In this document: in pieces, positions 1-64,000 of the stretch
Numbering within the stretch: the first letter of the stretch is position 1
Layout of the letters: each line of letters begins with the position of its first letter
Assembly: GCA_964499205.1 (NCBI GenBank)
Contig: CAZCJX010000006.1
Span: 2,533-66,532, forward strand
Direction of reading: 5' to 3'
Length of the DNA stretch: 64,000 bases
Source: an uncultured Actinomycetes bacterium
GTDB taxonomy: Bacteria; Chloroflexota; Dormibacteria; Aeolococcales; Aeolococcaceae
Notes under the pieces: model-generated
The model's input: the letters and a program-made list of their open reading frames with translations, nothing else
Database searches by the model: none
What the model was told of the DNA's origin: nothing
Position numbers and translations under genes: made by a program

Positions 1-828
1 GCTGGTGCTGGCCCACAGCGGGCGCTGCACCAGCGCGCCGGCCTCGCGCAGCGTGGCGAAGCGCTCGCCGAGGAAGACCTGCTCGAACTTCTCGTAGGCC
101 AGCACCGCGTTGGCGATGGCGGCGGTGCCGAGCAGGCTCTGCAGCTCCTCGTTGTCGGGGTCGTCCCGGAGCTTGGCCTCGAGCTTCTTGTCGACGGCGG
201 TGTCGACGCGCGACACGAAGAAGGACGCGACGCTGTTGACGTGCACCGACTCGCCGCGCTCGAGGCGCTGTTCGAGACCGCGGATGTAGGCCTCGGCCAC
301 CGCCTCGTAGGCGCTGAGCGCGAAGATCAGAGTGATGTTGACGTTGATGCCGGCGGCGATGAGCCGCTCGATGGCGGGGATGCCCTCGCGCGTCGCCGGT
401 ACCTTGATCATCAGGTTGGGACGCTCCACCCGGGTCCAGAAGTCCTTGGCCATGGCCACGGTGGCCTCGGTGTCATGGCCGACGCGGGGAAGCACCTCCA
501 GCGACACCAGGCCGTCGGCGCCGTCGGTCCTGTCGTAGACCCCGCGCAGGGTGTCGGTGGCGTGCTGGATGTCGCTGATGGCGATGTTCAGGAACAGCTC
601 GTCGGCCGAGGTCACGCCGGCGTCGACCAGCTGCCGCAGGTGCTCGTCGTAGTCGGTGCCCTGCGACACCGCCTTCTGGAAGATGGTGGGGTTGCTGGTC
701 AGGCCGGTGACGTTGTCCTCGTCGATGTAGCGCTGCAGCCGGTCGGTGACGACCAGCTCGCGAGAGATGAAGTCGAGCCAGACGCTCTGGCCGTGGTCGG
801 CCAGCTCCTGGAGCGGGTTCTTTGCCAT
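1..828 (-). CDS. tal: Transaldolase (5' part; runs off the window's left edge)
   Basis: Manual translation from ATG at 828: MAKNPLQELADHGQSVWLDFISRE...GLTSNPTIFQKA...NLMIKVPAT (Schiff-base Lys)...SVASFFVSRVD; adjacent to tkt. Not in the ORF track because it is truncated. Confidence 0.95.
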   Translation of the reverse strand, partial: MAKNPLQELADHGQSVWLDFISRELVVTDRLQRYIDEDNVTGLTSNPTIFQKAVSQGTDYDEHLRQLVDAGVTSADELFLNIAISDIQHATDTLRGVYDRTDGADGLVSLEVLPRVGHDTEATVAMAKDFWTRVERPNLMIKVPATREGIPAIERLIAAGINVNITLIFALSAYEAVAEAYIRGLEQRLERGESVHVNSVASFFVSRVDTAVDKKLEAKLRDDPDNEELQSLLGTAAIANAVLAYEKFEQVFLGERFATLREAGALVQRPLWASTS

Positions 829-839
829 GTGCGCTGCCT

Positions 840-2885
840 CTATTCGCTGCTGGCGTTGGCGGCCATCGCCGCGCCCACGCTGGCCACGCCGCTGCCCGCG
901 CGAGCCCGTTCCATGGCGGTGCGGGCCGCCTCGACGACGCGGTCGACGGTGAAGCCGAAGAACTCGAAGAGATCCTTGGCGGGGGCGGAGGCCCCGAATC
1001 GGTCGATGCCGACCGCAACTCCGGCGCCGCCGATGTAGCGCTCCCAGCCGAAGGTGATGCCGGCCTCGACGGAGACGCGGGCCAGGACATCCTTTGGGAG
1101 CACCGACTCGCGGTATTCGGCGTCCTGCTGGTCGAAGAGCTCGAAGCAGGGCATGCTGACCACCCGGGCCCGGACTCCCTGCTGCTGCAACGCTTCGCCG
1201 GCCCGCACGACGAGCTGCAGCTCGCTGCCGGTGCCGATGAGGATAACCTCGGGGGTGCCCTCGCAGTCGCGCAACACGTAGGCGCCTCTGAGCACGTCGG
1301 GACTGGTCGTCTCGCTGTAGATCGGCAGCTTCTGGCGGCTCAGCGCCATCAGCGTCGGGCCGTTGCGGTGCTCCAGGGCGATGCGCCAGGCGGCGGTGGC
1401 TTCGTTGGCGTCGCCGGGGCGGACGACGTAGAGGTGGGGGATGGCGCGCAGGGCCATGAGGTGCTCAATGGGCTGGTGGGTGGGGCCGTCCTCGCCGAGG
1501 CCGATCGAGTCGTGGGTGAACACGTAGGTCACCGGGATGTTCATCAGGCAGGCGAGGCGGATGGCCGGGCGCCCGTAGTCGCTGAAGGTGAGGAAGGTGC
1601 CGCCGTAGACGTGCAGGCCGCCGTAGATGGACATGCCGTTGAGCGCGCTGCACATGGCGTGCTCGCGCACGCCGAAGGCGATGTTGCGCTGCACCGTGTC
1701 GGGGCCGAAGTAGCCGTCCGAGGTGATGTAGGTCTCGTTGGAGGACTTGAGGTCCGCCGAGCCGCCGACCAGGTTGGTGATCACCGGAGCCAGGGCGTTG
1801 ATCACCTTGCCGGAGGCGACGCGTGTCGATTCCTCTTTGCCCGCTTCGAACCGCGGCAGGAGCTGCTGCCAGTCGTGCGGCAGCTCGCCGCGCTCGTCGG
1901 CGTCCCAGAGCTGCGCCCTGTCGGGATTGGCCTGCTTCCAGGCGTCGAGCGTCTGCTCCCACTGCCTGCGCAGCTCGGCGCCCCTGGCGCCGGCGGTGCG
2001 GTAGAACTCGAGTGCGTCCTCGGGGACGTAGAAGGCAGGCTCGGTGGGCCAGCCCATGCGCTCCTTGGTGAGCCGCACCTCGTCGGCGCCGAGCGGGCTG
2101 CCGTGCGCCTTGGCGGTGTCCTGCTTGTTGGGGCTGCCCCAGCCGATGTGGGTGCGGCAGGCGATCAGGCTGGGGCGCTTGTCCTGCTTGGCGTTGGTGA
2201 TCGCCCGGTCGATGGCGTCGACGTCCTCGCCGTCGACGCGCTGGGTATGCCAGCCGTAGGCGTCGAAGCGCTGCACCACGTCCTCGGTGAAGGTGTCCTC
2301 GGTGGGACCGTCGAGGCTGATGTGGTTGTCGTCGTACAGATAGATGAGCTCGCCGAGCCGGAGGTGGCCGGCCAGGCTGGCCGCCTCCGAGGCGACGCCT
2401 TCCATCATGTCGCCGTCGCTGCAGAGCACGTAGATGTCGTGGTCGATGATGGCCTGCTCGGGCGTGTTGTAGCGCGCGGCGCGGAAGCGCTTGGCGATCG
2501 CCATGCCCACCGCGTTGGCGAAGCCCTGTCCCAGCGGGCCGGTGGTCACCTCGACGCCCGGCGTGTCGCGGTACTCGGGATGTCCTGGAGTTTTGGAATG
2601 CAACTGGCGGAAACGCTGCAGCTCGCTCATCGGCAAGTCGTAGCCGGTGAGGTGGAGCATCAGGTAGAGGAGGGCGGAGCCGTGGCCGGCGCTGAGGACG
2701 AAGCGGTCGCGGTTGGGCCAATGCGGGTCGCGCGGGTCGTAGCGCATCTGGCGCGTCCACAGCGTGTAGGCGATCGCTGACGCCCCCATCGGGAGCCCCG
2801 GGTGGCCCGAGTTGGCCTTCTCGACCATGTCCATGGCCAGGGCCCGGATGGTGTCGATGCAGCGCTGCTGCAGGGTGTCAGTCAC
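840..2885 (-). CDS. tkt: Transketolase
   Basis: [39 protein letters not shown] (TPP-binding), [11 protein letters not shown] motifs. Start moved to GTG 2885 because GGAGGAG SD lies just upstream; the ORF-track start at 3203 is an over-extension. Confidence 0.97.
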
Positions 2886-2973
2886 GAGGCGAACTCCTCC
2901 GCTGCTCGGCGGCCACTCGGCGGCGCGGTGCCGCACCCCCCATGATGGCGAGAAGGGGGTGGGCAGTGCAGCG

Positions 2974-3693
2974 TCAGCCCGGCCCGAGCAGCCCGGCGAC
3001 GGCGCAGGCCGCGGCGGCCCTGATCGCCTCGTGGTGGCGGCGGTCCGCCTCGCGCTGGGTGCGGCGGAGGCTGGGGGCGACGTAGCCGAGCGCGGTGCGC
3101 CACCAGGGGCGGCCGGTGGCGCCGTCGGGGACGTCGCGGAGCAGGTCGCGGTCGTGCTCGGGGTCGTTGGTGGTGATGCCCAGGCAGACCAGGGTGACCC
3201 CACCCATGGCGGCGGCGGCGTCGCGCCAGACGTCGACGTTGGGGTCCCAGGCGGCGAAGCCGGCGGCTTTGAGGGTGTCGCGCGACGCCTGGCCGAGGAC
3301 CGGCTCGGCGACGGCGGCGACCCGGCCGGTGAGCGTTTTGCCGTCGGGGGCCGGTGCCGCCCCCGCGGCGAGGATCGCCATGTCGCGCTCGCCGTCGAGG
3401 ACCACCGTGCCGGGCTCTGCCATCCCCGTGCCGGGGCCGGCGCCGGCGAAGACCAGCCAGCGGGCGCGGGGCATCCAGAAGGAGGCCGCCTGCCGGCTCG
3501 CCTCGTCGCCCTTGCCGCCCACCACCACCGCCAGCGTGCCGCGGTCGGTGACGCAGGTCCAGGCGAGCTTGGCCCGGCCGGCGGGGACGCTGCGGGTCTT
3601 CAGGCCCCGCGCGTGGAGCACGGCGCGGACGGCCTCGGCGTCCTGGTGCAGCGCGCAGGCCACGAGGCCGCTCAGCCAGGGGTCGCTGCTCAC
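2974..3693 (-). CDS. Hypothetical protein, possibly nucleoside-phosphorylase-like fold
   Basis: GTG 3693 overlaps the upstream stop (GTGA). Pattern 'LVFAGAGPG...PGTVVL...[10 protein letters not shown]...AAWD' loosely resembles the PNP/UDP/MTAN superfamily; the fold is a weak inference. Confidence 0.5.
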
Positions 3694-3914
3694 TGCGGCT
3701 GCTTCGCGGCCCCCTGCCCGTGGCCCGCCCGCTCCTCGGCCTTGGTGACCCCGTTGGTCGCCCAGAGCTCCGCCGGGTGCTCGTCGACGATGACGGTGAC
3801 CGCGCCCGGCGGGACGCCGAGCGTGTCGACCACGGTGCGGTGGAGGTTGTCGATCAGGGTGCGGAGCAGCTCGGGGGGACGCCCGCCGACCAGGTCGATG
3901 CGCACCAGGGGCAC
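3690..3914 (-). CDS. 4-oxalocrotonate tautomerase family protein
   Basis: GTG start then PLVRIDLVGGR (Pro1, Arg11), ~74 aa, 'VTVIVDE...LWATNG'; GGAGG SD upstream. Confidence 0.85.
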   Translation of the reverse strand: MPLVRIDLVGGRPPELLRTLIDNLHRTVVDTLGVPPGAVTVIVDEHPAELWATNGVTKAEERAGHGQGAAKQPQ

Positions 3915-4056
3915 GGGTTGGGCCTCCGTGTGTGGGTGTTTGGCGCATTGTGCCGGGCCGGGTGGGGGCGGCGCGCTCCGCGTCGTGCCGGGGGGCGCGG
4001 GGGTTCGGTGTAGAATCCGGGCTGCCGTGCGGGGCTCTCTGGCCCCTGATGGCCGC

Positions 4057-4133
4057 GCGCCCATAGCTCAGCCCGGATAGAGCAGCGGACTACGGATCCG
4101 CGTGCGGGGGTTCAAATCCTCCTGGGCGCGCCA
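4057..4133 (+). tRNA. tRNA-Arg (anticodon ACG)
   Basis: Acceptor stem GCGCCCA/TGGGCGC with encoded CCA; D-arm AGCTCAG..GGATAGAGC; anticodon arm GCGGA-CTACGGA-TCCGC; T-loop GGTTCAAATCC; 77 nt. Confidence 0.97.
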
Positions 4134-4287
4134 TTCCTCTGAGCTCGAACTAGGGCTCTGACGCGTCTCCGGGACGCCGTGCGGGTGTGGTGTATACCTA
4201 CGCGTATAGCTACCGCGGTGGGACTTCGTCCATGCCCATGCAGGTGCGGGAGGCGCGCAGGTCACCGGACGAGCGCGAGCGCCCGAC

Positions 4288-5432
4288 TCAGCGAAAGACT
4301 TCGAGCACCGTCGGCGAGATGCGGTCGTTGAAGTCCGTGATGGTGTTGGCCCCTGCGACCACCTGGATGGTGTGCGTCCCTGGCGGAATGCCTCCCGGCA
4401 CGATGTCGCCACCGCAGAGCAGCATGTGGGTTTCGGCCGGGTTGGCGAAGATCTGGGCGCGCCCCACGGGGTTGCCGTCGATCAGCACGGTGGCGGTGAG
4501 CAGTTGGTTGGGCTGGTGGCTGTAGGCCGAGACCCAGAGGCAGATCAGCTGCGTCCCACCCTGCGAGGTGAACGGCGCCGACGCGATGACGCCGCCGCCC
4601 TGTCGGGTCGCGCACTCGTCGTTGCCCTTGAGCTGGGTGGCGATCGTCGGCGGTGGCAGCTCGAGCACGGTCAGCGCCCAGAGGTCGTTGCTGTCGATCG
4701 TGGTGCCGGTCATGGGTGTCAGGTGGAGCGCGTGGGTCTTGGCTGGGGCAGAGCGGACGCGGTCACCGCCGACCAGCCCATGTGGCTGCTGGCGGGATTG
4801 GCGAAAAGCTGGAAGGTGGCGTTGGGGTTGCCGTCGAGCTGGAGCAGTGCGCCGAGCATCTGGCCGCCGGTCTGCGAGTACCCCGTCGCCGACACCGAGA
4901 TGAGCAGCGGGCCGCCGCTGCAGGAGAAGTTCTGCTGCGTGTACAGGCTCGGACTCGATGCGAAGCCGAACGTCGCCAGGCGCACCAGCGGCGGCACGCC
5001 GATGTCGCTGATGTCGAGGATGGCCATGTTGACGATGTCGTTAGCGTCGGTGGTCACCACGCCGGGGGCGACGACGCCGAACCTCGACTCGCCGTCGGGC
5101 AGCGGCTGGACCTGGGCGCGACGTCGCAGCAGCGCCATGTGGGTCGCCGCCGGATTGACGAAGCCTGCCGTGGACAGCGCTGAGTCGCCCAGGTTGTTGA
5201 CCAGCAGCGCCGCCTTCAGCCCCTGGTTGCCCGACTTCGTCCACGCCGAGCACTGTCAGAACATCACGACCGGTCCCGCCTTCCCGAGGTTGACGATCGA
5301 GTCGGGCACGATCTTCTGTTCTCTGTCGGGTGGGTGGCAGGGATAGTTGGCGTAGACGCTGGCGACGAGTTGCGAACTGGCGACTGCTGCTGCCGCGTCG
5401 CCGGCTGTGCCGGCATCCGTGACCGTGCTCAC
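4288..5432 (-). pseudogene. Interrupted ~380-aa protein of three tandem ~125-aa beta-rich repeats (in-frame TGA at 5256-5258, 1-nt frameshift near 4779)
   Basis: Fragments join into three homologous units with F(V/A)NPAxxHM and T(T/I)DxND motifs; see finding. May be a real pseudogene or sequence error. Confidence 0.7.
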
Positions 5433-5455
5433 GTCCTGTCCGCCTTCGATGGCGA

Positions 5456-5881
5456 TCAGATGCGGTTGACGATCGCCTCGTAGTGCTGCCCGCGCGACGT
5501 CGCAGTGGCGGGAACGAGGAAGAGCTGCACGCTGCCGAGCTCCCGATGGTCGAGTGTCACCGTCTGCTGGCCCGGCGACAGGGCGGAGTCGCCGTTGAAG
5601 ACCAGCGCAAACGTCTGCGGGCCCGAGGTCGTCGAGGCACCGGCGGGCAGGAGGTTGCTGGCCGCGATCAATTCGAGCGACGTGGGGTGACCGCCGGCGG
5701 ACGTGGTCCGGAACCGCGACCCGACGAGACCGCTCCATTGGCTGAAGGTCCATGTGTTGGTCGCGGTCGACGAGGCCTGTGCCGCGACGGCATTGAGCAG
5801 GCGGACCGGCAGGGCGGCGAGGGCCACGGTCGCCGCTCCGGCCCTGAGCAGGGCACGCCGAGTGAAGGTGTGTTGGACCAT
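5456..5881 (-). CDS. DUF6916-like protein with twin-arginine (Tat) signal
   Basis: N-term TFTRRALLRAG + hydrophobic stretch + AVAA. C-term 'FALVF...TLDHRELGSVQLFLVP...YEAIVNR' matches 13762-14100. Confidence 0.75.
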   Translation of the reverse strand: MVQHTFTRRALLRAGAATVALAALPVRLLNAVAAQASSTATNTWTFSQWSGLVGSRFRTTSAGGHPTSLELIAASNLLPAGASTTSGPQTFALVFNGDSALSPGQQTVTLDHRELGSVQLFLVPATATSRGQHYEAIVNRI

Positions 5882-5979
5882 GGAGATTGCACCTGGGTGG
5901 GGTGGATTGGCCGGGGGCTCTCGCCGGAGAACCCCCGGACCACTGTCAAACCGAGTTCTTCAGTTGTTGTCCGCGCCGG

Positions 5980-8900
5980 CTAGAAGTTGGCGGCTCCGCA
6001 CTGCCCGCTGCGACCGCCGCTGACATGGTTCGGCTTGAGGTCGTCGATCGGTGCGGGATTGTTGCCGCTGCAGCTCAGGCTGCCCTTGATGGTGTTGGCC
6101 TCGATCTCGGCTGTCGCGTTCTCGGAGTCGAGCGGCGTGCCGAGACTGAGTACGTTGTTGTTGACGGTGACCGCTCCCTTGACGCTGTTGCCGCCGATCT
6201 CGAACCCGCCCGAGTTGCCGCTCAGCGTGATGCCGCCGCCCACGGTGTTGGTGCCGCAGGAGAAGGACGGGTCGTCGCCGGCGCCGCCGATGAGCACGAA
6301 GCCGGTGCTGTTGCCGACCAGGATGGAGCCCGACGCGGTGGAGTCACCGCAGACGGCCAGCATCCTGGCGCCGTTGGAGGTGATGCCGTTGCCGATGGTC
6401 GAGCCGACGATCGACACCGAGGCGCCCCCGCTGATGCTGACGCCGCCGCTGATCTTGGCGTTGTCGACACAGGCCGAGCCGCCGGTGATGGTGACGCCGC
6501 CCTTGATGGTGCCGGTGAAGTTGGTGGTGCAGCCCACGGTCACGTTGACGGTGCCGAAGCTGGGCTTGAAGGTGTTGGCCTGCCCGTTGTAGTCGGCGCG
6601 GATGGTGTGCGGACCCTGCTGCAGGCTGTTGGTGGTCCACTGCGCCTGAGCGCTGCCGTTGAGCGTCACCGTGGCCTGCTGCACGCCGTCGACGGAGAAG
6701 GTGACGGTGCCGGCCGGAGTGCCGGTCGCCGGTGACACCGGCGCCACGGTTGCGGTGAAGGTGACGTTCGACCCGTAGGTCGGCGTGGTGGTGCTGGCGG
6801 TCACCGTGGTGGTGGTCGGCGCGGCGCCGACGATTAGGGTGAAGTTCTGCGTCCCGTCGCTGCCCACGCCGTTGTGCGCGGTGAAGGTGATGGGATAGCT
6901 GCTCGACGTGCCGCTGCCGGGAGTGCCGCTCAGCGTGCCGGTGCCGTTGCCGTTGTCGGTGAAGCTGACGCCGCTGGGCAGGGTGCCGCTCTCACTCAGA
7001 CTGGGAGTTGGGAAGCCGCGGGTGGTGACAGTGAAGCTGTTGAAGGTGTTGACCTGGAAGGTCACCGTGTTGGCGCTGGTGATCGCGGCCGCCTCGTCGA
7101 CGGTGAGGGTGAAGCTCTGCGTGGCGTCGCTACCCACGCCGTTGTGGGCGGTGAAGCTGATGTGGTAGACGCCGCCGGTCCCGGTGTTGGGCGTGCCGCT
7201 CAGAGTGCCGGTGCCGTTTCCGTTGTCGACGAAGCTGAGGCCGCCGGGCAGCGAGCCGACCTCACTGATGCTCGGCGTCGGGAAGCCGGTGGTGGTGACG
7301 CTGAAGGTGTTGCTGCTGCCGGCGGTGAAGGTGGTGCTGTTGGCGCTGGTGATGGCGGCGGCCTGGTCGACGGTCAGGGTGAAGTTCTGCGTCCCGTCGG
7401 AGCCGATGCCGTTGTGCGCTGTGAAGCTGATGTGGTAGACGCCGCCGCTGCCCGCGCCGGGCGTGCCGGCCAGCGTCGCGGTGCCGTTCCCGTTGTCGGT
7501 GAACGTCACGCCGCCCGGCAGCGCTCCCGACTCCCCGATGCTCGGCGCCGGGAAGCCGCTGGTGGTGACGGTGAAGCTTCCGGCGGTGCCGACGGTGAAC
7601 GTGGTGCTGCTGGCGCTTGTGATCGACGCCGCCTCGTCGACGGTCAGCGTGAACGGCTGAGTCGCGTCGGTCGACTGCCCGTTGTGCGCCGTGATGGTGA
7701 AGCTGTAGGTGCCGCCGGTGCCGGCTGCGGGCGTGCCGCTCAGTGTCGCCGTGCCGTCGCCGTTGTCGGCGAAGGTCACGCCGCTGGGCAGGAGGGCTCC
7801 TCCGTCACTGAGGCTGGGGATCGGGAATCCGCGGGTGGTGACCTTGAAGGTGCCGGCCGCACCCACGGTGAAGGTGGTGTTGTTGGCGCTGGTGATGGCC
7901 ACCGCCTCGTCGACGGTGAGGGTGAAGGTCTGGGTGGCGTCAGTGCCGATGCCGTTGCTGGCGGTGAGGCGCAGCGTGTACGTTCCGCCGCTGCCCACTG
8001 CGGGCGTGCCGGCCAGCGTCGCGGTGCCGTTCCCGTTGTCGGTGAAGGTCACGCCGCCCGGCAGCGCTCCCGACTCGCCGATGCTCGGCGCCGGGAAGCC
8101 GTCGGTGCTGACATGGAAGGTGCCGGCCGTGCCCACGGTGAAGGTGGCGTGGTCGGCGCTGGTGAACGAGGGAGCCTCGTTAACAGTGAGGGTGAAGGGC
8201 TGCGTCGCGTCACTGCCCACCCCGTTGTGCGCGGCGATGGTGAAGCTGTACGTGCCGCCCGTGCCCGTCGCGGGCGTCCCGCTCAGGGTCGCCGTGCCGT
8301 CGCCGTTGTCGACGAAGGTCACACCGCTGGGCAGCACTGCTCCGCCGTCGCTCAGGCTCGGGGCCGGGAAGCCGCCGGTGGTCACGTTGAAGCTGCCCGC
8401 GGTGCCCACCGTGAAGGTGGTGCTGGCCGCGCTGGCGATGCTCGGTGCCTCGTCGACCGTCAGCGTGAAGCTCTGGGTCGCGTCGCTGCCGACGCCGTTG
8501 CTGGCCTTGAAGCTCAGCGAGTAGGTTCCGCCAGTCCCCGACGCGGGCGTGCCGCTCAGCGTCGCGGTGCCGTCGCCGTTGTCGGTGAAGGTGATGCCGC
8601 CCGGCAGCGTGCCGGTCTCGCTGATGCCGGGAGCCGGGAAGCCGGCCGTCTGCACGGTGAAGGTGCCCGCGCTGCCGACGGTGAAGGTGGCGTGGTCGGC
8701 GCTGGTCAACGACGGCGCCTCGTCGACGGTGAGGGTGAAGGGCTGCGTCGCGTCGCTACCCACGCCGTTGTGCGCGGTGATGGTGAAGCTGTAGGTGCCG
8801 CCGGTGCCTGCCGCCGGCGTGCCACTCAGGGTGGCGGTGCCGTCGCCGTTGTCGACGAAGGCCACCCCGCTGGGCAGCGTCGCGCTGCCGTCACTGATGC

Positions 8901-11900
8901 TCGGCGTGGGAGTGCCGGTGGTGGTCACCGTGAAGGTGCCCGCCGTCCCCACGGTGAAGGTGGTGTGGTCGGCGCTGGTGATCGCCGGCGCCTCGTTCAC
9001 CTGCAGGGTGAAGCCCTGGGTGGCGTCCGGAGGTGCGCTGTTGTGCGCGGTGATGGTGAAGCTGTATGTGCCGGCGCTGCCCGCCGCGGGCGTGCCCGCC
9101 AGGGTCGCGGTGCCGTCGCCGTTGTCGGTGAAGGTCACCCCGCCGGGAAGGGTGGCCCCGCCGTCACTGATGGTCATCGGCAGCGAGCCCGTCGTGGTGA
9201 CGGTGAACGTGCCGGCCTGTCCCACCACGAAGGTGGTGTGGTCGGCGCTGGTGATGTGCGGCGTGCCCAGCACGTGCAGGGTGAAGTTCTGCGACGCGTC
9301 GGGCGCCACGCCGTTGCTGGCGCCGATGCTGACCGGGTAGTCGCCTGCGGTGCTGTTGCCCGGCGTGCCGGCCAGCGTCGCCGTGCCGTCGTGGTTGTCG
9401 GTGAAGGTCACCCCGCTGGGCAGCGTGCCGGACTCGGTGATCGACATCGAGGCCCCGGCCGGGAACCCGGTGGTGGTGACCGTGAATGTCCCGGCGCTGC
9501 CAACCGTGAACGTGGTGGTGGCCGCACTCGTGATGGCCGGCGGCTGGTCGACGGTGAGGGTGAAGCTCTGCGTGCCGTCAGCGCCGATGCCGTTGTGGGC
9601 GGTGATGGTGAAGGTGTAGGTGCCGCCCGTGCCCGCAGCTGGGGTGCCGGCCAGCGTCGCGGTGCCGTCGCCGTTGTCGACGAAGGTCACCCCACTGGGC
9701 AGCGTGGCGCCGCCGTCGCTCAGCGTCGGCGTCGGGAAGCCGCGCGAGGTCACCGAGAAGGTGCCGGCCTGTCCGGTGGTGAAGGTCGTGTGGTTTGCGC
9801 TGATGACGCTGGCCGCCTCGTCGACGGTCAAGGTGAAGCTCTGCGTCGCGTTCGGGGTGACGCCGTTGCTGGCGGTGATGGTGAAGCTGTACGTGCCACC
9901 GGTGCCGGCCGCGGGGGTGCCGGCGAGCGTGGCCGTGCCGTTGCCGTTGTCGGTGAAGGTCACACCGCTGGGCAGCGTGGCGCCGCCGTCATTGAGGCTC
10001 GCATGCGGGAACCCCGTCGTTGTGACCGTGAATGTCCCGGCGCTGCCAACCGTGAACGTGGTGGTGGCCGCACTCGTGATGGCCGGCGGCTGGTCGATGG
10101 TCAGCGTGAAGCTCTGCACGGCATCAGTGCCGCTGCTGTTGTGCGCGGTGAACTGCAGCGCGTACTGGCCGCCCGTCCCGCTGCTGGGCGTGCCGCTGAG
10201 GACGTGCGTGCTGCTGTCGTAGGTCACCCCGCCGGGTAGCGAGCCGCTGGTCAGGGTGACGCTCGGCGCCGGGTAGCCACAGTCGGTGACGGTGAAGGTG
10301 CCGGCCTGGCCGGTGGTGAACGTCGTGTTGTTGGCGCTGGTGATCGAGGGCGCCTCGTTGACCGTCAGGGTGAAGTTCTGGGTGTCGGTGGCGTCCTGGT
10401 TGGTGGCGGTGAGATGGTTCGTCGCCGTGATGACGATGTTGTAGACGCCACCGTGGCACGCCGTCGGTGACCCGCTCAGCACGCCGGCGCTGGTCAGGGT
10501 GACGCCCGGCGGCAGCGCGCCGGTCTCACTGAAGGTCGGCGGCGGGTAGCCGGCGGCGGTGACGTGGAAGCAGTTGGAGAGGGTCCCCGAACAGCTCACC
10601 GAGGCGCCCACCAGGAAGGTGGCGCTGCTGCCGCTGGTGATGTGCGGCGGTTGGTCGACCTCGATGGTTGTCTGCGTCTGCTGGCCGTCGATGGTGGCGG
10701 TCGGATGGTCGAGACCGCCGGTGCTCCCTGCGGTGTACGTGGTGCTGGCGCTGCCGCTCGAGAGGGTGCCCGAGGTCGGCGACACCGTGCCCAGCGTGCC
10801 GTTGCCGAAGCTCACCGGGATGCCGTCGGGCAGGTGGTGCGCCGGCGCGATGGTGCCGCCGGTGTGGGTGTGGTCGAGGTCGGCGGTCACGGTGTCGGTT
10901 GTGTTGACCAGGATGGCCGCCGCCGACGGAGTCACCGTCAGCACCTGCCAGTTGGTCGGCGTGAAGTTCGTCGCAGTGCCCGGGCCGGTGTTGAAGCCCC
11001 ACCAATCGGTGTTGGCGTTGACGGTGGCCGACGCGTTGTTGATCGCGCCGTTGGTGGTGGCGGTGTTGTTGTAGATGCGGCTGTAGTCGAGGTTGAGGGT
11101 GCCTCCACCATCGTGGACGGCGCCCCCCGTGGGCGCGGTGTTGCCCGTCATCGTCGACCCGCTCATGTTCACCGTGTACGCGGCGCCGCCCATGTCGAGG
11201 GCACCGCCCGAGATGGTCGCCGTGTTGCCGGTGAACGTCGAGTTGGTGATGCTCGACGTGATGGAGTTCCCACTGGAGAGGGCCACCGCGCCGCCGACGT
11301 CTCCGCGGTTGCCGCTGAAGCTCGAGTTGCTGAGGGTGAGGACGGAACCCGTCTCTTCGAGGTCGATGGCTCCGCCCGGGCCGCCGCCTGCGGAGTTGTT
11401 GGTGAAGGTCGACCCGCTCACGGTCAGCGCGCCGAAGACCTGGCTGATTCCGCCACCGGGGACGTTGGTGGCCGTGCTGTACAGGACGTTGTCGTCGAAG
11501 ATGCAGTTGGTGATGGTCGTGTTGTCCACCGGCCCCGTTGCACCGGTGATCAGCCCGGCGCCGCCGAACTGGTTCGTCCTCCCGCCGGAGACGGTCACCC
11601 CGATGAGTGTCACGTTGCGGTTGCCCGCAACGCCGGGATCGACGTCGAAGACACGGAAGCACGTGGCGGGCGCCGACGATGTGCAGGTCGAGGGCTGCTG
11701 GGCATGGATGATCGTCGACGCCGCGCCCGCACCGCTGATGGTGACGGTGACGGGGATACTGGGGCCGATCTGCAGCTCACCCAGGCTCGACGTGAGGTTG
11801 TATGTCCCCGCCGGCACGTTGATGGTGTTCGTCCCGCCCGCGTTGTTGCTCGCCTCGATGGCGGCGCGCAGGCTGCACGGGGAGTTGCAGGTGGTGGCGT

Positions 11901-12102
11901 TGCTGGGTGACAGCGCCGAGTCCGTCGTGGTGGTGACGTTGAAGCTGGCCGCATTGGCCGGCAGGACATGGGAGAGCACGCCGAAGAGGCCGCCCCCGAC
12001 CAGCAGGCTGGAGACGCCGACGGTGGCCAGGTGGCGCGGCTGCAGCCACCGTCCGAGGCGCGTCGTGGCCGTCCGGCCCTGCGCTGTGGTTCCGTCCTTC
12101 AT
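5980..12102 (-). CDS. 2040-aa secreted adhesin-like protein: CSLREA-like N-terminus, GGA(I/L/V)/FxxN beta-helix, 14 putative-Ig (He_PIG-like) repeats, Big_3-like domain, C-terminal beta-helix-like tail
   Basis: Signal peptide ending ANA|A; CSLRAAIEASN; FTNNSAGGGPGGAI / FSGNRGDVGGAV / FTGNTATISGGAL; 14 counted ~92-aa units (ITSA..TTFTVG.AGTF...LP.GVTF.DNGDGTATL.GTP...FTLTV); TTTTVTASTTTPTYGSNVTFTATV. Confidence 0.9.
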   Translation of the reverse strand: MKDGTTAQGRTATTRLGRWLQPRHLATVGVSSLLVGGGLFGVLSHVLPANAASFNVTTTTDSALSPSNATTCNSPCSLRAAIEASNNAGGTNTINVPAGTYNLTSSLGELQIGPSIPVTVTISGAGAASTIIHAQQPSTCTSSAPATCFRVFDVDPGVAGNRNVTLIGVTVSGGRTNQFGGAGLITGATGPVDNTTITNCIFDDNVLYSTATNVPGGGISQVFGALTVSGSTFTNNSAGGGPGGAIDLEETGSVLTLSNSSFSGNRGDVGGAVALSSGNSITSSITNSTFTGNTATISGGALDMGGAAYTVNMSGSTMTGNTAPTGGAVHDGGGTLNLDYSRIYNNTATTNGAINNASATVNANTDWWGFNTGPGTATNFTPTNWQVLTVTPSAAAILVNTTDTVTADLDHTHTGGTIAPAHHLPDGIPVSFGNGTLGTVSPTSGTLSSGSASTTYTAGSTGGLDHPTATIDGQQTQTTIEVDQPPHITSGSSATFLVGASVSCSGTLSNCFHVTAAGYPPPTFSETGALPPGVTLTSAGVLSGSPTACHGGVYNIVITATNHLTATNQDATDTQNFTLTVNEAPSITSANNTTFTTGQAGTFTVTDCGYPAPSVTLTSGSLPGGVTYDSSTHVLSGTPSSGTGGQYALQFTAHNSSGTDAVQSFTLTIDQPPAITSAATTTFTVGSAGTFTVTTTGFPHASLNDGGATLPSGVTFTDNGNGTATLAGTPAAGTGGTYSFTITASNGVTPNATQSFTLTVDEAASVISANHTTFTTGQAGTFSVTSRGFPTPTLSDGGATLPSGVTFVDNGDGTATLAGTPAAGTGGTYTFTITAHNGIGADGTQSFTLTVDQPPAITSAATTTFTVGSAGTFTVTTTGFPAGASMSITESGTLPSGVTFTDNHDGTATLAGTPGNSTAGDYPVSIGASNGVAPDASQNFTLHVLGTPHITSADHTTFVVGQAGTFTVTTTGSLPMTISDGGATLPGGVTFTDNGDGTATLAGTPAAGSAGTYSFTITAHNSAPPDATQGFTLQVNEAPAITSADHTTFTVGTAGTFTVTTTGTPTPSISDGSATLPSGVAFVDNGDGTATLSGTPAAGTGGTYSFTITAHNGVGSDATQPFTLTVDEAPSLTSADHATFTVGSAGTFTVQTAGFPAPGISETGTLPGGITFTDNGDGTATLSGTPASGTGGTYSLSFKASNGVGSDATQSFTLTVDEAPSIASAASTTFTVGTAGSFNVTTGGFPAPSLSDGGAVLPSGVTFVDNGDGTATLSGTPATGTGGTYSFTIAAHNGVGSDATQPFTLTVNEAPSFTSADHATFTVGTAGTFHVSTDGFPAPSIGESGALPGGVTFTDNGNGTATLAGTPAVGSGGTYTLRLTASNGIGTDATQTFTLTVDEAVAITSANNTTFTVGAAGTFKVTTRGFPIPSLSDGGALLPSGVTFADNGDGTATLSGTPAAGTGGTYSFTITAHNGQSTDATQPFTLTVDEAASITSASSTTFTVGTAGSFTVTTSGFPAPSIGESGALPGGVTFTDNGNGTATLAGTPGAGSGGVYHISFTAHNGIGSDGTQNFTLTVDQAAAITSANSTTFTAGSSNTFSVTTTGFPTPSISEVGSLPGGLSFVDNGNGTGTLSGTPNTGTGGVYHISFTAHNGVGSDATQSFTLTVDEAAAITSANTVTFQVNTFNSFTVTTRGFPTPSLSESGTLPSGVSFTDNGNGTGTLSGTPGSGTSSSYPITFTAHNGVGSDGTQNFTLIVGAAPTTTTVTASTTTPTYGSNVTFTATVAPVSPATGTPAGTVTFSVDGVQQATVTLNGSAQAQWTTNSLQQGPHTIRADYNGQANTFKPSFGTVNVTVGCTTNFTGTIKGGVTITGGSACVDNAKISGGVSISGGASVSIVGSTIGNGITSNGARMLAVCGDSTASGSILVGNSTGFVLIGGAGDDPSFSCGTNTVGGGITLSGNSGGFEIGGNSVKGAVTVNNNVLSLGTPLDSENATAEIEANTIKGSLSCSGNNPAPIDDLKPNHVSGGRSGQCGAANF
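9476..9551. repeat. 76-nt exact direct repeat, copy 1 (copy 2 at 10022-10097)
   Basis: gtgaccgtgaatgtcccggcgctgccaaccgtgaacgtggtggtggccgcactcgtgatggccggcggctggtcga is identical at both places, including synonymous positions. Confidence 0.9.
10022..10097. repeat. 76-nt exact direct repeat, copy 2
   Basis: Identical to 9476-9551; start of Ig repeat 3 versus Ig repeat 5. Confidence 0.9.
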
Positions 12103-12174
12103 GGTGTCTGGCTCTCCTCTGTCCGCCGATGTGTCCTCGCCTGAGCATCACCCGGGCTCAGACCGTGTACCTGC

Positions 12175-12702
12175 CTACGGTCGTGCGGGGAAGACGCCCT
12201 GCAGCGCGATGATGAAGGTCAGCCCGAGGAAGGGCATCATGTTGTTGTGCGGTTGGTCGCCTCCCGCGATCGACAGCGAGAACGGGTGCATCGTCGTGTT
12301 GCTGGTGGTGTTGTAGAGAGGCTGCTGGATGCGCTGGAAGAGGGACTCCGCCCAGCTTCCGTTCGTCGGGGCGTTGGCCGTCCCGTTGGCGGCGTTCGGG
12401 TTCGCCGTATGGCCATGCCCCGGCATCTCGCTCTGCAGGAGGGTCACCGTTTGCTCGCCCCCCGTCTCCCCCAGGTCACGCAGGCTGAGGCCGGGACCCT
12501 GACCCTGCTGCATCGGCGCGGAGCCCTGCAGGTTGGGCAGGGCGAAGTTGCTCGTGCCGTTCCCGCCGTAGGTTGTGCCGAGGAGCGAGAACAGCGCGGT
12601 GTTCTGCGAGATCGACATGAGCTGCCCGTCGCACAGCGCCCAGCCCTTGGGAGCGAAGCCGGCGGTGAAGATGCGGATCTCGGCGAGAAAGGGATTGGAC
12701 AT
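12175..12702 (-). CDS. Phage tail-collar domain protein (microcystin-dependent protein-like), type A copy 1
   Basis: MSNPFLAEIRIF...APKGWALCDGQLMSISQNTALFSLLGTTYGGNG..NFALPNLQG...GGDQPHNNMMPFLGLTFIIALQGVFP; 175 aa. Confidence 0.9.
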   Translation of the reverse strand: MSNPFLAEIRIFTAGFAPKGWALCDGQLMSISQNTALFSLLGTTYGGNGTSNFALPNLQGSAPMQQGQGPGLSLRDLGETGGEQTVTLLQSEMPGHGHTANPNAANGTANAPTNGSWAESLFQRIQQPLYNTTSNTTMHPFSLSIAGGDQPHNNMMPFLGLTFIIALQGVFPARP

Positions 12703-12720
12703 CGCGTATCTCGGCTCCCT

Positions 12721-13218
12721 CTAGTTCTGGCTGGGGAAGATGCCCTGGAGGGCGATGATGAAGTTGAGCACCAGGTAGGGCGACATGTTCTCGTGCGGCT
12801 GGCTGCCGCCGGTCACTCCGATGTCGGCAGGGTTCATGGCAGTGTTGGACGCACTGTCGAACGCCGCCGCATCCTGGGTCGACCAGAAGTTGCCCGCGGG
12901 CGTGCCGACGGTGGCGGTCGCCGTGTTGGCGTTGGGCACGTGGGTGTGCGCGGGCAGCTCGCTGATGTTGAGCGTGTGCGTCGTCTCACCGCCCATCTCG
13001 CCGAGGACGATGCCGTTGCCGACGTGGAATGGCGTCCGGCCCTGCAGGTTGGGCAGCGCGAAGGTGGTCCGCCCGTCCCCGCCGTAGGTGGTGCCCAGGA
13101 TGCTGAACAGGGCCTGGTTCTGATTGATGGGCAGCAGAGTCCCGTTGCAGAATGCCCAGCCCTTGGGCGGAAAGTTCCAGCTGATGACCTTGATCTCACC
13201 CAGGAACGGTTCGCTCAT
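12721..13218 (-). CDS. Phage tail-collar domain protein, type B copy 1
   Basis: MSEPFLGEIK...GWAFCNG.LLPINQNQALFSILGTTYGGDGRTTFALPNLQGR...GGSQPHENMSPYLVLNFIIALQGIFP; 165 aa. Confidence 0.9.
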   Translation of the reverse strand: MSEPFLGEIKVISWNFPPKGWAFCNGTLLPINQNQALFSILGTTYGGDGRTTFALPNLQGRTPFHVGNGIVLGEMGGETTHTLNISELPAHTHVPNANTATATVGTPAGNFWSTQDAAAFDSASNTAMNPADIGVTGGSQPHENMSPYLVLNFIIALQGIFPSQN

Positions 13219-13258
13219 CGCGGGAAGTCTCCGATTCGGCAGAAGCGCATCTGCACAC

Positions 13259-13765
13259 TCATGACTGCGACGGGAAGACGCCGAACAGCGAGATGATGAA
13301 GTTGATCACCAGGAAGGGCACCATGTTGTCGTGCGGCTGGCTGCCGCCTGTCTGGCCGATGGCGGTTGCCGCCATGGTGGTGATTCCGTCCGGTGCCGCG
13401 GCGTATTCCGGGTACTTCGGGCTGGCGGCCCACAGGTTGTTCGCCGGGCTGCTCGCGCCCGCGGCGTTGGTCGAGGCCTGGGGCACGTGGCTGTGGGCGG
13501 GGATCTGCTGGGTGGTCAGCGTCACCGTCTCGGCTCCACCCGTCTGTGCCAGCGCGAAGCCCGGCCCGACGTGCATGGGGACCCGGCTTTGCAGGTCCGG
13601 CAGCGCGAAGGTGTTCTGCCCGTCGCCGCCGTAGGTGGTGCCGATGAGATTGAAGAGCGCCTCGTTTTCCGAGATAGCGAGGAGCTGTCCCTGGCAGAGC
13701 GCCCAGCCCTGCGGGGCGAAGTTGCCGGCGAACATGCGGATTTCGCCGATGAACGGTTGACTCAT
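13259..13765 (-). CDS. Phage tail-collar domain protein, type C copy 1
   Basis: MSQPFIGEIRMFAGNFAPQGWALCQG...TTYGGDGQNTFALPDLQSR...GGSQPHDNMVPFLVINFIISLFGVFP; 168 aa. Confidence 0.9.
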   Translation of the reverse strand: MSQPFIGEIRMFAGNFAPQGWALCQGQLLAISENEALFNLIGTTYGGDGQNTFALPDLQSRVPMHVGPGFALAQTGGAETVTLTTQQIPAHSHVPQASTNAAGASSPANNLWAASPKYPEYAAAPDGITTMAATAIGQTGGSQPHDNMVPFLVINFIISLFGVFPSQS

Positions 13766-14100
13766 CGATCCTCGCCTCCCTCACCCGCCGGTGGAATGAT
13801 TCGATTGAACGCGGCTTCCAGGTACAGGCCCTTGTCGTCACGCTTCACAGGCACCAGGAAGAGCGGCTGGGTGCCGAGGTCGGGATGGGCGACGTCGCGT
13901 ATCGCCTGGCTGACGGGCACGTCCGCGGCGACGCGGAACAGCAGCGAGAACTGCTCGCTCGGCGGCACCGCCGCATGCTCCGAGTACTCCACCAGCTCTG
14001 CGGGCACGCTCGCCCCGTCGCCGAAGTCGATGCTGAAGGTGGAGTGGAGCAGCTCGGCGAAGCGCTGCCTGGCCACGGGCTGCTGAATGTCGACGGTCAA
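13762..14100 (-). CDS. DUF6916-like protein (no signal peptide)
   Basis: TTG 14100 overlaps the GNAT stop and follows AAGGAA; 'EQFSLLFR...HPDLGTQPLFLVPV...YLEAAFNR'. Confidence 0.75.
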   Translation of the reverse strand: MTVDIQQPVARQRFAELLHSTFSIDFGDGASVPAELVEYSEHAAVPPSEQFSLLFRVAADVPVSQAIRDVAHPDLGTQPLFLVPVKRDDKGLYLEAAFNRIIPPAGEGGEDR

Positions 14101-14615
14101 TTCCTTCCTTCTCTCCTCGTCTTGGGGTTGGTGGCTGCGACGGGATCCGTCCATTCCATGCGGATGTAGACGCCCTGGGTCTCCAGGGGCCGGAAGCCGA
14201 GCCGGTCGTACAGACGTCGCGCCCCGGCGTTGAACATCTCGACGTGCAGGCGCAGGGGACGTGCCGTGTGCGCGGCCTCGTCCATGAGGGCGCGGACCAG
14301 CCCGGTGCCGATGCCGCGGTTGCGGTACGGCGGCAGCAGGGCGATGTCGAGCAGGTTGACCTCGGCGTCGCTGCGGTCGACGTACAGCCGGCCGACCGGC
14401 TCGCCGTCGAGTTCGATGACCTGGAGGTCCTCAGGCGGATAGGTGCTCGTGTAGTGGACGCGCTGGGCGTGGTACTGCTGGTCGAGGAACGCGGCCCTGG
14501 TGGCTTCGTCCCAGGGGACAAGGGCCAGTTCGTCCTCGCGCGTTGAGGCGTAGATGTCGCGCAGCAGCGCATCGTCCTCATCGGTCACGGCGCGCAGGCT
14601 GACGTCGCCACTCAA
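14097..14615 (-). CDS. GNAT family N-acetyltransferase
   Basis: DIALLPPYRNRGIG (acetyl-CoA motif A), 'N.GARRLYDRLGF'; N-term LRAVTDEDDALLRDIYASTR. Confidence 0.9.
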   Translation of the reverse strand: MSGDVSLRAVTDEDDALLRDIYASTREDELALVPWDEATRAAFLDQQYHAQRVHYTSTYPPEDLQVIELDGEPVGRLYVDRSDAEVNLLDIALLPPYRNRGIGTGLVRALMDEAAHTARPLRLHVEMFNAGARRLYDRLGFRPLETQGVYIRMEWTDPVAATNPKTRREGRN

Positions 14616-14782
14616 CTCAGTCCCGCCTGAGCCTTCACCGCCCGTGACGGGACGCGGCCCTCACGCAGGTCGTCGGTCGGATCCGAACCAATCCGTTGCG
14701 CCGCCATCTTCCGCCCTGAGCCATCCTGCCCCCCGACGGCTCGTTCCCCCCTTAGGGACCGCCAATCGCCGCCGGCTCCGGC

Positions 14783-14811
14783 ACTATAACCCCGGCCTGT
14801 GGCGTTGCCAA
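14783..14811 (-). promoter_or_regulatory. Sigma70-type promoter for the GNAT-DUF6916-collar-adhesin unit
   Basis: TTGGCA-N17-TATAGT on the minus strand, in the gap between 14615 and 14902. Confidence 0.6.
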
Positions 14812-14901
14812 CTGGGTTCGGGTTATTTCCTCACCGAATAATCCTGGGACGGTGAGGATGCGCCCGCTGCTATCACTCTTTTTGCATGCCTGCGCACTCC
14901 C

Positions 14902-15429
14902 TTACGCTGCAGTGGGGTTGGCACCCTGCAGCGCGATGATGAAGTTCACAGGTAGGTAGGGCATCATGTTGTCGTGGCCATTCGAGCCGCCGACGATCGA
15001 TGTCGCGACCTGGCTCATGGCGTTGGGGCCGGTGTCGCGGTACAGAGGCTGCTGGATGCGCTGGAACTCGGAGACCGCCCACACGGCGTTCAGGGGACCG
15101 TCCGTTGAACCGTTGGTGTTGCTGGCGTTGACCTGGTGCGTGTGGACCGGTGTCTGTGGCGCGGTCAGCCACACCTGCGCCTGGCCGCCCCCCACGCCCA
15201 GGGGACGGTTGCTCAGGTTCGGCCCCTGGCCCGCCTGCAGCGGTGTGGCCGCCCGCAGGTCGGGCAGCGCGAAGTTGGTCCTGCCGTCGCCGCCGTAGGT
15301 CGTGCCCAGTACGGCGAACAGCTTGGGGTTGCGGGCGATCGGCAGGAGCTGCCCCTCGCAGAATGCCCAGTCGAGAGGCGCGTACGAGCCCGCGAAGATG
15401 CGGATCTCACCGATGTACGGATCGGACAT
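14902..15429 (-). CDS. Phage tail-collar domain protein, type A copy 2
   Basis: Same collar motifs; 175 aa like 12175-12702 and shares FQRIQQPLY. Confidence 0.9.
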   Translation of the reverse strand: MSDPYIGEIRIFAGSYAPLDWAFCEGQLLPIARNPKLFAVLGTTYGGDGRTNFALPDLRAATPLQAGQGPNLSNRPLGVGGGQAQVWLTAPQTPVHTHQVNASNTNGSTDGPLNAVWAVSEFQRIQQPLYRDTGPNAMSQVATSIVGGSNGHDNMMPYLPVNFIIALQGANPTAA

Positions 15430-15452
15430 CTCTTCTCTCTGACCTCGCTGCC

Positions 15453-15950
15453 TCAGCCGGGTGGCGGGTAGATGCCCTGGAGGGCGATGATGAAGGTCAA
15501 CACCAGGTACGGCGCCATGTTCTCGTGTGACAGGCCGCCGCCGCTCGAGCTGATCGCGGCGCCCGCCATCGCCTGGTCGTTGCTGCTGGCGTAGGCCGCA
15601 CCGTCCTGGGTGGCCCAGAAGTTGCCGCTCGGCGACCCCTTGTCGGCGAGGCTCGCGTTGGCCATGGGCACGTGGTTGTGCGCCGGCATCTCGCCGGTGG
15701 TGAGCACGTGCGCCGCCTCTCCACCCGGCTGGCCGAGGTTGAGGCCGTTGCCCGGGTGGACGGGCACTCGTCCTCGCAGGTCGGGCAGGGCGAACCGTGT
15801 TGACCGGTCTCCGCCATAGGTGTAGCCGATGAGCTTGAAGAGGTTCGGGTTCTGCGAGTTGGGAATCATCTGGCCGTCACAGAAGGCCCAACCCCTGGGT
15901 GCGAAGTTAACGCCGAAAAGCCTGATCTCGGCGATGAACGGCTCGCTCAC
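15453..15950 (-). CDS. Phage tail-collar domain protein, type B copy 2
   Basis: 165 aa like 12721-13218; NFWATQDGAAY vs NFWSTQDAAAF; GTG start overlaps the upstream stop. Confidence 0.9.
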   Translation of the reverse strand: MSEPFIAEIRLFGVNFAPRGWAFCDGQMIPNSQNPNLFKLIGYTYGGDRSTRFALPDLRGRVPVHPGNGLNLGQPGGEAAHVLTTGEMPAHNHVPMANASLADKGSPSGNFWATQDGAAYASSNDQAMAGAAISSSGGGLSHENMAPYLVLTFIIALQGIYPPPG

Positions 15951-16480
15951 GACGCCTCCTCCTCATCCCTCGACGGCGGGCGGCCGTGCAGGGCGATGAT
16001 GAAGTTGATCGGCAGGTAGGGATGCATGTTGTCGTGCGCCTGGCCACCGCCGAACGCGGTGAGGGCCTGGGCCGACATCACCGTGCCGTCCGGCGCCGTC
16101 GCGTATTCCTGGTACTTGGAGCTGCCGGCCCAGAAGTTGCCGGTCGGCGTGTCCGTCCCCGCCTTGGTGGCCGCAGCAAGCGCGACGTGGGTGTGGCTGG
16201 GGAGCTGGGTGATGTCCAGGATGACCTGCTCCGCTCCCCCGGTCTGCGCCGGAGCGTAGGTTCCCGCACAGACGTGCAGCGGAACGCGCCCGCGCAGGTC
16301 GGGCACGGCGAATGTTTGGGACCCGTCGCCTCCATACATGTTGCCGATGACGCTGTAGAGCTCGGGGAACTCGCTGATCTGCAGCAGCCGGCCGTCGCAG
16401 ACGGCCCAGCCGGGGAGCGGTGGCGGGTCGACGCCGCCGAACATCCTGATCTCGCCGAGGTACGGATACGGGTCACTCAA
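15947..16480 (-). CDS. Phage tail-collar domain protein, type C copy 2
   Basis: TTG 16480 (LSDPYPYLGEIRMFGG); SSKYQEYATAPDG vs SPKYPEYAAAPDG in 13259-13765. Confidence 0.88.
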   Translation of the reverse strand: MSDPYPYLGEIRMFGGVDPPPLPGWAVCDGRLLQISEFPELYSVIGNMYGGDGSQTFAVPDLRGRVPLHVCAGTYAPAQTGGAEQVILDITQLPSHTHVALAAATKAGTDTPTGNFWAGSSKYQEYATAPDGTVMSAQALTAFGGGQAHDNMHPYLPINFIIALHGRPPSRDEEEAS

Positions 16481-16789
16481 CCGGAAAGCCCCCCTGTATC
16501 GTGAGCGTCGCGACGCCCGATCAGTCCGCCACCGTGCGCGCACTATAAGGTGCGAATCGTCCGCGTGCATACAATTCGGTCACGAATCTTGCGGGCGCCC
16601 GCTGCGCAAGTGTGGCAACTGCTTCCATGCCGGAGGGGATCGCACGCCCAGCGCCACCGGAATCGCCCCCGTCACGGTCCCCCTGGCGGCCCTGCTCGCG
16701 GCGTGTTCCGGGCCGGCTCCTGCTGCTGCTCGGCTGGCGCCGTACCCGCCGCGCGCCGGCGCCGATGCAGCCCTGATGCCTAGAGGCGA

Positions 16790-17017
16790 GGCGGGCGCCG
16801 CCTCGCAGTCGTCGTGGTCGTGGAAAGGCATGCTCCGGCGCGACGCGGTAGGCGACGCTCACCACCGCCGCGCCGAGGCGCTGCGTAGGTCGTGGAGGAG
16901 TTGGTCGCGCAGGTCGTGGCGACCGCCGATCCAGCCGACGGCGCGTTCCACTGCGTCGGGCTGCTCGCGGACGGGCGCGAACGGATTCTCGATCGTCGCC
17001 GGCTGCATCGCCGTCAT
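16790..17017 (-). pseudogene. Remnant of an alpha/beta-hydrolase (HSL-type esterase)
   Basis: ATG 17017 overlaps the GH3 stop. Pieces in three frames read GWIGG...DQLLHDL / RLGAAVVSVAYRVAPEHAFP / HDDCEAA, matching the canonical GGW.GG...VVSVDYRLAPEHPFP...DDC; the catalytic GxSxG half is absent. Confidence 0.65.
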
Positions 17018-19452
17018 CCAGACTGCTGCGGACGCGCGCCTTCGTATTCCAGCACGACGCGCCGCCGGATGTCGCGCGACGACGCGCCGAGCCGCAGCTC
17101 GTAGCGTCCCGGCGGAGCCACCCAATCGAGGACGCCGGGATCCCAGCAGGAGAAGGCACGCTCGTCGAGGTGGATGACGGCGTGCCCCGTCTCGCCCGGA
17201 TCGAGCGTGAGCCTGGCGAAGCCGCGCAGCTCCTGCTCGGGGCGCAGCACCGGACAGGGCCCGGCGGCGACGTAGAGCTGCACGACCTCGCTGCCGCGCC
17301 GCGACCCGGTGTTGGTGACCGGCACCCTGACGACCACGTCGGAGCGGCGCGCCTCGACACGCGGCTCGCCGTACTCGAATGTCGTGTAGCCGAGGCCGTG
17401 CCCGAAGCAGAACGCCGGCTCGGTGCCGTCGCTGTCGAATTGGCGATATCCGACCAGAACTCCCTCCCCGTACTCGACGGCGCCGTCAGCACCGGGGTAG
17501 GTGCGCCAGGCGGCGACGTCCTCCATGCAGCGCGGGAAGGTGACGGGGAGGCGGCCGCCGGGCTCAGCGGCGCCGGTCAGGATGTCGACAAGCGCCGCGG
17601 ACCCCTCTTCGCCGGGGTACCAGGCCATCAGCACCGCGGCAGCCCTGTCCGCCCACGGCATGGCCACCGGCGCTCCGGCGTTGATCACCACGACGGTGCG
17701 CGGGTTGGCCTCGGTGACTCGCCACACCAGCTCGTCCTGCTCGCCGGGCAGAGCCAGGCTGGGCCGGTCGCGGCCCTCCGTCTCGTAGTCCGGGTCGTTG
17801 CCGACGACGACCACGACGGCGTCGGAACGCCGTGCCAGGTCGACCGCGCGGTCGATCCCTCCAGGTGCGGCGAGCGGCCGGGCGCCGATGCTGAACCCGC
17901 TCAGTCCGGGCTGCTCGGACACATAGCGCACCTCGAGCTCGTGCTCGGCGCCGGGCTCGACGTCGATGGGCGCGAACGTCGTCGCGCTGCCGTGGCCGAA
18001 GAAGGTGTCACCTTGCTCCGGAGTCGTGTGGTCGAGCACCAGGCGTCCGTCGAGGTGCACGGTCGCCCTGCCGACTGTCGCCAGAGAGAGCTCCCACGCG
18101 CCGGGGTGTTCGGGCGTGAAACGGCAGCGGGCGCGCACCGAGAAGGGCTCACCGGGGCGGCCGCCCTGCGGCGCGCCGAAGGTGATGAAGAAGCCGCTCC
18201 AGCTCCGCTCCGCATGCACCGGCTCGCCGGCCCACTCGGGGTTGCCGAAGTACTCGAGGGCCATTCCGTCGGGCATGAGGTGCGAGTCGAGCGGTCGCGC
18301 GGCGAGCTCGACGCGGCAGCCTTCCTCGTAGCACACCTCGGCATCGCCAAGCCGCGTGCGCAGCGCGTCGAGAAGCGGGGTGTGCTGCAGCGGCGCCACC
18401 ATCGAGCTGCCGCCGCCTCCCTCCATCAGGTGCTTGGCGTTGGGCCCGATGAGGGCGATGCGCCGTAGCGACGGATCGAGCGGCAGCATGCCGTCGTTGC
18501 GCAGCAGGACGGTGCCCGTGACCGCGATCTCGCGCGCCAGGGCGCGCCGCTCCGGGTCGTCCTCCTCGCGCTCCGGCGATGCCGTGGGCTGGTCGAGGAG
18601 GCCGGTCCGCTCTGCGAGGCGGAGCACGCGGTGGCAGTGGTCGTCGAGGACGGCGCCCTCGACGTCACCGGCGCTGACCGCCGCTGCCAGCTTGGCTCCG
18701 AAGTGCCGCGCGGGTCCCGGCATCTCGACGTCGAGCCCGGCCTTGGCCGCATCGACGGTGCTGTGCGTGCCGCCCCAGTCGGAGATGACGACGCCGTCGA
18801 AGCCCCACTCCTCCTTGAGCACCGTGGTCAGCAGCCAGTCGTGCTCGCCGCAGTACGTGCCGTTGAGCCGGTTGTACGCCGACATCACCGCCCACACGCG
18901 GGCCTCGCGCACCGCCGCCTCGAACGCGGGCAGATGGATCTCGCGCAGGGTGCGCTCATCCACCTGGGCGCTGATGGTCATGCGCTCGCGCTCCTGGTCG
19001 TTGCAGGCGAAGTGCTTGACGCAGCACGCAACGCCGCCCTCCTGCACGCCGCGCACATAGGCCACGGTGAGCCGGGCGGTGAGCAGGGGGTCCTCGGAGA
19101 ACGACTCGAAGGTCCGGCCGCCGAGCGCGATGCGCGGTATGCACACTGTGGGCCCGAGCAGGACGTGCACGCCCTTGAGCTTGGCCTCCGCCGCCAGCGC
19201 GGCACCGTATCGGCCGGTCAGCTCGACGTCCCACGTCGAGCCCACGGCGATGCCGCACGGGAAGGACAGCGAGCGGTGGATGGCGAAGGACTCGCCGCGC
19301 ACGCCGCAAGGGCCGTCGGACATCTTGAGGCGGCCGATGCCGGCGCCGGGAAGCGCTGGCAGGTGCCAGGTGTCGTCGCCGGCGCTGAGCGTGGCTCGCT
19401 CATCGAGGGTGAGCCGCTTCAGCAGCTGTGCCGCGCGATCGGTTGCGGTCAG
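17014..19452 (-). CDS. GH3 beta-glucosidase-like glycosidase with PA14-like insertion and C-terminal Fn3-like domain
   Basis: SDGP.GVRG, GRTFESFSEDP, KHFACNDQE, VISDWGG (nucleophile Asp), ETEGRDR, FGHGLGYTTF. The N-terminus (LKRLTLDERATL...TWH) extends in frame to a CTG at 19452. Confidence 0.92.
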   Translation of the reverse strand: MTATDRAAQLLKRLTLDERATLSAGDDTWHLPALPGAGIGRLKMSDGPCGVRGESFAIHRSLSFPCGIAVGSTWDVELTGRYGAALAAEAKLKGVHVLLGPTVCIPRIALGGRTFESFSEDPLLTARLTVAYVRGVQEGGVACCVKHFACNDQERERMTISAQVDERTLREIHLPAFEAAVREARVWAVMSAYNRLNGTYCGEHDWLLTTVLKEEWGFDGVVISDWGGTHSTVDAAKAGLDVEMPGPARHFGAKLAAAVSAGDVEGAVLDDHCHRVLRLAERTGLLDQPTASPEREEDDPERRALAREIAVTGTVLLRNDGMLPLDPSLRRIALIGPNAKHLMEGGGGSSMVAPLQHTPLLDALRTRLGDAEVCYEEGCRVELAARPLDSHLMPDGMALEYFGNPEWAGEPVHAERSWSGFFITFGAPQGGRPGEPFSVRARCRFTPEHPGAWELSLATVGRATVHLDGRLVLDHTTPEQGDTFFGHGSATTFAPIDVEPGAEHELEVRYVSEQPGLSGFSIGARPLAAPGGIDRAVDLARRSDAVVVVVGNDPDYETEGRDRPSLALPGEQDELVWRVTEANPRTVVVINAGAPVAMPWADRAAAVLMAWYPGEEGSAALVDILTGAAEPGGRLPVTFPRCMEDVAAWRTYPGADGAVEYGEGVLVGYRQFDSDGTEPAFCFGHGLGYTTFEYGEPRVEARRSDVVVRVPVTNTGSRRGSEVVQLYVAAGPCPVLRPEQELRGFARLTLDPGETGHAVIHLDERAFSCWDPGVLDWVAPPGRYELRLGASSRDIRRRVVLEYEGARPQQSG

Positions 19453-19492
19453 GACTGTCTCCTTCTGTGGCGGCGGGTTCGGCGCGGGAAGG

Positions 19493-20407
19493 TCACTGCG
19501 ACGCGATCGCGCAGACGGCCTCAGCGATCAACCGCTGCAGGCGCAGGCCGTGCGCCGCGTCACACGGGTGGGGTGTGCCGGCGACGATCGCCGCGAAATC
19601 CCGGCGGACATTGCCGAGGGTGTCGGCAACGTCATCCCCGCCGGCGCGAAACGAGGCCAGGGAGATGACCCGGTCAGGTGTGTGGACGTCGACGTTCAGC
19701 CCGGTCGCCGGTCGGCTCGCCAGGCTGAGGGCGACGTCACTGACGGCGCCGTTGGCGTGCTCGAGGATCAGCGCAACCCACGACGCCGAGTCGCCCACCG
19801 CGCGCACCGAGCCAGGCACCACCGGTCCCACCGCCGCGTCGAGCATGTCGATGGTGTGCGGCCCGATGTCGAGCAGCGCGCCGTGCTCGTGCCGCCAAGG
19901 GGAGAGGTCGCGCGGCGTCGTCAGCAGCACGTCGGCGAGGAAGGACGCGCGAGCGGCGACGCCGCGGGTGGTGGCGGTCTCTGCGAGAAACGCCCGCGGG
20001 CCCCGTGCGAACCGGTTGGTCAGCAGCACCAGGCTGCCGACTCGAGCCGACCCCACCGCGTCGGCGATCCGCTCGGCGCCGCTGACGTCGAGGGCCAGCG
20101 GTTTGTCGAGGAGCAGGTGCCGGCCGGCCGCCGCAGCCCGTGGCGCCAGCACCGCCTGGACGTCCGGGGGCACCGCGAATGCGACCGCCTCGCTGGCGGC
20201 GATGAGGTCGTCGAGGGATGCGAAGGCCCGGGTGCCATGCGCCGCCGCGAGAGCCTCGGCGGCCTCATACCGGCGCCCCCACACCCCCACCAGCTCCGTC
20301 TCGGGCCCCCCGGTGAGAAGCGGGGCATGGGCGGAGCGTGCCCAGCTGCCGGTACCCACCAGCCCGACGCGCACCGGCGTCCGCCGCGACGCCGCGAGGC
20401 CCGTCAC
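19493..20407 (-). CDS. Gfo/Idh/MocA family oxidoreductase
   Basis: VGLVGTGSWA Rossmann motif, 'HLLLDKPLA', 'GALLDIGPHTID'. Confidence 0.88.
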   Translation of the reverse strand: MTGLAASRRTPVRVGLVGTGSWARSAHAPLLTGGPETELVGVWGRRYEAAEALAAAHGTRAFASLDDLIAASEAVAFAVPPDVQAVLAPRAAAAGRHLLLDKPLALDVSGAERIADAVGSARVGSLVLLTNRFARGPRAFLAETATTRGVAARASFLADVLLTTPRDLSPWRHEHGALLDIGPHTIDMLDAAVGPVVPGSVRAVGDSASWVALILEHANGAVSDVALSLASRPATGLNVDVHTPDRVISLASFRAGGDDVADTLGNVRRDFAAIVAGTPHPCDAAHGLRLQRLIAEAVCAIASQ

Positions 20408-21981
20408 GTGGACAGGGCGGCGGCCTCCCGCTCTCGCAAGAGACGGCGGAGGATCTTGCCCGACGCCGACTTGGGGATCTCCTCGACGAACTCGAGGTGC
20501 CTGATCTTCTTGTAGGGCGCCACGCGCTCGGCGACATACGCCTTGACGGCATCGGCATCGAGCTCGGCGTCACGGCGCACGACGAACGCCTTGGGCACCT
20601 CGCCGGCCTCCTCGTCGGCGACGCCGACGACAGCGGCGTCGCTGATGCCGGGATGCGAGACGAGCACCGCCTCCAGCTCCGCGGGCGCGACCTGCAACCC
20701 CTTGAATTTGATCAGCTCCTTCAGCCGGTCGACGATGCAGAACTCGCCGCGCTCGTCGACGCGGCCGATGTCACCGGTGTGGAAGAAGCCGTCGGAGTCG
20801 ATGCACGCTCGAGTCGCGTCGGGATTGTTGAGGTAGCCCTTCATGACCTGCGGGCCGCGGATCCACAGCTCACCCTCGGCGCCGACGCCGAGCTCCTCGC
20901 CGGTCTCGATGTCGACGATCTTGCACTCGGTGTTGGGCAGCGCAGGACCGATCGAGCCGGGCCGCGGCTCGCTCATCGTGTCGGGCACCGAGTGGGTGAC
21001 CGGGCTGGTCTCGGTCAGCCCGTAGCCCTGGATCATCATGCAGCCGACGCGCGCCGCGCACGCCTGCGCGGTCTCGCCGTCGAGTGGCGCCGCCCCAGAG
21101 AAGGCGAGACGGACGCTGGAGAGGTCGTAATCGGCGACCACCGGCTGCTTGGCGAGCGCCAGCGCAACCGGCGGGACGAGGTACAGGCGCTCGGGGCGAT
21201 GATCCTGGATCGCCTGCAGATACCGCGCCAGGTCGAAGCGCTCCATGGTGTACAAGGTGCCGCCCTGGTACAGGGTGTGGTTCATCAGCACCTGCATGCC
21301 GTAGATGTGGAAGAAGGGCAGGAAGGCGATGATGGCCTCGCCCTCGCGCACGTGGTGGCACGGGCCCATCTGGACGATATTGGCGACCAGGTTGCGGTGG
21401 GTGAGCATCACGCCCTTGGAGAGCCCCGTGGTGCCGCTGGAATAGGGCAGCACGACGACGTCCTCGGCCGGGTCGACGTCGACCCGCGGTGCGTCGCCGT
21501 CGACCATCAGCGAGGAGAGGTCGTCGTCGCCGGCATCACCGCCGATGACGACGACGCGCGCAATCCCCGCAAGCGCCGCCGCCTCCCTCGCCTTCTCCAC
21601 CAGCCCAGGAACGGTGACCAGCATCTGCGCGCGCGCATCGGCGAGCTGGGTTGCGATCTCGCGCGTCGTGTAGACCGGGTTGAGCGTTGTCGTCGCCGCA
21701 CCCGCAAGTGCCACGCCGTGGAAGACGATCGGGTACTCGGGGATGTTGGGCGCGAGAAGCGCGACCACGGCTCCCTTTCCGATGCCCGCAGCCGCAAGCC
21801 CGGCGGCGAGCCGCCGAGCCTGGCGCGCCAGCTCCGCGTAGGTGTAGCTCCGGCCCGTGCTCAGGTCGCTGATGGCCACCGTGTCGCCGAGCCGCTCGGC
21901 ATGACGGAAAACGAACGGCGTCAGGTGGGTCTGGGGGATGGCCAGGTCGGCAAAGGGACTCTTGTGGATCATCGTGCCCAC
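20404..21981 (-). CDS. AMP-binding acyl-CoA ligase, 4-coumarate:CoA ligase-like
   Basis: LPYSSGTTGLSKGV, QGYGLTE, GPQVMKGY, FHTGD, VDRLKELIKFKG, KSASGKILRR. Start may be ATG 21972. Confidence 0.9.
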   Translation of the reverse strand: MGTMIHKSPFADLAIPQTHLTPFVFRHAERLGDTVAISDLSTGRSYTYAELARQARRLAAGLAAAGIGKGAVVALLAPNIPEYPIVFHGVALAGAATTTLNPVYTTREIATQLADARAQMLVTVPGLVEKAREAAALAGIARVVVIGGDAGDDDLSSLMVDGDAPRVDVDPAEDVVVLPYSSGTTGLSKGVMLTHRNLVANIVQMGPCHHVREGEAIIAFLPFFHIYGMQVLMNHTLYQGGTLYTMERFDLARYLQAIQDHRPERLYLVPPVALALAKQPVVADYDLSSVRLAFSGAAPLDGETAQACAARVGCMMIQGYGLTETSPVTHSVPDTMSEPRPGSIGPALPNTECKIVDIETGEELGVGAEGELWIRGPQVMKGYLNNPDATRACIDSDGFFHTGDIGRVDERGEFCIVDRLKELIKFKGLQVAPAELEAVLVSHPGISDAAVVGVADEEAGEVPKAFVVRRDAELDADAVKAYVAERVAPYKKIRHLEFVEEIPKSASGKILRRLLREREAAALST

Positions 21982-21982
21982 G

Positions 21983-22822
21983 TCACCGCGCCGCCGGCGC
22001 GGACGCTCGACTGAACAGCAGCGGGTTGAGCGGCGATGCCGCGAGGTCGCCGGGCTGGAGCCCCGGCATCCAGTCCTGCAGGTCCTGGCGGCGAGGCTCG
22101 CTGTCCGCCGCTCCGACGCGCGTGCCGTCCGCGAAGTAGATCACCGTCATCACGCTTCGCATCAGGTCAGTGTGATTGCCCGGCGCCCGGTGCAGCATCC
22201 AGCCGTCGTGGAAGGTCGCATCGCCGGCGCGCAGGGAGCCGACCGGTTCCACCACGACATCGCCCCGCCGGGTGCGCTCATTGAAGTAGGCCTCCGAGTC
22301 ATCGGAGATCGCACCGCCACGCAGGTCGCGCATGCGGTGTGAGCCGACGGCGAACTCCATGCCGGCGGGAACATCGACCAGCGGCATCCACATGGTGATG
22401 GTGTGGTCGGTGTCGAGCGGCCAGTAGAAGCGGTCCTGGTGCCACGGTGTGAAGCCGCCGCCCGGCTCCTTGTACAAGGCCTGGTCGTGGTACAGGCGGA
22501 CGCCGTCGACGCCCATGAGGTCGGCCGCGATCTTGGCGAAGCGCCGAGCCAGGACGTAGCGGGCGATGTCCTGATCCTCACGCCAGAGGTTGCGAATCTG
22601 GAGGAAGGCGCGCCCGTAGGTGTCGCGCTCCTCCAGCGGTCGGTTCTCGGTGTTGAGGCGCTCCACGGCGGCGTCGAAGATCGGCCGGTAGGCGCTCACC
22701 TCGCCTGGGGAGCAGACGCTCCGCAGGTGGATGAACCCCTTCTCCCGGTACGCCGTCGCCTGCTCGTCGGAGATGGCGAAGTCGGAGGTCAGCTCCGGCA
22801 GGTCCACTTTGGCCCTCTGCAT
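21983..22822 (-). CDS. Phytanoyl-CoA dioxygenase (PhyH) family Fe(II)/2OG enzyme, copy 1
   Basis: TPWHQD (HxD) ... HDGWMLHRAPGN...R; ATG 22822 after GGGAGA. Confidence 0.88.
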   Translation of the reverse strand: MQRAKVDLPELTSDFAISDEQATAYREKGFIHLRSVCSPGEVSAYRPIFDAAVERLNTENRPLEERDTYGRAFLQIRNLWREDQDIARYVLARRFAKIAADLMGVDGVRLYHDQALYKEPGGGFTPWHQDRFYWPLDTDHTITMWMPLVDVPAGMEFAVGSHRMRDLRGGAISDDSEAYFNERTRRGDVVVEPVGSLRAGDATFHDGWMLHRAPGNHTDLMRSVMTVIYFADGTRVGAADSEPRRQDLQDWMPGLQPGDLAASPLNPLLFSRASAPAAR

Positions 22823-22871
22823 CTCATCTCCCTCGACCTGTGGCGGTTGCGGCCACAAGGATGGCCGCTCT

Positions 22872-22885
22872 TGACAACGTTGATA
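22872..22885. promoter_or_regulatory. Putative LacI-family operator 1 (TGACAACGTTGATA)
   Basis: 2 mismatches to TGACAACGTTGTCA; intergenic, upstream of the phyH-4CL-oxidoreductase-GH3 unit. Confidence 0.65.
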
Positions 22886-22932
22886 TAGCCGCTGCCTGCC
22901 TGCCGGCCGCTGAGGTCGACAGGCCAGCCTGG

Positions 22933-23994
22933 TCAGCCGGCCGCATGCGGCCCCCACGCCGGGTCCGGCGGCCGGCAGCGCACCACGTCGAGAGCACCGC
23001 GCAGCACGGCGTCGCCGGCTCCCCAGGGCATCAGGACCGTCATGCCGCGACGCAGCCGCAGCGTGCGACCCTCGGCGTCAGTGAGTTCGCCCTCGCCCTC
23101 GACGACCACCAGCACCGAGAAGCCTGCGTCGAGCGTCACACCCGCTCCGCCCACGATCCACTCGGCGCGGAAGAACTCATCCGCCTCCGCGGGCAGCAGG
23201 CGGCGGCCGCCCCGACCTGGATTGGGGCCACGGAGTCGCCGGAGCCGGTCGGCATCCCAGCCGGAGCGGTCGACGCACCGCAGGGCGACGTCGTAGCCCA
23301 GCTCGAGGTGGCCGTCACGGGCACCGTCGAGCGCATAGCCCTCCCACTCCAGGAGCACGCTCAAGTCGGCGGGCTCCTGCAGCTCGACGATCAGCAGGCC
23401 CTCGCCGATGGCATGCGGCAGGCCGGCGGGCACCAGGACGGCGTCACCGGGCTTGACCGGCAGTCGGTTCATCACCCCGAGCAGCGCGTCGGTGTCCTGC
23501 CGGCGGACCCAGGCGGCGAGCTGGTCGCCGTCGACGGCGCGTCGGAATCCGAGGTAGACCGACGGGTCCTCGCCGGCCGTCTCCACGATCACCCAGGCCT
23601 CGGTCTTGCCGTGGCGGCAGTCGAGGTGGCTGCGCGCGAAGGCGCGGTCCGGATGGCAGTGGACCGGCAGACGCTCGCCCGCGTCGATCAGCTTCACGAG
23701 CAGCTCGGTGTCCACACCGAAGCGGCGGACGTGCGCCGGGCCCAGCCACGCCTCGGGATCGGCGGCCACGGCATCGCGGAGAAGCACGCCACCGTCGAGC
23801 ACGGTCGGTCCCACCGACGGCATCCCGAAGCGGCTCACCGTCGCGGCCACCCAGTCCTCGGGCTGCCGCTCCCCGGCGTCGGCGATCCCGCGCAGCTGCG
23901 AGATGGCTCGGCCACCCCGATAGAAGTGTTCCACGAGGTTGGCGCCGAGCACGATCGGGGCGGACGGGGCCACACTGACAACGTTGTCGGCCAT
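22933..23994 (-). CDS. manA: Class I mannose-6-phosphate isomerase (cupin)
   Basis: LLVKLIDAGERLPVHCHPD, GKTEAW, VPAGLPHAIG, ELQE. Start set at ATG 23994 (GTG 23973 possible) because a promoter lies at 24003-24032. Confidence 0.8.
   Translation of the reverse strand: MADNVVSVAPSAPIVLGANLVEHFYRGGRAISQLRGIADAGERQPEDWVAATVSRFGMPSVGPTVLDGGVLLRDAVAADPEAWLGPAHVRRFGVDTELLVKLIDAGERLPVHCHPDRAFARSHLDCRHGKTEAWVIVETAGEDPSVYLGFRRAVDGDQLAAWVRRQDTDALLGVMNRLPVKPGDAVLVPAGLPHAIGEGLLIVELQEPADLSVLLEWEGYALDGARDGHLELGYDVALRCVDRSGWDADRLRRLRGPNPGRGGRRLLPAEADEFFRAEWIVGGAGVTLDAGFSVLVVVEGEGELTDAEGRTLRLRRGMTVLMPWGAGDAVLRGALDVVRCRPPDPAWGPHAAG
23976..23989. promoter_or_regulatory. Putative LacI-family operator 2 (TGACAACGTTGTCG)
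   Basis: 1 mismatch; between divergent manA and lacI, 14 nt downstream of the manA -10. Confidence 0.75.
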
Positions 23995-24002
23995 GGCCGA
24001 GG

Positions 24003-24032
24003 AGTGTGCCATGGCCAGCCGGGAGCCGTCAA
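24003..24032 (-). promoter_or_regulatory. Putative manA promoter
   Basis: TTGACG-N18-CACACT on the minus strand; places the TSS at about the ATG 23994 (leaderless candidate). Confidence 0.5.
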
Positions 24033-24127
24033 CACCAGCGCCGCCGGGCTCCGTCATGGCGAATCCCATTGGCGGGTGTGGCACAGTCACCGGAAGCTAT
24101 CGCGGGACCAGGGGATGAGGAGGCACA

Positions 24128-25141
24128 GTGACGAGCGGTGCACGGCAGGGAAGGGTGATGTCGGGTCGCCCGACGATGCGTCACGTCGCCGAGGCGGCGG
24201 GTGTGAGCATCAAGACGGTGTCCCGCGTCGTCAACGGCGAGAACGGCGTTGCCGTCGCCACGGCGGCGCGCGTCATGGAGATGATCAGGCAGCTCGACTT
24301 CCAGCCCAACGAGCTCGCCCGCAGCCTGCGCCCCGGCCGCGCCTCGGCGACGCTGGGACTGGTCATCGGCGACATCTCCAACCCCTTCTACGCAACCATG
24401 GCCCGCGCCATCGAGGCGGTGGCGCGCAGCCACCAGTACCTGCTGGTCACCGGGAGCAACGACGAGGACCCCGCCGTGGAGGAGGACCTCATCCTTGCCT
24501 TCTGCCGCCGGCGCATGGAGGGGCTGATCGTCGTGCCGACCGGTGACGACCTCGGGTACATTCGCCGCGAGGCATTGGCGGGGACGCATTTCGTGTTCGT
24601 CGACCGGCGCCCGGCGCGTCCGGACGGGGACAGCGTGGTGATCGACAACGTCCGCGGCGCGCAGCTCGCCGTGGAGCACCTCGTCGCCCAGGGACATCGC
24701 CGTATCGCAATGCTCGGAGACGAGCCGCGGCTGGGGACCATGGCGGAGCGGCTCGAAGGCTATCGCACGGCCATGCACGCCGCCGGTCTCGCGGTCACCG
24801 ACGACATCCTGCTCCTCAGGCACCACAGTGCCGCCAGCGCCGAGACGGCAGTTCGCGTCGCCCTCGGACTGCCCGACCCGCCCACCGCCTTCTTCGCCTT
24901 CAACAACCTGCTCATGCTCGGCGCCGTGCGCGCGGCGCGCGCCACCGGCCGTGACATCGGCATCGTGGCCTTCGACGACTTCGACTTCTCCGACATGCTT
25001 CCCATGCAGGTCGGCATCATCCGCAACGACGCCACGGAGATGGGGCGGCAGGCCGCTGAGCTGCTGTTCGCGCGGCTGCAGGGCGACACGCGGCCGCCGC
25101 AGCACGTCGTGCTGCCCGTCGAGCTGGTGATGCGCGGCTAG
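24128..25141 (+). CDS. LacI family transcriptional regulator
   Basis: HTH TMRHVAEAAGVSIKTVSRVVNG, hinge PNELARSL, sugar-binding domain (DISNPFY, IDNVRGA, AFDD). Start GTG 24128 (AGGAGG SD) or ATG 24158. Confidence 0.95.
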   Translation: MTSGARQGRVMSGRPTMRHVAEAAGVSIKTVSRVVNGENGVAVATAARVMEMIRQLDFQPNELARSLRPGRASATLGLVIGDISNPFYATMARAIEAVARSHQYLLVTGSNDEDPAVEEDLILAFCRRRMEGLIVVPTGDDLGYIRREALAGTHFVFVDRRPARPDGDSVVIDNVRGAQLAVEHLVAQGHRRIAMLGDEPRLGTMAERLEGYRTAMHAAGLAVTDDILLLRHHSAASAETAVRVALGLPDPPTAFFAFNNLLMLGAVRAARATGRDIGIVAFDDFDFSDMLPMQVGIIRNDATEMGRQAAELLFARLQGDTRPPQHVVLPVELVMRG

Positions 25142-28100
25142 GGCCGCACCAGGAGCGTGCGGATCTCCCACGCGCGCAGCGCGATGTCCACGGCGCCTTC
25201 CTGGTTGCTGAGCTGGTCACCCTCCTCCTCGAGGATGTTCGCGGCGTGGACGCGAGCCCCTGACGGGAGGCCGCACAGTAGGACCTGCGCACTGCGGCCC
25301 GTCGCCTCGTAGAGCCGGACCGCGATGCCCTCTCCGGCGTTGACGCGCTTGAGGCTGGAGATCAGCACACCCTCGTCGCCTTCCAGACGTGGGCGCCAGC
25401 CTGTGTGCGGTTCCGCGTGCGGCCCGCTGGCAACGCGTGCCAGCAACGGCTGGTTGAAGCCGGCCGCCATCTCGGGGATGCGTGCACTGCGCCAATCACC
25501 CGGATGCGGCACGAGGCTGTACTGGAACTCATGGTGGCCGGTGTCCGACTCCCTGTCCGGCGAGTACGCGTTGCGCAGCAACGTCAGTCGCAGCCGTGAG
25601 CCGAGGGCGTCGTAGCCGTACTTGGACTCGTTGAGGATGGCGACGCCGTACTCCGGCGTCCCCACGTCGGCCCATCGCTGCGCGTTCTGCTCGCGTCCGT
25701 CGGCCGGCCGGCGGGCGGCACCGAACGGCGTCTCGTACCACGCCTGCGCGCCGTCGATGGTGGCGTTGAAGCTCACCTTGAGGTTGGGGATGCCGATCTC
25801 CGGGCCGCACGGCTCGTTCCAGTCCACGGTCGTCTGGAAGTCGATCCGGGCAAGCTCAGAGTAGAAGTGAATGCGCTGATGCAGCGTCGAGGAGCCGAAC
25901 GGGACCTGCACGGCGAAGACCGCACACACCGGGCCCGTCGCCAGCAGCCTCGCGCTTGCGTTGCCGCGCAATGTCTCCTCGCGCTTGACGCGCCCGATGG
26001 CCCAGGCGGCCATCCCGTGGGGTTCCTCATGAATCAGTTGAAAGACGTTCAGCGCGAGGTCCGAGCGCACCTCGTCGTCGGGATCGCCCCAGCGCCAGGT
26101 CGCGGGACCGACGAGCTGTCGGCCGACGCGCTTGTCGACGAGCGACAGGATGACGCCGCTGTCCGGGCGCATACGCGCCTCGAAATGCGGCGTGTCGATG
26201 ACCAGGTAGGCGTCCCCGGGCACGTTGTACCAGAGCGCTCTCTCAGTGCGAACCGACACCACAGAGCTCGCAGCGTCGTCGCCCTCGACGATCTGATACG
26301 CGGTGGTGCCGAAGGCGGGCACCGTGGCGACGAACAGCAGCCGTTGGTCCACCACCTGGGCGGGCGACGTGGTGCCGTCGGCGCTGCGCACGGCCGGCGA
26401 GTCGGGAAGCGGTCCGTGCAGCTCCGCGACGGGCACGCAGACCAGGTCGGTGCGGTCGAACCCGAGCGGATTGGTGACGGCGATGCGCCCCGCCTCGATG
26501 CCCGCGTGGAGGACGTCGAGGGCCTCGGCGGTGACTCTCTCGGCGGTGGTGCGCACCTCGTCGAAGTCGCGCCCGCAGTCCTGGTATGTCCCCCGGATCG
26601 CAGTGCCGCAGATGATGTCGTGGAACTGGTTGAGCAGGATCTTCCGCCAGCTCTCGCGCAACTGCGCGACGCGGTCGAGGCCGGCCAGCGCGGACAGGGC
26701 CTCCGCCGTACCGAGAAGGCTCTCGCCATGGCGGTTCCACCGCTTGATGTCGGCGTGCGTCGTGTAGCAGCCCTCCCAGAGGAGGTCGGTCTCGCCGTGG
26801 TGCACCGGCAGCTCAACGCCAGAGGCGAGCACCGCGTCCGCGTAGGCGGCGATGGTGCTGCATTCCGCGGCCGGCATCACCGGTGTGTTCTGCAGGCGAC
26901 GAAGCGCGTCGAGCCCGTAGCGCGTCGGGCCGCCGCCGTGGTCGACGGCACCATGCCACCACATCACGTGATCGTGGCCGCGTTCGACGCCGAGCTTGAT
27001 GGCGGCGTCGGCCAGCTCGGTGGCGGTGAGAAAGCCGCCGTACACCGGGTTGGTGACGGCGAGCACGCGCGCACCCTCCTGGCTCTCGAACCAGTAGGCG
27101 GGCCAGGTGGAACGCTCTCGGTTGCCCGGGTTGGCGCGGTGGTGGTAGTAGAGCTTCGCGCCTGCCTGCGCCGCAAGCTGCGGCACCTGACCCGCGTGAC
27201 CGAAGGTGTCGGGGGCCATGAACAGGGAGGGCTCGACGCCGAGGACCTCGCGCGTGTAGGCGACACCCTCCTGCAGCTGCCGGGCGTGCGACTCGCCGGA
27301 GGGGATGTTGCTGTCGGTCTCCACCCACTGCATGGTCCCCACCTCCCAGCGACCCTCGCGGATGTAGGCGAGCACCTTCTGGAAGAGCTCCGGCTCGTGC
27401 TGGCGGATGATCTCGTAGGTCACAGGCTGGCTGTGCACGAAGCGCAGCTCGGGATAGTCCTCCATCATCGACAGCACGCTGCGGACGTCGCGGCGGACGA
27501 CCTCGACGGTGTCGGGCCAGGTCCACTGCCAGTTGATGTCGATGTGGCTGTGTCCGATGACGTGGACGTGCAGGGACTTGGCGCGCGCGTCGAAGCGGCC
27601 GAGCTCCCGTGCCACCGCATCGAGGGCGGGCTGCAGCACGTCGTCGGATGCGGTGAGGTCGTCGGGAACGAGGGCGGCCGCGGCAGCCAGCGCGTCCCGA
27701 TCGGCGTCGTCCCGCGCCAGGGCTGTGGCCAGGCGCAGCTGCGCCAGCGCGAGGTCGAGCATCTCGAAGCGACGCTGCAGGCCGGGGGTTCCGAATGTCA
27801 GCAGGTTCCAGCCCGGTTCCAGCTGCGCGTCGGGCGCGCGGATCACCAGGCGCAGCGTGCCGTTCGAGCCGTTGGCGATGTGGGGGAGGACGTCGATGAG
27901 CGCGGCGCCACTGGCGGCGACCGGAGTGCTGTCGTCGAGGATCACCAGCTCGCCGACCGACAGCGTCATCGGGTACAGCGACTCGATGGTCATCTGCAGG
28001 GCGTCGCCGCCGAGCGTGACGCCCTCGATGGCCTCGGGCAGGTCCAGTTCGAGCTCCAGCTCGAGACGCCGCCCCGGCTCCAGGACCAGGCCGTCGAACG

Positions 28101-28278
28101 CCGCCATCGGCCGGAAGCGGTCGGTGCGGATCATCGGGACGAAGTCGGGACCCGGCCCGGCCACGCGATTCCAGCCCCGCGGCAGCCACCCGAGCCGCAC
28201 CTTCTCCGCGGCGGCGGCGAGGTGCTCCATCGCCTCGGCGGGCGTTCGCCGCGCCGCGGCCGTTTGGCTCACGGTCAT
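25138..28278 (-). CDS. GH38 alpha-mannosidase with N-terminal extension
   Basis: HVIGHSHIDINWQWTW (Zn-binding HxD), E.D.NIPSGES.ARQ, PDTFGH (nucleophile Asp), GAVDHGGGP, NQFHDIICG, NESKYGYD. Confidence 0.93.
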   Translation of the reverse strand: MTVSQTAAARRTPAEAMEHLAAAAEKVRLGWLPRGWNRVAGPGPDFVPMIRTDRFRPMAAFDGLVLEPGRRLELELELDLPEAIEGVTLGGDALQMTIESLYPMTLSVGELVILDDSTPVAASGAALIDVLPHIANGSNGTLRLVIRAPDAQLEPGWNLLTFGTPGLQRRFEMLDLALAQLRLATALARDDADRDALAAAAALVPDDLTASDDVLQPALDAVARELGRFDARAKSLHVHVIGHSHIDINWQWTWPDTVEVVRRDVRSVLSMMEDYPELRFVHSQPVTYEIIRQHEPELFQKVLAYIREGRWEVGTMQWVETDSNIPSGESHARQLQEGVAYTREVLGVEPSLFMAPDTFGHAGQVPQLAAQAGAKLYYHHRANPGNRERSTWPAYWFESQEGARVLAVTNPVYGGFLTATELADAAIKLGVERGHDHVMWWHGAVDHGGGPTRYGLDALRRLQNTPVMPAAECSTIAAYADAVLASGVELPVHHGETDLLWEGCYTTHADIKRWNRHGESLLGTAEALSALAGLDRVAQLRESWRKILLNQFHDIICGTAIRGTYQDCGRDFDEVRTTAERVTAEALDVLHAGIEAGRIAVTNPLGFDRTDLVCVPVAELHGPLPDSPAVRSADGTTSPAQVVDQRLLFVATVPAFGTTAYQIVEGDDAASSVVSVRTERALWYNVPGDAYLVIDTPHFEARMRPDSGVILSLVDKRVGRQLVGPATWRWGDPDDEVRSDLALNVFQLIHEEPHGMAAWAIGRVKREETLRGNASARLLATGPVCAVFAVQVPFGSSTLHQRIHFYSELARIDFQTTVDWNEPCGPEIGIPNLKVSFNATIDGAQAWYETPFGAARRPADGREQNAQRWADVGTPEYGVAILNESKYGYDALGSRLRLTLLRNAYSPDRESDTGHHEFQYSLVPHPGDWRSARIPEMAAGFNQPLLARVASGPHAEPHTGWRPRLEGDEGVLISSLKRVNAGEGIAVRLYEATGRSAQVLLCGLPSGARVHAANILEEEGDQLSNQEGAVDIALRAWEIRTLLVRP

Positions 28279-29708
28279 CAGGACCCGACCGGCAGCGGGC
28301 CGAAGCAGGGGAGGGGCAGCCCATGATCGTCCGTCCCGGCCAGCTGCGGCATGAAGCGTGGGCCGTGGACGAGGCGGTCGCTGGGGTCGACCGGACCGTC
28401 GAAGGTCAGCTCGATGGCGTCCGCGGTCACCCTCGCCTGGGCCGGCACGCGGACATGGTTGGCGGCGTCGCGCAGCTCGAAGGCCCGCGTGATCTCAGGG
28501 TTGGGGGTGAGCCGGCCGTTGACCCCGGTGAGGAGCACTCGAACCGTGCCGCTGGCGGCGTCTGAGCCGTCGATCCGCGCCACGTCCGGTGTGGTTCCCT
28601 GGCCGCGCAGCGCCAGTGCGGCGCGCGCCAGGCGCCGGCCCAGCTCCCACTGACCATCTGCCGAGACGTGCCCGAAGTCGTACTTGGGCAGGTCGGCGGC
28701 GACGGCGATGCGGATCCTCGGGTCGCGCGCCGGCAGCGTGCGGATCTGCTCGCGTACCGTCTCCCAGCAGTAGACGGTCTCAGGCTTCTCGATCTGCTGC
28801 CAGCGTTCGTCGGAGGTGTCGACGCTGGAGATCTGGACGACGAGGGCGGGCAGGTCGGGAACGCCGAGCTCGCGACGCACGTCGTTGAGGAATGCGAGGA
28901 AGCGCTCTGCGTAGGTCTCGGCGGCGCCGGCAGCGCTGTCCGCCTCGCCCTGGTACCAGGCCAGGCCGGACGTCGCCCCGGTGTGCCGGCCGCGCCAGAT
29001 GAGGTTCCAGAACAGGCTTCCCGAGGGGTCGTCGGGTCCGGCATTGGCGTCGCCCCACGCCTTGGTCCAGAGCTCGAGCGAGGTCGAACCCAGCGCGGTG
29101 GGCACCAGGCCCACGGGTCTGCCGGTCAGCTCGATGAGCGCGGAGGCAAAGCCGAGCCCCGGGCCGACGCCTCCGCCCGCCTGCTCCGGGGTTCCCTTGA
29201 TCCGCTCGAACTCCGCGTCGATCCACTCCCGCGACTCCGGGTACATCACCGGGTGGATGCGCAGCTGAACCGAGTTGCGGTCCTCCCAGATGCGGTGCAG
29301 AGGGTCGCGCGCCTCCTTCCAGGTGCGGTCCACGCTGAACATGCGGGCCAGCGGAACGCTCTTCGCGTCGGGCGTGGCCAGCTCCGCGCCCTGCATGTTG
29401 GACTGGCCACCGAGCAGCCAGACCTCGCCGACCAGCAGATCCTCGACGACCAGGCGGTCGGAGCCGATCTCGACAGAGACGGTGTACGGTCCGCCGGCTT
29501 CGAGGTCCACCTCGATGGCATTGCCGACGGCACGGTGCGCCACCGTGTGGCTGTCACTGGCCCCGCCGGCAACCATGACGCGAGCGGCGCCCAGGTCGCC
29601 GCCGCCCTCGACGGTGAAGCGCACCGTGCCGCTCCCGGATGCGTGCGCCTGGACGACGGTGGACGCCTGTGGACCGCTGATGCGGCGGCGGGTCGGTACC
29701 TCAGCCAC
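28278..29708 (-). CDS. SGNH sialate O-acetylesterase / carbohydrate esterase family
   Basis: VGEVWLLGGQSNMQG, PVGLVPTALGSTS, WYQGEAD, D..H (KYDFGH). Confidence 0.85.
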   Translation of the reverse strand: MAEVPTRRRISGPQASTVVQAHASGSGTVRFTVEGGGDLGAARVMVAGGASDSHTVAHRAVGNAIEVDLEAGGPYTVSVEIGSDRLVVEDLLVGEVWLLGGQSNMQGAELATPDAKSVPLARMFSVDRTWKEARDPLHRIWEDRNSVQLRIHPVMYPESREWIDAEFERIKGTPEQAGGGVGPGLGFASALIELTGRPVGLVPTALGSTSLELWTKAWGDANAGPDDPSGSLFWNLIWRGRHTGATSGLAWYQGEADSAAGAAETYAERFLAFLNDVRRELGVPDLPALVVQISSVDTSDERWQQIEKPETVYCWETVREQIRTLPARDPRIRIAVAADLPKYDFGHVSADGQWELGRRLARAALALRGQGTTPDVARIDGSDAASGTVRVLLTGVNGRLTPNPEITRAFELRDAANHVRVPAQARVTADAIELTFDGPVDPSDRLVHGPRFMPQLAGTDDHGLPLPCFGPLPVGS

Positions 29709-30732
29709 GGGAGATCACCTCCGCGAGCGCCCGCCACGTCGCCGACTCGGTGCCGTCCGGCTTGACGAGCCACAGACCTGGGCAGCCATGTGGCTGGCGC
29801 TCGCACTCGTTGTCGTAGACCTGCCAGAAGATCGCGTAGGGGCAACCCCAGTCCAGGGCTTCGACCGCCATCCGCGCGCTGATGGCGGCGCCGGCCTCGT
29901 CGCCGATCGACTCCAGCCAGCCCAGCCGGCGCTCGGGATACCCGAACTCGCCGAGGAAGATGTTGTTGCGGCCGAACGCTTCCGAGGGTGCGCAGTGGGC
30001 GGCGATGAACTCGAGACGGTCGATGAGGTCGTCCGGTCCCGGCCAGTCCCAGACGGAGTACGAGTACAGGTCGCAGCGCAGGTGCGGCAGCACTTCGGTG
30101 GTCAGCTCGGCATTCCCATCCATCGCACTCTTGACCAGGTTCACCTCGGCCGCATTCCAGACGCGGACGTCACTGTCGGGCGTCGCGGCTCGCCCCTCCT
30201 CGACTCCACGCTGGCGCGCCATCATCCAGCGTGAGAAGCGATCCATGGCATCGCGCGGAGCGAATCGCTCACGATCGGTGTGGCCGCGCACCGCCCAGTC
30301 ACCCTCCCAGTTCTGCAGCACGAAGGTCTTGCCGGTCCCGTTCAGCGTCTGCCGGAGGTGCATGGTGAGGTCGCGAAACTCGGTGACCTCAGCCTGCTCG
30401 TCCTCGTCGCTGAAGCCGCGCTGCCAGTACCCGTTGTCGTCGGGCACGGCGCGGAACGCCTCCAGGACGTAGGTGGTGAAGGGCATCGAGAACACCTCCT
30501 GGAAGCGCGGCTCCTTGGCCTGCTCGGTGAGCGAGGTGATGTGCGGCCAGAGCGCGTCGAACCGGTAGCTGCGCTCGGGATGGCCGTCGAACCAGAGCTT
30601 GATCACCGACGAGCCCAGGCGCCGAATGTCCCTGGCACCTGACAGCAGGAAGCTGCCCGTTCCGGGGTGGTAGCAGCCGGAGGCGTGCGTCACTCCGAGC
30701 CGTTCGCTGATGGGCGGCGTGCTCAATGACAT
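29701..30732 (-). CDS. Uncharacterised protein, candidate clan GH-A-like glycoside hydrolase
   Basis: ATG 30732 overlaps the upstream gene's end; 'VLQNWEGDW', 'LYSYSVWD', 'IFLGEFGYPE', 'FWQVYDNE' resemble acid/base and nucleophile strands of a TIM barrel. Confidence 0.55.
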   Translation of the reverse strand: MSLSTPPISERLGVTHASGCYHPGTGSFLLSGARDIRRLGSSVIKLWFDGHPERSYRFDALWPHITSLTEQAKEPRFQEVFSMPFTTYVLEAFRAVPDDNGYWQRGFSDEDEQAEVTEFRDLTMHLRQTLNGTGKTFVLQNWEGDWAVRGHTDRERFAPRDAMDRFSRWMMARQRGVEEGRAATPDSDVRVWNAAEVNLVKSAMDGNAELTTEVLPHLRCDLYSYSVWDWPGPDDLIDRLEFIAAHCAPSEAFGRNNIFLGEFGYPERRLGWLESIGDEAGAAISARMAVEALDWGCPYAIFWQVYDNECERQPHGCPGLWLVKPDGTESATWRALAEVISRG

Positions 30733-32420
30733 GTGCCCTGATAGAGCATCGAGTCCGTCGCGGGCCAGTTGCCCAGCGAGTAGCGCCTGCCGCCGTTGGC
30801 GTAGCAGAAGGAGCCGGGGTAGGGATTCTCCACGCTTGTCTGCTTGGGATCGAACCAAAAAAGGGTGGCGTCCTGGTTGAACGCGTGGTCCGGGGCGAAC
30901 GAGACTCCGGCCTGGAAGTATGGGGGCGCGCCGGAGGCGGGGTCGGGGAACTGGGTGGTCACGAGGCCCTTCTTGAATGTGTCGGGATTGAGGTTGGGTC
31001 CTGCCATCTGGATGCCGGAGGCCAGCATCAGCAGGTTTGAGTAGAAGACCTGGGTTGCCTCTGCCGTGGTGACGCCGTCGTTGCAGCCGCTGGGGTCGAC
31101 CTCCTTGCAGCCCCAGTACCACGGGGTCTGCGACAGCGGCAGCTCCTTGTTCATGAAGCTGATTCCGAAGGTGTGCGACGCTTCGCTCGCCGGCCAGAGG
31201 ACCTCGGCGTGCACCTCGTCGTCCATGTAGAGGAACGAGGACACGTACCACTCCGGCTCGTACCCCTGCGACTCCGCTTGATGCTGGAGGTACCCCATGG
31301 TCCCGCTCTCGCACAGGCAGAGGACGTTGTTGATGTTGTCCGTCTTCAGCTTGGCGATCGTGGTGGGATAGGTGCTCTGCGACTCCTCGGGCACCTCGAC
31401 GACGTCCTGGCTGGAGATCGGTGCCCCGCATGCGGACAGCTGGTCGAGAAGCGTCGAGTAGGCGGGGCCGATGTGGTCGAAGGTGGTGTAGGCGAGGGCG
31501 AACTTGCGCTTGGCTCCGGCGAGCAGCGGGTCACCGGCGAAGCGCGCCGGCTTGCCGACCAGCGCCCGGCAGGCGTATTCGGCCATGTTGCGCTCGACGA
31601 TGTCGAGCCCGGGCGTGATGCTCCAGACGTAGGGATCCATCTGGCTGTAGTAGTCGCCCTCACCGGCTGCGGTCGTCCCGTGGACGGTGCTGATGATGCC
31701 GGCGTTGCGCAGCGCGGTGTAGTAGGAGAGCTCGGGGCCACCCGCGTCGCAGATCGCGGTCGAGGCGAAGACGCCCAGGGAGATCACGTACGCGGCATGC
31801 TGCTGGTCCGTCTGGGGCAGGTCCTGGGCGCAGCTGGTGGGCTGCGGCGACTGGGCGGCGAGGATGAGCTTGATGTGGCGGCCGTAGAACTCGAAACGGT
31901 TGTTGAAGAAACTCTCCAGGTCGTGCTCCCAGGTGTAGTTGTTGTTGTCGCTCCAGTTGGTGTGCCAGACGAAGATCTTGATGGAGTTGGCGTCAACTCC
32001 CTTCGAGGTCGCACCGTGGTTGTCGCCCTGCCAGTAGGGGATGCAGGGGGGCGACTGTGGGTCCTCGATCTGCCGCGGCGGGTCACCCACGCAGTGGTGC
32101 ACCGACTTGGTGTCGATGACCGCGGGCGCCGACGGGGTCGGCGGTGCAGGCGTGGGACTCGACGTCGGCCCGCCTGCGCGCGCCCCGCCGCCCGCCTTGC
32201 CCGAGCCGCCCTGATTCCCCACCAGCCCCGCCTGTTCCTTCGGGGGCTGCTTGATCTGCTGCGCCGCCGGGGCGAACTCGGCGACGGTGGGAGGGGGAGG
32301 TTGGCTGGCGTGCAGCGCGAGCGGGAGGATGACGGCGACGATCGCCAGCACCATGCCGAGGTTGGCCATGGCGCCGAGGCGGCTGGGACGGCGGCCGGCC
32401 GGGTTGGTCACTGCGCTCAT
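30723..32420 (-). CDS. Membrane-anchored type-1 periplasmic-binding-fold (LIV-type) substrate-binding-like protein
   Basis: N-terminal TM, Pro-rich linker, 'NHGATSKGVDANSIKI', 'FNNRFEFYGRHIKL', 'QAESQGYEPEW', 'ASGIQMAGPNLNPDTF'. Confidence 0.65.
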   Translation of the reverse strand: MSAVTNPAGRRPSRLGAMANLGMVLAIVAVILPLALHASQPPPPTVAEFAPAAQQIKQPPKEQAGLVGNQGGSGKAGGGARAGGPTSSPTPAPPTPSAPAVIDTKSVHHCVGDPPRQIEDPQSPPCIPYWQGDNHGATSKGVDANSIKIFVWHTNWSDNNNYTWEHDLESFFNNRFEFYGRHIKLILAAQSPQPTSCAQDLPQTDQQHAAYVISLGVFASTAICDAGGPELSYYTALRNAGIISTVHGTTAAGEGDYYSQMDPYVWSITPGLDIVERNMAEYACRALVGKPARFAGDPLLAGAKRKFALAYTTFDHIGPAYSTLLDQLSACGAPISSQDVVEVPEESQSTYPTTIAKLKTDNINNVLCLCESGTMGYLQHQAESQGYEPEWYVSSFLYMDDEVHAEVLWPASEASHTFGISFMNKELPLSQTPWYWGCKEVDPSGCNDGVTTAEATQVFYSNLLMLASGIQMAGPNLNPDTFKKGLVTTQFPDPASGAPPYFQAGVSFAPDHAFNQDATLFWFDPKQTSVENPYPGSFCYANGGRRYSLGNWPATDSMLYQGTCH

Positions 32421-32501
32421 CGGTCGCTCAACCCCGAAGCCTCATGCGATGGTGTCACCTCCGTCCTCCTGCAGCCTCCTGGCGAACGGGGGCCGTCCGC
32501 G

Positions 32502-32531
32502 ATTCTTCGCCGCGGGCGACATCGTTGTCAA
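32502..32531 (-). promoter_or_regulatory. Promoter for the SBP operon with operator 3 (32517-32530, CGACATCGTTGTCA) over the -35
   Basis: Minus strand TTGACA-ACGATGTC-N10-AAGAAT. Confidence 0.7.
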
Positions 32532-32551
32532 GAGCCGTCGCGGAGCGGCGT

Positions 32552-32588
32552 TGACAACGTTGACATGGGGTGGCCGGCCGCCGATAAT
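32552..32588 (+). promoter_or_regulatory. Promoter for the beta-helix gene with operator 4 (32552-32565, TGACAACGTTGACA) over the -35
   Basis: TTGACA (32560-32565)-N17-GATAAT (32583-32588). Confidence 0.8.
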
Positions 32589-32642
32589 GGCGCCGCTCGG
32601 TTCGTGCCGACGCCGCAAGGAAGCGTTCAGGAGGTGTCCAGC

Positions 32643-34865
32643 ATGGGCCGCGGAGCATCGCACCGGTCGCTGAGGTGGGGGCACCGGGCTCTCATCGGGG
32701 GGCTGGCGTTTGCGGGGGCGCTCGTCGGACAGGCCGGCGGCCACACCGCCAGCGCTCAGGGCACCACCTACTACGTCGATGCCCTCGCGGGCTCCGACTC
32801 GAACAGCGGGACGAGCAGCGCCCAGCCGTGGCAGACCCTGGCCAAGGTCGACGCCACGACCTTCCAGCCCGGCGACCAGGTGCTCTTCCACGCCGGCCAG
32901 ACCTGGAACGGGCAGCTGGCCCCGCAGGGTTCAGGTGCGCCGGGCGCGCCCATCACCCTCTCCAGCTACGGCACCGGCGCCCGGCCCTACATCAACGGGA
33001 ACTCGGTGCCCTCCGGCACCGGCGCCATCTACCTCAACAACCAGTCGTGGTGGACGATCAACGGCTTCGAGGTGACCAGCAACAACGGCCAGGACAACTT
33101 CGGCGCCACCACCGCAGGCAGCTGGCGCTCGGGGATCTGGGTCGACAACAGCGGCCTGGGGCTCGTCTCGGGGATCACCATCACCAACAACGACGTGCAC
33201 GACGTCAACGGCTGCTTCGCCTGCACCCAGGGTGACGGCCATGCCAATGGCGGCATCGCACTGCTCGCCTACCAGAACGTTGGCGGCGACAGCTTCAACG
33301 ACGTGCTCATCTCCGGCAACACCGTCAGCAACGTCGGCCGCGAGGGCATCAGCGTCATGGACGACTCGACCGCCAGCGCCGATCCCTTCCATCAGGCCGA
33401 CCTGCAGTCGTCGATGAGCACCAACGTCGCCATCCTCAACAACACGGTGACCTACACCGACGCCGACGGGATCACCGACATCGGCACCGAGGGCGCGCTC
33501 ATCCAGGGCAACGTCGTCGGCCATCCCTCGCAGAAGTCCATCGTGGGCAACTCCGAGGCGTCGAGCGGCGGCATCTGGAACACCCACACCATCGACACCA
33601 CCGAGCAGTTCAACGAGGTCTACGGCACGCTCACCCAAACCGTCGACGGGACCGGCTTCGACAACGACCTCTCCGCGCGCGACACCAAGATCCAGTACAA
33701 CTACAGCCACGACAACCAGGGCGGTTTCCTGCTCATGGAGGGAACCGGGCTCAACCAGCCGCCGCCGTCGAACGGCCTCATCGTCCGGTACAACCTCAGC
33801 GTCAACGACGCCTACTCGGGACAGCTGGGCGTCTTCGACTTCGCCTACGGCGGGACCAACAACACGCTGTTCGAGAACAACACCGTGTACATCCCGGCGG
33901 GCTCCCCGGCGAACCCGATGTACTGCCTGGGCTGCAACAGCACCGAGACCTTCGGCACGACCACCTTCCGCAACAACATCGTCGAGGACCTCGGCACCGG
34001 CAGCTGGACCTATCCGGGCGCGCTCAACGGGGCCAGCTTCGACCACAACGTCTTCTACGGGAACAGCACGCCCACGCTGCCACCCGATGCCTACGCGATC
34101 ACCTCGGATCCTCTGCTGGTCGCTCCGCCCGCGTCGGCGCCGTCCGGCCTGTGCAACGTGAGCGGTTACGAGGTGGCGGCCGGTTCTCCCGCCATCGGAA
34201 CCGGCGCGGTGGACCCCGCCAACGGTGGCGTCGACTACTTCGGCAGGCCGCTCTCACCGACGGTAGCGCCGACGCGCGGCTTCTATGAGGCGACCAGCTT
34301 CAGCAACGTCCCCGCGCTCACCGACACGGCCGCCAGCTTCATCGTCAGCGGGCGCCACACCCCCAACCTGGTCATCGACAGCTCACAGGCGGCGAGCGGA
34401 GGCGGGTACAGGTTCGCCGCCGGTGACGCGCTGCCCGCGACGGTCGCCTGGATCGATCCGGGGATGACCACCTTCAGCGCAACGGTGTACCAGGTGCCGG
34501 CGGATCCCACCCAGGTCACCTTCTGGGCATCTGCCGACGGCATCACCTACACCCAGGTGCCGACGCTGGTGACCCCCGGCAGCGGGCCGACGGCGGAGCA
34601 GGTGTCCCCCCAGGGCAGCCTGCCGTCTGGAACGCTCTTCCTGCTCGCACAGATCGCCACGCCGGGGGTGAGTCCCGACGCCGGCAGCGCCAACTCCGCC
34701 GGCGTCACGACGTCCGGCGTGCCGCCGCAGGAGTACGCCCCTATCGCCACCACGGAGATCGGCACCGTCGTCCTGTCCGGGCATTCGTCCACCTGCCCGC
34801 CGGCGGCTGCGCCGAGCGCTGCGAGGATCCTCGGCTACGCACGGAAGGCACGCGGAGCCGCGTAG
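32643..34865 (+). CDS. Secreted right-handed parallel beta-helix protein (pectate-lyase-like fold)
   Basis: ATG 32643 after AGGAGG; signal peptide ending ASA|Q; TTYYVDALAGSDSNSGTS..PWQTLAKV; repeated 'I..N.V.NV', 'D..GFD.D', 'IVRYNLSVND'. Confidence 0.85.
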   Translation: MGRGASHRSLRWGHRALIGGLAFAGALVGQAGGHTASAQGTTYYVDALAGSDSNSGTSSAQPWQTLAKVDATTFQPGDQVLFHAGQTWNGQLAPQGSGAPGAPITLSSYGTGARPYINGNSVPSGTGAIYLNNQSWWTINGFEVTSNNGQDNFGATTAGSWRSGIWVDNSGLGLVSGITITNNDVHDVNGCFACTQGDGHANGGIALLAYQNVGGDSFNDVLISGNTVSNVGREGISVMDDSTASADPFHQADLQSSMSTNVAILNNTVTYTDADGITDIGTEGALIQGNVVGHPSQKSIVGNSEASSGGIWNTHTIDTTEQFNEVYGTLTQTVDGTGFDNDLSARDTKIQYNYSHDNQGGFLLMEGTGLNQPPPSNGLIVRYNLSVNDAYSGQLGVFDFAYGGTNNTLFENNTVYIPAGSPANPMYCLGCNSTETFGTTTFRNNIVEDLGTGSWTYPGALNGASFDHNVFYGNSTPTLPPDAYAITSDPLLVAPPASAPSGLCNVSGYEVAAGSPAIGTGAVDPANGGVDYFGRPLSPTVAPTRGFYEATSFSNVPALTDTAASFIVSGRHTPNLVIDSSQAASGGGYRFAAGDALPATVAWIDPGMTTFSATVYQVPADPTQVTFWASADGITYTQVPTLVTPGSGPTAEQVSPQGSLPSGTLFLLAQIATPGVSPDAGSANSAGVTTSGVPPQEYAPIATTEIGTVVLSGHSSTCPPAAAPSAARILGYARKARGAA

Positions 34866-34884
34866 GTTTCGGCGTTGACGGGCG

Positions 34885-34938
34885 TTGACATTGGGGGTCC
34901 CCGCGCCTACACTCAGGACGGCGTAGACAACGTTGTCA
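34885..34938 (+). promoter_or_regulatory. Promoter of the 35-52.8 kb operon with operator 5 (34925-34938, AGACAACGTTGTCA)
   Basis: TTGACA (34885-34890)-N17-TACACT (34908-34913); palindrome just downstream of the predicted TSS. Confidence 0.85.
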
Positions 34939-35002
34939 TAAGGTTGGGAGTCGCGCTTTGCGCCAGCAGATTCACGGGAGTCGCGCGCATGCGACACGGG
35001 CG

Positions 35003-35584
35003 ATGTGCGGACTGCTCGTGATCGGCGCCGGCATGTCGGTCTCCGGTTGCTCGGATCTGACTCCCCTCTCGATCCGCTTCGTCACCAACGCGCCGCCCGC
35101 GCCGGCGCGTGTGACCAGCGGTGACTACGTGCTCTCCGGTGGAGTCAACGCACACCTCGCCGACCAGGCCGGCTTCTGCGGCAACGTCTCCTCGTCGGGC
35201 GGCCAGCAGCTGTTCCTCGCCGTTCTGCTGGCGGATGACGGCGTGACCCAGTCGTTCGTCCGCCTGTCGGTGCGGCCAGCGCAGGCCTCCACCGGGACAC
35301 CCGCCCACACCGGGACATTCGACCTGTCCCGCGCCGGCCTCGTCGTGCAGCTGGGAGTGAACCCGGCGACGCTCTCCCAGGGCCTCGATCCCAAGGCGCG
35401 GACGTTCCGGGCCAGCTCCCTCCGCGTCACCGTCTCGCCGGACTCCGCGGGCAGCGTCACCGCGGTTCTGCAGGAGGTCAAGGTGGGCGCGTCCTCCACG
35501 GGCTCGACCACCCTGCAGCCGGTGAGCGGGGCGCCGACGGTCAACCTCAAGGGACGGTTCCAGTGCGTCGCGCCGGCGTCCTGA
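35003..35584 (+). CDS. Hypothetical lipoprotein
   Basis: Lipobox VSGC. True start may be ATG 34989 with a 1-nt deletion (see findings). Confidence 0.6.
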   Translation: MCGLLVIGAGMSVSGCSDLTPLSIRFVTNAPPAPARVTSGDYVLSGGVNAHLADQAGFCGNVSSSGGQQLFLAVLLADDGVTQSFVRLSVRPAQASTGTPAHTGTFDLSRAGLVVQLGVNPATLSQGLDPKARTFRASSLRVTVSPDSAGSVTAVLQEVKVGASSTGSTTLQPVSGAPTVNLKGRFQCVAPAS

Positions 35585-35934
35585 TCGGCGTGACCACCGC
35601 GCTCCTGACCCTTGCCGCCTGCGGCGAACCGGCGGAGACCAACGCGCCCATCCACCTGTCGGGCGCGCTCAACGGCGTCTACCACCCCGGCCCCCCGGCC
35701 AGCTGTGGCACCGGCACGACGACGGTGCTGGGCCAGTACGGCCCCAACAGCACACGCGACGTGGGCACCATGACCGTCTCGGACGACGGTTCGGTGTCGT
35801 TCGACGTGTGGAAGGGCCCCTCGTTCTTCGGGCGCGGCGTGGCATTCCGGCCCGGCCACGGTTGGGATATCGACGCCCAGCTGCACGGTCCGGCCAGTGA
35901 GACGGTGACGGCGACAGGGCACCTGCCGTGCTGA
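35563..35934 (+). CDS. Hypothetical lipoprotein
   Basis: MRRAGVLIGVTTALLTLAAC: canonical lipobox LAAC. Confidence 0.75.
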   Translation: MRRAGVLIGVTTALLTLAACGEPAETNAPIHLSGALNGVYHPGPPASCGTGTTTVLGQYGPNSTRDVGTMTVSDDGSVSFDVWKGPSFFGRGVAFRPGHGWDIDAQLHGPASETVTATGHLPC

Positions 35935-38210
35935 CGCATCCCCGCGTTCAACAGCTCGGTGCGCTGATCCTGCCGCGCCTCGAGCTGGTCGTCCTCGTCG
36001 CCGTCGCCCTCGGTGCCTTCGCACTCCCGGGCCGCGCGGTGGGGGGAAGGACCGTTCCCGTTGGGATTCTGGTCATCGCGCTCTCACAGGCGGGCAGCCT
36101 GGCGTTGCTCGCCGCCGGCCTGGTGCTCGTCTACCGCTCGAACCGCATCATCAACTTCGCGCAGGGCGCGCTCGGTGCCGCCTCCGGCTACCTCTTCTAC
36201 AACGTCGTCGTGCATCGTGAGCTGCTTCACCTGCTCGGCAACATCGGCCTGCCGGTGGGCGACAACGTGTTCACCGCTGGCTACCCGTGGCAGGTGCTCA
36301 ACTTCGTGGTCGCCGGGCTGGCCGCGCTGCTCATCGCTCTGCTGGTGGGGCTGCTCGCCTACTTCGTCGTCATCCGCTGGTTCCAGAAAGCGCCGCCACT
36401 GACGGTCACCGTGGCCACCATCGGCATGTCGTACCTGGTCACCACGCTGCTCCAGCTTCCCCAGCTCCAGGCCATCTGGCCGGCCGACAACGCGACCAGC
36501 TTCCAGATGCCGTTCGACGTCATCCTGACCGTGGGCCCGGTGACGCTGCACATGCTCGACGTCGCCGCCATCGTGATCGGACCGCTGGTTCTCGCCGGAC
36601 TTGGCCTCTACCTGCGCCGTTCGCGGATCGGCATCGCGCTGCGAGCCTCGTCGGCCAATGCGGACAGGGCGAAGACTCTGGGCATGCCGGTGGCGACGGT
36701 CACCTCGGTCGCCTGGATCCTCGCTGCCCTGCTGTCGGGCGTCGCCAGCATCCTCCTCGCCGCCTCCAGCAACAACAGCGGAACCGGCGTGGGGGGCCAG
36801 TCCGGGGCCAGCAACGGTTTTCCCGCCGACCTGCTGGTCACAGTGCTCGCCGTCGCGGTGGTGGCCCGGATGCGCAGCCTGCCGCTGGTGATGGTCGGTG
36901 CGGTCTGCCTGGCGGTCACCGAGCAGTCGCTGGTCTGGAATCTCAACTCGAGCGCTCTGTTCCAGGTGTTCCTGCTGGGGCTGATCGTCGTCTTTCTGCT
37001 GGTGCGTCGCGAGCAGCGCGGGCGGGTGGACGTCGCCGAGGAGACCTTCGCCGCGGCGCGTGAGGCTCGTCCCACCCCGCCGGTGCTGCGCGTGTTTCCC
37101 ACCGTTCGCAACCTGCGCTGGCTGCTCTGGGCGGTCGCCGCCATCACCCTGGTGCTCTTCCCGTGGGTGGCTCCGCCCGCCACCATCGAGGGTGCGACGG
37201 TGGCGATCGTCTACGCGATGATCGGCCTGTCACTCTTGGTGTTGACCGGGTGGGCCGGCCAGATCAGCCTCGGCCAGTTCGCCTTCGCGGGCATCGGCGC
37301 GTACATGGCCGCGCTGCTCGGCGGCACGGCCGGGATGCCGATGTTTCTCGCCGTCATCGTCGGCGCTGTCGCCGGCGCCCTGCTGGCGACGGTGATCGGG
37401 CTGCCGGCCCTGCGCCTGCCGGGGCTGAACCTCGCGGTGGTGACGCTGGCCGTGGCCATCGCCACGACGGCCGTGCTGCTCAACCCGAACTACCTCGGCC
37501 ACTTCCTGCCGACCAAGCTGAATCGCCCCGGGCTGCTGGGGCTCGACGGCGAAGACCCGCACGTGTACTTCTACCTGATCCTCGTCCTGCTGGCCGCCGT
37601 CGCGCTGTCGGTCATGGGCCTGCGGCGCAGCCGCCTGGCCCGCGCGCTGATCGCGTCGCGCGACAACCCCTACGCGGCGCAGTCGTTCGGAGTCAGCCTG
37701 TTCGCGGCGCGCCTCAAAGCGTTCGCCATCTCCGGTTTCATCGCCGCGCTGGCCGGCGGACTCTTCGCATACGAGCAGCACGGCGTCCACACCGAGAGCT
37801 TCACCGCCGACTCCAATCTGCTCCAGTTCCTCACCGCCGTCACCGGCGGCCTCGGCTCGGTGATCGGGCCGATGCTGGGAGCCGCAGTGGGATTCGTGCT
37901 GCCGCTGCTCAATCTGCCCGTCATTTCCACCGCGGGCATCCCGGTGCTGGCGCTGGTGCTGCTGCTGTTCTACCCGAGCGGCCTGAGCGGCATCGCCTTC
38001 GGGCTGCGCGACGTCGTGTTGCGGCGGGTGGCGACGCGTCACCGCATCGACGTGCCCAGCCTGCTGCGCGGCAGCGTCGCCGATCGCCGCCATGCACGCG
38101 CACCGCTGGCACCGCGCAAGCAGGACGCGACCCTGGCGGAGGAGGCGCCCTACCGGATCACCGCACAGTGGACCTACGCCGGCAGCGGCGCGGGTGACGG
38201 CGAGCCATGA
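35928..38210 (+). CDS. Branched-chain-type ABC permease, fused LivH+LivM
   Basis: 'GLVLVYRSNRIINFAQG', 'GIALRASSANADRAKTLG', 'LTGWAGQISLGQFAFAGIG', 'ARALIASRDNPYAAQSFG', 'GGLGSVIGPMLG'. Confidence 0.9.
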   Translation: MLTHPRVQQLGALILPRLELVVLVAVALGAFALPGRAVGGRTVPVGILVIALSQAGSLALLAAGLVLVYRSNRIINFAQGALGAASGYLFYNVVVHRELLHLLGNIGLPVGDNVFTAGYPWQVLNFVVAGLAALLIALLVGLLAYFVVIRWFQKAPPLTVTVATIGMSYLVTTLLQLPQLQAIWPADNATSFQMPFDVILTVGPVTLHMLDVAAIVIGPLVLAGLGLYLRRSRIGIALRASSANADRAKTLGMPVATVTSVAWILAALLSGVASILLAASSNNSGTGVGGQSGASNGFPADLLVTVLAVAVVARMRSLPLVMVGAVCLAVTEQSLVWNLNSSALFQVFLLGLIVVFLLVRREQRGRVDVAEETFAAAREARPTPPVLRVFPTVRNLRWLLWAVAAITLVLFPWVAPPATIEGATVAIVYAMIGLSLLVLTGWAGQISLGQFAFAGIGAYMAALLGGTAGMPMFLAVIVGAVAGALLATVIGLPALRLPGLNLAVVTLAVAIATTAVLLNPNYLGHFLPTKLNRPGLLGLDGEDPHVYFYLILVLLAAVALSVMGLRRSRLARALIASRDNPYAAQSFGVSLFAARLKAFAISGFIAALAGGLFAYEQHGVHTESFTADSNLLQFLTAVTGGLGSVIGPMLGAAVGFVLPLLNLPVISTAGIPVLALVLLLFYPSGLSGIAFGLRDVVLRRVATRHRIDVPSLLRGSVADRRHARAPLAPRKQDATLAEEAPYRITAQWTYAGSGAGDGEP

Positions 38211-41200
38211 TCGAAACGCCGCGCGTCGCCACCAGCGAGCGGCCGATGGCGCCCTCCCCGCGCGAGGTGAGCGAGGGCCATGCGCCGATCGAGTCGCAGA
38301 GACCGCGCGCCGTGCGGACCGAGGAGCGGTCGCCGGCGGTGCCGTTGAGCCGGCGCGGTGGCGACGCTGTGCGCGAGCTCGATCCTCGGAGGGTGACCGA
38401 AGGATTCAGCCCCTTTCCCATGCTCGTTTTCGGCCTCATGGGGTTCGTCGTCGCAGTGCAGGGCCAGGCGCTCGCCGTGGTGCTGCCCCAGGCGCAGGCG
38501 ATCGGCGTCAGCGCCGCCGCGCTGGGTGTCCTGGTGAGCTTCATCAACGGCGCCTTCAACATCGGCGGCGTCGGCCTCGGCTACCTGGCTGACCGCTTCC
38601 GCATCCGCGTCGTCTTTCTGCGCGCCGGCCTTGCCGTCAGGACGGTCGGTGCACTGATGATCGGCTTCGCCGCCGGCCCGGCGGCGTTCGTCACCGCCAA
38701 CCTCATCGGTGTCGCCGGCAACCTCGCCGCCCAGCCGCAGGTGAGCATCCTGCGAGACGTGTATCCCGTGGCGCAGACGCTGCGGGCGGGATTCTTCAAC
38801 GCCAAGCTGCAGCAGCTGGCCATCGTGATCGGACCCACGCTGGCGGGGGTGGTGACGGTGTGGGTGGGATGGCAGTGGATGCTCGTCCTCGTCGGCCTGC
38901 TCAGCATTCCGGTGGTCTGGATGAGCTTCCATCTCCGCGAGCCGCGGCAGGGCGGCGTCGACGCGCCGGAGAGCGCGGACACGGAGGGCCAGCCGCCGAT
39001 CAGCTTCGGCCACGCCCTGGCCATGCTGTGGTCGATCAGGACGATGCGGCTCATCCTCCTGGCCTATCCCTTCCTGGCCATCGCCGCCATCGTCGTCCCG
39101 TTCTCCGGGATCTACTTCGCGGCGCAGTGGCAGCTGGGGCCTGTCACCCGTGGCCTGGCGATCTCCTCGGCGGGCGCGGTGTCCGTCGTCGGACTGATCG
39201 TCTTCACGCCCCTGATCCGCTCCTTCAGCGAGTACAAGCAGGGAAGGCTCCTGAGCATGTCGGCGCTGCTGCTCGTCTGGCAGGCGCTGTGTGCGATCGG
39301 CATGGTGGTGGCGCCGAGCCTGCCCCTGGCCCTCGCCGCGTTCTGGGGCGTGGCCCTGGTGTACGCGATCGTCGCCCAGACCGTGGCGAGCCTGGTGCAG
39401 GCGATCGTCCCCGCTCGCATCCGCACGCTGGGCGTGGAATCGCTGAGCTTCATGGCCATCGTGGTCCCGCTGTATCTCCTGGTGGCTCCCACCGTGATGA
39501 CCGCGCTCTTCGGCGCCATCGGCATCACCGTCACGCCCGGAGTTAAAAGCGTCGCAGGCTATGTGCCTGCGATGCTGATCGGCGCCTTCTTCGTCGCCCG
39601 TGCCGCTCGCATGGTCGAGCCCGACATTCGCAGCGCGATCTCGGTCACCATCGCCGAGGCGGTGGTCGGCGAAGCCCGCGCGCAAGGCCGCAACACGCTT
39701 CTCGTGTGCCGCGGCCTCGAGGTCGAGGTGGGAGGCGCGCAGATTCTGTTCGGTGTCGACCTCGACGTCGAGGACGGCGAGGTGGTGGCCCTGCTCGGCA
39801 CCAACGGAGCCGGCAAGTCGACGCTGCTGCGCGCCATCTCGGGTGTGCACCACGCCTCGTCGGGCGGCATCTTCTACGACGGGGAGGACATCACCCACGC
39901 TCCGCCGCACGCCAACGCGCGCCGCGGGATCGTGATGCTGCCCGGCGGCCACGCTGTGTTCCCGGAGATGACGGTGGCCGACAACCTTCGTGCCGCCGCC
40001 TGGATCGACCGCAGCGACGCCCGGGAGGTCCAGCAGCGCGTCGACGATGTGCTCTCCCGCTTCCCGCAGCTGCGCGAGCGGCTGTCGGTCATGGCCGGCT
40101 CGATGTCGGGTGGCGAGCAGCAGATGCTCGCCGTGTCCCAGGCGTTGCTGATGCGACCGCGGCTGCTGATGATCGACGAGCTGTCGCTGGGACTCGCGCC
40201 GCGCGTGGTGGAGCAGCTGCTCGGCATCGTCCGGGAGATCAACGCGGACGGCACCACCGTGATCCTCGTCGAGCAGTCGGTGAACGTCGCCCTGGAGATC
40301 GCGTCGCGCGTGGTGTTCATGGACCACGGCGAGGTGCGCTACGACGGACCGGCGGACCGCATCCACGAGCACCGCGAGATCTTCCGCGCCGTGTTCCTCA
40401 CCGGCGGTGCTGAGGTCAGTCGCGGGCCGCGGGCGCGGACCGACCTCTCAGCCGGCGACGAGACGGCCCTGAGCGTCCGGGACCTGCGCGCCACCTTCGG
40501 CGGTGTGACCGCGCTCGACGGCGTGTCGCTCGACGTCCGCGCGGGGGAGATCGTCGGCTTGGTCGGCCCCAACGGCGCGGGCAAGACGACGCTGTTCGAC
40601 GCCATCTCCGGTTTCGTGGCGGTGCGCTCCGGCACCGTGTCGCTGCTCGACCACGACGTCACGGCGAGCCGCCCCGAGGTGCGCGCGCAGCTCGGCCTCG
40701 GGCGCTCATTCCAGAACGTGCGCCTCTTCCCCGCCTTGACGGTGCGGGAGAACCTCACCGTCGCGCTCGACCGGGCGGGCGGGTCGCGGAGCAGCCTCGC
40801 CGCCGCGTTCTGGCTGCCCACCCATGGCAGCAGCGAACGGCGCGCGCAGCGCCGCGTCGAGAGCCTGATCGAGACGCTGGGCTTGCAGCGCTACGCCGAG
40901 AGCTTCATCGGCGAGCTGTCGACGGGGACGCGACGGATCGTCGACTTCGGCTGCATCATCGCCAGCGGACCGCGGGTGCTGCTGCTCGACGAGCCGTCGA
41001 GTGGGCTCGCGCAGGCGGAGGTGGAGGAGCTCGGTCCGCTGGTGTCGCGCATCGCGCGCGACCTGAGATGTGCCGTGCTCATCACCGAGCACGACCTCGG
41101 TCTGGTGGCGTCGATCGCCGCGCGACTCGTGGTGATGGAGCTGGGACATGTCTTTGCCGAGGGCGAGCCCTCCGCTGTCCTCGGCGATCCGGCCGTCCAG

Positions 41201-41329
41201 GCCTTGCTGGCAGGCGGAACCAGCACCGGCCTGCACCGGTCGGGCGGGCGTCGAGCCCTCGAGCCTCTGCTGGGTTCGAACGGCAAGGGTCGAGTGGAGA
41301 CAGCGACGCTGAGAGAAGTCGATCGATGA
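38207..41329 (+). CDS. MFS-like domain fused to two ABC ATPase domains (LivF-type then LivG-type)
   Basis: Multi-TM MFS-like N-half (GYLADRFR loop motif); NBD1 GTNGAGKS/MSGGEQQ/LMIDE/VEQ; NBD2 GPNGAGKT/LSTG/LLLDE/TEHD. Confidence 0.85.
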   Translation: MIETPRVATSERPMAPSPREVSEGHAPIESQRPRAVRTEERSPAVPLSRRGGDAVRELDPRRVTEGFSPFPMLVFGLMGFVVAVQGQALAVVLPQAQAIGVSAAALGVLVSFINGAFNIGGVGLGYLADRFRIRVVFLRAGLAVRTVGALMIGFAAGPAAFVTANLIGVAGNLAAQPQVSILRDVYPVAQTLRAGFFNAKLQQLAIVIGPTLAGVVTVWVGWQWMLVLVGLLSIPVVWMSFHLREPRQGGVDAPESADTEGQPPISFGHALAMLWSIRTMRLILLAYPFLAIAAIVVPFSGIYFAAQWQLGPVTRGLAISSAGAVSVVGLIVFTPLIRSFSEYKQGRLLSMSALLLVWQALCAIGMVVAPSLPLALAAFWGVALVYAIVAQTVASLVQAIVPARIRTLGVESLSFMAIVVPLYLLVAPTVMTALFGAIGITVTPGVKSVAGYVPAMLIGAFFVARAARMVEPDIRSAISVTIAEAVVGEARAQGRNTLLVCRGLEVEVGGAQILFGVDLDVEDGEVVALLGTNGAGKSTLLRAISGVHHASSGGIFYDGEDITHAPPHANARRGIVMLPGGHAVFPEMTVADNLRAAAWIDRSDAREVQQRVDDVLSRFPQLRERLSVMAGSMSGGEQQMLAVSQALLMRPRLLMIDELSLGLAPRVVEQLLGIVREINADGTTVILVEQSVNVALEIASRVVFMDHGEVRYDGPADRIHEHREIFRAVFLTGGAEVSRGPRARTDLSAGDETALSVRDLRATFGGVTALDGVSLDVRAGEIVGLVGPNGAGKTTLFDAISGFVAVRSGTVSLLDHDVTASRPEVRAQLGLGRSFQNVRLFPALTVRENLTVALDRAGGSRSSLAAAFWLPTHGSSERRAQRRVESLIETLGLQRYAESFIGELSTGTRRIVDFGCIIASGPRVLLLDEPSSGLAQAEVEELGPLVSRIARDLRCAVLITEHDLGLVASIAARLVVMELGHVFAEGEPSAVLGDPAVQALLAGGTSTGLHRSGGRRALEPLLGSNGKGRVETATLREVDR

Positions 41330-42360
41330 GCAGGAGTGACGAGATGGATGCGGTGATGACGACCAGGGAGACCACCGGTTCCCAGCCGGCCACGGCCAAG
41401 GCCCGGCCGCCGATGAACCGCGCCGTCTTCCAGGAGACGTTTCAGCTGATCGCCGACAACATCGGCCGGGTCATCAAGGGCAAGGACAGCGTGGTCCGCA
41501 TGGTGCTCGTCGCCGTGCTCGCCGAGGGGCACGTGCTCCTCGAGGACCTGCCCGGCACCGGCAAGACCATGCTGGCGCGGTCCCTGGCGGCGACGCTGAA
41601 CCTGCGCGACAACCGCATCCAGTGCACCCCCGACCTGCTGCCGTCCGACGTCACCGGCGCGCCGGTGCTCGACATGAACACCCACCAGTTCGTCTTCCGC
41701 AACGGGCCGGTCTTCTCCAACGTCCTCCTCGTCGACGAGATCAACCGAGCCACGCCGAAGACGCAGTCGGCGCTGCTCGAGGCGATGCAGGAGAAGAACG
41801 TGACGGTGGACGGCGTCACCTACCCCCTGCCGAAACCGTTCCTGATGATCGCCACCCAGAACCCCATCGAGCTGGCTGGCACCTTCCCCCTTCCTGAAGC
41901 GCAGCTCGACCGCTTCATGTTCAAGCTGTCGGTGGGCTACCCGGATCGCCTCCACGAGGTGGAGGTGATGGACACCAACGTCAAACGGGCCGCCATCCTC
42001 GACCTCACCCCCGCCGTCGACGCCGACACGCTCGACTCGATGATCGCGTGGGCCAAGGACGTCGAGGTGTCGGAGGCGGTGAAGCTGTACATCGTCGACC
42101 TCGTCCAGGCGACGCGCAGCGACCCCTCGCTCCAGATGGGTGCGAGCAGCCGCGCCAGCATCGGCATCAACCGTGCGGCGCGCGTGCTCGCCGCCTCCAA
42201 CGGCCGCGAGGACGTCTACGTCGACGACGTCAAGCAGGTGGCCATCCCCACCCTGGCGCACCGCGTGCTGCTGACGCCGGACGCGGTGCTGCGCGACGAG
42301 ACCGTCGAGTCGGTGATCGAGCGGATCATCGGGCGGATCAAGCCGCCCATGGGCGGGTAG
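41326..42360 (+). CDS. moxR: MoxR family AAA+ ATPase
   Basis: GHVLLEDLPGTGKT, RIQCTPDLLPSDVTG, VDEINRATPKTQSALLEAM, ATQNPIE..GTFPLPEAQLDRF. Confidence 0.95.
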   Translation: MSRSDEMDAVMTTRETTGSQPATAKARPPMNRAVFQETFQLIADNIGRVIKGKDSVVRMVLVAVLAEGHVLLEDLPGTGKTMLARSLAATLNLRDNRIQCTPDLLPSDVTGAPVLDMNTHQFVFRNGPVFSNVLLVDEINRATPKTQSALLEAMQEKNVTVDGVTYPLPKPFLMIATQNPIELAGTFPLPEAQLDRFMFKLSVGYPDRLHEVEVMDTNVKRAAILDLTPAVDADTLDSMIAWAKDVEVSEAVKLYIVDLVQATRSDPSLQMGASSRASIGINRAARVLAASNGREDVYVDDVKQVAIPTLAHRVLLTPDAVLRDETVESVIERIIGRIKPPMGG

Positions 42361-42372
42361 AGACAGCTCCCC

Positions 42373-43668
42373 ATGAGCGTGGGTGCCGCGTCGCCGACTC
42401 CGTCTGCCACCGCGCCGCGGGCGCGTGGCGGCAAGGTGACCAACCCCAGAGCTCTTCACGTTCGCATCGAGGAGCTCACGGGAGTGCGCACGGGAGGATT
42501 CATTCTCCTGGCGTTCTTCTTCGTGGGCTGGGGGCTGGGCTACGTCTTCGGCGGCCGCGGGCTGTACCTCCTCGCCTATGGCGCGGTGATCATGTTCGTC
42601 GTCGCGGTGGCGCTCTCGCGACGCAGACGGCCGCTCAGCGCCGAGCGCACCAAGTTGCCGCGACGGGTGCGCGAGGGCCAGACCGTCGCCGTCGAGATCA
42701 CCCTCACCGCCAAGCAGCGGCTCTCCATGTTCGGGATCGTCGAGGACCTGCACGAGCAGCTCGGCGAAGCCGTGCGGCTGTCGATCGACAAGGTGAGCCC
42801 CAACGAGCCGTGGACCTACCGCTACACGATCCGGCCGCGGCTGCGCGGCGTCTTCTCGGTGGGTCCGCTGGTCGCGGTCTGGTCCGATCCACTGGGCCTG
42901 GCGCGCTCCAAGCAGGAGCTGCTGCCGCGCACCCAGATCCTCGTCCACCCGACGGTGAGCGAGGTGCTCGACCGTCCGCTGACGCGCCAGCTGGAGGACC
43001 CGCCGATCCGGCCGCCCAAGACCAAGCCGTGGCCCGCCGGGTTCGAGTTCTACGGCATGCGCGACTACGTCGCCGGCGACGACCTGCGCCGTGTCGTCTG
43101 GAAGGCGGTCGCGCGCACCGGCCGCATGCTGGTGCGCGAGTCCGAGCAGGGCGTCACCGACCAGGTGAACATCCTCCTCGACACCGACCCGGACTGGCAT
43201 CAGCGCGGCGAACCCAGCCCCACCTTCGAGACGGCCGTCAAGGCCGCGGCCGCGGTGGCGGACGCGCACTTCAAGAACGGCTTCTCGGTGAGCCTGTTCA
43301 GCAGCGAGAAGGTGCTCGCCGACACGCTGCGAGGTCCCAACGCCCGCCTGCTCCTTCTCGACGAGCTCGCCCGCGTCGGCCGTGGCAAGAAGCCGCTCGC
43401 CAAGGGTGTCGAGCTGCTGGTCGGGCGGGCGGGACGCACCGCCCACAACGTGATCATCACGCCGTACTTCGACGGCCAGGCGGCGGCGAGGACCGCGCTG
43501 CTCACCGCGCGCGGCGCCTCCGTCCGCGTGGTGCTGATCCGCTGGGAGGAGAGCGACCAGGGAAGCGTGCACCGAGCCACCGAGGTGGGCGCGGAGGTCA
43601 CCACCGTGGTCGCCGGCGGTGCGCTCACCGCTGCCTTCGCCCACGCTGTCGGAGCCGGTCGGCGATGA
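42373..43668 (+). CDS. DUF58 domain-containing membrane protein
   Basis: Two N-terminal TMs; RLRGVF.VGP, 'EFYGMRDYVAGDDLRRVVWKAVARTGRMLVRE'. Confidence 0.9.
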   Translation: MSVGAASPTPSATAPRARGGKVTNPRALHVRIEELTGVRTGGFILLAFFFVGWGLGYVFGGRGLYLLAYGAVIMFVVAVALSRRRRPLSAERTKLPRRVREGQTVAVEITLTAKQRLSMFGIVEDLHEQLGEAVRLSIDKVSPNEPWTYRYTIRPRLRGVFSVGPLVAVWSDPLGLARSKQELLPRTQILVHPTVSEVLDRPLTRQLEDPPIRPPKTKPWPAGFEFYGMRDYVAGDDLRRVVWKAVARTGRMLVRESEQGVTDQVNILLDTDPDWHQRGEPSPTFETAVKAAAAVADAHFKNGFSVSLFSSEKVLADTLRGPNARLLLLDELARVGRGKKPLAKGVELLVGRAGRTAHNVIITPYFDGQAAARTALLTARGASVRVVLIRWEESDQGSVHRATEVGAEVTTVVAGGALTAAFAHAVGAGRR

Positions 43669-46487
43669 CAACGGTCGCCGAGCCCGAAGTTCTTCAGGGC
43701 GTTCCAGCCGATCCACCCTCGCCGCAGCGGGCGCCTGGTCCGGAGCCGGTCGATGGCGCCGAGCAGCGTCCCCAGGTGCTGTCCCTCGCCGGCGCCGCGT
43801 TCTGCTCGTCGGTCGCCGCCATGCTGCTGGTGGGTGGGCTGTTCCAGGGCGTGCTGCCCCGGCTGATCGCCGTCGTCGTGCCCGCCGTCGGCGTGGGGTT
43901 GGTGGCCTACGGCATCAGGAGTCGGCGACTGTGGCCGCAGCTCGCCGCCATCCCGGTCGGTGCGGTCCTCGGCGCTGTGCTGGTCGTGCCCGAGACCAAC
44001 GGCCAGGGAAGCTCCAACATCGTCGACGCCGTCCTCTCCGCGATTCGCGGCGGCGGCCTTCTCCAGCCGCCGGTGTCGTTCGACCCCGGCTGGAGGTTCA
44101 TCGTCACCCTCATCGCCTGCGGGCTGGGCGCCGGCACGCTTGCCGGCGCAGCCGCGTTCGCCAAGCCGCGCCTCGCCGTGGTCATCCCCGTCCCACTGGC
44201 GATGCTCGCCGAGTTCGTCCAGCCGAAGTCCACCGAGGTGATCGGCACCGCGGTTGCCGCGGTGCTCATCGTCGGCGCGCTGGGTTTCTCCTATGGCGCG
44301 GAGCTGCAGGCGGAAGGCGCGGTGCGCACGGGCTCCTTCGAGCTCCGCCGCATGGCGCGCACCGGGAGCCTGGCGGTCGGCCTGCTGGTCGCCATCCTCG
44401 CGCTGGGCCAGACGTCGTTCCTCTTCCCGCAGCCCAACCGGAACGACGTCACGCCACCGCAGAAGCCGCATGCGGCGCCACCGCAGGCGGATCGTGCGCT
44501 GTTCACCTACCAGGTGCAGAACGGCAACAAGATCCCCTTCCGCATCGGCACCATCGACATCTACGACCCCAAGCAGAATGCCTGGCTGCTGCCGCCCTAC
44601 GACACCAATCGGCTGCACGACATCAGCAACGGCCAGGTGCCCGGCGGTCCCCCCGCAAAGGGCAGCACGTACACCGTCACGGTGACGATCGCCGACGCCC
44701 AGGGCCATGTGCTTCCCGCCGTCTACGGCACCGCCAGGATCAGCGGGCTGTCCGCGCCGATCAAGATCGATCCGCGCACCGGCATCCTCCAGCTGTCCGA
44801 CCGCCCGGTCGGCAGGGGGATGACCTACCAGCTCAAGGTGGCCGCGCCCCCCACCGGGCAGGCCCTGGCCACGGCGGGCAAGCCGGAGGCGGCCTACGCG
44901 CAGTTCCTGCAGGTGCCGACGCCGCCCCTGGCGGTGCAAGACCTGTTGAGCAAGGCGCCCGCCGACCCCTTCGACCGGATGCAGTACCTGCGCAACGCGC
45001 TGCTCACCAAGGTGGTCGCCAGCGGCGCGGGCACGCCGGTCGACCTGCCCGTCTCACGCGTACCCCAGATGCTCAAGGGCGCGCAGGCGTCACCCTACGA
45101 GATCACCGCGGCGGAAGCCCTGCTGGCTCGATGGGCGGGCGTGCCCTCGCGGATCGGCTACGGCTACTACGACGGGCCCGCACTGAAGAACGGCGCCCAC
45201 GAGATGCGGCCGAAGAACGGGGCCACCTGGCTGGAGGCGTACTTCAAGGGATACGGCTGGGTGCCGGTGGTGGGCGTGCCCCAGCAGGCGAAGAGCAGCG
45301 CCGACAACAACGACAAGAATCGCAACGACCTGATCAGGCCCGCGTCCGAGCTCAGCGTGGTGATCTACGTTGCCACCCGGGACACGTCGCCGCTGCTCTA
45401 CTTCCAGATCGTCGGCTATTACCTCGGCCTCGTGCTGCCGTGGGTGGTACTCGCGGTGCTGCTGCTGATCGCCCATCCGGCGCTGGTCAAGGTGGTGCGC
45501 TTCGTGGCGCGACGCCGATGGGCCGCGAAACGAGGACCAGCGGCGCGCATCCTCGTCGCCTACACGGAGTTCCGCGACCTTGCCAACGACCTCACCTACG
45601 GCGACCCCACCGCGACGCCGCTGGAATACCTGAACTATGTCCAGGACGACGTCGAGCACGCCGATCTCGCCTGGCTGGTGACCCGCGCGATGTGGGGTGA
45701 CATGCGCAGGGACCTCACCGAGGAGGACGCCGCGCACGCTGAGGCGCTGAGCCGATCGCTGATCAGGCGGCTGGCGCGCGCGCAGAACGTCGTCAACCTG
45801 GTCTCGGCGGCGATCGCCCGGACATCACTGCGGCAACCCTTCTCCGATGCGCCACCGCGCATGTGGCCACGCCGTCGCAGCACTGCTCGCCCGGGGATTC
45901 GCGCGCGGCTGCGCAGCCTCCGCCGCAAGACCTGGCGTGCGCGCGTCGCTGGACTCCTGGGCTTGTTCCTGCTCGCCGGGTGTGGCGGTGACAGCCAGTT
46001 TCGCGGACCACACACGCTGCGCAGCGGCCTGACGCCGGCCTCGATCGGCGACCTCAGCCTGGTCCGCAACGCCAGGCTGGAGCGGCAGTACCTCACCGCG
46101 GCGTCGTCGAAGGTGGTGACCCAGGGAGAGGTCTGGCTGGTGCACGAGGGCGATGTCATCCAGGGATCGGTGCAGATCTCGCTGCTCGCCCCCGACGTGC
46201 GTGCCGACGATCCCTCGGTGCGCGCCGGGCTGGACGACGGCATCGGCGGTGTCGCGTTCACGCCCGTGCTCATCACCAGCGACCAGCTGGTGTGGGTCAA
46301 GCAGGAGGTGAACCAGCGCGTCTACCTGTGGTTCCCGCCGCGCAGCAACGCCATCGAGCTGGTGATCCTGCGTCTCCAGTTCAAGAACAGCCTGAGCCTG
46401 GTCAAAGGCCTGGTCGACTACCAGCACGGACGCAAGCCGCAGGGGGCGTCGCCGTCGCCCTCGGCGAGCACAGGAGCGAGCGGATGA
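43665..46487 (+). CDS. Multi-TM transglutaminase-like (TgpA-type) protein lacking the catalytic triad, with lipoprotein-like C-terminal module
   Basis: 'LLARWAGVPSRIGYGY', 'TWLEAYFKGYGWVP' match the TGase core; ATGA-coupled to DUF58. Confidence 0.8.
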   Translation: MTTVAEPEVLQGVPADPPSPQRAPGPEPVDGAEQRPQVLSLAGAAFCSSVAAMLLVGGLFQGVLPRLIAVVVPAVGVGLVAYGIRSRRLWPQLAAIPVGAVLGAVLVVPETNGQGSSNIVDAVLSAIRGGGLLQPPVSFDPGWRFIVTLIACGLGAGTLAGAAAFAKPRLAVVIPVPLAMLAEFVQPKSTEVIGTAVAAVLIVGALGFSYGAELQAEGAVRTGSFELRRMARTGSLAVGLLVAILALGQTSFLFPQPNRNDVTPPQKPHAAPPQADRALFTYQVQNGNKIPFRIGTIDIYDPKQNAWLLPPYDTNRLHDISNGQVPGGPPAKGSTYTVTVTIADAQGHVLPAVYGTARISGLSAPIKIDPRTGILQLSDRPVGRGMTYQLKVAAPPTGQALATAGKPEAAYAQFLQVPTPPLAVQDLLSKAPADPFDRMQYLRNALLTKVVASGAGTPVDLPVSRVPQMLKGAQASPYEITAAEALLARWAGVPSRIGYGYYDGPALKNGAHEMRPKNGATWLEAYFKGYGWVPVVGVPQQAKSSADNNDKNRNDLIRPASELSVVIYVATRDTSPLLYFQIVGYYLGLVLPWVVLAVLLLIAHPALVKVVRFVARRRWAAKRGPAARILVAYTEFRDLANDLTYGDPTATPLEYLNYVQDDVEHADLAWLVTRAMWGDMRRDLTEEDAAHAEALSRSLIRRLARAQNVVNLVSAAIARTSLRQPFSDAPPRMWPRRRSTARPGIRARLRSLRRKTWRARVAGLLGLFLLAGCGGDSQFRGPHTLRSGLTPASIGDLSLVRNARLERQYLTAASSKVVTQGEVWLVHEGDVIQGSVQISLLAPDVRADDPSVRAGLDDGIGGVAFTPVLITSDQLVWVKQEVNQRVYLWFPPRSNAIELVILRLQFKNSLSLVKGLVDYQHGRKPQGASPSPSASTGASG

Positions 46488-47554
46488 GAGAGATGAGCGC
46501 GATTCGCCGGGTGGCCGTCGCCGGCGCGCTGGTCAGCCTGTGCGGCTGCGGCCTCAAGCCTCCGCAGCAGTTCGGTGCCCACCCCTACCCGCAGGACGTG
46601 CAGCTGGGTGCGCAGACGTCGCCGACGTCGGTCCCGGCACCGCTGGCCAAGGGCGCCAACATCGAGCCCGGCACGCCGGGCTTCCTGGTGCCGCCGATCC
46701 CCTCGGCGCCGAGCACCTTCACGCCCTTCGCCTTCGCACCGCCCACGCCGCACCCCTGCCCGACGGCCGACCCGCTGGCGCCGCTCAGCGACCAGGCGGC
46801 CGCCGACGTGCAGGCGGCGCCGAAGCCTGGCGTCTACCACTACCGTCAGTCCGGCAGCTATGCGCTGAAGGGCAAGCCCGCGGTGGCCTACCCGCCGAGC
46901 GTCGACATCACCATCGGCCAGTCCTACGTCGGACGCATCGTCGCCCAGGGCCAGCACGACCCCACCGACACGTCGATCTACTGGGACCAGACGGAGAAGT
47001 CGATCGCCCCCAACGGGTGGGTGGACGCCACTATCACGTACACGTTCCGCCTGTCGCACACCAAGGGAACTCCGCCGCTCTCCCAGGACAGCGGTGAGAT
47101 CGACATCTACGCGGTCACCGTGCAGACCGCGAATGGCACCGACACCTTCCAGCCACAGGGTCCCGACCCCGCACCGATCGTGCTGCTGCCGGCAACCGGT
47201 CAGCCGTCGTGGAACGACCAGTCGGTCGACGGTCTGCACCAGGAGACGTTCGACGACGCTGCCGGCTACCACGGCGAGAAGGACCACGTCGATGCCTGCG
47301 GCAAGCTCATCGACGCCTACCGGATCGACCTCGGTCCGCTGGAGCCGGCCACCGGCACCGGGACACCGACCAAGACGCAATCCAGCTTCCACTACGAGAC
47401 CAACAGCACTCTCGACTACAACATCGACGGGTGGTACGACATCGCCACCCAGGACGGTGGACTCGTGGTCGCCGAGCACATCACGGAGACGGCGATCGAC
47501 GGGAGCTGGACCAATGACCGCACCCTGACCATCAACTCGGTGCAGCCCGGCTGA
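46484..47554 (+). CDS. Hypothetical lipoprotein
   Basis: ATGA overlap; IRRVAVAGALVSLCGC lipobox; Pro-rich linker, then a beta-rich domain. Confidence 0.75.
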   Translation: MREMSAIRRVAVAGALVSLCGCGLKPPQQFGAHPYPQDVQLGAQTSPTSVPAPLAKGANIEPGTPGFLVPPIPSAPSTFTPFAFAPPTPHPCPTADPLAPLSDQAAADVQAAPKPGVYHYRQSGSYALKGKPAVAYPPSVDITIGQSYVGRIVAQGQHDPTDTSIYWDQTEKSIAPNGWVDATITYTFRLSHTKGTPPLSQDSGEIDIYAVTVQTANGTDTFQPQGPDPAPIVLLPATGQPSWNDQSVDGLHQETFDDAAGYHGEKDHVDACGKLIDAYRIDLGPLEPATGTGTPTKTQSSFHYETNSTLDYNIDGWYDIATQDGGLVVAEHITETAIDGSWTNDRTLTINSVQPG

Positions 47555-48807
47555 TGCGCTGGCTGAGTCGCATGGCGATGGTCCTGCTGGGCAGCACGCT
47601 GCTCTCGGGTTGCGGCGCTGCCTTCGAACTGCCGCAGGGACCGGACGCGAACAAGCACCTGGTGGCGAGGATCCTCGTCGACCTGCCGCCGGAGCTCCGT
47701 CCCGCGGCGCAGCTGGCCATCGACGACATCAACCGGCTCCATCCCAGCGAGTTCGAGCAGACCACCGTCGTGGCCGTCTACGCCGACGACACCTTCGAGG
47801 GACAGATCGACACGGGCACGGCCAAGACACACCTGCACGACCGCCTCGACGACGGCACCATCCTCGGCATGGTCGGCCCGTACAACCTGCAGCTGGCGCG
47901 CGCGCTGCTGCCGATCGCCAACCAAGCGGATCTTCCCGTGTTCAGCCCCACGCTCACCGACGAGTGCCTCACCCAGCAGGAGAGCTTCTGCACTCGCGGC
48001 GAGCCCAACTCGCTGCGTCCGCACAACGCCAGGGCCGGGCAGCCGGGTGACCTCACCTTCTTCCGCGTGCCACCGGTGCAGGGCAGGCAGGCCAAGGCGG
48101 CAGCGGACTATGCCTCGGGGGCGCTGGCGAAGAGCAACGCCTTCCTGGTCGTCGACAACACTCCGGTGGCAACGCGGATGGCCGACGACTTCACCGCGCA
48201 ATGGCAGCTCCAGGGTGACACGATCGCCGGCAGAGCCTCCGTCGACACCGCCGCCAGCCCGGACCTCAACCTCCTGGCGGGGCAGATCCAGGCGGCCAAG
48301 CCTGACGTCGTCTACCTGGCCACCACGGATGAGCCCGCCGTCGCCCACCTCGGCGGGTTGCTCAGCGGCCACGGGTCGCTGCCGCTGATCGTGCCGGACG
48401 CGCTGCACACCACGCAGATGGCCGAGGCCGCGCAGAGCTGGACCGGAGCGCAGCTGCTGGTCACGTCTCTGAGCGGCGATCCGTCGCTGGTCTCCGCCGA
48501 ATTCGAGCACGAGTGGGCGGGGCTGCATCGCGGCGATGCCCCGCCCTACGCGCTGGAGACGTGGCTGGCGACGAACGCACTCATCCAAGCCATCCGGACC
48601 GGCAGCCAGGTCCTCGTGGAGCAGCAGGTGACGGCCATTCCAAGCCGGGACGTGGTCGACGCCGCGGTGCCCACCATCCAGGTGCCAACCGACGACCTCA
48701 ACGGTCTGCATTTCGACAGCCATGGCGACAACGGGAGTCAAATCGTGACGATCTTCACTGCCAGCAAGGGACGCTGGACGTCCCCCGCCGAACAGCAGGC
48801 GGCGTGA
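47554..48807 (+). CDS. Branched-chain-type ABC substrate-binding lipoprotein
   Basis: LLSGC lipobox; 'AAQLAIDDIN', 'LGMVGPYN', 'TFFRV', 'KPDVVYLA'. Confidence 0.85.
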   Translation: MRWLSRMAMVLLGSTLLSGCGAAFELPQGPDANKHLVARILVDLPPELRPAAQLAIDDINRLHPSEFEQTTVVAVYADDTFEGQIDTGTAKTHLHDRLDDGTILGMVGPYNLQLARALLPIANQADLPVFSPTLTDECLTQQESFCTRGEPNSLRPHNARAGQPGDLTFFRVPPVQGRQAKAAADYASGALAKSNAFLVVDNTPVATRMADDFTAQWQLQGDTIAGRASVDTAASPDLNLLAGQIQAAKPDVVYLATTDEPAVAHLGGLLSGHGSLPLIVPDALHTTQMAEAAQSWTGAQLLVTSLSGDPSLVSAEFEHEWAGLHRGDAPPYALETWLATNALIQAIRTGSQVLVEQQVTAIPSRDVVDAAVPTIQVPTDDLNGLHFDSHGDNGSQIVTIFTASKGRWTSPAEQQAA

Positions 48808-51344
48808 CCGTGGCAGCACCGAGCGAGCGCAGGCTGAGCCTCGACGGGAACGACTGGCAGGTGCTGGGTCTGGTTCCCGGCTTCCGGAGATGGCACCGCA
48901 TCGGCGCGGCGGAGGAGATCCAGGCACCGTCGATCACCGGCTGGATCCCCGCCACCGTTCCCGGTCACGTGGTCGCGGACGTGGTGGCAGCCGGCATGGC
49001 CCCCGACCCGTACACCGCCCTCAACAGCCTTGCCGCGGAATGGATCGCGCAGCGGGAGTGGGTCTACCGCCGCAGCTTCACCGTGCCCGCCGGCTTCCGC
49101 CGCGAGCGCGTCGTTCTCCACTTCGAGGGCGTCGACGACGCCTGCAAGGTCTTCCTCAACGGGTGCGAGCTCGGCAGTCACGAAGGGATGAACCGCGCCT
49201 TCGAGTTCGACGTGTCCGAGCACCTTCGCGACGGCGAGAACGTCGTCTCGGTCGCGCTGGAACAGGCGCCGTTCGAGCCGGACATCCAGGCGCAGCTCGG
49301 CAACACGCGCGACGTGCGCACGTGGAAGGTGCGGTTCACCTACTGGTGGGACTTCTCCACGCGCCTGGTGAGCACCGGCATCTGGGACAGCGTCTGGCTG
49401 GAGGCGCGTTCGGAGGCGTCGCTGCGCGATCTGTGGACCCGGACCGAGCGCACCGGCGACGGCTGGCAGCTCGAGGTGCTGGGCAACGTCGACGGCAACG
49501 GCGGCGACCTCGAGCTGGCCGTGGAGCTGAAGGACGGCGACCGTGTTGTTGCGCAGAGCCAGACGCGGGTCAGCACCGGCCCGGTGCGCCTTGCGATGCC
49601 TGCGCCGGGCGTCGATGTTTGGAACGTCAACGGATGCGGCGAGCAGCGCCTCTACCGCGCCGCGGTCGAGCTGCGCCGCCGCTCCGGCGAGGTGCTGCAC
49701 ACCGCCGCACTCCCGGTGGGCTTCCGAACCATCGAGTTCGAGCGCACGCCGGGGGCCGGCGAGGACGCGCTGCCGTACCGGGTGGTGGTGAACGGCCGTC
49801 GGATCTTCATCCGCGGATGGAACTGGGTTCCCGTCGACCAGCTGTACGGTGTCCTCCGTCCCGAGCGCTACCGCAACCTCATCGACCACGCCAAGGCCGC
49901 GGGCTGCAACCTGCTGCGGGTGTGGGGTGGTGGCCACCTCGAACGAGAGCTCTTCTACGACCTGTGCGATGAGGCGGGAATCCTGGTCTGGCAGGAGTTC
50001 ATCCAGTCGTCGTCGGGCGAGGACTCGCAGCCTGCGACCGACGCCGAATACCTCGAGTACATCGCGGCGCAGGCGGAGGCCATGGTGACGCGCCGGCGCA
50101 TGCACCCCTCGCTGGCGATCTGGTGCGGCGGCAACGAGCTCGCCGTCCATCCCGAGCGGACGCCGCTGTCGACGTCGCATCCGGCGGTGGGGGTGCTGCG
50201 CGACGTCGTGGCGCGGTTGGACCCGGATCGGCTCTTCCTGCCCACCTCGCCGTCGGGCCCGCGCTTCGATCTGATGAAGGAGGGCGGCGTCCCCGGCCAC
50301 GACGTGCATGGCCCCTGGCACTTCACCGGCGACGGCGAGTACCACCGTTTCCACGACCGCAGCGAGCCGATGCTCTACTCCGAGTTTGGCGCGGTGGGCA
50401 CCTCCGACCTCGACGCGCTGGAGCGGTACATGCCGGGCGCGCATTGGCCGCCGGACTGGACCAACCGGACGTGGGTTCACCACACGGGCTACTGGTGGAT
50501 CGACATTCGCGACGTGGAGCCGCTCTTCGGTCCGCTCCGCGAGCCGATCGAGTACGTCCGCGCCGGACAGTGGGTGCAGGCACACGCCCTGGCCTACGCC
50601 ATCGAGGCGCAGCGGCGCCGCGAGGACCATTGCGCCGGTGTCATCCCCTGGCAGCTCAACGAACCCTGGCCGAACGGTGCGCAGACGAACGCCGTGCAGT
50701 ACGGCGGCCGTGCCAAGCCGGCGTACTGGGCGGTGGCCCGGGCGTACGCGCCGCTGCTCATCTCCGCAGCGTTCCGGGGCATCAGGTGGGAGCCCGGTGA
50801 GGAGTTCACCGCGGCCGTGTGGGGCTCGGGTGCAGTGCCGGCGGGATGCACCGCACGCTGGACCATCACCGATGTCGGTGACGGAAGCGTGCGTCACGAG
50901 CAGGCGGTCACCATCGAGGGCGGCACCGGCCTGGCACAGCGGGTCGGAGCGTGCACGTGGACCATCCCGCAGGAGCCGACCCTGTGGGCCCTCGACCTTC
51001 ACATCGAGGACGGTGATGGCGGAGTCGTCGCCTCCAACCAGTACCTCTTCTCGAGCTTCGCCGAACCGCCGCTGGCGCCACTGCTGCGGTGCAGGCCGGG
51101 GCGCCTGTCGGCGGTCAGGGACGCCAGCGGAGACCTGCACGTCTCCGCGGAGGGCGCGCCGATCATCGGCGTGCGCGTGTACGCGACCGACGGCAGGCCC
51201 GGCCCCGGGGTCGGCGCCGGCTGGATCGCCGCGCTGTTCCCGGGGCGGCCGGTATCCGTGGGACAGCGACCCGGCAGGGAGATCTGCGTATCGGCGTGGA
51301 ATGCACCGGACATCGCCCTCGCACCGAGACCAGAAGGAGACTGA
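48804..51344 (+). CDS. GH2 beta-mannosidase-like glycosidase
   Basis: 'WIPATVPG', 'FEGVD', 'RGWNWVPVD', 'LRVWGGG', 'YDLCDEAGILVWQEF', 'WCGGNE' (acid/base), 'SEFG' (nucleophile), 'WQLNEPWP'. Confidence 0.9.
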   Translation: MTVAAPSERRLSLDGNDWQVLGLVPGFRRWHRIGAAEEIQAPSITGWIPATVPGHVVADVVAAGMAPDPYTALNSLAAEWIAQREWVYRRSFTVPAGFRRERVVLHFEGVDDACKVFLNGCELGSHEGMNRAFEFDVSEHLRDGENVVSVALEQAPFEPDIQAQLGNTRDVRTWKVRFTYWWDFSTRLVSTGIWDSVWLEARSEASLRDLWTRTERTGDGWQLEVLGNVDGNGGDLELAVELKDGDRVVAQSQTRVSTGPVRLAMPAPGVDVWNVNGCGEQRLYRAAVELRRRSGEVLHTAALPVGFRTIEFERTPGAGEDALPYRVVVNGRRIFIRGWNWVPVDQLYGVLRPERYRNLIDHAKAAGCNLLRVWGGGHLERELFYDLCDEAGILVWQEFIQSSSGEDSQPATDAEYLEYIAAQAEAMVTRRRMHPSLAIWCGGNELAVHPERTPLSTSHPAVGVLRDVVARLDPDRLFLPTSPSGPRFDLMKEGGVPGHDVHGPWHFTGDGEYHRFHDRSEPMLYSEFGAVGTSDLDALERYMPGAHWPPDWTNRTWVHHTGYWWIDIRDVEPLFGPLREPIEYVRAGQWVQAHALAYAIEAQRRREDHCAGVIPWQLNEPWPNGAQTNAVQYGGRAKPAYWAVARAYAPLLISAAFRGIRWEPGEEFTAAVWGSGAVPAGCTARWTITDVGDGSVRHEQAVTIEGGTGLAQRVGACTWTIPQEPTLWALDLHIEDGDGGVVASNQYLFSSFAEPPLAPLLRCRPGRLSAVRDASGDLHVSAEGAPIIGVRVYATDGRPGPGVGAGWIAALFPGRPVSVGQRPGREICVSAWNAPDIALAPRPEGD

Positions 51345-51345
51345 G

Positions 51346-52149
51346 TTGAAGCCGATGCCCACCGACAGCTTGGTGGTGGAGCTGGACCCGGACCAGATCG
51401 CCTTCTTCAAAGAGAACGGGTACTTGCAGATCGAGCGCATCACCACCGATGCGGAGATCGAATGGTTGCGCGACGTGTACGACGAGCTCTTCGTCCGCAA
51501 GGAGGGCCAGTACTGGGACCTCGCCGGCAAGATGGGGCACAAGGGGGAGAGCGACCTGCCACAGATCGTCGGCCCGGAGGAGACCTATCCGCAGCTGCTG
51601 GAGACGGTGTACGTGCGCAACACACGCCGTGTGGCCCGGCAGCTGCTCGGGGTGGGCGACGACGTAGAGCTCGACGTCTTCGGTCATATGATCCTCAAGC
51701 CACCGCGTCACGGCGCAGAGACGCCGTGGCACCAGGACGAGGCGTACTGGCCGGCGGGCTACCGCTACGAGGGCCTGTCGGTGTGGATGCCGCTCGACGA
51801 CGCGACCGTCGAGAACGGGTGCATGCAGTTCGTCCCCGGCACGCACAACCACCGGGTTGTGCAGCATCGCCACATCAATGACGATCCCACCGTGCACGGC
51901 CTCGTCACCGACCAGGTGCAGCCCGAGGGCGCCGTCGCATGCCCCATCCCAGCCGGAGCGGCGACGGTCCACCACTGCCGCATGCTGCACTACGCAGGTC
52001 CCAACCGAACGGGCAGCCCGCGCCGCGTCTACATCCAGAGCTTCACCGCGCCGGTCGAGAAGCTCGAGGGCGTCGAGGAGCGGCCGTGGCTGGTGGAGCA
52101 CGAGGTTGCCGTCGCGGAGCAGAGGTCGCGTGAAACGGGAGGGGGTTGA
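51346..52149 (+). CDS. PhyH family Fe(II)/2OG dioxygenase, copy 2
   Basis: TTG 51346 after AAGGAG; 'TPWHQDEAYW', 'WMPLDDAT.ENGCMQFVPG', 'HHCRMLHYAGPN...RR'. Confidence 0.88.
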   Translation: MKPMPTDSLVVELDPDQIAFFKENGYLQIERITTDAEIEWLRDVYDELFVRKEGQYWDLAGKMGHKGESDLPQIVGPEETYPQLLETVYVRNTRRVARQLLGVGDDVELDVFGHMILKPPRHGAETPWHQDEAYWPAGYRYEGLSVWMPLDDATVENGCMQFVPGTHNHRVVQHRHINDDPTVHGLVTDQVQPEGAVACPIPAGAATVHHCRMLHYAGPNRTGSPRRVYIQSFTAPVEKLEGVEERPWLVEHEVAVAEQRSRETGGG

Positions 52150-52183
52150 GACGCCCCCCGGGCGGACCGATGACGGTCACGCC

Positions 52184-52792
52184 GTGCGGCGAAGGAGCAG
52201 CGTCGCCCTATGCGTCACCGCCGTCGTGCTCGCGGTGTTGCTGTCCGCGTGCGGCGAAGGAACCGGCGGCGGAGGAGGGGCGGCCTTTCCTCCGCCCAGC
52301 CAGGTCCTCCTGACACGGCTCCCCGCCGGACTGCCGCAAACGCTGGCGGTCAGTCATGACCTGGCCCAGAGCGACCTCGACAGCGCGACCCCGGCCGATC
52401 CCGCCACGGTGGACGGCTTCCTCTCGCACTCCTCGTTCAACAGCGCGTCGGTTCGCATCTGGACCCAGGGCAGCAACTACGTGACGTTGCTGGCCGTCGC
52501 CTTCGACCACACCGGCGACGCCACGCGGATGGTGCAGACCGTGGTCGACAACCTGCAGGCGTCGGTCAATACCTACGTCACGCCGCACCAGGGCCTGCCC
52601 GGGTCCTACACGTTCGTCATCAGCGGCAACACCAGGGCGGCCGCCAAGAACGTGATCTGCGAGGGAGTGTGGCTGCCCGACGGCCACTACGCCATCGAGA
52701 CGCTCACCTGCAGCGATCTCGGCGCTTGGGCAACGCTCGCCGAGGAGCTCGCCAAGCAGGAGAGCGACCGGGTCAAGGCGGTCGCCGCCTGA
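52184..52792 (+). CDS. Hypothetical lipoprotein
   Basis: RRRSSVALCVTAVVLAVLLSAC lipobox; start uncertain (GTG 52130 possible). Confidence 0.65.
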   Translation: MRRRSSVALCVTAVVLAVLLSACGEGTGGGGGAAFPPPSQVLLTRLPAGLPQTLAVSHDLAQSDLDSATPADPATVDGFLSHSSFNSASVRIWTQGSNYVTLLAVAFDHTGDATRMVQTVVDNLQASVNTYVTPHQGLPGSYTFVISGNTRAAAKNVICEGVWLPDGHYAIETLTCSDLGAWATLAEELAKQESDRVKAVAA

Positions 52793-52795
52793 TCG

Positions 52796-54286
52796 TCAGT
52801 CGCGAGGCCGGGTGGCGGCGATGCGGTGGACGAGAGGGCGGGTTGCGTCGTACAGCTCGTGGAACATCGCGTACTGCTCGTCGTACAGCGGCTTGATCCG
52901 CGGGTCGGGCGACACCACGTGGTGGATGCGCGGCCAGGCGAAGGGATCGGCGGCGGTGCCGGCCGCACACGCAGCGAGCATCGCGTCTCCGTAGCTGGCT
53001 CCGACGGTTACCTCGGGGACGTCCTGCTCCACACCGGTCACATCCGACATCACCTGGAGCCACGTGTCCGTGGTCGTGCCGCCGCCGACCGCGACGACGC
53101 GCTCGATGGGCGTGCCGGCGCGTGCGTATGCCTCGAACATGTGCCGCGCCGCGAAGCCGGTTGCTTCCAGCGCGCTGAGGAACAGATGGCCACGCGTGTG
53201 CGCCAGGGTCAGCCCGCAGAAGATCCCGCGCGCGTCCGGGTCGTGGTCGGGCCGGCGCTCGCCGGCGAAGTAGGGCAGCGTCAGCAGCCCGTCGCTTCCC
53301 CGGGTGAGGGCTGCCGCCTCCGCGAAGAGCGTCTCGAACGAGGTCGAGGTGAGGTCGCGCACCCATGCGGTGAGCCCACCCCCGGAGGCGAGACCCGACG
53401 CCAGGCCCCAGGTGCCGGGCAGGACACCGCTGGTGGCCCAGAGGCCGGGAGCCCGTACTGGGCGCTCGGTCACCTGCACGATGAACAGAGCGGTGCCGTA
53501 CATGAGCATGGTGGCCCCGGGGTCGCGCACGCCGACGCTGAGTGCCTCCGCCCACGCGTCGATGGTGCCGGCGATGACCGGCGTTCCCGCGGGAATCGCG
53601 CACTGCGCCGCCGCCTCCGTCGAGACGCGACCGACGACGTCGCCGGGCCACACCAGCTCCGGCATCTCGATGCGCGGGGCGAGGAGCGCCGTCCACGGTT
53701 CGTGCCAGCGCTGGCGCTCGATGTCGTAGAGCGGATCGCACTGGCTCGCCGAGTGATGGTCGAGGATGTACGCACCGGTGAGCCGGTGAACGAGGAACGA
53801 GCTGGCCATGAAGAAGCGGCGGGTGCGATGCCAGACCTCGGGCTCGTTCTCGCGGAGCCACACCATCTTGGGGCCGACGGCCTGACTCGACAGCTCCGAC
53901 CCGCCGACCGCGACGATGCTCCTCTCGCCGAGCTCGGCGGTCAGCTCGTCGACCTGCCGCGCGGCTCGCGTGTCGACTCCGTACAGGATGGCGGGACGCA
54001 GCGGCTGACCCGATGCGTCGGTGGGCAGGAGGCACGGCCCGATGCCGCTGACACCGACTCCTGCCAGGTCGCCTCTCCAGCCGTGCAGCAATTCGCCCGT
54101 CACCTCGGCGAACTCAGCCCACCAGAGACACTCGGCGTCCTGCTCGAACCAGCCGTGCAGCGGGTTGGAGGTGCGATGGGGGCGCTGCGCACGCGCGACG
54201 ATGGCACCGTCTTCGCTGACCAGCACACCCTTGGTGCTCGACGTGCCCACGTCGACGCCGATGAAGCAGCGCGTCTGTCCGCTCAT
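52796..54286 (-). CDS. FGGY-family carbohydrate kinase (xylulokinase-like)
   Basis: IGVDVGTSSTKG, 'PAILYGVDTR', 'GTIDAWAE', 'LPYFAGERRP', 'AVGGG'. Confidence 0.92.
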   Translation of the reverse strand: MSGQTRCFIGVDVGTSSTKGVLVSEDGAIVARAQRPHRTSNPLHGWFEQDAECLWWAEFAEVTGELLHGWRGDLAGVGVSGIGPCLLPTDASGQPLRPAILYGVDTRAARQVDELTAELGERSIVAVGGSELSSQAVGPKMVWLRENEPEVWHRTRRFFMASSFLVHRLTGAYILDHHSASQCDPLYDIERQRWHEPWTALLAPRIEMPELVWPGDVVGRVSTEAAAQCAIPAGTPVIAGTIDAWAEALSVGVRDPGATMLMYGTALFIVQVTERPVRAPGLWATSGVLPGTWGLASGLASGGGLTAWVRDLTSTSFETLFAEAAALTRGSDGLLTLPYFAGERRPDHDPDARGIFCGLTLAHTRGHLFLSALEATGFAARHMFEAYARAGTPIERVVAVGGGTTTDTWLQVMSDVTGVEQDVPEVTVGASYGDAMLAACAAGTAADPFAWPRIHHVVSPDPRIKPLYDEQYAMFHELYDATRPLVHRIAATRPRD

Positions 54287-54422
54287 CTGCCGGTGCTCGA
54301 TCCTGGAAGCGGGCGGTCCTCGGCGTCGACACGCGGCTGGTCGACCGAGAGAGCAGCAGGCTGGGCCACGAGTCCTTCCTTGGCTGATCCATGGGCCTGC
54401 CGTGGGCCCACGCCGGGCGGCC

Positions 54423-54452
54423 ATTCTGGCGGAGCCCTGACATCGTTGTCAA
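54423..54452 (-). promoter_or_regulatory. Promoter of the FGGY kinase with operator 6 (54438-54451, TGACATCGTTGTCA) over the -35
   Basis: Minus strand TTGACA-ACGATGTC-N10-CAGAAT, same layout as 32502-32531. Confidence 0.75.
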
Positions 54453-54603
54453 GATAGCCGGCCGGAACCAGGCCACTCGAACTGGCCGTCCCGCCCACGA
54501 GGCAGGTGACGCGGTGGGCCCTTTCCTTAATCTATGTCTAAGATATATAGTAAAGGCCCGAACCGACCGACCCAACGAGCCCCACAGGAGCGGCGACGAA
54601 TCC

Positions 54604-55833
54604 ATGACCGGCACCGCGCAGAACCCCACGGCGCAGAACGGCGCCCCCGCCAACCGCTATCGCCTAGTGGATGCCGACAGCCACGTCAACGAGCCACCCG
54701 ACCTGTGGACCTCGCGCGTGCCCAGCCGGTTCCGCGATCGCGTGCCGCACATGGAGCACTTCGAGCAGGGTGACGCGTGGGTGGCGGAGGGCGGTCGCGA
54801 TCCCATCAACTTCGGCATGAACGCCGCGGCGGCGATGGAGCGCAGCAAGCGGTCGCCGTGGGTGCGCTGGGAGGACGTGCCGCCGGGCGGTTACATGCCT
54901 GCCGAGCGGCTGAAGGAGCTCGACGTCGACATGGTCGACGCGGCCGTCTTCTATCCCACGCCTCGGCTGTCGCACCTGATCATCGCCAACCCCGACGCCG
55001 AGCTGCACACGGCGATGGTGCGCGCCTACAACGACTGGCTGATCGAGTACTGCTCGTACGATCCCAGCCGTCTCGGCGCCATCTTCCTGATCCCCAACCG
55101 CGGTGTCGAGGCGGCGGTCGCCGAGATCGAGCGCGTCGGCTCCATGCCGGGCGTGGTGGGGGCACTCGCGGGCGCGTACCCGCACGGCGACCTCGCCATC
55201 GGCGAGGAGGACGACCCGGTGTGGCATGCGGTCGCGGAGCGCAAGCTGCCGCTGCACATCCATGTCGGCCTGGTGAACGAATATCCCAAGGACATCTACG
55301 CGCCGGGACGCATCACCCAGGGGCACGCGCAGGGCGATCTGCGCTTTCTGCAGGCTCCGCTGATCATGGTGCAGTTCCTCAACTCCGGCGTGTTCACCCG
55401 CGTGCCCGATCTGCAGGTGGTGCTCGCCGAGGTCGACGCGGGATGGGTTCCCTACGTCAAGGAGCAGCTCGACAACCGCTTCCGGCGCCGCGCCAGCGGC
55501 CCGCAGGCGCGCCTCACCAAGCTGCCCAGCGAGAACATCGACGAGCACTTCTACTACACCTACATCACCGACCACTACGCGGTGCACAACCGCCACGCGG
55601 TCGGGCTCGAGCGGATGATGTGGTCCAGCGACTTCCCGCACTCGGGCTCCGACTGGCCCAGCTCGTGGCGCTCGATCGACGCCGACTTCGCCGACATCCC
55701 CGCCGCCGAGCGTGACCTCATCCTCGCCGGCAACGCCCTGCGGATCTACCGCTTCGCCGAGGCCAGCCAGCGGGCGGCACAGAACGGCGCGACAGCGCAG
55801 CCGGCTGGAACGCAGGCCGGCGCCACCGCGTAA
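54604..55833 (+). CDS. Amidohydrolase_2 family metal-dependent hydrolase/decarboxylase
   Basis: VDADSHVNEPPDLW, 'YNDWL..YC', 'PLHIH', 'LAEVDAGWVP', 'MMWSSDFPH'. Confidence 0.88.
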   Translation: MTGTAQNPTAQNGAPANRYRLVDADSHVNEPPDLWTSRVPSRFRDRVPHMEHFEQGDAWVAEGGRDPINFGMNAAAAMERSKRSPWVRWEDVPPGGYMPAERLKELDVDMVDAAVFYPTPRLSHLIIANPDAELHTAMVRAYNDWLIEYCSYDPSRLGAIFLIPNRGVEAAVAEIERVGSMPGVVGALAGAYPHGDLAIGEEDDPVWHAVAERKLPLHIHVGLVNEYPKDIYAPGRITQGHAQGDLRFLQAPLIMVQFLNSGVFTRVPDLQVVLAEVDAGWVPYVKEQLDNRFRRRASGPQARLTKLPSENIDEHFYYTYITDHYAVHNRHAVGLERMMWSSDFPHSGSDWPSSWRSIDADFADIPAAERDLILAGNALRIYRFAEASQRAAQNGATAQPAGTQAGATA

Positions 55834-55841
55834 TAAAACCA

Positions 55842-55861
55842 GGCAGGCCGGCCGGCCTACC
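55842..55861 (-). terminator. Possible intrinsic terminator between convergent amidohydrolase and pfkB genes
   Basis: GC hairpin GGTAGGCC-GGCC-GGCCTGCC followed by TGGTTTTATTA on the minus strand. Confidence 0.35.
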
Positions 55862-56819
55862 TCGAAGCGCCTGCGCCGGCGCGAGCTGGTGCGCTCGCGG
55901 CGAAGTGCTCCACGGCGGCGAGGTCGTAGTCGCCGTGGTCCGTGCCCAACCCCTGCGCGACCAGCGCCGCGGTGGCGCACCCAAGGACCGCGGCGTGGCG
56001 AGGCGTGCGGCCGAGGGCGAGGCCGCGCAGGTAGCCGGCACTGAAGGCGTCGCCGCAGCCGGAGGTGTCGACGACCTCCACGGCGAACGCCGGGACGTGC
56101 TCCACCGCATCCGCGCTGACCAGCGCCGCGCCGTCCGCGCCGCACGTCGCCGCGACCGCGCCCACGCCATGGGCGAGCAGCCTGCGGCATCCCTCGACGA
56201 CGTCGTCGCTCGCCGTGAAGCCGAGGACCTGCTCGTCGTTGGGCAGGAGATGGTCGACATGCGGCAGCACCGGGGCGACGAGGTCGAGGATGCCCGGGAA
56301 ATCACCGGGCGCGAGCATGTCGACCGAGGTGGTCACGCCCCGTTCGCGCGCAGCGCGCAGCACGCTCACCACGAACTCCGGGTCGAGCAGCTCGGGTGCG
56401 CCGACGTGGAGGTGGGTCGCGCCATCCAGAGCGGACAACGGGAAATCATCACGAGTGAGCGTCGCGTTGGCGCCGATGACGTGCAGTGCAGGGCGGGAGC
56501 CGTCGGCGCGGATGGGCAGGACGCTGGCGGAGGTCTGCACGCCGTCGCGGCGCTGCATCAGCGAGGTGTCCACGCCATAGCGCTGCAGCAAGGTGAGCAG
56601 CATGTCGCCGAGCGGGTCGTTGCCGATGGCGCCAACGCTGCGCACCTGCGCGCCGAGCTTGGCGAGGATCACCGCGGTGCCGCCGGCTGTTCCCGCCGGG
56701 GCAACGCGAATCTGGTCGAGCAGTGCGCCGCCCTGTCCCTCGGGGATGGCGTCGACGGGACGGGCGAGCACGTCGAGGAGGTGCGCTCCCAGGGTGACGG
56801 CGCGCATCTGGTCGGTCAT
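55857..56819 (-). CDS. PfkB/ribokinase family sugar kinase
   Basis: 'AGTAGGTAVILAKLG', 'GAIGND.LG', 'LPNDEQ', 'VDTSGCGDAFSAG'. Confidence 0.92.
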   Translation of the reverse strand: MTDQMRAVTLGAHLLDVLARPVDAIPEGQGGALLDQIRVAPAGTAGGTAVILAKLGAQVRSVGAIGNDPLGDMLLTLLQRYGVDTSLMQRRDGVQTSASVLPIRADGSRPALHVIGANATLTRDDFPLSALDGATHLHVGAPELLDPEFVVSVLRAARERGVTTSVDMLAPGDFPGILDLVAPVLPHVDHLLPNDEQVLGFTASDDVVEGCRRLLAHGVGAVAATCGADGAALVSADAVEHVPAFAVEVVDTSGCGDAFSAGYLRGLALGRTPRHAAVLGCATAALVAQGLGTDHGDYDLAAVEHFAASAPARAGAGASR

Positions 56820-57484
56820 CGCTCTCCTTCCGTGTCGTCGACCGCGCGCACCGCGCCGTAGCGACGCTCGATGGCGGCGAGGATCACCGCCTGCTGCTGC
56901 TCCTCGCTGAGAATGCGCGGCGTGCCGGTGAGCTGCGCGCGCCAGTACACGCCGCAGGCCCATTCGAGCAGCAGCGTCGCCTCGACGGCGGACTCCAGGT
57001 CGTTCCCGTACGCCACCGCGCCGTGGTTGCCCATCAGCGCGGCGCGGCGTCCGTCGAGGGCGTCGAGCACCGCACGAGCCAGCTCCGGTGTGCCGAAGGT
57101 GTGGTACGGCGCGACGCGGATGGCGCCGCCGAGGGTCAGCATCTGGTAGTGGATGCAGGGCACCTCGTCGACGCTGCACGCCAGCGTGGTCGACATCGGC
57201 GCGTGGGTGTGCACCACCGCCCCCGCGTCGTAGCGACCATAGATGCCGAGATGCAGGTCGACTTCCGACGTCGGCTGCAACCCACCGTGCACCACACGCG
57301 CGCCAACGTCGATCACCGTGACCTGGTCGGGCTCTAGGGTTGCGAGAGTGGCGCCCGTTGGGGTGACGGCGAACAGCCCGTCGCCGCAGCGGACGCTGAG
57401 GTTTCCCGCGGTGCCCGCGACCAGTCCCTCGGCGGCGAGGCGGCGGCTGGCGGCGGCGAGGGCGGCGCGCTCAGCGTCGAACAT
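56816..57484 (-). CDS. Class II aldolase/adducin family (fuculose-1-phosphate-aldolase-like)
   Basis: 'GTAGNLSVR', 'PTSEVDLHLGIY', 'VVHTH' (Zn ligands), 'LMGNHGAV'. Confidence 0.9.
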   Translation of the reverse strand: MFDAERAALAAASRRLAAEGLVAGTAGNLSVRCGDGLFAVTPTGATLATLEPDQVTVIDVGARVVHGGLQPTSEVDLHLGIYGRYDAGAVVHTHAPMSTTLACSVDEVPCIHYQMLTLGGAIRVAPYHTFGTPELARAVLDALDGRRAALMGNHGAVAYGNDLESAVEATLLLEWACGVYWRAQLTGTPRILSEEQQQAVILAAIERRYGAVRAVDDTEGER

Positions 57485-58766
57485 GCTCGCGCCCACACCG
57501 TCGGAGCCGCGCAATCGCCACCAGCAAGACGACAGCCAGAACCAGCCCTGCCGCGGACGCACCAGGCGCCACCGCGGTGTTGGGAAGACGCGCCGCTGGC
57601 GCGGCACCCGCGGCCGCTTGCGCCTGCGACAGTGGCACCACCGACGCGGACCGCTTCGCACCCGCAGCCGGCGGGATGTATTCCGCAAGCCCCGCTTCGC
57701 CGACGTCGACGTCGAGCACCGCCCAGTGCTGCGGGTTGCCGCTGACGTAGCTCTGGTTGGCCACCACGATGTCGCTGCCGAGGAAACGCACGCTCGACGG
57801 GTCGTCGAACGGCACCGCCGAGCCGTTGTCGCCGCTGGCCGGCAGCGAGGGATACCGCATCGTCTCGGTGCCGTCGGGCGCCAGCTCGACGATCTGGTTG
57901 GCCGTCGGACCGACCAGCGCCACGTAGATGTTTCCCGACGCCGCCACCGCGATGCCGTCGGGCGCGTCGGCCGGGCGGCTCTCCCACAGTTGGTGCAGCG
58001 GACCGGGCGCTCCGTCAGCACCGATGGCGATGGAATACAGCTTCCCCGTCGTCGGGTTGCCACCACCCGCGCCAGCCGCTCCCGCCGAGCTGCCCTGGGC
58101 AACCAGCATGGTGTGATGGTCGGCGCTCAGCGCCAGCCCCGCGGTGCCGAACTGCTCGCCGTCGAGACGCGGGTCGGCGAGCCACACCTGCGCCGCACCG
58201 CCGCCCGGTGGCACGCGCCAGATCAGCGCCTGTTGGTAGTCGGTGACGTACAGGCTGCCGTCCTCGCCCCACACGGCGTAGTCGGGTTCGGGCGGCAGAT
58301 CCTGCACGGTGGGGGAGCACCCGCTGCTCTGTCCCGATGCGCATGGAGCGAGGTCGGCGAAGGTTGCGTACTGCGTGAACGAACCGGTGTGCGTGTCGAG
58401 CAGCAGCGCGCTCGGCGGTCCCAGCTCCAGCAGCACCAGGCGGCCGCGCGCATCGCTGGTGGCCACCTGCACGCCGTGAGGACCCGACAGGTTCTCGCCG
58501 GGGACGGTCCACGAGCCGATCGCCGTGCCGTCCTTCGACCACGCGAACACGCGCGAGGGCGCGCTGCTTCCCGTCGGGTTGTCGTAGGTGCCCTCGAACA
58601 TGTCGCCGTGCGGGCTGACGTAGGCCATCGCGGGATAGCCCGGCGCCGGCACCATGGCGAAGACCCGTGTGGTCCAAGCCGCCTGCGCCCGCGACGGCTG
58701 CGGGGCAAGCAGTGGGAACGCGGCCGCCAGCAGCCAGGCACAGCACACCAGTGCTCTCGATCGCAC
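57471..58766 (-). CDS. Secreted SMP-30/gluconolactonase-like beta-propeller with LPNTA sorting-like tail
   Basis: Signal peptide ending AQA|A; 'PDYAVWGEDGSLYVTD', 'PDGIAVAASGNIYVAL', 'DDPSSVRF'; C-term LPNTA + hydrophobic + RLRR. Confidence 0.75.
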   Translation of the reverse strand: MRSRALVCCAWLLAAAFPLLAPQPSRAQAAWTTRVFAMVPAPGYPAMAYVSPHGDMFEGTYDNPTGSSAPSRVFAWSKDGTAIGSWTVPGENLSGPHGVQVATSDARGRLVLLELGPPSALLLDTHTGSFTQYATFADLAPCASGQSSGCSPTVQDLPPEPDYAVWGEDGSLYVTDYQQALIWRVPPGGGAAQVWLADPRLDGEQFGTAGLALSADHHTMLVAQGSSAGAAGAGGGNPTTGKLYSIAIGADGAPGPLHQLWESRPADAPDGIAVAASGNIYVALVGPTANQIVELAPDGTETMRYPSLPASGDNGSAVPFDDPSSVRFLGSDIVVANQSYVSGNPQHWAVLDVDVGEAGLAEYIPPAAGAKRSASVVPLSQAQAAAGAAPAARLPNTAVAPGASAAGLVLAVVLLVAIARLRRCGREHVRR

Positions 58767-58849
58767 GGAGATCCCTTCACGTGGCGCTGCCGAATTATCT
58801 GGTAGGAATCCTGACCAGATGGCGCGGCCGATACCGTACCATCGTGGTC

Positions 58850-59515
58850 GTGGCCGCGACAACATCGCCCGCTCGCACCCGGCGCCGAACCGCCGAGGGC
58901 CGCGTCTACCGCGGCCAGTCGGCCACCGAGCGCCGCGAGGAGCGCCGCCAGCGCCTCATCGAGGCGGGGCTCGACCTCTTCGCCACCCAGGGCTACCTGG
59001 CCACCTCGATCGAGGAGATCTGCGCCGCCGCGGCGATATCCACGCGCAACTTCTACGAGCTGGTCGACGGCCGCGAAGGCCTGCTGGTGCTGCTCCACGA
59101 CATCGCCATGCGCCGCGCCGAGGAGGCGGTGCTCGACGCACTCCGCACAGCGCCGGAGGACGATGCCGCGGCGCGCGTGGGCGCCGCCTTGGCGGCGTTC
59201 GTCGCCGCCATGACCGACGACCCGCGCTGGGCGCGCATCGCCTACGTCGAGGTGGTGGGCATCAGTCCCGTGGTGGAGCGGCGCCGCCACACCTGGATGG
59301 CCACCTTCGCCCGGCTCATCGCCGCGCAGGCCGACGCCATGGCCGATCGCGGCCTGGCGCCGCGACGCGACCACGAGCTGACCGCGGTGGCGCTGGTCGG
59401 CGCCGTCGACCGGCTCATCGTGCACTGGCAGGCCTCGCCGCGACGCCGCGCATCGTCGCGCAGGGTGGTCGAGGAGCTGACCCGCCTGGTCCTCGCCGCG
59501 CTCAGCGCACCGTAG
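58850..59515 (+). CDS. TetR/AcrR family transcriptional regulator
   Basis: 'RRQRLIEAGLDLFATQGYLATSIEEICAAAAISTRNFYE' HTH; start uncertain. Confidence 0.9.
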   Translation: MAATTSPARTRRRTAEGRVYRGQSATERREERRQRLIEAGLDLFATQGYLATSIEEICAAAAISTRNFYELVDGREGLLVLLHDIAMRRAEEAVLDALRTAPEDDAAARVGAALAAFVAAMTDDPRWARIAYVEVVGISPVVERRRHTWMATFARLIAAQADAMADRGLAPRRDHELTAVALVGAVDRLIVHWQASPRRRASSRRVVEELTRLVLAALSAP

Positions 59516-59569
59516 CCCTGCAACGCCCGCTCCGCCATAGGCGTCTCCACAGTGGCGGTCCCTGCGTGA

Positions 59570-61441
<1,872 letters not shown>

Positions 61442-61507
61442 GGCACACGGCGTGGGCTGTCGGCGGCAGAGGGCGCCGGAGGAGTCCACCCGGTGCAGAG
61501 TCGGGGG

Positions 61508-62494
61508 ATGACCGCGGGACGCGCGCGAGCGGCGGCCGCCGTCGCCGCCCTGATGGCCGTGCTCACCGGCTGCTCCGACTCGTCGCCCTCCGAGGCGCAG
61601 CTGCGTGCCAAGGACGCGCAGGTGCCGGCGCTCGACCACGTCGTCGTGGTGGTGCTGGAGAACACCTCGTCCCCCACGGCGCTCGCCGACCCGGCGTTCG
61701 CGCAGCTGGTCAGCGACGGAGTGCTGCTCACCAACTACGACGCGGTGGCGCACAACAGCCTGCCCAACTACCTGGCACTCACCTCCGGCGTGACGCCCAC
61801 GACGCAGACCGAGGCCGACTGTCCCTACTTCAACTGTCAGGTCAGCGCACCCAACCTGGCCCAGCAGCTCGACGGCGCGCACCTGCGCTGGGCCGCCTAC
61901 ATCGGGGGAACGGACGCGCCGTGCCGAACGCCCATTCCCGGCCACCGCGACACCTTCACCAAGGGCTACGTGCTGCACCACGATCCTTTCCCCTACTACC
62001 CCTCGGTCGGCGCCACTTCGGGCGGGGGCAGCCCGTACTGTCATCAGCACCTGCTGCCGTTGGCACGGCTCAACGCCGAGGCCGCCAGCGGCACCCTGCC
62101 GCGCTTCGCCTTCGTCGCCCCCGACTCCTGCAGCGACGGCCACGACCGTCCCTGCAGGGACGGCCGCCGCGGCGGCATCTCCGTGGCGGGTGAGTGGGCG
62201 CGCCACGAGTGGAGCGTGCTGCACAGCTCGGCGTCCTGGACGTCGCGTTCGCTGTTCGTCGTCACCTTCGACGAGGGCGCGGGCGACGACCACTCCGGCT
62301 GCTGCGGCGACCCGGGAGGGGGCGTGGTGGCCACCGTGCTGCTCTCCGCGGCGGCCACGGCGGGCAAGGGCGTCAGCGGGGCGTACGACCACTACTCGCT
62401 GCTGCGCACCGTGGAGGACGCGCTCGGGCTGCCCGATCACCTCGGCCAGGCGGCACAGGTGCAGCCGATCACCGGGGTCTGGAAGACGGGCTGA
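61508..62494 (+). CDS. Phosphoesterase / acid phosphatase family lipoprotein (alkaline-phosphatase superfamily)
   Basis: LTGC lipobox; 'HVVVVVLEN', 'HNSLPNYLALTSG', 'VVTFDEG', 'YDHYSLLRTVEDALGL'. Confidence 0.85.
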   Translation: MTAGRARAAAAVAALMAVLTGCSDSSPSEAQLRAKDAQVPALDHVVVVVLENTSSPTALADPAFAQLVSDGVLLTNYDAVAHNSLPNYLALTSGVTPTTQTEADCPYFNCQVSAPNLAQQLDGAHLRWAAYIGGTDAPCRTPIPGHRDTFTKGYVLHHDPFPYYPSVGATSGGGSPYCHQHLLPLARLNAEAASGTLPRFAFVAPDSCSDGHDRPCRDGRRGGISVAGEWARHEWSVLHSSASWTSRSLFVVTFDEGAGDDHSGCCGDPGGGVVATVLLSAAATAGKGVSGAYDHYSLLRTVEDALGLPDHLGQAAQVQPITGVWKTG

Positions 62495-62613
62495 CCTCGC
62501 GGCCTCCGACGCGCGCGACATTGCCGACAGCGGTACATGGGCTTAAAGTCCCCAATCGGCAGTCACGTTTCATGCCTCTGGCGTGATCACGAGAAACTGA
62601 GGGAAAGGAACCC

Positions 62614-64000
62614 ATGACCAGCCGTCTCTGGCATCGGAGGCGGCTCGCGGCCGCCCTGGCCGCGTCCGCGCTCACCGCGGGCGGCGCCGCCTTCACCGGT
62701 CCCGCGGCCGTGCTCGCCGGTGGCACCCCGGCGTACAACACCGTCAGCGTCGGTCCCTACGGGGGCGAGCCGTCGATCGTCTCCGACCCCTCGGGCCAGC
62801 TCTACGACACCACCCCGAGCGGCGGCACGCTGACCTACACCTCGACCAATCGCGGTCGCACCTGGTCGCCGGTGACCACCGCCGATCCCAACAGCGGCGA
62901 CGACTGCCTGGCCACCGACCAGTCCGGCGCTGTGTATCTCTGCAATCTGGCAGGAAGTCAGGGCGTGGCCCCGCTGCAGGCCGACGTGTGGAAGTCGCTC
63001 GACCATGGCATGACGTGGTCGCACGGCGCCGGCGCGATCCCGCAGTGCGGCACCAGCTGCTCGCCGTTCGGTGTCGACCGCGACTGGGTTGCCGCGTCGA
63101 TCCTGCCGCCCGCCACCTCGACGTCGCAGGCCGAGGTGGTGCTGATGTACCACGACTTCTACGGGCCCAGCCAGATCTGGGTCAACATCTCGCACGACGG
63201 CGGTGCCAGCTTCGGTCCACCGCAGGAGGTGCTCGCCAGTCCGGCTGTGACGCCGGGCGCGGTGAGCGGCACCCTGGTGGCGCAGGGATACACGTTCTGC
63301 AACACCGTGCCCGCCGGCGTCGGCATCGTCGGCCCCGGCCTGCCGCACGCCGGGCGCATCTACGTCGCCTGGATCGCCGCCGACCTGGCCCAGAACGCCA
63401 CCGGTTGCAACATCAGCATGCTGCAGTCGTTCCACACGCTGTGGGTGTCGTACTCCGACGACAAAGGCGCCACTTGGACGCCGCAGCAGGCGTTCGACGC
63501 CGGCGTCGGGCACGACGCCTCGACGCCTTTCGTCGGCTTCACCCTCGACAACAAGGGCAATCCCTACTTCGGTTTCGCCAACAACCTCAACGCCAATCCG
63601 GCGACCTGCTCCACCGAGTCGACCGCGGGCACGGTGCAGCACGACTACTCGTGCGAGTACGACATGTACGTGGTCTGGTCGCAGGATGGCGGTGCCACCT
63701 GGGACGGCGGTGGCGGGCTCATCCCCGGCAGCGCGCGCACGCCGTACCGCGTCAACCCGCCGGCGGAGACGGGGACCCATTTCTATCCCGCCATCGCCGC
63801 CGGCGATCCGGGCAAGGTCGACGTCGCCTACCTGCGCACCACTGAGATCGTCCCCACCGACGCCTTCGGCAAGACCGATCCCGGCGGCTGCGCCGGCCCG
63901 GGCCCTGCCAACGGCAACCCGACGACGTACCCGCCGACCTGCAGCTGGAACCTCTACGCGGCGCAGTCGCTGAATCTCACCGCCGGCCCGTCGCGGGCGA
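62614..64000 (+). CDS. Secreted BNR/Asp-box repeat (sialidase-like propeller) protein, 3' end beyond window
   Basis: Manual translation from ATG 62614 (AAGGAA SD): signal peptide, then Asp-boxes STNRGRTW, SLDHGMTW, SHDGGASF, SDDKGATW, SQDGGATW. Confidence 0.75.
   Translation, partial: MTSRLWHRRRLAAALAASALTAGGAAFTGPAAVLAGGTPAYNTVSVGPYGGEPSIVSDPSGQLYDTTPSGGTLTYTSTNRGRTWSPVTTADPNSGDDCLATDQSGAVYLCNLAGSQGVAPLQADVWKSLDHGMTWSHGAGAIPQCGTSCSPFGVDRDWVAASILPPATSTSQAEVVLMYHDFYGPSQIWVNISHDGGASFGPPQEVLASPAVTPGAVSGTLVAQGYTFCNTVPAGVGIVGPGLPHAGRIYVAWIAADLAQNATGCNISMLQSFHTLWVSYSDDKGATWTPQQAFDAGVGHDASTPFVGFTLDNKGNPYFGFANNLNANPATCSTESTAGTVQHDYSCEYDMYVVWSQDGGATWDGGGGLIPGSARTPYRVNPPAETGTHFYPAIAAGDPGKVDVAYLRTTEIVPTDAFGKTDPGGCAGPGPANGNPTTYPPTCSWNLYAAQSLNLTAGPSRA

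Follow-up and report, generated by a model that had tools for sequence, protein, structure and literature searches.

We examined two triplets of phage-fiber-like collar genes that stand close together in the window (i.e., the whole 64-kb stretch of DNA analyzed here). The first-pass annotation had read the locus as a C-B-A triplet that was duplicated as a unit, with three non-equivalent subunits forming an obligate A:B:C heterotrimer in two interchangeable or differently regulated versions.

Six intact collar genes in two sets

All six collar open reading frames (ORFs) are intact and lie on the minus strand, where the order is C2-B2-A2, GNAT, DUF6916, C1-B1-A1, and a 2040-aa secreted protein (Table 1), which confirms the repeated C-B-A arrangement. 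Within each set, the three PF07484 genes follow one another in one orientation and are similar in length. All six proteins match Pfam PF07484 (Phage Tail Collar Domain) over model positions 1 to 57 of 57 with 84 to 102 bits, where membership is defined by the gathering score of 24 bits. The GTG start of B2 overlaps the C2 stop by 4 nt. C2 could also be read from an ATG at position 16570, as a protein of 207 aa, but this ATG comes before the conserved promoter.

The collar domain is N-terminal and begins at residue 1, with no shaft or attachment region; the head, approximately 45 residues, is hypervariable and is followed by a conserved C-terminal strand. An HxH motif is present in 237 of 237 proteins compared, and H142 is invariant. 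Histidine residues coordinate metal on the three-fold axis of the phage proteins gp12 (Zn) and gp37 (Fe), and HxH together with the second invariant histidine could bind metal on the trimer axis here. No signal peptide was found in any of the six proteins.

Table 1. Features of the double-triplet locus, in window coordinates
Feature	Position	Strand	Details
Second DUF6916 protein	5456..5881	-	PF21880 E 7.6e-18; twin-arginine (TRRALL) signal-like N-terminus
Giant secreted protein	5980..12102	-	2040 aa; begins 72 nt after A1; Pfam
A1, class-A collar protein, set 1	12175..12702	-	175 aa; PF07484 E 4.5e-26
B1, class-B collar protein, set 1	12721..13218	-	165 aa; PF07484 E 1.2e-26
C1, class-C collar protein, set 1	13259..13765	-	168 aa; PF07484 E 1.7e-29
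DUF6916 small protein	13762..14100	-	PF21880 E 1e-20; stop overlaps C1 start (ATGA)
GNAT acetyltransferase of the cassette	14097..14615	-	172 aa; PF00583 E 3e-15
31-codon uORF	14612..14707	-	TGA overlaps GNAT TTG start; conserved leader of ~70 nt before the uORF
Promoter-like TTGGCA-N17-TATAGT, main cassette	14783..14811	-	upstream of GNAT gene; 10/12 consensus matches
Two adjacent hairpins	14829..14897	-	directly after A2 stop; RNA fold -31.7 kcal/mol, z = -2.9 vs shuffles
A2, class-A collar protein, set 2	14902..15429	-	175 aa; PF07484 E 3e-26
B2, class-B collar protein, set 2	15453..15950	-	165 aa; PF07484 E 1.4e-27
C2, class-C collar protein, set 2	15947..16480	-	177 aa, TTG start; PF07484 E 7.6e-24
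TATAGT -10 element, set-2 transcription unit	16542..16547	-	62 nt before C2 start

A, B, and C are three ancient classes

Collar ORFs occurred in adjacent threes at 80 of the 80 loci retrieved with B1. Pairwise identity blurs the classes (A1/B1 52.1% versus A1/A2 50.9%); since plain identity does not separate them cleanly, trees and class-specific HMMs were needed, and both separate them. A FastTree of 237 proteins resolved three clades of 79, 78, and 78 members, and no locus appeared twice within a clade. Maximum-likelihood trees of the window proteins with homologs from more than 10 phyla likewise grouped the proteins by position and not by triplet, with IQ-TREE bootstrap values of 98-99 for A, 100 for B, and 95-98 for C (paired supports 98-99/88 for the A clade and 100/92-93 for the B clade). 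The split predates all 79 comparison loci of these more than 10 phyla, which rejects a local origin of the three classes. Class HMMs favored the own class of A1, B1, and C1 by 66, 66, and 54 bits, and models built without the window's proteins favored that of A2, B2, and C2 by 19, 16, and 26 bits; all nine collar proteins of this genome were assigned. The proposal of three non-equivalent subunits is thus supported by trees and HMMs alike.

At 79 of 79 comparison loci, each class is represented by a single gene, and the three genes are adjacent and co-oriented; the same holds for the set on contig C27 and for the two sets in the window. Collar gene counts are 3, 3, 3, and 3 in the relatives and 9 in the genome studied here, and a 401-genome sample of the phylum contained 13 genomes with exactly 3 collar genes. 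Sequence comparison indicates that A, B, and C are three ancient orthologous classes with strict 1:1:1 content.

The motifs described as private to each class are all present (FQRIQQPLY and Q(Q/A)GQGPxLS in A1/A2, NFW(S/A)TQD.AA in B1/B2, and KY(P/Q)EYA.APDG in C1/C2), but they sit in the hypervariable head and occur at 2 of 79 loci per class, and they do not define class identity. Judged by this distribution, they are lineage markers of relatedness between set 1 and set 2, not class signatures. The class-A insert of five residues, GQGPNLSNRPLG, is present in A2. Scaffold identity is 84-91% in comparisons in which head identity is 33-38%. The scaffold, the trimerization part, is conserved within classes at 84-92% and is approximately 50% identical between classes.

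Origin of the second set

The set-2 lineage takes congruent positions in the A, B, and C trees and in the tree of concatenated sequences, as expected if the triplet was duplicated as a unit. Correlation between the class distance matrices points the same way (Mantel r 0.73-0.75, null maximum 0.2), and tandem repeats of whole triplets are found in other lineages (L025, L167, and L168). The layout C-B-A / GNAT / DUF6916 / C-B-A / giant gene recurs at locus L178. Two triplets in this arrangement, with both TATAGT promoters kept, stand on a metagenome contig of 473 kb. These comparisons indicate that the triplet is inherited as a unit and that the double architecture is conserved. A third cassette of this genome is located on a separate contig (C27).

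Set 2 groups with L006 and L016 inside a seven-member clade that also contains set 1, which speaks against set 2 as a recent copy of set 1, although an exclusive clade of set 1 and set 2 was not rejected by the AU test (p = 0.22 and 0.18). In L016 and L006, the nearest outgroups, the set-2 type is the only set and occupies the main position. The closest comparisons for set 1 are 77% identity of A1 to L178dA, 76-78% of B1 to other Ca. Angelobacter MAGs, and 84% of C1 to L178dC; for set 2, the A2 ortholog (P0002/L176) is 72-73% identical and the C2 orthologs 71% (L176) and 64% (L178u). The two versions are unlikely to be interchangeable because their heads are just 43-49% identical and set 2 carries co-varying core changes.

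Transcription of the two sets

TATAGT occurs three times in the 64 kb (0.67 expected), and two of the three copies precede the sets in the correct orientation. The claim that each set has its own -10 element holds to this extent; however, the second copy (14783-14788) precedes the GNAT gene (start 14615) and not C1. On this basis, the set-1 unit comprises GNAT-DUF6916-C1-B1-A1 and probably the giant gene. The TTGGCA-N17-TATAGT element was the only match of a promoter scan across positions 11900-17000, and both hexamers and their spacing are kept in L178, L176, L084, L082, and L083. For set 2, the -10 block (ATGC..GCGGACGAT.CGC...TATAGTGCGCGCA) is conserved in L178 as well, where it precedes the orthologous upstream set, and no good -35 element was found next to its TATAGT. 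Differential regulation of the two sets fits these two conserved promoter-like elements.

The two hairpins after A2 have no U tract, and a terminator scan found no terminator; they are a possible non-canonical terminator or processing site. uORFs of 29-31 codons are found at the same place before GNAT in L178 and L176, and in L082 and L083 the same ATGGCGG is an in-frame GNAT start.

Neighbors of the triplets

A GNAT homolog lies beside the triplet at 63 of 81 loci; for the protein encoded here the nearest NCBIfam model is RimI, with a score below the model cut-off. DUF6916 genes are found near the triplet at 35 of 81 loci (tblastn), and homologs of the second DUF6916 protein, whose Tat motif was read directly off the sequence, at 31-34 of 81. 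No signal peptide was found in the DUF6916 protein adjacent to C1. The giant protein has a signal peptide, an N-terminal beta-helix-like region, 14 He_PIG Ig repeats, and a Big_3_5 domain. Its counterpart in L178 has 2038 aa, and homologs of its N-terminal region occur beside the triplet at 22 of 81 loci and at all 4 of the relatives' loci; a large secreted beta-helix/Ig-repeat neighbor is frequent but not universal. GNAT and DUF6916 both accompany set 1; set 2 has no copies of its own and lies directly upstream of those of set 1. PADLOC-DB models of anti-phage defense had no matches among the six collar proteins, GNAT, or DUF6916.

Alternative explanations

We considered whether set 2 is a redundant copy drifting toward loss, with set 1 alone functional. 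Set 2 sits on long branches, its scaffold dN/dS is two to three times that of set 1, and A2 G20D, B2 G49R, and C2 F16D are changes at invariant or near-invariant positions; the poor -35 element and the lack of a GNAT, DUF6916, or giant gene of its own would fit as well. Nevertheless, the three set-2 ORFs are intact in the window, L176, and L178, their dN/dS of 0.25-0.55 (0.20-0.35 in set 1) is below 1, and GC3 is 88-92% in all six genes, like that of housekeeping genes. Furthermore, the -10 block is conserved in L178, the candidate axis residues (HxH, H142, N144, and P147) are all kept, and L016 and L006 rely on the set-2 type as their main set. Decay is improbable, and the substitution rates indicate that set 2 evolves faster than set 1, yet that both sets are under purifying selection. 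Another reading is that A, B, and C form separate homotrimers (AAA, BBB, and CCC), like phage fiber tips, and that the cassette needs three different knobs, for example one for each of three ligands or three giant-protein sites. The solved relatives T4 gp12 (1OCY, 1PDI, and 5IV5) and gp37 are homotrimers, and co-function without physical mixing would equally produce 1:1:1 retention, linkage, and correlated distances; three co-regulated homotrimers would likewise be retained 1:1:1 and inherited together. Against this, the trimerization scaffold is class-specific and that of class A carries the five-residue insert, no class is absent or doubled in 79 loci, and all three set-2 subunits differ from the family-conserved residue at the same three core columns (T82 to W/V/I, P141 to G/S/A, and F161 to N/Y/P). 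Triple co-deviations numbered 7 versus 1.5 expected, although A-B was not significant, the events are not phylogenetically independent, and 2 of the 7 are start-codon or start-choice artifacts, which makes co-deviation a weak argument for a mixed trimer. That the AF2 monomer model stayed poor even with a 43-sequence alignment is also a weak pointer to mixing; the monomer models as such (pLDDT 30 and 56, with meaningless Foldseek matches) were uninformative. Biochemical data exist for a single triple of consecutive collar proteins, and that one is a heterotrimer: in the virophage DSLV2, three consecutive PF07484 proteins co-purify 1:1:1 and form fibers of approximately 16 nm, and their AF3 score is higher for the heterotrimer than for homotrimers (J Virol 2025, PMC12724248). 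We consider separate homotrimers rather unlikely, and 1:1:1 retention together with the virophage co-purification leads us to infer an obligate A:B:C heterotrimer.

It could also be supposed that the genes are prophage or tailocin remnants (i.e., ordinary tail-fiber genes left in the chromosome). Pfam and PHROG name the families tail collar or tail fiber proteins, sources label homologs 'phage tail protein' or 'tail fiber protein', and triplets occur on a few IMG/VR contigs. The tail-fiber families of PHROG match the proteins over their full length, but only with the tip part of the families, and PDB matches are 8KEC (E 2e-10) and T4 gp12 1OCY (E 0.004-0.007). T4 gp12, the gp37 tip, and 8KEC ('Long tail fiber') share the collar, HxH stretch, variable head, and C-terminal strand with the proteins described here; however, phage fiber proteins are long homotrimers with shafts, in virions, whereas these have 165-177 aa, begin at the collar without any shaft or attachment region, and fall into three fixed paralogous classes. 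In the ORFs on either side of the triplets we saw neither capsid nor other virus genes, and no phage structural, replication, or lysis genes here or in related loci. The neighbors are instead GNAT, DUF6916, the giant adhesin-like protein, a GH3 glycosidase, and a transketolase, and the same non-phage neighbors recur in more than 10 phyla. Only 10 matches were found in 2.9 million viral contigs, compared to more than 592 among the matches listed in species genomes. We regard a phage remnant as extremely improbable. The tripartite tail proteins of DSLV2 and the Aquatic Virophage 1 lineage resemble the bacterial triplet in being three consecutive, co-oriented, short PF07484 genes of similar length, in positional groups conserved across 45 virophages (PMC12724248). 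The virophage triplet is, however, a virion component adjoining a minor capsid gene, while the bacterial triplets lie in a cellular chromosome with GNAT, DUF6916, and a giant secreted protein. The DSLV2 trio is reported to group together and with fibers of Synechococcus phages (PMC12724248), so that its triplication looks independent of the bacterial A/B/C split. Among bacterial proteins, COG4675 or 'microcystin-dependent protein' (MdpB) and RhiB of Rhizobium leguminosarum, which is reported to have a collar domain (PMC13133039), share the Pfam domain, and the same names are given to homologs of the triplet proteins. These are names without a known mechanism, and rhiABC is a quorum-sensing operon with one collar protein rather than an A/B/C + GNAT + DUF6916 cassette. 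COG4675 proteins have been detected in soil metaproteomes (PMC5579227), and the family is therefore expressed.

A putative surface-recognition knob

The bacterial A/B/C collar-triplet cassette is undescribed in the literature and is defined here by comparison. The most likely product of each triplet, we propose, is a single A:B:C heterotrimeric knob that is homologous to the tip with which phage tail fibers bind their receptors. We further propose that the triplet is the core of a cassette of non-phage nature that has spread among bacteria by horizontal transfer; its other members are a GNAT dedicated to it, a DUF6916 protein or two, and usually a giant secreted protein with beta-helix and Ig-repeat regions. 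In this lineage, the cassette would have gained an entire triplet on its upstream side, either through duplication of the unit or through its transfer within a small clade, and at least three related organisms have kept this triplet together with its own promoter. Set 1 and set 2 probably encode alternative knobs that differ in their heads and are transcribed separately. We give this explanation as a whole, with heterotrimeric knobs in a non-phage cassette and two alternative knobs at this locus, a probability of roughly 60%. Accessory genes are missing beside set 2, and the two sets would therefore share a single GNAT, the DUF6916 proteins, and the giant protein, a view drawn solely from this absence. 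The knob would be located at the cell surface and would act in recognition or adhesion; a surface recognition knob is the most likely function.

It is conceivable, if distinctly unlikely, that the locus is a modular surface-recognition device, in which a chassis (the giant protein, one or more DUF6916 escorts, and GNAT) is fitted with alternative heterotrimeric heads, two at one locus under separate promoters and a third complete cassette elsewhere. In a bolder variant, subunits of different sets would mix, giving up to 27 heads from nine genes. If the device is modular, the cell could switch or broaden its recognition, which would make it a cellular counterpart of phage tail-fiber cassette switching.

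Organization of the double collar locus

The minus strand of the window carries, between 12175 and 16480, six intact ORFs of 165-177 amino acids (aa), all with a match to the Pfam Collar domain (PF07484) that spans the N-terminal ~60 residues (E 1e-24 to 1e-29). They are arranged as two C-B-A triplets, set 2 and set 1, within a cassette that also encodes a GNAT acetyltransferase, DUF6916 proteins, and a giant secreted protein. All six ORFs, their lengths, and every motif quoted in the first-pass annotation are present, which confirms its observation. NCBIfam and PADLOC models gave no matches for the collar or DUF6916 proteins.

Homologues of the second DUF6916 protein, which carries a Tat signal, lie near a triplet in approximately 31-34 of 81 loci, often alongside a signal-less DUF6916 protein. 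Downstream of its gene, two adjoining ORFs of ~140 aa each have neither a Pfam match nor a homologue among 85 related loci. At the other end, between C2 and the gene of a GH3 protein, a 323-aa ORF overlaps the GH3 ORF. Its sole hit is a marginal match to Abhydrolase_3 that falls short of the cut-off (E 9e-4), and it is unlikely to be a gene, so that the set 2 promoter region would directly follow the GH3 gene.

Table. Features of the collar cassettes and of tandem triplets at other loci (window positions unless a contig or locus is named)
Feature	Position	Strand	Remarks
ORF, 323 aa	16521-17492	-	probably no gene
TATAGT	16542-16547	-	62 nt before C2 TTG start; within block conserved in L178
C2	16480-15947	-	4-nt overlap of stop with B2 start
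B2	15950-15453	-	then 23-nt gap
A2	15429-14902	-	then 286-nt spacer
TATAGT	14783-14788	-	TTGGCA -35, 17-nt spacing; sole promoter-like site in 11900-17000
GNAT leader	14612-14782	-	downstream of GNAT promoter; range includes the uORF
uORF, 31 codons	14707-14612	-	stop overlaps GNAT TTG start
GNAT acetyltransferase	14615-14097	-	TTGA overlap with DUF6916 start
DUF6916 protein	14100-13762	-	ATGA overlap with C1
C1	13765-13259	-	then 40-nt gap
B1	13218-12721	-	then 18-nt gap
A1	12702-12175	-	then 72-nt gap
Secreted He_PIG/Big_3_5 repeat protein, 2040 aa	12102-5980	-	second DUF6916 gene next
Second DUF6916 protein	5881-5456	-	twin-arginine N-terminus (TRRALL); PF21880 E 8e-18; downstream of giant gene
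ORF	4719-5138	-	~140 aa
ORF	4288-4713	-	~140 aa
Third cassette	contig C27 (L001) 367-9389		GNAT, DUF6916 (partly N-masked), C3-B3-A3, 2125-aa secreted DUF7933/DUF11 protein
Tandem triplets	L025 (Jatrophihabitans) 3-3329		identity position-matched 77-82%, otherwise 47-53%
Tandem triplets	L167 4414-7690		identity position-matched 61-66%, otherwise 38-48%
Three triplets	L168 (IMGVR_UViG_2848685470_000004) 1-5456		identity position-matched 52-67%, otherwise 33-48%

Collar proteins fall into three position-matched classes

Searching contigs that represent one genome per species with B1 yielded at least 592 relatives, and the best 80 loci of these were analyzed. They span Acidobacteriota, Actinomycetota, Chloroflexota, Pseudomonadota, Verrucomicrobiota, Bacteroidota, Cyanobacteriota, Gemmatimonadota, Myxococcota, and others. 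Adjacent collar ORFs come in threes at 80 of the best 80 loci, with six at one locus, and gene order varies (BCA 37, CBA 36, CAB 2, ACB 1) while class content is invariant. A FastTree phylogeny of 237 proteins contained three clades (B, 79 members; A, 78; C, 78), none of which held any locus twice; only A2 and C2 lay outside them, as two long branches paired at a support of 37. That pairing was resolved by mixture-model trees and by adding orthologues from two comparison loci, L176 and L178. In the mixture-model IQ-TREE analysis (84 rows), all nine collar proteins of the genome, including those of a third set, fell into position-matched clades (support: A 99/88, B 100/93, C 98/89), as reflected in similar clade support once the orthologues were added (102 rows; A 98/88, B 100/92, C 95/84). 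Hidden Markov models of each class, built without the window proteins, led for the expected class by 19 bits for A2, 16 for B2, and 26 for C2. Plain pairwise identity was ambiguous as a class test, A1/B1 exceeding A1/A2, and trees and class models were used instead.

The first-pass annotation had proposed that a triplet of three non-equivalent subunits was duplicated, and had named grouping by triplet as a result that would speak against this. In the IQ-TREE phylogenies and the class models, position and not triplet membership determines the grouping. The existence of three ancient classes that are not equivalent is well supported, as is a unit duplication.

The triplet as a unit of inheritance and the origin of set 2

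The distance matrices of the three classes correlate across 79 loci with r = 0.73-0.75 (permutation maximum ~0.2). Tandem repeats of whole triplets have also arisen independently elsewhere, at L025, L167, and L168, the last of which has nine collar genes consecutively in a strict period of three. Together with a double layout conserved between organisms, these data uphold the earlier claim that the triplet was duplicated as a unit. Across 401 sampled genomes of the phylum, the domain occurs in 25, of which 13 have exactly three copies and only the window genome has nine; singleton collar genes there mostly encode longer, lower-scoring proteins. Three genomes of the same genus and one other of the family each have exactly three.

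The window genome is a metagenome-assembled genome (83% complete, 368 contigs) whose nine collar genes include those of a third cassette. Set 3 was placed in a distant clade of the family in a tree of concatenated A, B, and C proteins (515 columns, 34 triplet sets), and its giant protein has DUF7933/DUF11 repeats in place of He_PIG repeats, indicating that the giant partner protein is exchangeable. The GTDB genus of this genome includes assemblies labelled Candidatus Angelobacter, which NCBI places in Acidobacteriota. In the concatenated tree, Thermoanaerobaculia sits with Herpetosiphonaceae, and the same-genus genomes G001 and G002 belong to a different clade from that of G003 and the window.

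Among metagenome contigs reached by peptide-pattern search, the best relative of A2 is 54% identical; a protein-collection search gave relatives at 73% and 58%. On the 473-kb contig of L178, the layout is identical to that of the window (C-B-A, GNAT, DUF6916, C-B-A, and a 2038-aa He_PIG protein), and L176 has set 2 orthologues followed by the beginning of a GNAT gene. The downstream triplet of L178 (L178d) is 77-84% identical to set 1, its upstream triplet (L178u) is 57-64% identical to set 2, and the L176 set is 71-80% identical to set 2. This shared layout indicates that the double arrangement was in place before these three organisms diverged and that both sets were kept.

Two histories could account for set 2, and the data fit either: the unit was duplicated long ago and copies were lost afterwards, or a related whole triplet was acquired. 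The set 2 lineage is a clade with a support of 100 in each class tree. The concatenated topology, ((set 1, L178d), (L006, (L016, (L178u, (set 2, L176))))), places both sets in a single small clade of the family, which is supported at 99/99, with 96/96 for the half holding set 2. The single sets of L016 and of L006, a genome from the same genus, are nearer to set 2 than set 1 is. Approximately unbiased (AU) tests by class did not reject an exclusive clade of sets 1 and 2 (p = 0.22 and 0.18), so single-gene data do not separate duplication within the lineage from gain of a related set. The tree of triplet sets conflicts strongly with taxonomy, with relationships cutting across phyla, indicating that whole cassettes have often moved horizontally. 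The GH3 and transketolase neighbors do not lie beside the cassettes of same-genus genomes in a synteny comparison, so no empty site is definable. Under either history, the triplet would have moved as a unit.

Promoters and transcription units

TATAGT occurs three times in the window against 0.67 expected. The first-pass annotation assigned each set a TATAGT of its own; this holds upstream of C2, while the second site fronts the GNAT gene and not C1 directly. Both hexamers of the latter promoter are kept in five related loci. The conserved block around the C2 site argues against a longer C2 start (ATG at 16570). Two hairpins lie beyond the A2 stop (z = -2.9), and a terminator scan found no canonical terminator there. 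The two conserved TATAGT sites and the hairpins make two transcription units likely.

The GNAT leader includes a conserved ~70-nt portion with a small hairpin. Its uORF has counterparts of 29-31 codons in the same place in L178 and L176, and the invariant ATGGCGG of the uORF is the in-frame GNAT start at two comparison loci, L082 and L083. Rfam found no family in 12000-17000, this leader included, and a consensus fold from a poorly trimmed alignment gave only the small hairpin with few compensatory pairs.

A conserved scaffold carries a hypervariable head

Collar proteins have four parts: a scaffold (the collar and a later C-terminal strand), an HxH motif, a head of ~45 residues, and a GGxQPHxNMxPYL block with invariant His and Asn. 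The scaffold is strongly conserved, and HxH is invariant (237 of 237 proteins). When set 1 is compared with L002, an Angelobacter set, scaffold identity is 84-91% and head identity only 33-38%, a contrast that would be expected for a binding surface under diversifying pressure. Positive selection has been reported for Solibacter paralogues of the family (PMC3174227).

Class signatures sit in the scaffold: a 5-residue insert in class A and class-specific LF..LG and FIIALQG blocks. The motifs FQRIQQPLY, NFW.TQD, and KY.EY, which had been read as private marks of A, B, and C, lie in the head, and each occurs in 2 of 79 members of its class, the window's own pair; variants occur in L006, L176, and L178. 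They are therefore markers of the relatedness of the two sets rather than of class identity.

Crude Nei-Gojobori estimates of dN/dS were 0.20-0.35 for set 1 and 0.25-0.55 for set 2 over whole proteins, and 0.13-0.25 and 0.21-0.57, respectively, over the scaffold. GC3 is 88-92% in all six genes. By these sequence-based estimates, set 2 is less constrained than set 1, without decay. All three chains of set 2 have substitutions of family-conserved residues at three shared columns (T82 to W/V/I, P141 to G/S/A, F161 to N/Y/P). Such triple co-deviations number 7 across loci against 1.5 expected, a weak and partly artefactual signal; between subunits, co-deviation was significant for A-C, borderline for B-C, and not significant for A-B. 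Single-chain AlphaFold2 modeling of B1 gave a pLDDT of 30.5 alone and 55.9 (pTM 0.24) with a 43-sequence alignment, and Foldseek searches of this low-confidence model against the PDB returned only meaningless matches (E > 6).

Known relatives and a putative heterotrimeric knob

More than 7700 homologues fall below E 1e-20 in the protein collection, under names such as "microcystin-dependent protein," "phage tail protein," and "tail fiber protein." The collar proteins match PHROG tail-fibre families along their entire length, and the matched region of those families is confined to the tip. In the PDB they match T4 gp12 and the long tail fibre 8KEC (profile search, E 2e-10). Relatives occur in only 10 of 2.9 million viral contigs. 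Cultured carriers include Bradyrhizobium erythrophlei, Mesorhizobium huakuii NBRC 15243, Roseateles saccharophilus DSM 654, and Nocardioides pelophilus. The detection of COG4675 proteins in soil metaproteomes shows that the family is expressed.

Our literature search found no publication on the bacterial triplet and one relevant experimental paper, on virophage DSLV2 (PMC12724248). In that virophage, AF3 scores favor a heterotrimer of three consecutive PF07484 proteins, which co-purify at 1:1:1 and assemble into ~16-nm fibres. Compared with DSLV2, the window triplets are a cellular, cassette-embedded relative of the heterotrimeric collar tip in a conserved double-set form. We give the obligate A:B:C heterotrimer proposed earlier a probability of roughly 0.6-0.65.

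In the best-supported reading, each triplet would form a single A:B:C knob, its hypervariable head made up of all three chains, and the two sets would be alternative knobs sharing the GNAT, the DUF6916 proteins, and the giant secreted protein. Of the two roles suggested in the first-pass annotation, differently regulated versions are plausible given the promoter arrangement, and interchangeable versions are unlikely. Given a RimI-like GNAT and the conserved N-terminus M-S-x-P-F/Y, it is reasonable to guess that the knob is acetylated N-terminally; hitch-hiking export of the folded complex with the Tat-signal DUF6916 protein is a further guess.

Despite annotation that suggests prophage remnants, in more than 10 phyla the triplet is a strictly conserved three-gene unit set in a non-phage cassette, and this locus shows it as evolution's unit of duplication. 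One accessory-gene group may serve two sets under separate conserved promoters, which would offer a handle on specificity switching. If the A:B:C heterotrimer is real, these knobs would be among the few natural C3-symmetric fibre tips split into three co-evolving chains and would provide a binding scaffold whose three head loops could vary independently.

Follow-up and report, generated by a model that had tools for sequence, protein, structure and literature searches.

In actinobacteria, polysaccharide loci are repressed by CebR and CelR, LacI-family regulators with the operator TGGGAGCGCTCCCA, and PurR and LacI structures have established that a leucine of the hinge helix contacts the central CpG of the bound site. 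Comparative genomics has further delineated LacI sugar regulons (RegPrecise; Ravcheev et al. 2014, PMC4052901), some of which, the 'ManR' groups, are assigned to mannose and mannosides. By the norms of the family, operators are even palindromes with a central CG, located mostly 30–140 nt upstream of start codons (PMC4052901).

Here we analyze a 64-kb stretch of DNA (the window) that carries six copies of one such palindrome around a LacI-family gene (24128–25141). As judged from sequence, these very probably represent operators of the local LacI protein, which as a dimer would repress six sugar-released transcription units. Since tightly packed, co-directional genes follow the operators, the predicted regulon amounts to ~24 genes from 17.0 to 54.3 kb. 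Sugar genes preceded by palindromic operators of a LacI repressor are a textbook arrangement; what is unusual here are the size of the regulon and its support.

Six CG-centred palindromes and their distribution

Scanning the window for TGACAACGTTGTCA, a 14-bp palindrome with a CG centre, at ≤2 mismatches returned six matches compared to 0.10 expected from shuffled controls, no shuffle containing more than one. The original prediction had spotted these sites by eye, and its coordinates and mismatch counts proved exact: 22872 (2 mismatches), 23976 (1), 32517 (2), 32552 (1), 34925 (1) and 54438 (1). All six copies retain the central CG and both half-sites, and their even symmetry, CG centre and location upstream of predicted target genes are those of LacI/GalR operators. 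In a position weight matrix (PWM) scan of window and genome, the six sites scored 21.8–27.7 bits, with the background at ≤18.3 bits except for two intragenic matches. The same scan revealed no further site of at least 13 bits in the window, and no weaker site ahead of GH2, PBP6, MoxR or PfkB/SGL reached 13 bits. The two intragenic exceptions (C36:10402 and C60:10962) were considered as extra operators and rejected, since they fall within coding sequence, in the 'DDNVV'/DxD region of a GT2 gene and the N-box of a histidine kinase gene.

Across the 3.7-Mb draft genome, 12 matches with ≤2 mismatches were found, half of them in the window. The six elsewhere correspond to the chance rate and all fall inside ORFs with coding-type GC3 bias. 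Sites are confined to a single 32-kb stretch of the assembly, and three same-genus genomes devoid of the local LacI contained 1, 10 and 9 scattered matches. As the assembly is 83% complete, the unassembled 17% could hold further sites or a closer LacI paralogue. No mention of the 14-bp motif was found in the literature library searched.

The local LacI protein and its homologues

The repressor gene is encoded on the plus strand (24128–25141) and starts at GTG 24128 or at ATG 24158, the latter being more typical of the family. Pfam searches detected a LacI helix-turn-helix (HTH; PF00356, 54.8 bits, cut-off 27, residues 16–61) and an effector domain of the type-1 periplasmic-binding-protein class (PF13377, PF00532, PF13407). 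The protein aligns over its full length with the RbsR and CcpA structures—RbsR, CcpA and PurR being its best PDB relatives—and its hinge helix 'ELARSL' (QPNELARSLRPG) aligns with the hinges of RbsR and PurR. None of the NCBIfam equivalogs was reached, the best model (RbsR type) reaching 177 bits where 382 are required. With residue 337 as its last, the protein has no C-terminal tetramerisation helix, so that DNA looping between operators is not expected.

Could the palindrome be bound by another regulator, be it the LacI paralogue of contig C1 or a protein whose gene lies in the unassembled 17%, and be next to the 24128 gene by coincidence? LacI-family motifs do resemble one another, the generic pattern TGnnAnCGnTnnCA also being present in the CcpA cre site, and the assembly is incomplete. 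Nevertheless, we consider this very unlikely. The C1 gene, the only other LacI-family gene in the assembly, encodes a protein just 31% identical to the local LacI, with a different recognition helix (VSVATASRALSG vs. VSIKTVSRVVNG), and the motif is absent from its vicinity. Moreover, the palindrome travels with homologues of the local LacI: in seven of seven distinct loci fetched from Nonomuraea maritima, Streptomyces lunalinharesii and five metagenomic contigs, all encoding a LacI 47–59% identical to ours, it was found ≤120 nt from lacI or on the lacI start. In contrast, none of 26 loci with LacI paralogues of ≤37% identity carried the motif at that place, a phylogenetic footprint (7/7 at ≥47% vs. 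0/26 at ≤37%) as is characteristic of LacI/GalR operators. No LacI orthologue was identified in 60 related genomes, with no relative closer than 37% identity, and the footprint thus draws on metagenomic and distant-genus homologues of 47–59% identity.

Protein sequences pointed in the same direction. Translated operators (DNVV, TTLS, TTMS or DNDV) occurred within the N-terminal 45 residues of 16 of 121 PMI-like and 10 of 120 LacI homologues, and nowhere else in the ~36,000 residues of each homologue set. The PMI-like protein, termed ManA in the original prediction, is encoded by the neighbor of lacI in the window (22933–23994, minus strand) and is a cupin (PF21621, PF07883) of the class I phosphomannose isomerase family, for which a phosphomannose substrate is putative: its TIGR00218 score (68 bits) is below the cut-off of 116, and it matches B. 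subtilis PMI (PDB 1QWR) with an E value of 7e-17, the HPD and GKTE(A)W motifs being aligned. The gene is the conserved genomic partner of the LacI subfamily, its product being 52–59% identical to that of the lacI neighbor in homologous loci L033–L036. Regulated genes of the 47–59% identical homologues correspond to our locus only in part, with the PMI-like gene in common and not the glycosidases. A literature search for a conserved cluster of relatives found nothing relevant. In the relatives, the operator is located 50–110 nt upstream of lacI or on the lacI start; here, the nearest operator is 139–169 nt upstream of lacI and forms part of the promoter of the divergent gene, and LacI may be autoregulated in this genome.

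Predicted operators, promoters and the genes behind them

That all sites lie at gene 5′ ends, as had been claimed, was borne out: 6/6 are outside genes or at a 5′ edge, 20–152 nt ahead of the likely start codon, and site 2 coincides with the 5′ edge of the PMI-like gene. The accompanying claim that five sites overlap or follow –35/–10 pairs was confirmed in part. A consensus scan found promoter-like pairs for sites 3 to 6, site 2 has a weaker pair seen by eye, and no canonical promoter was found by the scan at operators 1 and 2.

Operator 1 (22872–22885; TGACAACGTTGATA) is located in the 110-nt gap between the stop of the PMI-like gene (22933) and the ATG (22822) of a PhyH-type dioxygenase gene (PhyH1), 50 nt upstream of that ATG, with no consensus promoter detected by the scan. 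As deduced from Pfam, NCBIfam and gene starts, its unit (17014–22822, minus strand) comprises PhyH1 (21983–22822), an AMP-dependent ligase (20404–21981), a GFO/IDH/MocA oxidoreductase (19493–20407) and a GH3 glycosidase with a PA14 domain (17014–19323). The latter follows a 170-nt gap, which makes its membership of the unit less sure, and has orthologues of 81–83% identity in same-genus genomes without the local LacI; GH3 may nonetheless belong to the regulon. Operator 2 (23976–23989; TGACAACGTTGTCG) is found at the 5′ edge of the minus-strand PMI-like gene, 139–169 nt upstream of lacI: either 3 nt before GTG 23973 or, if the gene starts at ATG 23994, within codons 2–6. The pair noticed here by eye, TTGACG(24032–24027)-18-CACACT(24008–24003) on the minus strand, was below the scanner threshold.

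Operator 3 (32517–32530; CGACATCGTTGTCA) contains the –35 element of a minus-strand pair (TTGACA-18-AAGAAT, 32531–32502) and is 97 nt upstream of ATG 32420, the first start codon of an operon with overlapping gene boundaries (25138–32420, minus strand; Pfam, frame plot and starts). This operon encodes a membrane-anchored, type-1 PBP-like solute-binding protein of 565 aa (30723–32420; homologues contain PF13458 or bear the name 'type 1 periplasmic-binding domain'), an unclassified 343-aa protein (29701–30732), a SASA-type carbohydrate esterase (28278–29708) and a GH38 alpha-mannosidase (25138–28278). Operator 4 (32552–32565; TGACAACGTTGACA) contains the –35 element of a near-consensus promoter (TTGACA-17-GATAAT, 32560–32588; 11/12 matches) and precedes by 78 nt the ATG (32643) of a secreted right-handed beta-helix protein (32643–34865, plus strand; PF13229), whose N-terminus resembles the lacto-N-biosidase LnbX over residues 22–122 only (NF047897, E 6e-27).

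Operator 6 (54438–54451; TGACATCGTTGTCA) includes the –35 element of a minus-strand pair (TTGACA-18-CAGAAT, 54452–54423) and is 152 nt upstream of ATG 54286 of a XylB-like FGGY sugar kinase gene (52796–54286, minus strand; PF00370, PF02782), the TIGR01312 score of which (293 bits) is below the cut-off of 380. An amidohydrolase gene (54604–55833), also considered as a target of this operator, was left out as doubtful because a TATAGT –10 element of its own lies ~95 nt downstream of the operator. A 1,5-anhydrofructose/anhydromannitol pathway, considered because a GFO/IDH reductase, dioxygenase, kinase and PMI could fit, was dropped, as no genetic support for it emerged from a literature search.

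With the promoters in view, the repeats might be taken as non-regulatory, arising by chance or as nothing but recurrent strong –35 elements (TTGACA). Four sites do supply or adjoin that hexamer, and as the half-site TGACA preceded by T equals the –35 consensus, the overlap with promoters is in part inherent in the motif. Sites 1, 2 and 5, however, do not act as –35 elements, and neither the conservation of both half-sites and the CG centre nor the excess over shuffled sequence agrees with such an origin. As, in addition, lacI homologues of other phylogenetic groups have the full palindrome next to them, we regard this explanation as extremely improbable.

Operator 5 (34925–34938; AGACAACGTTGTCA) starts 12 nt past the –10 hexamer of TTGACA-17-TACACT (34885–34913), the only sigma-70-like plus-strand promoter in 34.8–54.7 kb, and is 20 nt upstream of TTG 34958. 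Behind it lies a co-directional array of 13 plus-strand genes (34958–52792; Pfam, NCBIfam, ORFs and starts): two lipoproteins, a fused LivH/LivM-type permease (35928–38210), an MFS-like domain fused to LivF and LivG ATPase domains (38207–41329), MoxR (41326–42360), DUF58 (42373–43668), a 693-aa protein, two lipoproteins, a Peripla_BP_6 solute-binding protein (47554–48807), a GH2 with a beta-mannosidase-type N-domain (48804–51344), a second PhyH dioxygenase (PhyH2; 51355–52149) and a final lipoprotein (52184–52792). Gene ends abut or overlap, with no gap larger than 160 nt, and the 18-kb array may form one transcript whose distal genes are part of the regulon.

Alternatively, the sites might be true LacI operators of a regulon far smaller than 17–54 kb, comprising only the genes directly behind them, with the array (MoxR, DUF58, lipoproteins, GH2, PhyH2) and GH3 transcribed from their own promoters—possible, albeit in our view not probable. 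Actinobacterial promoters often lack a recognizable –35 element, so that the consensus scan may overlook internal ones, for which the 160-nt gap at 45700–45861 and the 170-nt gap before GH3 would offer room. Besides, the permease–ATPase–MoxR–DUF58 cassette and GH3 exist in same-genus genomes lacking both the local LacI and the motif, and 93% of LacI regulons have ≤20 genes (PMC4052901). Speaking for the large regulon, most array junctions overlap or abut (35563/35584, 35928/35934, 38207/38210, 41326/41329, 46484/46487, 47554, 48804/48807), no other promoter-like pair or intergenic terminator was found on the plus strand of the array, and the sugar-related GH2 and PhyH2 at its far end have no operator of their own. 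On balance, the original prediction of local LacI operators governing a multi-operon sugar regulon of ~17–54 kb is supported by a locus-confined motif that co-travels with its LacI subfamily, by the presence of only one other, dissimilar LacI in the assembly, and by operator-led gene packing that tiles 17.0–54.3 kb.

Proposed mechanism and relation to known regulons

We infer LacI binding, a repressing and not an activating role, the effector and the extent of each operon along the following lines. A LacI dimer would contact each CG-centred 14-bp site through its HTH and hinge helix. Because four operators overlap or abut sigma-70-like promoters (three contain the –35 element, one starts 12 nt after the –10), repression is predicted, and at these sites bound LacI would keep RNA polymerase off the promoter or stop it shortly after initiation (occlusion or roadblock). 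A sugar or sugar derivative from the locus substrate may bind the C-terminal domain, upon which the repressor would leave the DNA and the six transcription units would be expressed together. A mannose-related effector is plausible and would fit GH38, the beta-mannosidase-type GH2 and the class-I PMI-like gene. Predicted targets include, beyond these, GH3, the beta-helix enzyme, the carbohydrate esterase, the FGGY kinase, oxidoreductases, dioxygenases, two solute-binding proteins and a LIV-type ABC importer cassette.

That cassette—type-1-PBP-like protein, fused LivHM permease, MFS-like protein with both LIV-type ATPase domains, MoxR, DUF58, transglutaminase-like protein and lipoproteins—is unusual, uncharacterized and multi-copy in the genus, and the regulon links it to carbohydrate use. 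Should co-repression with GH38, GH2 and the PMI-like gene extend over all of the 18-kb array, we would tentatively suggest that the cassette constitutes a new type of uptake or processing machine for glycans or sugar derivatives rather than an amino-acid transporter, in which case the operator-controlled copy offers a handle for finding its substrate. More generally, the data provide a well-supported regulator–operator pair for an uncharacterized LacI subfamily widespread in Actinomycetota metagenomes, whose genomes can now be searched with the 14-bp motif for regulon prediction. They also group ~24 genes, several without family assignment, into one putatively co-regulated glycan-utilization unit, the best available clue to their function.

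How does this locus relate to described systems? As in E. coli LacI/lacO and PurR with its purF operator, an HTH is combined with a hinge helix whose leucine ('ARSL') would insert at the CpG centre, operators overlap the promoter or sit just past the start site, and induction by a small ligand is proposed. Unlike E. coli LacI, the local protein lacks the tetramerisation helix and, departing from the lacO paradigm of one operon, six operators precede six transcription units. CcpA, among the best structural matches, binds the cre site of Firmicutes (TGWAANCGNTNWCA), a 14-bp consensus of near-identical layout; however, CcpA is global and requires HPr-Ser-P, whereas the sites here are restricted to 32 kb. 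With CebR/CelR, the locus shares a LacI-family repressor, several operators before glycosidase and ABC-transporter operons dedicated to one substrate, and (proposed) induction by an oligosaccharide product, but the half-sites differ (TGACAA here, TGGGAG there), as does the uncharacterized substrate set (GH38, GH2, GH3, esterase, PMI-like isomerase). The local LacI regulons of RegPrecise resemble ours in their CG-centred even palindrome, site distances, a regulator encoded inside the controlled locus, and glycosidases, transporters and catabolic enzymes as predicted targets. The putative mannoside link derives from gene content (GH38, beta-mannosidase-type GH2 N-domain, PMI-like gene). Compared with those regulons, the ~24 predicted targets would rank among the largest 7% of LacI regulons, and a LIV/HAAT-type cassette with MoxR and DUF58 takes the place of a CUT1/CUT2 sugar system or a PTS as transporter.

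The palindrome and its probable cognate LacI protein

A search of the window with TGACAACGTTGTCA, allowing up to two mismatches, reproduced all six palindrome copies of the original prediction (operators 1 to 6, at 22872, 23976, 32517, 32552, 34925 and 54438), including their mismatch counts, and returned no others; dinucleotide-preserving shuffles of the window gave a chance expectation of 0.10 sites, with at most one per shuffle. The source assembly, a draft of 3.7 Mb in 368 contigs (83% complete, about 70% G+C), contains 12 matches to TGACAACGTTGTCA: these six and six elsewhere, the number predicted for 3.7 Mb from the window's chance rate. All six outside matches fall inside ORFs with coding-type codon-position G+C, e.g. 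one in a histidine kinase N-box and one in a GT2 glycosyltransferase, and three genomes of the same genus carry 1, 10 and 9 scattered matches. When a palindromic PWM derived from the six window sites was run over the genome, these sites scored 21.8–27.7 bits and, save for the histidine-kinase and GT2 intragenic matches, the rest of the genome stayed at or below 18.3 bits; no further site of 13 bits or more was detected in the window. The motif was not found in the searchable literature.

The gene at 24128–25141 (plus strand) encodes a complete LacI-family protein with a helix-turn-helix domain (54.8 bits vs. a cut-off of 27), a hinge reading ELARSL and a type-1 PBP effector domain; the tetramerisation tail is absent. 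Only one other LacI-family gene is present in the assembly (contig C1, position 82420). Its product is 31% identical, the recognition helices of the two proteins differ (VSVATASRALSG vs. VSIKTVSRVVNG), and no palindrome lies near this paralogue. No orthologue of the local LacI was found in 60 related genomes (best match 37% identical); a large protein collection holds many homologues at 47–59% identity. Every obtainable locus of the latter kind was examined, and the palindrome was present at the lacI 5′ end in all seven distinct ones. In Nonomuraea maritima, AGACAACGTTGTCA lies 57 nt before the aligned start and two more sites occur, one ahead of a CUT2 ABC operon; in Streptomyces lunalinharesii, lacI is separated from a divergent ROK kinase gene by a gap that contains the site, at a distance of 112 nt from lacI. 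The remainder are metagenomic contigs with a site 81 nt upstream of a lacI-PMI-FGGY-DUF6259-PhyH-PhyH-GFO/IDH operon (L033), 53 nt upstream of lacI (L038), or both on the lacI start codon and ahead of the upstream ABC ATPase gene (L034/35, L036 and L037). As controls, none of 26 loci with LacI paralogues of at most 37% identity has a site near the gene, and no site occurs anywhere in four paralogous cassette loci of same-genus genomes.

A check independent of DNA made use of the operator in translation, which reads DNVV, TTLS, TTMS or DNDV. Of 121 homologues of the PMI-like protein (the 'manA' product of the original prediction), 16 carry such a tetrapeptide in their first 45 residues, as do 10 of 120 LacI homologues; elsewhere, each set of about 36,000 residues is free of them. 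Gene calls in many relatives have therefore been extended through an operator at the 5′ edge of the PMI-like gene or lacI. Together, these observations assign the palindrome to the local LacI as its probable regulator, about as securely as sequence analysis allows.

With respect to annotation, database calls of many PMI-like and LacI homologues (P0122, P0143, P0144, P0154 and others, and P0010, P0017, P0021 and others) start upstream of the true start, so that DNVV or TT(L/M)S in these proteins is translated operator. For the PMI-like protein of the window, the record gives 374 aa from the ATG at 24057; homologues indicate about 346–353 aa (window 23973–24057).

Operator positions and promoter-like elements

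The distance to the likely start codon is 50 nt for site 1 (PhyH1 ATG, 22822), 97 nt for site 3 (ATG, 32420), 78 nt for site 4 (ATG, 32643), 20 nt for site 5 (TTG, 34958) and 152 nt for site 6 (ATG, 54286). Site 2 lies at the very 5′ end of the PMI-like gene: PMI-like homologues mostly begin two residues ahead of a conserved P-[VI]-x-L, which is encoded about 20 nt after operator 2 in the window.

Promoters had been claimed for five of the six sites. A consensus scan recovered four promoter-like pairs, every one tied to an operator, compared to 0.0–0.2 in shuffles of the scanned regions. The –35 element lies within operator 3 (TTGACA-18-AAGAAT, 32531–32502, minus), operator 4 (TTGACA-17-GATAAT, 32560–32588, plus) and operator 6 (TTGACA-18-CAGAAT, 54452–54423, minus), and operator 5 begins 12 nt past the –10 of TTGACA-17-TACACT (34885–34913, plus). 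The claim consequently holds by objective scan for sites 3, 4, 5 and 6. At site 2, a TTGACG-18-CACACT pair read by eye, with the operator 13 nt further, has the geometry of site 5 but scores below the scanner's threshold, and site 1 has no comparable pair in the scan. Operator/–35 overlap is partly inherent in the motif, as the half-site TGACA preceded by T equals the –35 consensus; such a built-in overlap would provide a means of occlusion.

Gene units behind the operators

A gene map was built from codon-position G+C, ORF lists and Pfam/NCBIfam. Operator 1 heads a minus-strand unit of a PhyH dioxygenase (PhyH1, 21983–22822), an AMP-dependent ligase (20404–21981), a GFO/IDH/MocA oxidoreductase (19493–20407) and, less surely, a GH3 enzyme with a PA14 domain (17014–19323), which is preceded by a 170-nt gap and has 81–83% identical orthologues in relatives devoid of this LacI. 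It also separates PhyH1 from the PMI-like cupin gene (22933–23973 or 23994, minus), headed by operator 2. Upstream of 19323, the GH3 ORF offers no ATG, GTG or TTG as a start although its frame is open to 19527, and the Pfam GH3 N-domain match starts only at profile position 84; the protein is either N-terminally short or uses an unusual start.

Behind operator 3, minus-strand genes for a membrane-anchored 565-aa protein (30723–32420), an unclassified 343-aa protein (29701–30732), a SASA-type esterase (28278–29708) and a GH38 alpha-mannosidase (25138–28278) overlap by 1–10 nt, a clear predicted operon with GH38 last. The plus-strand lacI gene (24128 or 24158 to 25141) converges on it with stop codons overlapping by 4 nt (25138–25141), so transcription of the GH38 operon would meet the lacI end head-on. 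The nearest operator lies 139–169 nt upstream of lacI, rendering autoregulation uncertain in the source genome; in relatives it is likely. The gene for the 343-aa protein is flanked, within this operator-controlled glycosidase operon, by the SBP-like and esterase genes; its product is without paralogues in the genome and matches no Pfam or NCBIfam family even at E = 1.

On the plus strand, operator 4 precedes a secreted beta-helix protein (32643–34865), and operator 5 follows it to head a 13-gene array (34958–52792) whose junctions overlap or abut, with a largest gap of 160 nt and neither another promoter-like pair nor an intergenic terminator on this strand. GH2 and a second PhyH gene, both at the distal end, lack an operator of their own, and the 18-kb array may contain internal promoters. 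Operator 6 heads an XylB-like FGGY kinase (52796–54286, minus). The units behind the operators tile the proposed span of 17.0–54.3 kb with about 24 genes, GH3 and array-internal promoters being the caveats.

The Amidohydro_2 protein (54604–55833, plus) is probably not a target, as a TATAGT –10 belonging to its gene lies some 95 nt downstream of operator 6. An AT-rich island (54515–54560) stands out here from the 70% G+C genome: arms GGGCCCTTT and AAAGGCCC flank TTAATCTATGTCTAAGATATATAGTA, and the amidohydrolase ATG follows the consensus-like TATAGT within it (54546–54551) by 52 nt. The island could serve as this gene's own promoter and perhaps also be bound by another regulator.

The 565-aa protein itself draws no Pfam match; it is identified as a solute-binding protein from its homologues, which contain PF13458 or bear the name type-1 periplasmic-binding protein. 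It belongs to a recurring cassette (window 30723–32420 and 35928–48807; loci L040–L043 elsewhere) of SBP-like protein, fused LivHM permease, MFS-like-LivF-LivG fusion, MoxR, DUF58 and following genes. The fusion is a 1040-aa ORF (38207–41329) combining an MFS_1-like membrane domain (residues 77–407) with LivF/UrtE-like and LivG/UrtD-like ABC ATPase domains; paralogues fused in this way are found on contigs C94 and C37 as well as in same-genus genomes. The latter hold at least five paralogous cassette copies each (65–75% nucleotide identity), and the source genome several. In relatives' cassettes the SBP-like gene is immediately 5′ of the permease, whereas in the window it has shifted to the opposite strand, heading the GH38 operon. 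That the regulon ties an unusual multi-copy LIV-type cassette to glycan use is its most interesting, if collateral, aspect.

The PMI-like partner, candidate effector and known LacI regulons

The PMI-like cupin is the conserved partner of this LacI subfamily (52–59% identical in L033–L036). It is a member of the class-I PMI family (PDB 1QWR match, E 7e-17, with HPD and GKTE-W motifs aligned) and falls below the NCBIfam manA cut-off. Its usual neighbourhood in relatives is ABC ATPase - lacI - PMI-like - CUT2 permease - CUT2 SBP - PfkB kinase - DeoC-type aldolase - GFO/IDH, an eight-gene cluster conserved in Actinomycetota metagenomes (L034–L038 and one locus known from proteins only) that looks like an uncharacterised, self-contained monosaccharide catabolic pathway under the same motif. 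The source genome pairs the same regulator and isomerase with GH38, GH2 (with a beta-mannosidase-type N-domain), GH3, esterase, beta-helix enzyme and a different transporter. This combination makes a mannoside-derived effector a reasonable guess, if one that we rate slightly below an even chance; mannose, a mannose phosphate, an oligosaccharide or an unrelated sugar may equally well fit the results.

By NCBIfam, the local LacI is not the equivalog of any named regulator. Among compiled LacI regulons, 93% comprise at most 20 genes, sites are mostly found 30–140 nt ahead of the start codon, a central CG is present in 1173 of 1303 motifs and 72% of regulators are autoregulated (PMC4052901). Against this compilation, the regulon of the source genome is a large one of typical form, and in all sequence-level criteria of membership it agrees with LacI/GalR repressor–operator systems, whose standard mechanism it would share.

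Follow-up and report, generated by a model that had tools for sequence, protein, structure and literature searches.

An ABC importer of the Liv/Urt type is permanently joined, in the locus described here, to the genes of a MoxR ATPase, a DUF58 protein, a TgpA-like protein and a lipoprotein, and the resulting module is inherited as a unit. Its conserved core has six parts encoded in one operon (g3–g8): a LivHM permease, a fusion of an MFS-like domain with two nucleotide-binding domains (NBDs), MoxR, DUF58, a TgpA-like protein that has lost its catalytic triad, and a lipoprotein. The seventh part is a binding protein encoded on the opposite strand (gm2). Among uncultured soil bacteria, at least 25 loci with this core were identified in metagenome-assembled genomes (MAGs) of Dormibacteria and Actinomycetota, with up to five paralogous copies per genome. 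These comprise loci from the same genus (L013–L019, L021, L022 and contigs C62/C94 of the host assembly), from a second family within the class (L030, L031), on metagenome contigs (L025, L028), and in Actinomycetota MAGs (L036, L038–L056). The association is therefore not unique to this genome, as it spans two phyla with congruent phylogenies. We found no published description of the module. The copy in the window, by which we mean the whole 64,000-nt stretch of DNA analyzed, is read here as a LacI-repressed mannoside-utilization locus in which a HAAT importer works together with the MoxR, DUF58, dead TgpA and lipoprotein set, and we put the probability that the whole functions as proposed at roughly one half.

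Operon layout and a candidate LacI regulon

Third-position GC frame plots and start-codon inspection delineate 12 co-oriented plus-strand genes (g1–g12) spanning 34958–52792. Stop and start codons overlap at eight of the 11 junctions (35563, 35928, 38207, 41326, 43665, 46484, 47554 and 48804), and the remaining three genes follow gaps of 12, ~10 and ~34 nt. Lipoboxes are present in five genes (g1 VSGC, g2 LAAC, g8 LCGC, g9 LSGC and g12 LSAC). Gene number and orientation, all eight overlaps and the five lipobox genes agree with the original prediction. That prediction also placed a single promoter and operator ahead of the operon, and consensus matches bear this out: one promoter-like site (TTGACA-17-TACACT, 34885–34913, plus strand) is followed, 13 nt downstream of its −10 hexamer, by a perfect operator-like palindrome, GACAACGTTGTC (34926–34937). 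The promoter-like site is the sole sigma-70-like one in the 19.5 kb between 34000 and 53500, a count (one found versus 0.6 expected) that is not significant alone. Terminator-like sites in this interval number three versus 4.2 expected, and the one on the plus strand within the operon is weak and lies inside the g6 coding sequence. Across 34000–53500 we found no convincing internal promoter or terminator that would split the operon or separate the MoxR gene triad from the sugar genes.

A LacI-family gene (24128–25141, plus strand; Pfam LacI HTH and Peripla_BP_1/3) encodes the candidate repressor of a local regulon. A second perfect copy of the palindrome lies 140 nt upstream of it, between the PMI-like gene and lacI (23977–23988). 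Two sites with one mismatch each (32518–32529 and 32553–32564) are located between gm2 and the upstream beta-helix gene, and a further single-mismatch site (54439–54450) between FGGY kinase and amidohydrolase genes. All five are intergenic or sit at the 5′ boundary of a predicted ORF. The two perfect copies are the only ones in the entire 3.7-Mb assembly, the window holds 5 of the assembly's 17 copies with at most one mismatch, and with up to two mismatches allowed it contains 14 matches versus 2.1 expected. The regulator combines an HTH with a sugar-binding domain, and palindromes with a central CG stand ahead of the target operons, where binding is predicted. We assign the window's module copy to a putative LacI regulon with five candidate operator sites, and the sugar regulation originally proposed for the locus is plausible from this arrangement.

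The importer, the MoxR-linked set and the cargo genes

The permease gene g3 (35928–38210, plus strand) encodes a fused LivH+LivM-type protein with ~16 transmembrane (TM) segments and two BPD_transp_2 stretches (PF02653, 161.5 bits); its NCBIfam matches are LivM, UrtC, UrtB and LivH, and it is conserved in all module loci. The following gene, g4 (38207–41329, plus strand), is conserved across the module loci and joins an MFS-like domain (approximately residues 60–465; MFS_1 61.6 bits over residues 77–407, cut-off 33.4) to two ABC_tran domains. The MFS-like part, which is missing in L046 and L047, has ~10–11 hydrophobic segments and a weak subfamily match (D-galactonate transporter, 29 bits). 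The first ATPase domain matches UrtE/LivF (UrtE 315 bits, above cut-off) and bears the motifs GTNGAGKS, SGGEQQ and LLMIDE; the second matches LivG/UrtD (LivG 293 bits) and bears GPNGAGKT, LSTGT and VLLLDE, the LSTGT signature of this LivG-like domain being slightly degenerate. Neither domain has lost Walker A, Walker B or its catalytic Glu.

The binding protein is encoded by gm2 (30723–32420, minus strand), the first gene of a divergent operon that continues with a 343-aa ORF, a SASA esterase and a GH38 enzyme. This protein of ~565 aa is anchored by one N-terminal TM segment and has no Pfam match. Its AF2 model (pLDDT 82.6) finds LivJ-type binding proteins as best Foldseek matches in the PDB (probability 1.0, TMt 0.64–0.68), giving it a type-I (LivJ) fold. 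A homologue adjoins the module in most loci, and gm2 is the module's conserved binding protein, located beyond the range covered by the original prediction. A view of the system as lacking a binding protein, or as odd in that respect, does not hold. Because Pfam misses this ~565-aa protein, systems of this type look receptor-less even though a receptor is encoded, a point that matters for annotation. With LivH/LivM-type membrane domains, LivG/LivF-type ATPases and a cognate LivJ-fold binding protein, the core importer is of the HAAT (Liv/Urt) type. Amino acids, urea and amides are the established HAAT substrates, and sugars are not known among them, which counts against a sugar-uptake reading.

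The next three core genes, also on the plus strand, form a MoxR-DUF58-TgpA-like gene triad. MoxR (g5, 41326–42360) is an AAA+ ATPase (AAA_3 E = 1.5e-61; AAA_lid_2 E = 6e-20) with the Walker A and B motifs PGTGKT and VLLVDE and 55–68% identity across loci. The adjacent DUF58 gene starts 12 nt after moxR (g6, 42373–43668; PF01882 44.6 bits, cut-off 23.4), and its product carries an N-terminal two-TM hairpin (TM segments at 41–81). The polytopic TgpA-like protein (g7, 43665–46487) matches Transglut_core (35.6 bits, cut-off 23) and TgpA_N (25.3 bits, below the cut-off of 30), and matches TgpA in a profile comparison with PDB 6G49 (E = 2.7e-6). It has 6+2 TM segments in total: six are followed by an outside domain (~249–576), a TM segment, a conserved domain (616–725), a lipobox-like second TM segment (~775–790) and a 150-aa C-terminal domain. 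L053 and L056 encode homologues of this tail as small lipoproteins in their own right. Relative to 6G49, the catalytic His is replaced by Ala, Ser or Gly and the Asp by Val or Ile, and in 13 paralogues the catalytic Cys is absent at the start of the catalytic helix (PYEITAAEA). Most ordinary TgpA relatives inspected keep the GxC, HxW and D/E-P-T motifs. The protein is thus the pseudo-transglutaminase that had been predicted, with Cys, His and Asp all replaced. In almost every locus, the gene immediately 3′ of the one for the TgpA-like protein encodes a member of a ~350-aa lipoprotein family (g8, 46484–47554, plus strand), which combines a Pro-rich linker with an all-beta domain containing two conserved Cys. 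Its AF2 model (pLDDT 70.3) has no significant fold match in the PDB, the best being weak matches to the LolA superfamily and to mycobacterial LmcA-like proteins (E ≥ 0.01).

Around this core the locus varies. The original prediction took all 12 operon genes as one machine; there is indeed a genuine, conserved association, but only g3–g8 plus gm2 constitute the core, and g1, g2 and g9–g12, all on the plus strand, are locus-specific or occasional additions. The lipoprotein g1 (34958/35003–35584, starting at TTG 34958 or ATG 35003) has no match in Pfam, NCBIfam or PADLOC, and the small lipoprotein g2 (35563–35934) has no family match; neither has a homologue in other module loci. Likewise absent from the other loci is a homologue of g9 (47554–48807), a Peripla_BP_6 lipoprotein and second binding protein. 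The cargo gene g10 (48804–51344) carries Pfam GH2 domains and encodes a beta-mannosidase-like enzyme (best PDB matches beta-mannosidases; 5n6u, E = 2e-78) in which no TM segment or signal peptide was found. A recurrent accessory, the PhyH-family Fe(II)/2-oxoglutarate dioxygenase g11 (51346/51355–52149; PhyH E = 3.4e-36), has homologues adjoining the module in L015, L017 and L033, and homologues of the occasional accessory lipoprotein g12 (52184–52792) occur in L014, L018/L045 and L037. Upstream of the operon lies g0 (32643–34865, plus strand), a right-handed beta-helix protein (Pfam Beta_helix) with a signal-peptide-like, LnbX-like N-terminus (NCBIfam LnbX N-terminal match). We regard this secreted protein as a candidate extracellular glycan-cleaving enzyme. 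Sugar kinases and a PMI-like enzyme are also encoded near the operon.

Proposed working, co-inheritance and alternatives

Module copies are found under LacI- or GntR-like regulators with cytoplasmic glycosidases and sugar kinases alongside. In Dormibacteria the adjoining glycosidases lack signal peptides and differ from copy to copy (GH2/GH38, GH78, GH106, GH31, GH10, GH63 and GH3), and further paralogues neighbor a sulfatase or a GH31-GH13 fusion. This context suggests that substrates may be carbohydrate-derived. Some paralogues have S15-family hydrolases, PhyH or a transketolase-like gene beside them, or no sugar-related gene at all, so the substrate class is not uniform. At the window's locus, we propose that the secreted beta-helix enzyme would free oligosaccharides outside the cell, which the binding protein or proteins would pass to the importer for cytoplasmic breakdown by the signal-less GH2, GH38 and GH3 enzymes, the esterase, sugar kinases and the PMI-like enzyme. 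Working from inside the cell, the MoxR-DUF58 pair would act on the inactive TgpA scaffold and, through it, assemble, reset or gate the extracytoplasmic receptor/lipoprotein part of the importer, much as MoxR/vWA pairs remodel one specific client complex. Substrate, inward transport, physical contact between gene triad and importer, and the role of the ATPase are what we infer in this scheme; as in the original prediction, the triad may assemble or remodel an uptake complex.

Taken further, and here we are doubtful, these loci of soil Terrabacteria (Dormibacteria and Actinomycetota) might represent a class of ABC importer not recognized before, which depends on a binding protein and also requires a second ATP-driven apparatus, spanning the membrane, for uptake. 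MoxR, as a hexamer in the cytoplasm, would then work the dead-transglutaminase scaffold and the lipoprotein by way of the membrane-anchored DUF58 protein, and so capture, thread or release bulky glycans at the cell surface. If this were true, the duplicated module with its varied glycosidases would be a functional counterpart of polysaccharide-utilization loci (PULs) built from entirely different parts.

The fusion of an MFS domain to the ATPases and the several lipoproteins encoded could also be read as an envelope-building or export device, in which the ABC/MFS protein moves a lipid-linked or glycolipid component, the lipoproteins carry it, and the MoxR-TgpA set remodels the wall or membrane. 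The LolA-superfamily and LmcA-like best matches of g8, which are not significant, point the same way, as does the essentiality of TgpA in P. aeruginosa (PMC3507681). We consider this unlikely: the module has its own conserved LivJ-fold binding protein, its permease and ATPases belong to the importer-type HAAT kind, and the regulators, cytoplasmic glycosidases and sugar kinases at the copies speak for nutrient use. Up to five divergent copies per genome are also easier to reconcile with diversified nutrient specificities than with a housekeeping role in the envelope.

The importer and the gene triad might instead be mere neighbors that travel together through shared regulation or hitchhiking, without functional or physical coupling, the triad doing the same general envelope job as ordinary triads. 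Many lineages have ordinary triads without ABC genes. MoxR was dispensable in P. aeruginosa (PMC3507681). In three loci of a divergent transporter subgroup (L023, L024, L032), genes for the binding protein, the permease and the MFS-ABC protein occur without the triad, so the importer can probably work without it. Against this, pairwise distances among all five core genes compared are highly correlated (Mantel r = 0.83–0.96; same-genus paralogues alone, r = 0.85–0.96, p ≤ 0.0015), and the ABC and triad trees recover the same clades. Each paralogous transporter has its own triad and none is shared. ABC genes stand beside every close relative of the dead transglutaminase with enough flanking sequence, and this ABC-linked clade is a distinct family of ~155 clusters marked by loss of the catalytic triad. 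Remote TgpA-like genes retain the Cys/His/Asp motifs; many of them adjoin MoxR and DUF58 genes, and none adjoins ABC genes. The link also outlasts loss of the MFS domain (L046, L047) and rearrangement, the core genes of L050 being reordered yet all still together. Mere co-travel seems to us unlikely, no likelier than export.

A sensor, in which ligand binding at the binding protein/ABC part is relayed by MoxR, DUF58 and TgpA to surface lipoproteins or enzymes, would suit the dead catalytic triad, a hint of a scaffolding or binding function, as well as the two different binding proteins of the locus and the slightly degenerate LSTGT signature. It is nonetheless quite improbable, given intact Walker A, Walker B and catalytic Glu in both ATPase domains, a conserved core without an output domain (kinase, GGDEF or HTH), and cytoplasmic glycosidases that need an imported substrate. 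A biological-conflict or defense system of the MoxR-vWA ternary type described in Actinobacteria (PMC7159879), to which g5 might point through its weak match to Pfam bpMoxR (E = 5.9e-7), is hardly credible in view of the far better AAA_3 match, the consistently metabolic context, the lack of a beta-propeller or effector domain, and PADLOC results with no matches for g5–g8, g1, g2 and g12 and only generic P-loop matches for g4.

Under the preferred reading of an importer working with its MoxR-linked set, the multi-copy module beside varied glycosidases suggests a glycan-foraging way of life for Dormibacteria and uncultured Actinomycetota, whose physiology is otherwise little known. MoxR-DUF58-transglutaminase-like sets are widespread, and their function has been open for about two decades. 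In the module clade, the triad has one obvious co-evolving partner, the ABC importer, and a probably inducible context (sugar use under a LacI-type repressor), so its function becomes open to concrete experiments.

Comparison with known systems

The HAAT family (TC 3.A.1.4) includes LivJ/K-LivHMGF and UrtABCDE. The module shares with these importers LivH- and LivM-type domains, LivF/UrtE- and LivG/UrtD-like ATPases and a LivJ-fold binding protein. It departs from them in that the membrane domains are fused, the ATPases are fused together and to an N-terminal MFS-like domain, and the ~565-aa binding protein is TM-anchored and invisible to Pfam. Unlike HAAT systems, it is permanently joined to MoxR, DUF58, dead TgpA and lipoprotein genes, and the genes around it suggest that its substrates derive from carbohydrates instead of being amino acids or urea.

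By functional analogy, the glycosidase-linked copies in Dormibacteria resemble the SusC/SusD-type PULs of Bacteroidota, in which an uptake core likewise recurs in many copies per genome, with a different set of glycosidases and a separate regulator for each. The module core, in contrast, is an ABC importer with an AAA+ module, no SusC/SusD or TonB-dependent Pfam families were found on the operon genes or their neighbors, and the host envelope type is possibly different. Client-specific MoxR/vWA remodelers, such as CbbQ/CbbO acting on Rubisco, NorQ/NorD on NO reductase, and RavA/ViaA, offer a second parallel, as a MoxR-class AAA+ protein is encoded with an adaptor and a complex presumed to be its client. 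Here the adaptor would be DUF58 with a membrane pseudo-enzyme, and the presumed client a transporter with extracytoplasmic parts.

Actinobacterial sets of MoxR, DUF58 and a transglutaminase-like (or vWA) protein are common to the module, the bifidobacterial PFNA cluster (pkb2-fn3-aaa-atp-duf58-tgm; PMC8430577, PMC6803598) and the mycobacterial moxR1-DUF58-vWA operons (PMC12067865). Those clusters contain a Ser/Thr kinase and FN3 protein in the first case and a vWA protein with RipA in the second, without an ABC transporter, and have no reported link to sugar use. A matching gene order is that of the P. aeruginosa unit PA2875-PA2874-tgpA, in which we take PA2875 to be MoxR and PA2874 to be DUF58; the last gene of both three-gene sets encodes a polytopic protein of the TgpA type whose transglutaminase-like domain faces outward. 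The P. aeruginosa genes are co-transcribed, and tgpA (PA2873) is essential (PMC3507681). Unlike P. aeruginosa TgpA, an active transglutaminase, g7 has Cys, His and Asp all replaced and is longer, carrying one more conserved domain as well as an extracytoplasmic domain at its C terminus, and the triad of the module is embedded in the operon of an ABC importer with which it co-diverges.

Operon structure and the proposed palindrome regulon

Because G+C in the window is ~70%, genes were called from third-position GC periodicity together with start-codon context. Positions 34958-52792 hold 12 genes (g1-g12), all on the + strand, with stop/start overlaps at eight junctions and gaps of 12, ~10 and ~34 nt at the other three; lipoboxes are predicted in g1, g2, g8, g9 and g12. 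These gene calls bear out the original prediction of 12 co-oriented genes, including the position of every overlap and the five lipobox genes. The products comprise a fused LivH+LivM permease (g3), a protein with an MFS_1 domain followed by LivF/UrtE-like and then LivG/UrtD-like ATPase domains (g4), MoxR (AAA_3; g5), a DUF58 protein (g6), a TgpA_N + Transglut_core protein (g7), a Peripla_BP_6 lipoprotein (g9), a GH2 enzyme whose nearest solved structures are beta-mannosidases (g10; 5n6u, E = 2e-78) and a PhyH dioxygenase (g11). Family searches with g1, g2, g8 and g12 returned no match. That all 12 genes form one machine, as first proposed, does not hold: g1, g2, g9 and g10 have no counterparts in paralogous loci and are ruled out as members of a conserved machine.

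Consensus matching found a sole sigma-70-like site in 34000-53500 (TTGACA-17-TACACT, 34885-34913), and the perfect palindrome GACAACGTTGTC starts 13 nt downstream of its -10 hexamer, before g1, as expected from the single promoter/operator proposed earlier. Terminator-like sites were fewer than the shuffle expectation, and the + strand has just one, within the coding part of g6. A direct repeat, GCGTTGAC-GG-GCGTTGAC (34871-34890), runs into the -35 hexamer of the sigma-70-like site.

The palindrome is enriched in the window, with 14 matches (≤2 mismatches) against 2.1 expected, a count reached in no shuffle. Both perfect copies in the 3.7-Mb assembly lie in the window (23977, 34926), as do five of the assembly's 17 copies with ≤1 mismatch, all five being intergenic or at the 5' edge of a called ORF. 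Operator-like sites occur between a phosphomannose isomerase (PMI)-like gene and a LacI-family regulator gene (24128-25141), twice between the binding-protein gene gm2 (30723-32420, - strand) and the secreted beta-helix gene g0 (32643-34865, + strand), in front of g1, and between FGGY kinase and amidohydrolase genes. The site at 54439 precedes the start of the divergent FGGY kinase gene by 15 nt. It falls inside the longest amidohydrolase ORF (ATG 54391; 54391-54450), whose true start is probably further downstream. We infer that the LacI-family regulator binds the palindrome. Nearby genes encode GH3, a class-I mannose-6-phosphate isomerase-like enzyme, GH38 alpha-mannosidase, a SASA-type acetylesterase, and PfkB and FGGY sugar kinases, and their annotations are compatible with mannoside catabolism under one repressor. 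Between the gm2 and SASA esterase genes lies a 343-aa ORF (29701-30732, - strand) without a match in an NCBIfam search.

Distribution of the unit and its probable importer components

The window's genome is a metagenome-assembled genome (MAG) of 368 contigs, 83% complete, and its relatives carry the label Candidatus Dormibacterota or Dormibacteraeota (contig C19 of genome G002 is DASYKI010000019.1). All genomes compared are MAGs and their taxon labels are those of the submitters. Relatives were searched with g4 and 20-kb regions were then inspected. The run g3-g4-g5-g6-g7 occurs five times in G001, twice in G002 and at least two further times in G003, and a second copy in the window's own genome is split across contigs C94 and C62. 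Identity between the paralogous copies and the window copy is merely 38-46% for transporter genes and 55-68% for MoxR, so the paralogues are old. The run is also present in two genomes from another family of the same class (L030, L031), on metagenome contigs (L025, L028), and in MAGs that their submitters assigned to Frankiales, Mycobacteriales, Acidimicrobiia, Egibacteraceae and Actinomycetota (L036, L038-L056). The gene-order check attached to the original prediction thus came out in its favor, the association not being unique to the window's genome. Homologues of gm2 are a further member of the conserved unit, as are those of g8, found directly 3' of the TgpA-like gene in nearly all loci; g11 and g12 recur beside it only occasionally. 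The word-indexed g4 search returned six other full-length MFS-ABC fusions, an undercount of the family since ABC words swamped the candidates, and queries with gm2 and with the transglutaminase (TGase) domain recovered a far larger set of loci. Just upstream of the module in a Mycobacteriales MAG, gyrA (L038:5355-9128) carries an intein bearing a LAGLIDADG endonuclease domain.

The gm2 protein has one predicted N-terminal TM segment, six invariant Cys residues and hundreds of homologues, mostly unnamed. Searches of the PDB with whole g7 and gm2 sequences gave a spurious repeat protein as the sole match; the AlphaFold model of gm2 (pLDDT 82.6) matches LivJ-type binding proteins with probability 1.0 and TMt 0.64-0.68. 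On this model gm2 is the putative cognate binding protein of the module, which would make the system a binding-protein-dependent importer. Both ATPase domains of g4 retain Walker A, Walker B and the catalytic Glu, and the second has the signature motif LSTGT. One locus encodes a gm2-family protein (L037:10001-11689) without transporter or triad, beside DUF4185/DUF5005 (sialidase-like), SASA esterase, SBP_bac_5 and GntR genes; the binding-protein family is therefore wider than the module.

Pfam scans of genes flanking paralogous units revealed varied glycosidases: GH63/MGH1-like (L014), GH31 with a sulfatase and GH10 (L015), GH106-like with GH78 (L018), GH3 with a beta-lactamase-family protein (L020), GH78 (L025, L030), and GH78 with GH3 plus a GH2-like gene matching g10 by BLAST (L031). 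L022 is flanked by a 1324-aa GH31-GH13 fusion (L022:15911-19885) whose GH13 part is alpha-amylase/neopullulanase-like, and L020 also by a 747-aa gene resembling the L018 GH106-like protein at the N-terminus only. SBP_bac_5 proteins flank L019 and L025, and LacI- or GntR-type regulators also adjoin units. The glycosidases inspected are predicted to lack a signal peptide or hydrophobic N-terminus, which is consistent with oligosaccharides being imported and then degraded in the cytoplasm. The L015 GH10 + fn3 protein (18647-19903, - strand), adjoining the sulfatase and GH31, has no signal peptide; a cytoplasmic GH10 is unusual. Other copies are off-theme, with an S15-family hydrolase, PhyH and SDR (L017, L033) or a transketolase-like gene (L013), and several Actinomycetota loci have ROK, PMI-like, SBP_bac_5 or beta-lactamase-family genes only. 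From gene content, the family looks like diversified nutrient uptake with a strong carbohydrate bias in Dormibacteria.

At the window locus, an importer of carbohydrate-derived nutrients is the probable reading. An envelope or export device is a less likely reading; the several lipoproteins speak for it, the LivJ-like gm2 against it.

Possible coupling of the triad to the transporter

A TGase-domain profile scan of species-representative genomes returned 80 loci. Close TGase relatives (≥42% identity) with enough upstream DNA all have the permease and NBD-NBD genes beside MoxR and DUF58; among remote relatives (≤34% identity) MoxR and DUF58 are often adjacent, ABC genes never. The link persists without the MFS domain (L046, L047) and under altered gene order (L050). 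Distances and trees (FastTree) were built on tblastn-derived segments, automatic gene calling having lost genes to opposite-strand ORFs in this high-GC DNA. Pairwise distances of the five core proteins are correlated, with r = 0.83-0.91 across all loci; for paralogues of the four same-genus genomes alone, where species phylogeny cannot be the cause, r = 0.85-0.96. Trees of MoxR+DUF58+TGase and of permease+MFS-ABC yield the same clades, among them a Dormibacteria clade whose sister group is an Actinomycetota clade. The unit is therefore duplicated and moved in one piece, and we put the probability that it is conserved and co-inherited at about 0.95. The TgpA-like family itself is small and sharply bounded, a search of 1.84 billion representatives at E ≤ 1e-30 yielding 155 clusters.

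That triad and ABC genes are merely co-located is a less likely reading. A divergent subgroup (three loci: L023, L024, L032) has gm2, permease and MFS-ABC without the triad, so the transporter probably does not strictly require it; the matching clades and distances bear on the other side. Judged from these patterns, the odds that triad and importer are coupled physically and functionally are about even. On contig C37 of the window's own genome, two tandem copies of a variant architecture (L035:3278-8316, 11265-16372) have an MFS domain with one ATPase domain, followed by a protein in which the permease and the second ATPase domain are fused; the MoxR triad is absent and large secreted proteins (829-852 aa) flank the pair.

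The g6 protein has a predicted two-TM hairpin at its N-terminus, which would place DUF58 in the cytoplasm with MoxR. The DxSxS motif is conserved in DUF58 of neither ABC-linked nor ordinary triads, making this comparison uninformative on the DUF58 metal site. For g7, six TM segments are predicted to precede an extracytoplasmic stretch (~249-576), after which come more TM segments and a conserved domain (616-725). Its TGase-domain profile (A1) matches the P. aeruginosa TgpA domain 6G49 (E = 2.7e-6), which the whole-g7 search missed and only the domain profile reached. In that alignment the catalytic His is replaced by Ala/Ser/Gly and Asp by Val/Ile; the catalytic helix starts PYEITAAEA, with Cys in 0/13 paralogues. 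Most ordinary relatives inspected retain G[FY]C, H[AS]W.EVYF and F[ED]PT. A test of g7 for an active-transglutaminase feature was negative, and the domain is predicted to be dead.

The C-terminal stretch of g7 (45980-46487, residues ~775-940) contains a second signal-peptide-like segment with lipobox LLAGCGG (LLGLFLLAGCGG), then a 150-aa end domain resembling small lipoproteins that have genes of their own in L053 and L056, a likeness that suggests gene fusion or fission within the family. Shorter TgpA genes in L017 and L022 have a small lipoprotein gene 3', at the position of the end domain. Three family members (P0261, P0274, P0289; 1372-1415 aa) are ~450 aa longer than others and may be fused to the following lipoprotein. 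The g8 lipoprotein has a Pro-rich linker and an all-beta domain with two conserved Cys. Its model is of moderate confidence (pLDDT 70) and had no PDB match below E = 0.01, so that a LolA/LmcA-like fold is not claimed.

Proposed working and relation to known systems

We propose that the LacI-type repressor would keep the regulon off until a mannoside-derived inducer is present. The secreted beta-helix enzyme g0 would liberate oligosaccharides, which gm2, here with g9, would hand to the LivHM/NBD importer; GH2, GH38, GH3, the esterase, the kinases and the PMI-like enzyme would complete the pathway. The MoxR-DUF58 pair would act from the cytoplasm on the dead TgpA scaffold, and could thereby assemble, reset or gate the extracytoplasmic receptor/lipoprotein part of its own importer. 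Other MoxR/adaptor pairs serve one client complex, and the proposed action here would resemble theirs. This specific remodelling role is speculative, and we consider it rather unlikely as formulated. A sensor is a further, unlikely reading of the same parts, and a defence system can be set aside, a PADLOC search having been negative.

By sequence, the module's parts fall into families already described: HAAT ABC importers and the MoxR(MRP)-DUF58-TgpA triad. No account of an ABC-MoxR module turned up in full-text literature searches, which also covered ABC systems with glycosidases in Dormibacterota and MFS-ABC fusions. The nearest described triads all lack a transporter: PA2875-PA2874-tgpA, which is co-transcribed (PMC3507681), the PFNA cluster of bifidobacteria (PMC8430577, PMC6803598) and the moxR1 operon of mycobacteria (PMC12067865). 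The present analysis contributes the candidate regulon of LacI operators, the expansion to multiple copies within one genus, the paralogue tree congruence and the systematic association with varied glycosidases that lack signal peptides. In its logic the module is analogous to polysaccharide-utilisation loci, but it is built from different parts.
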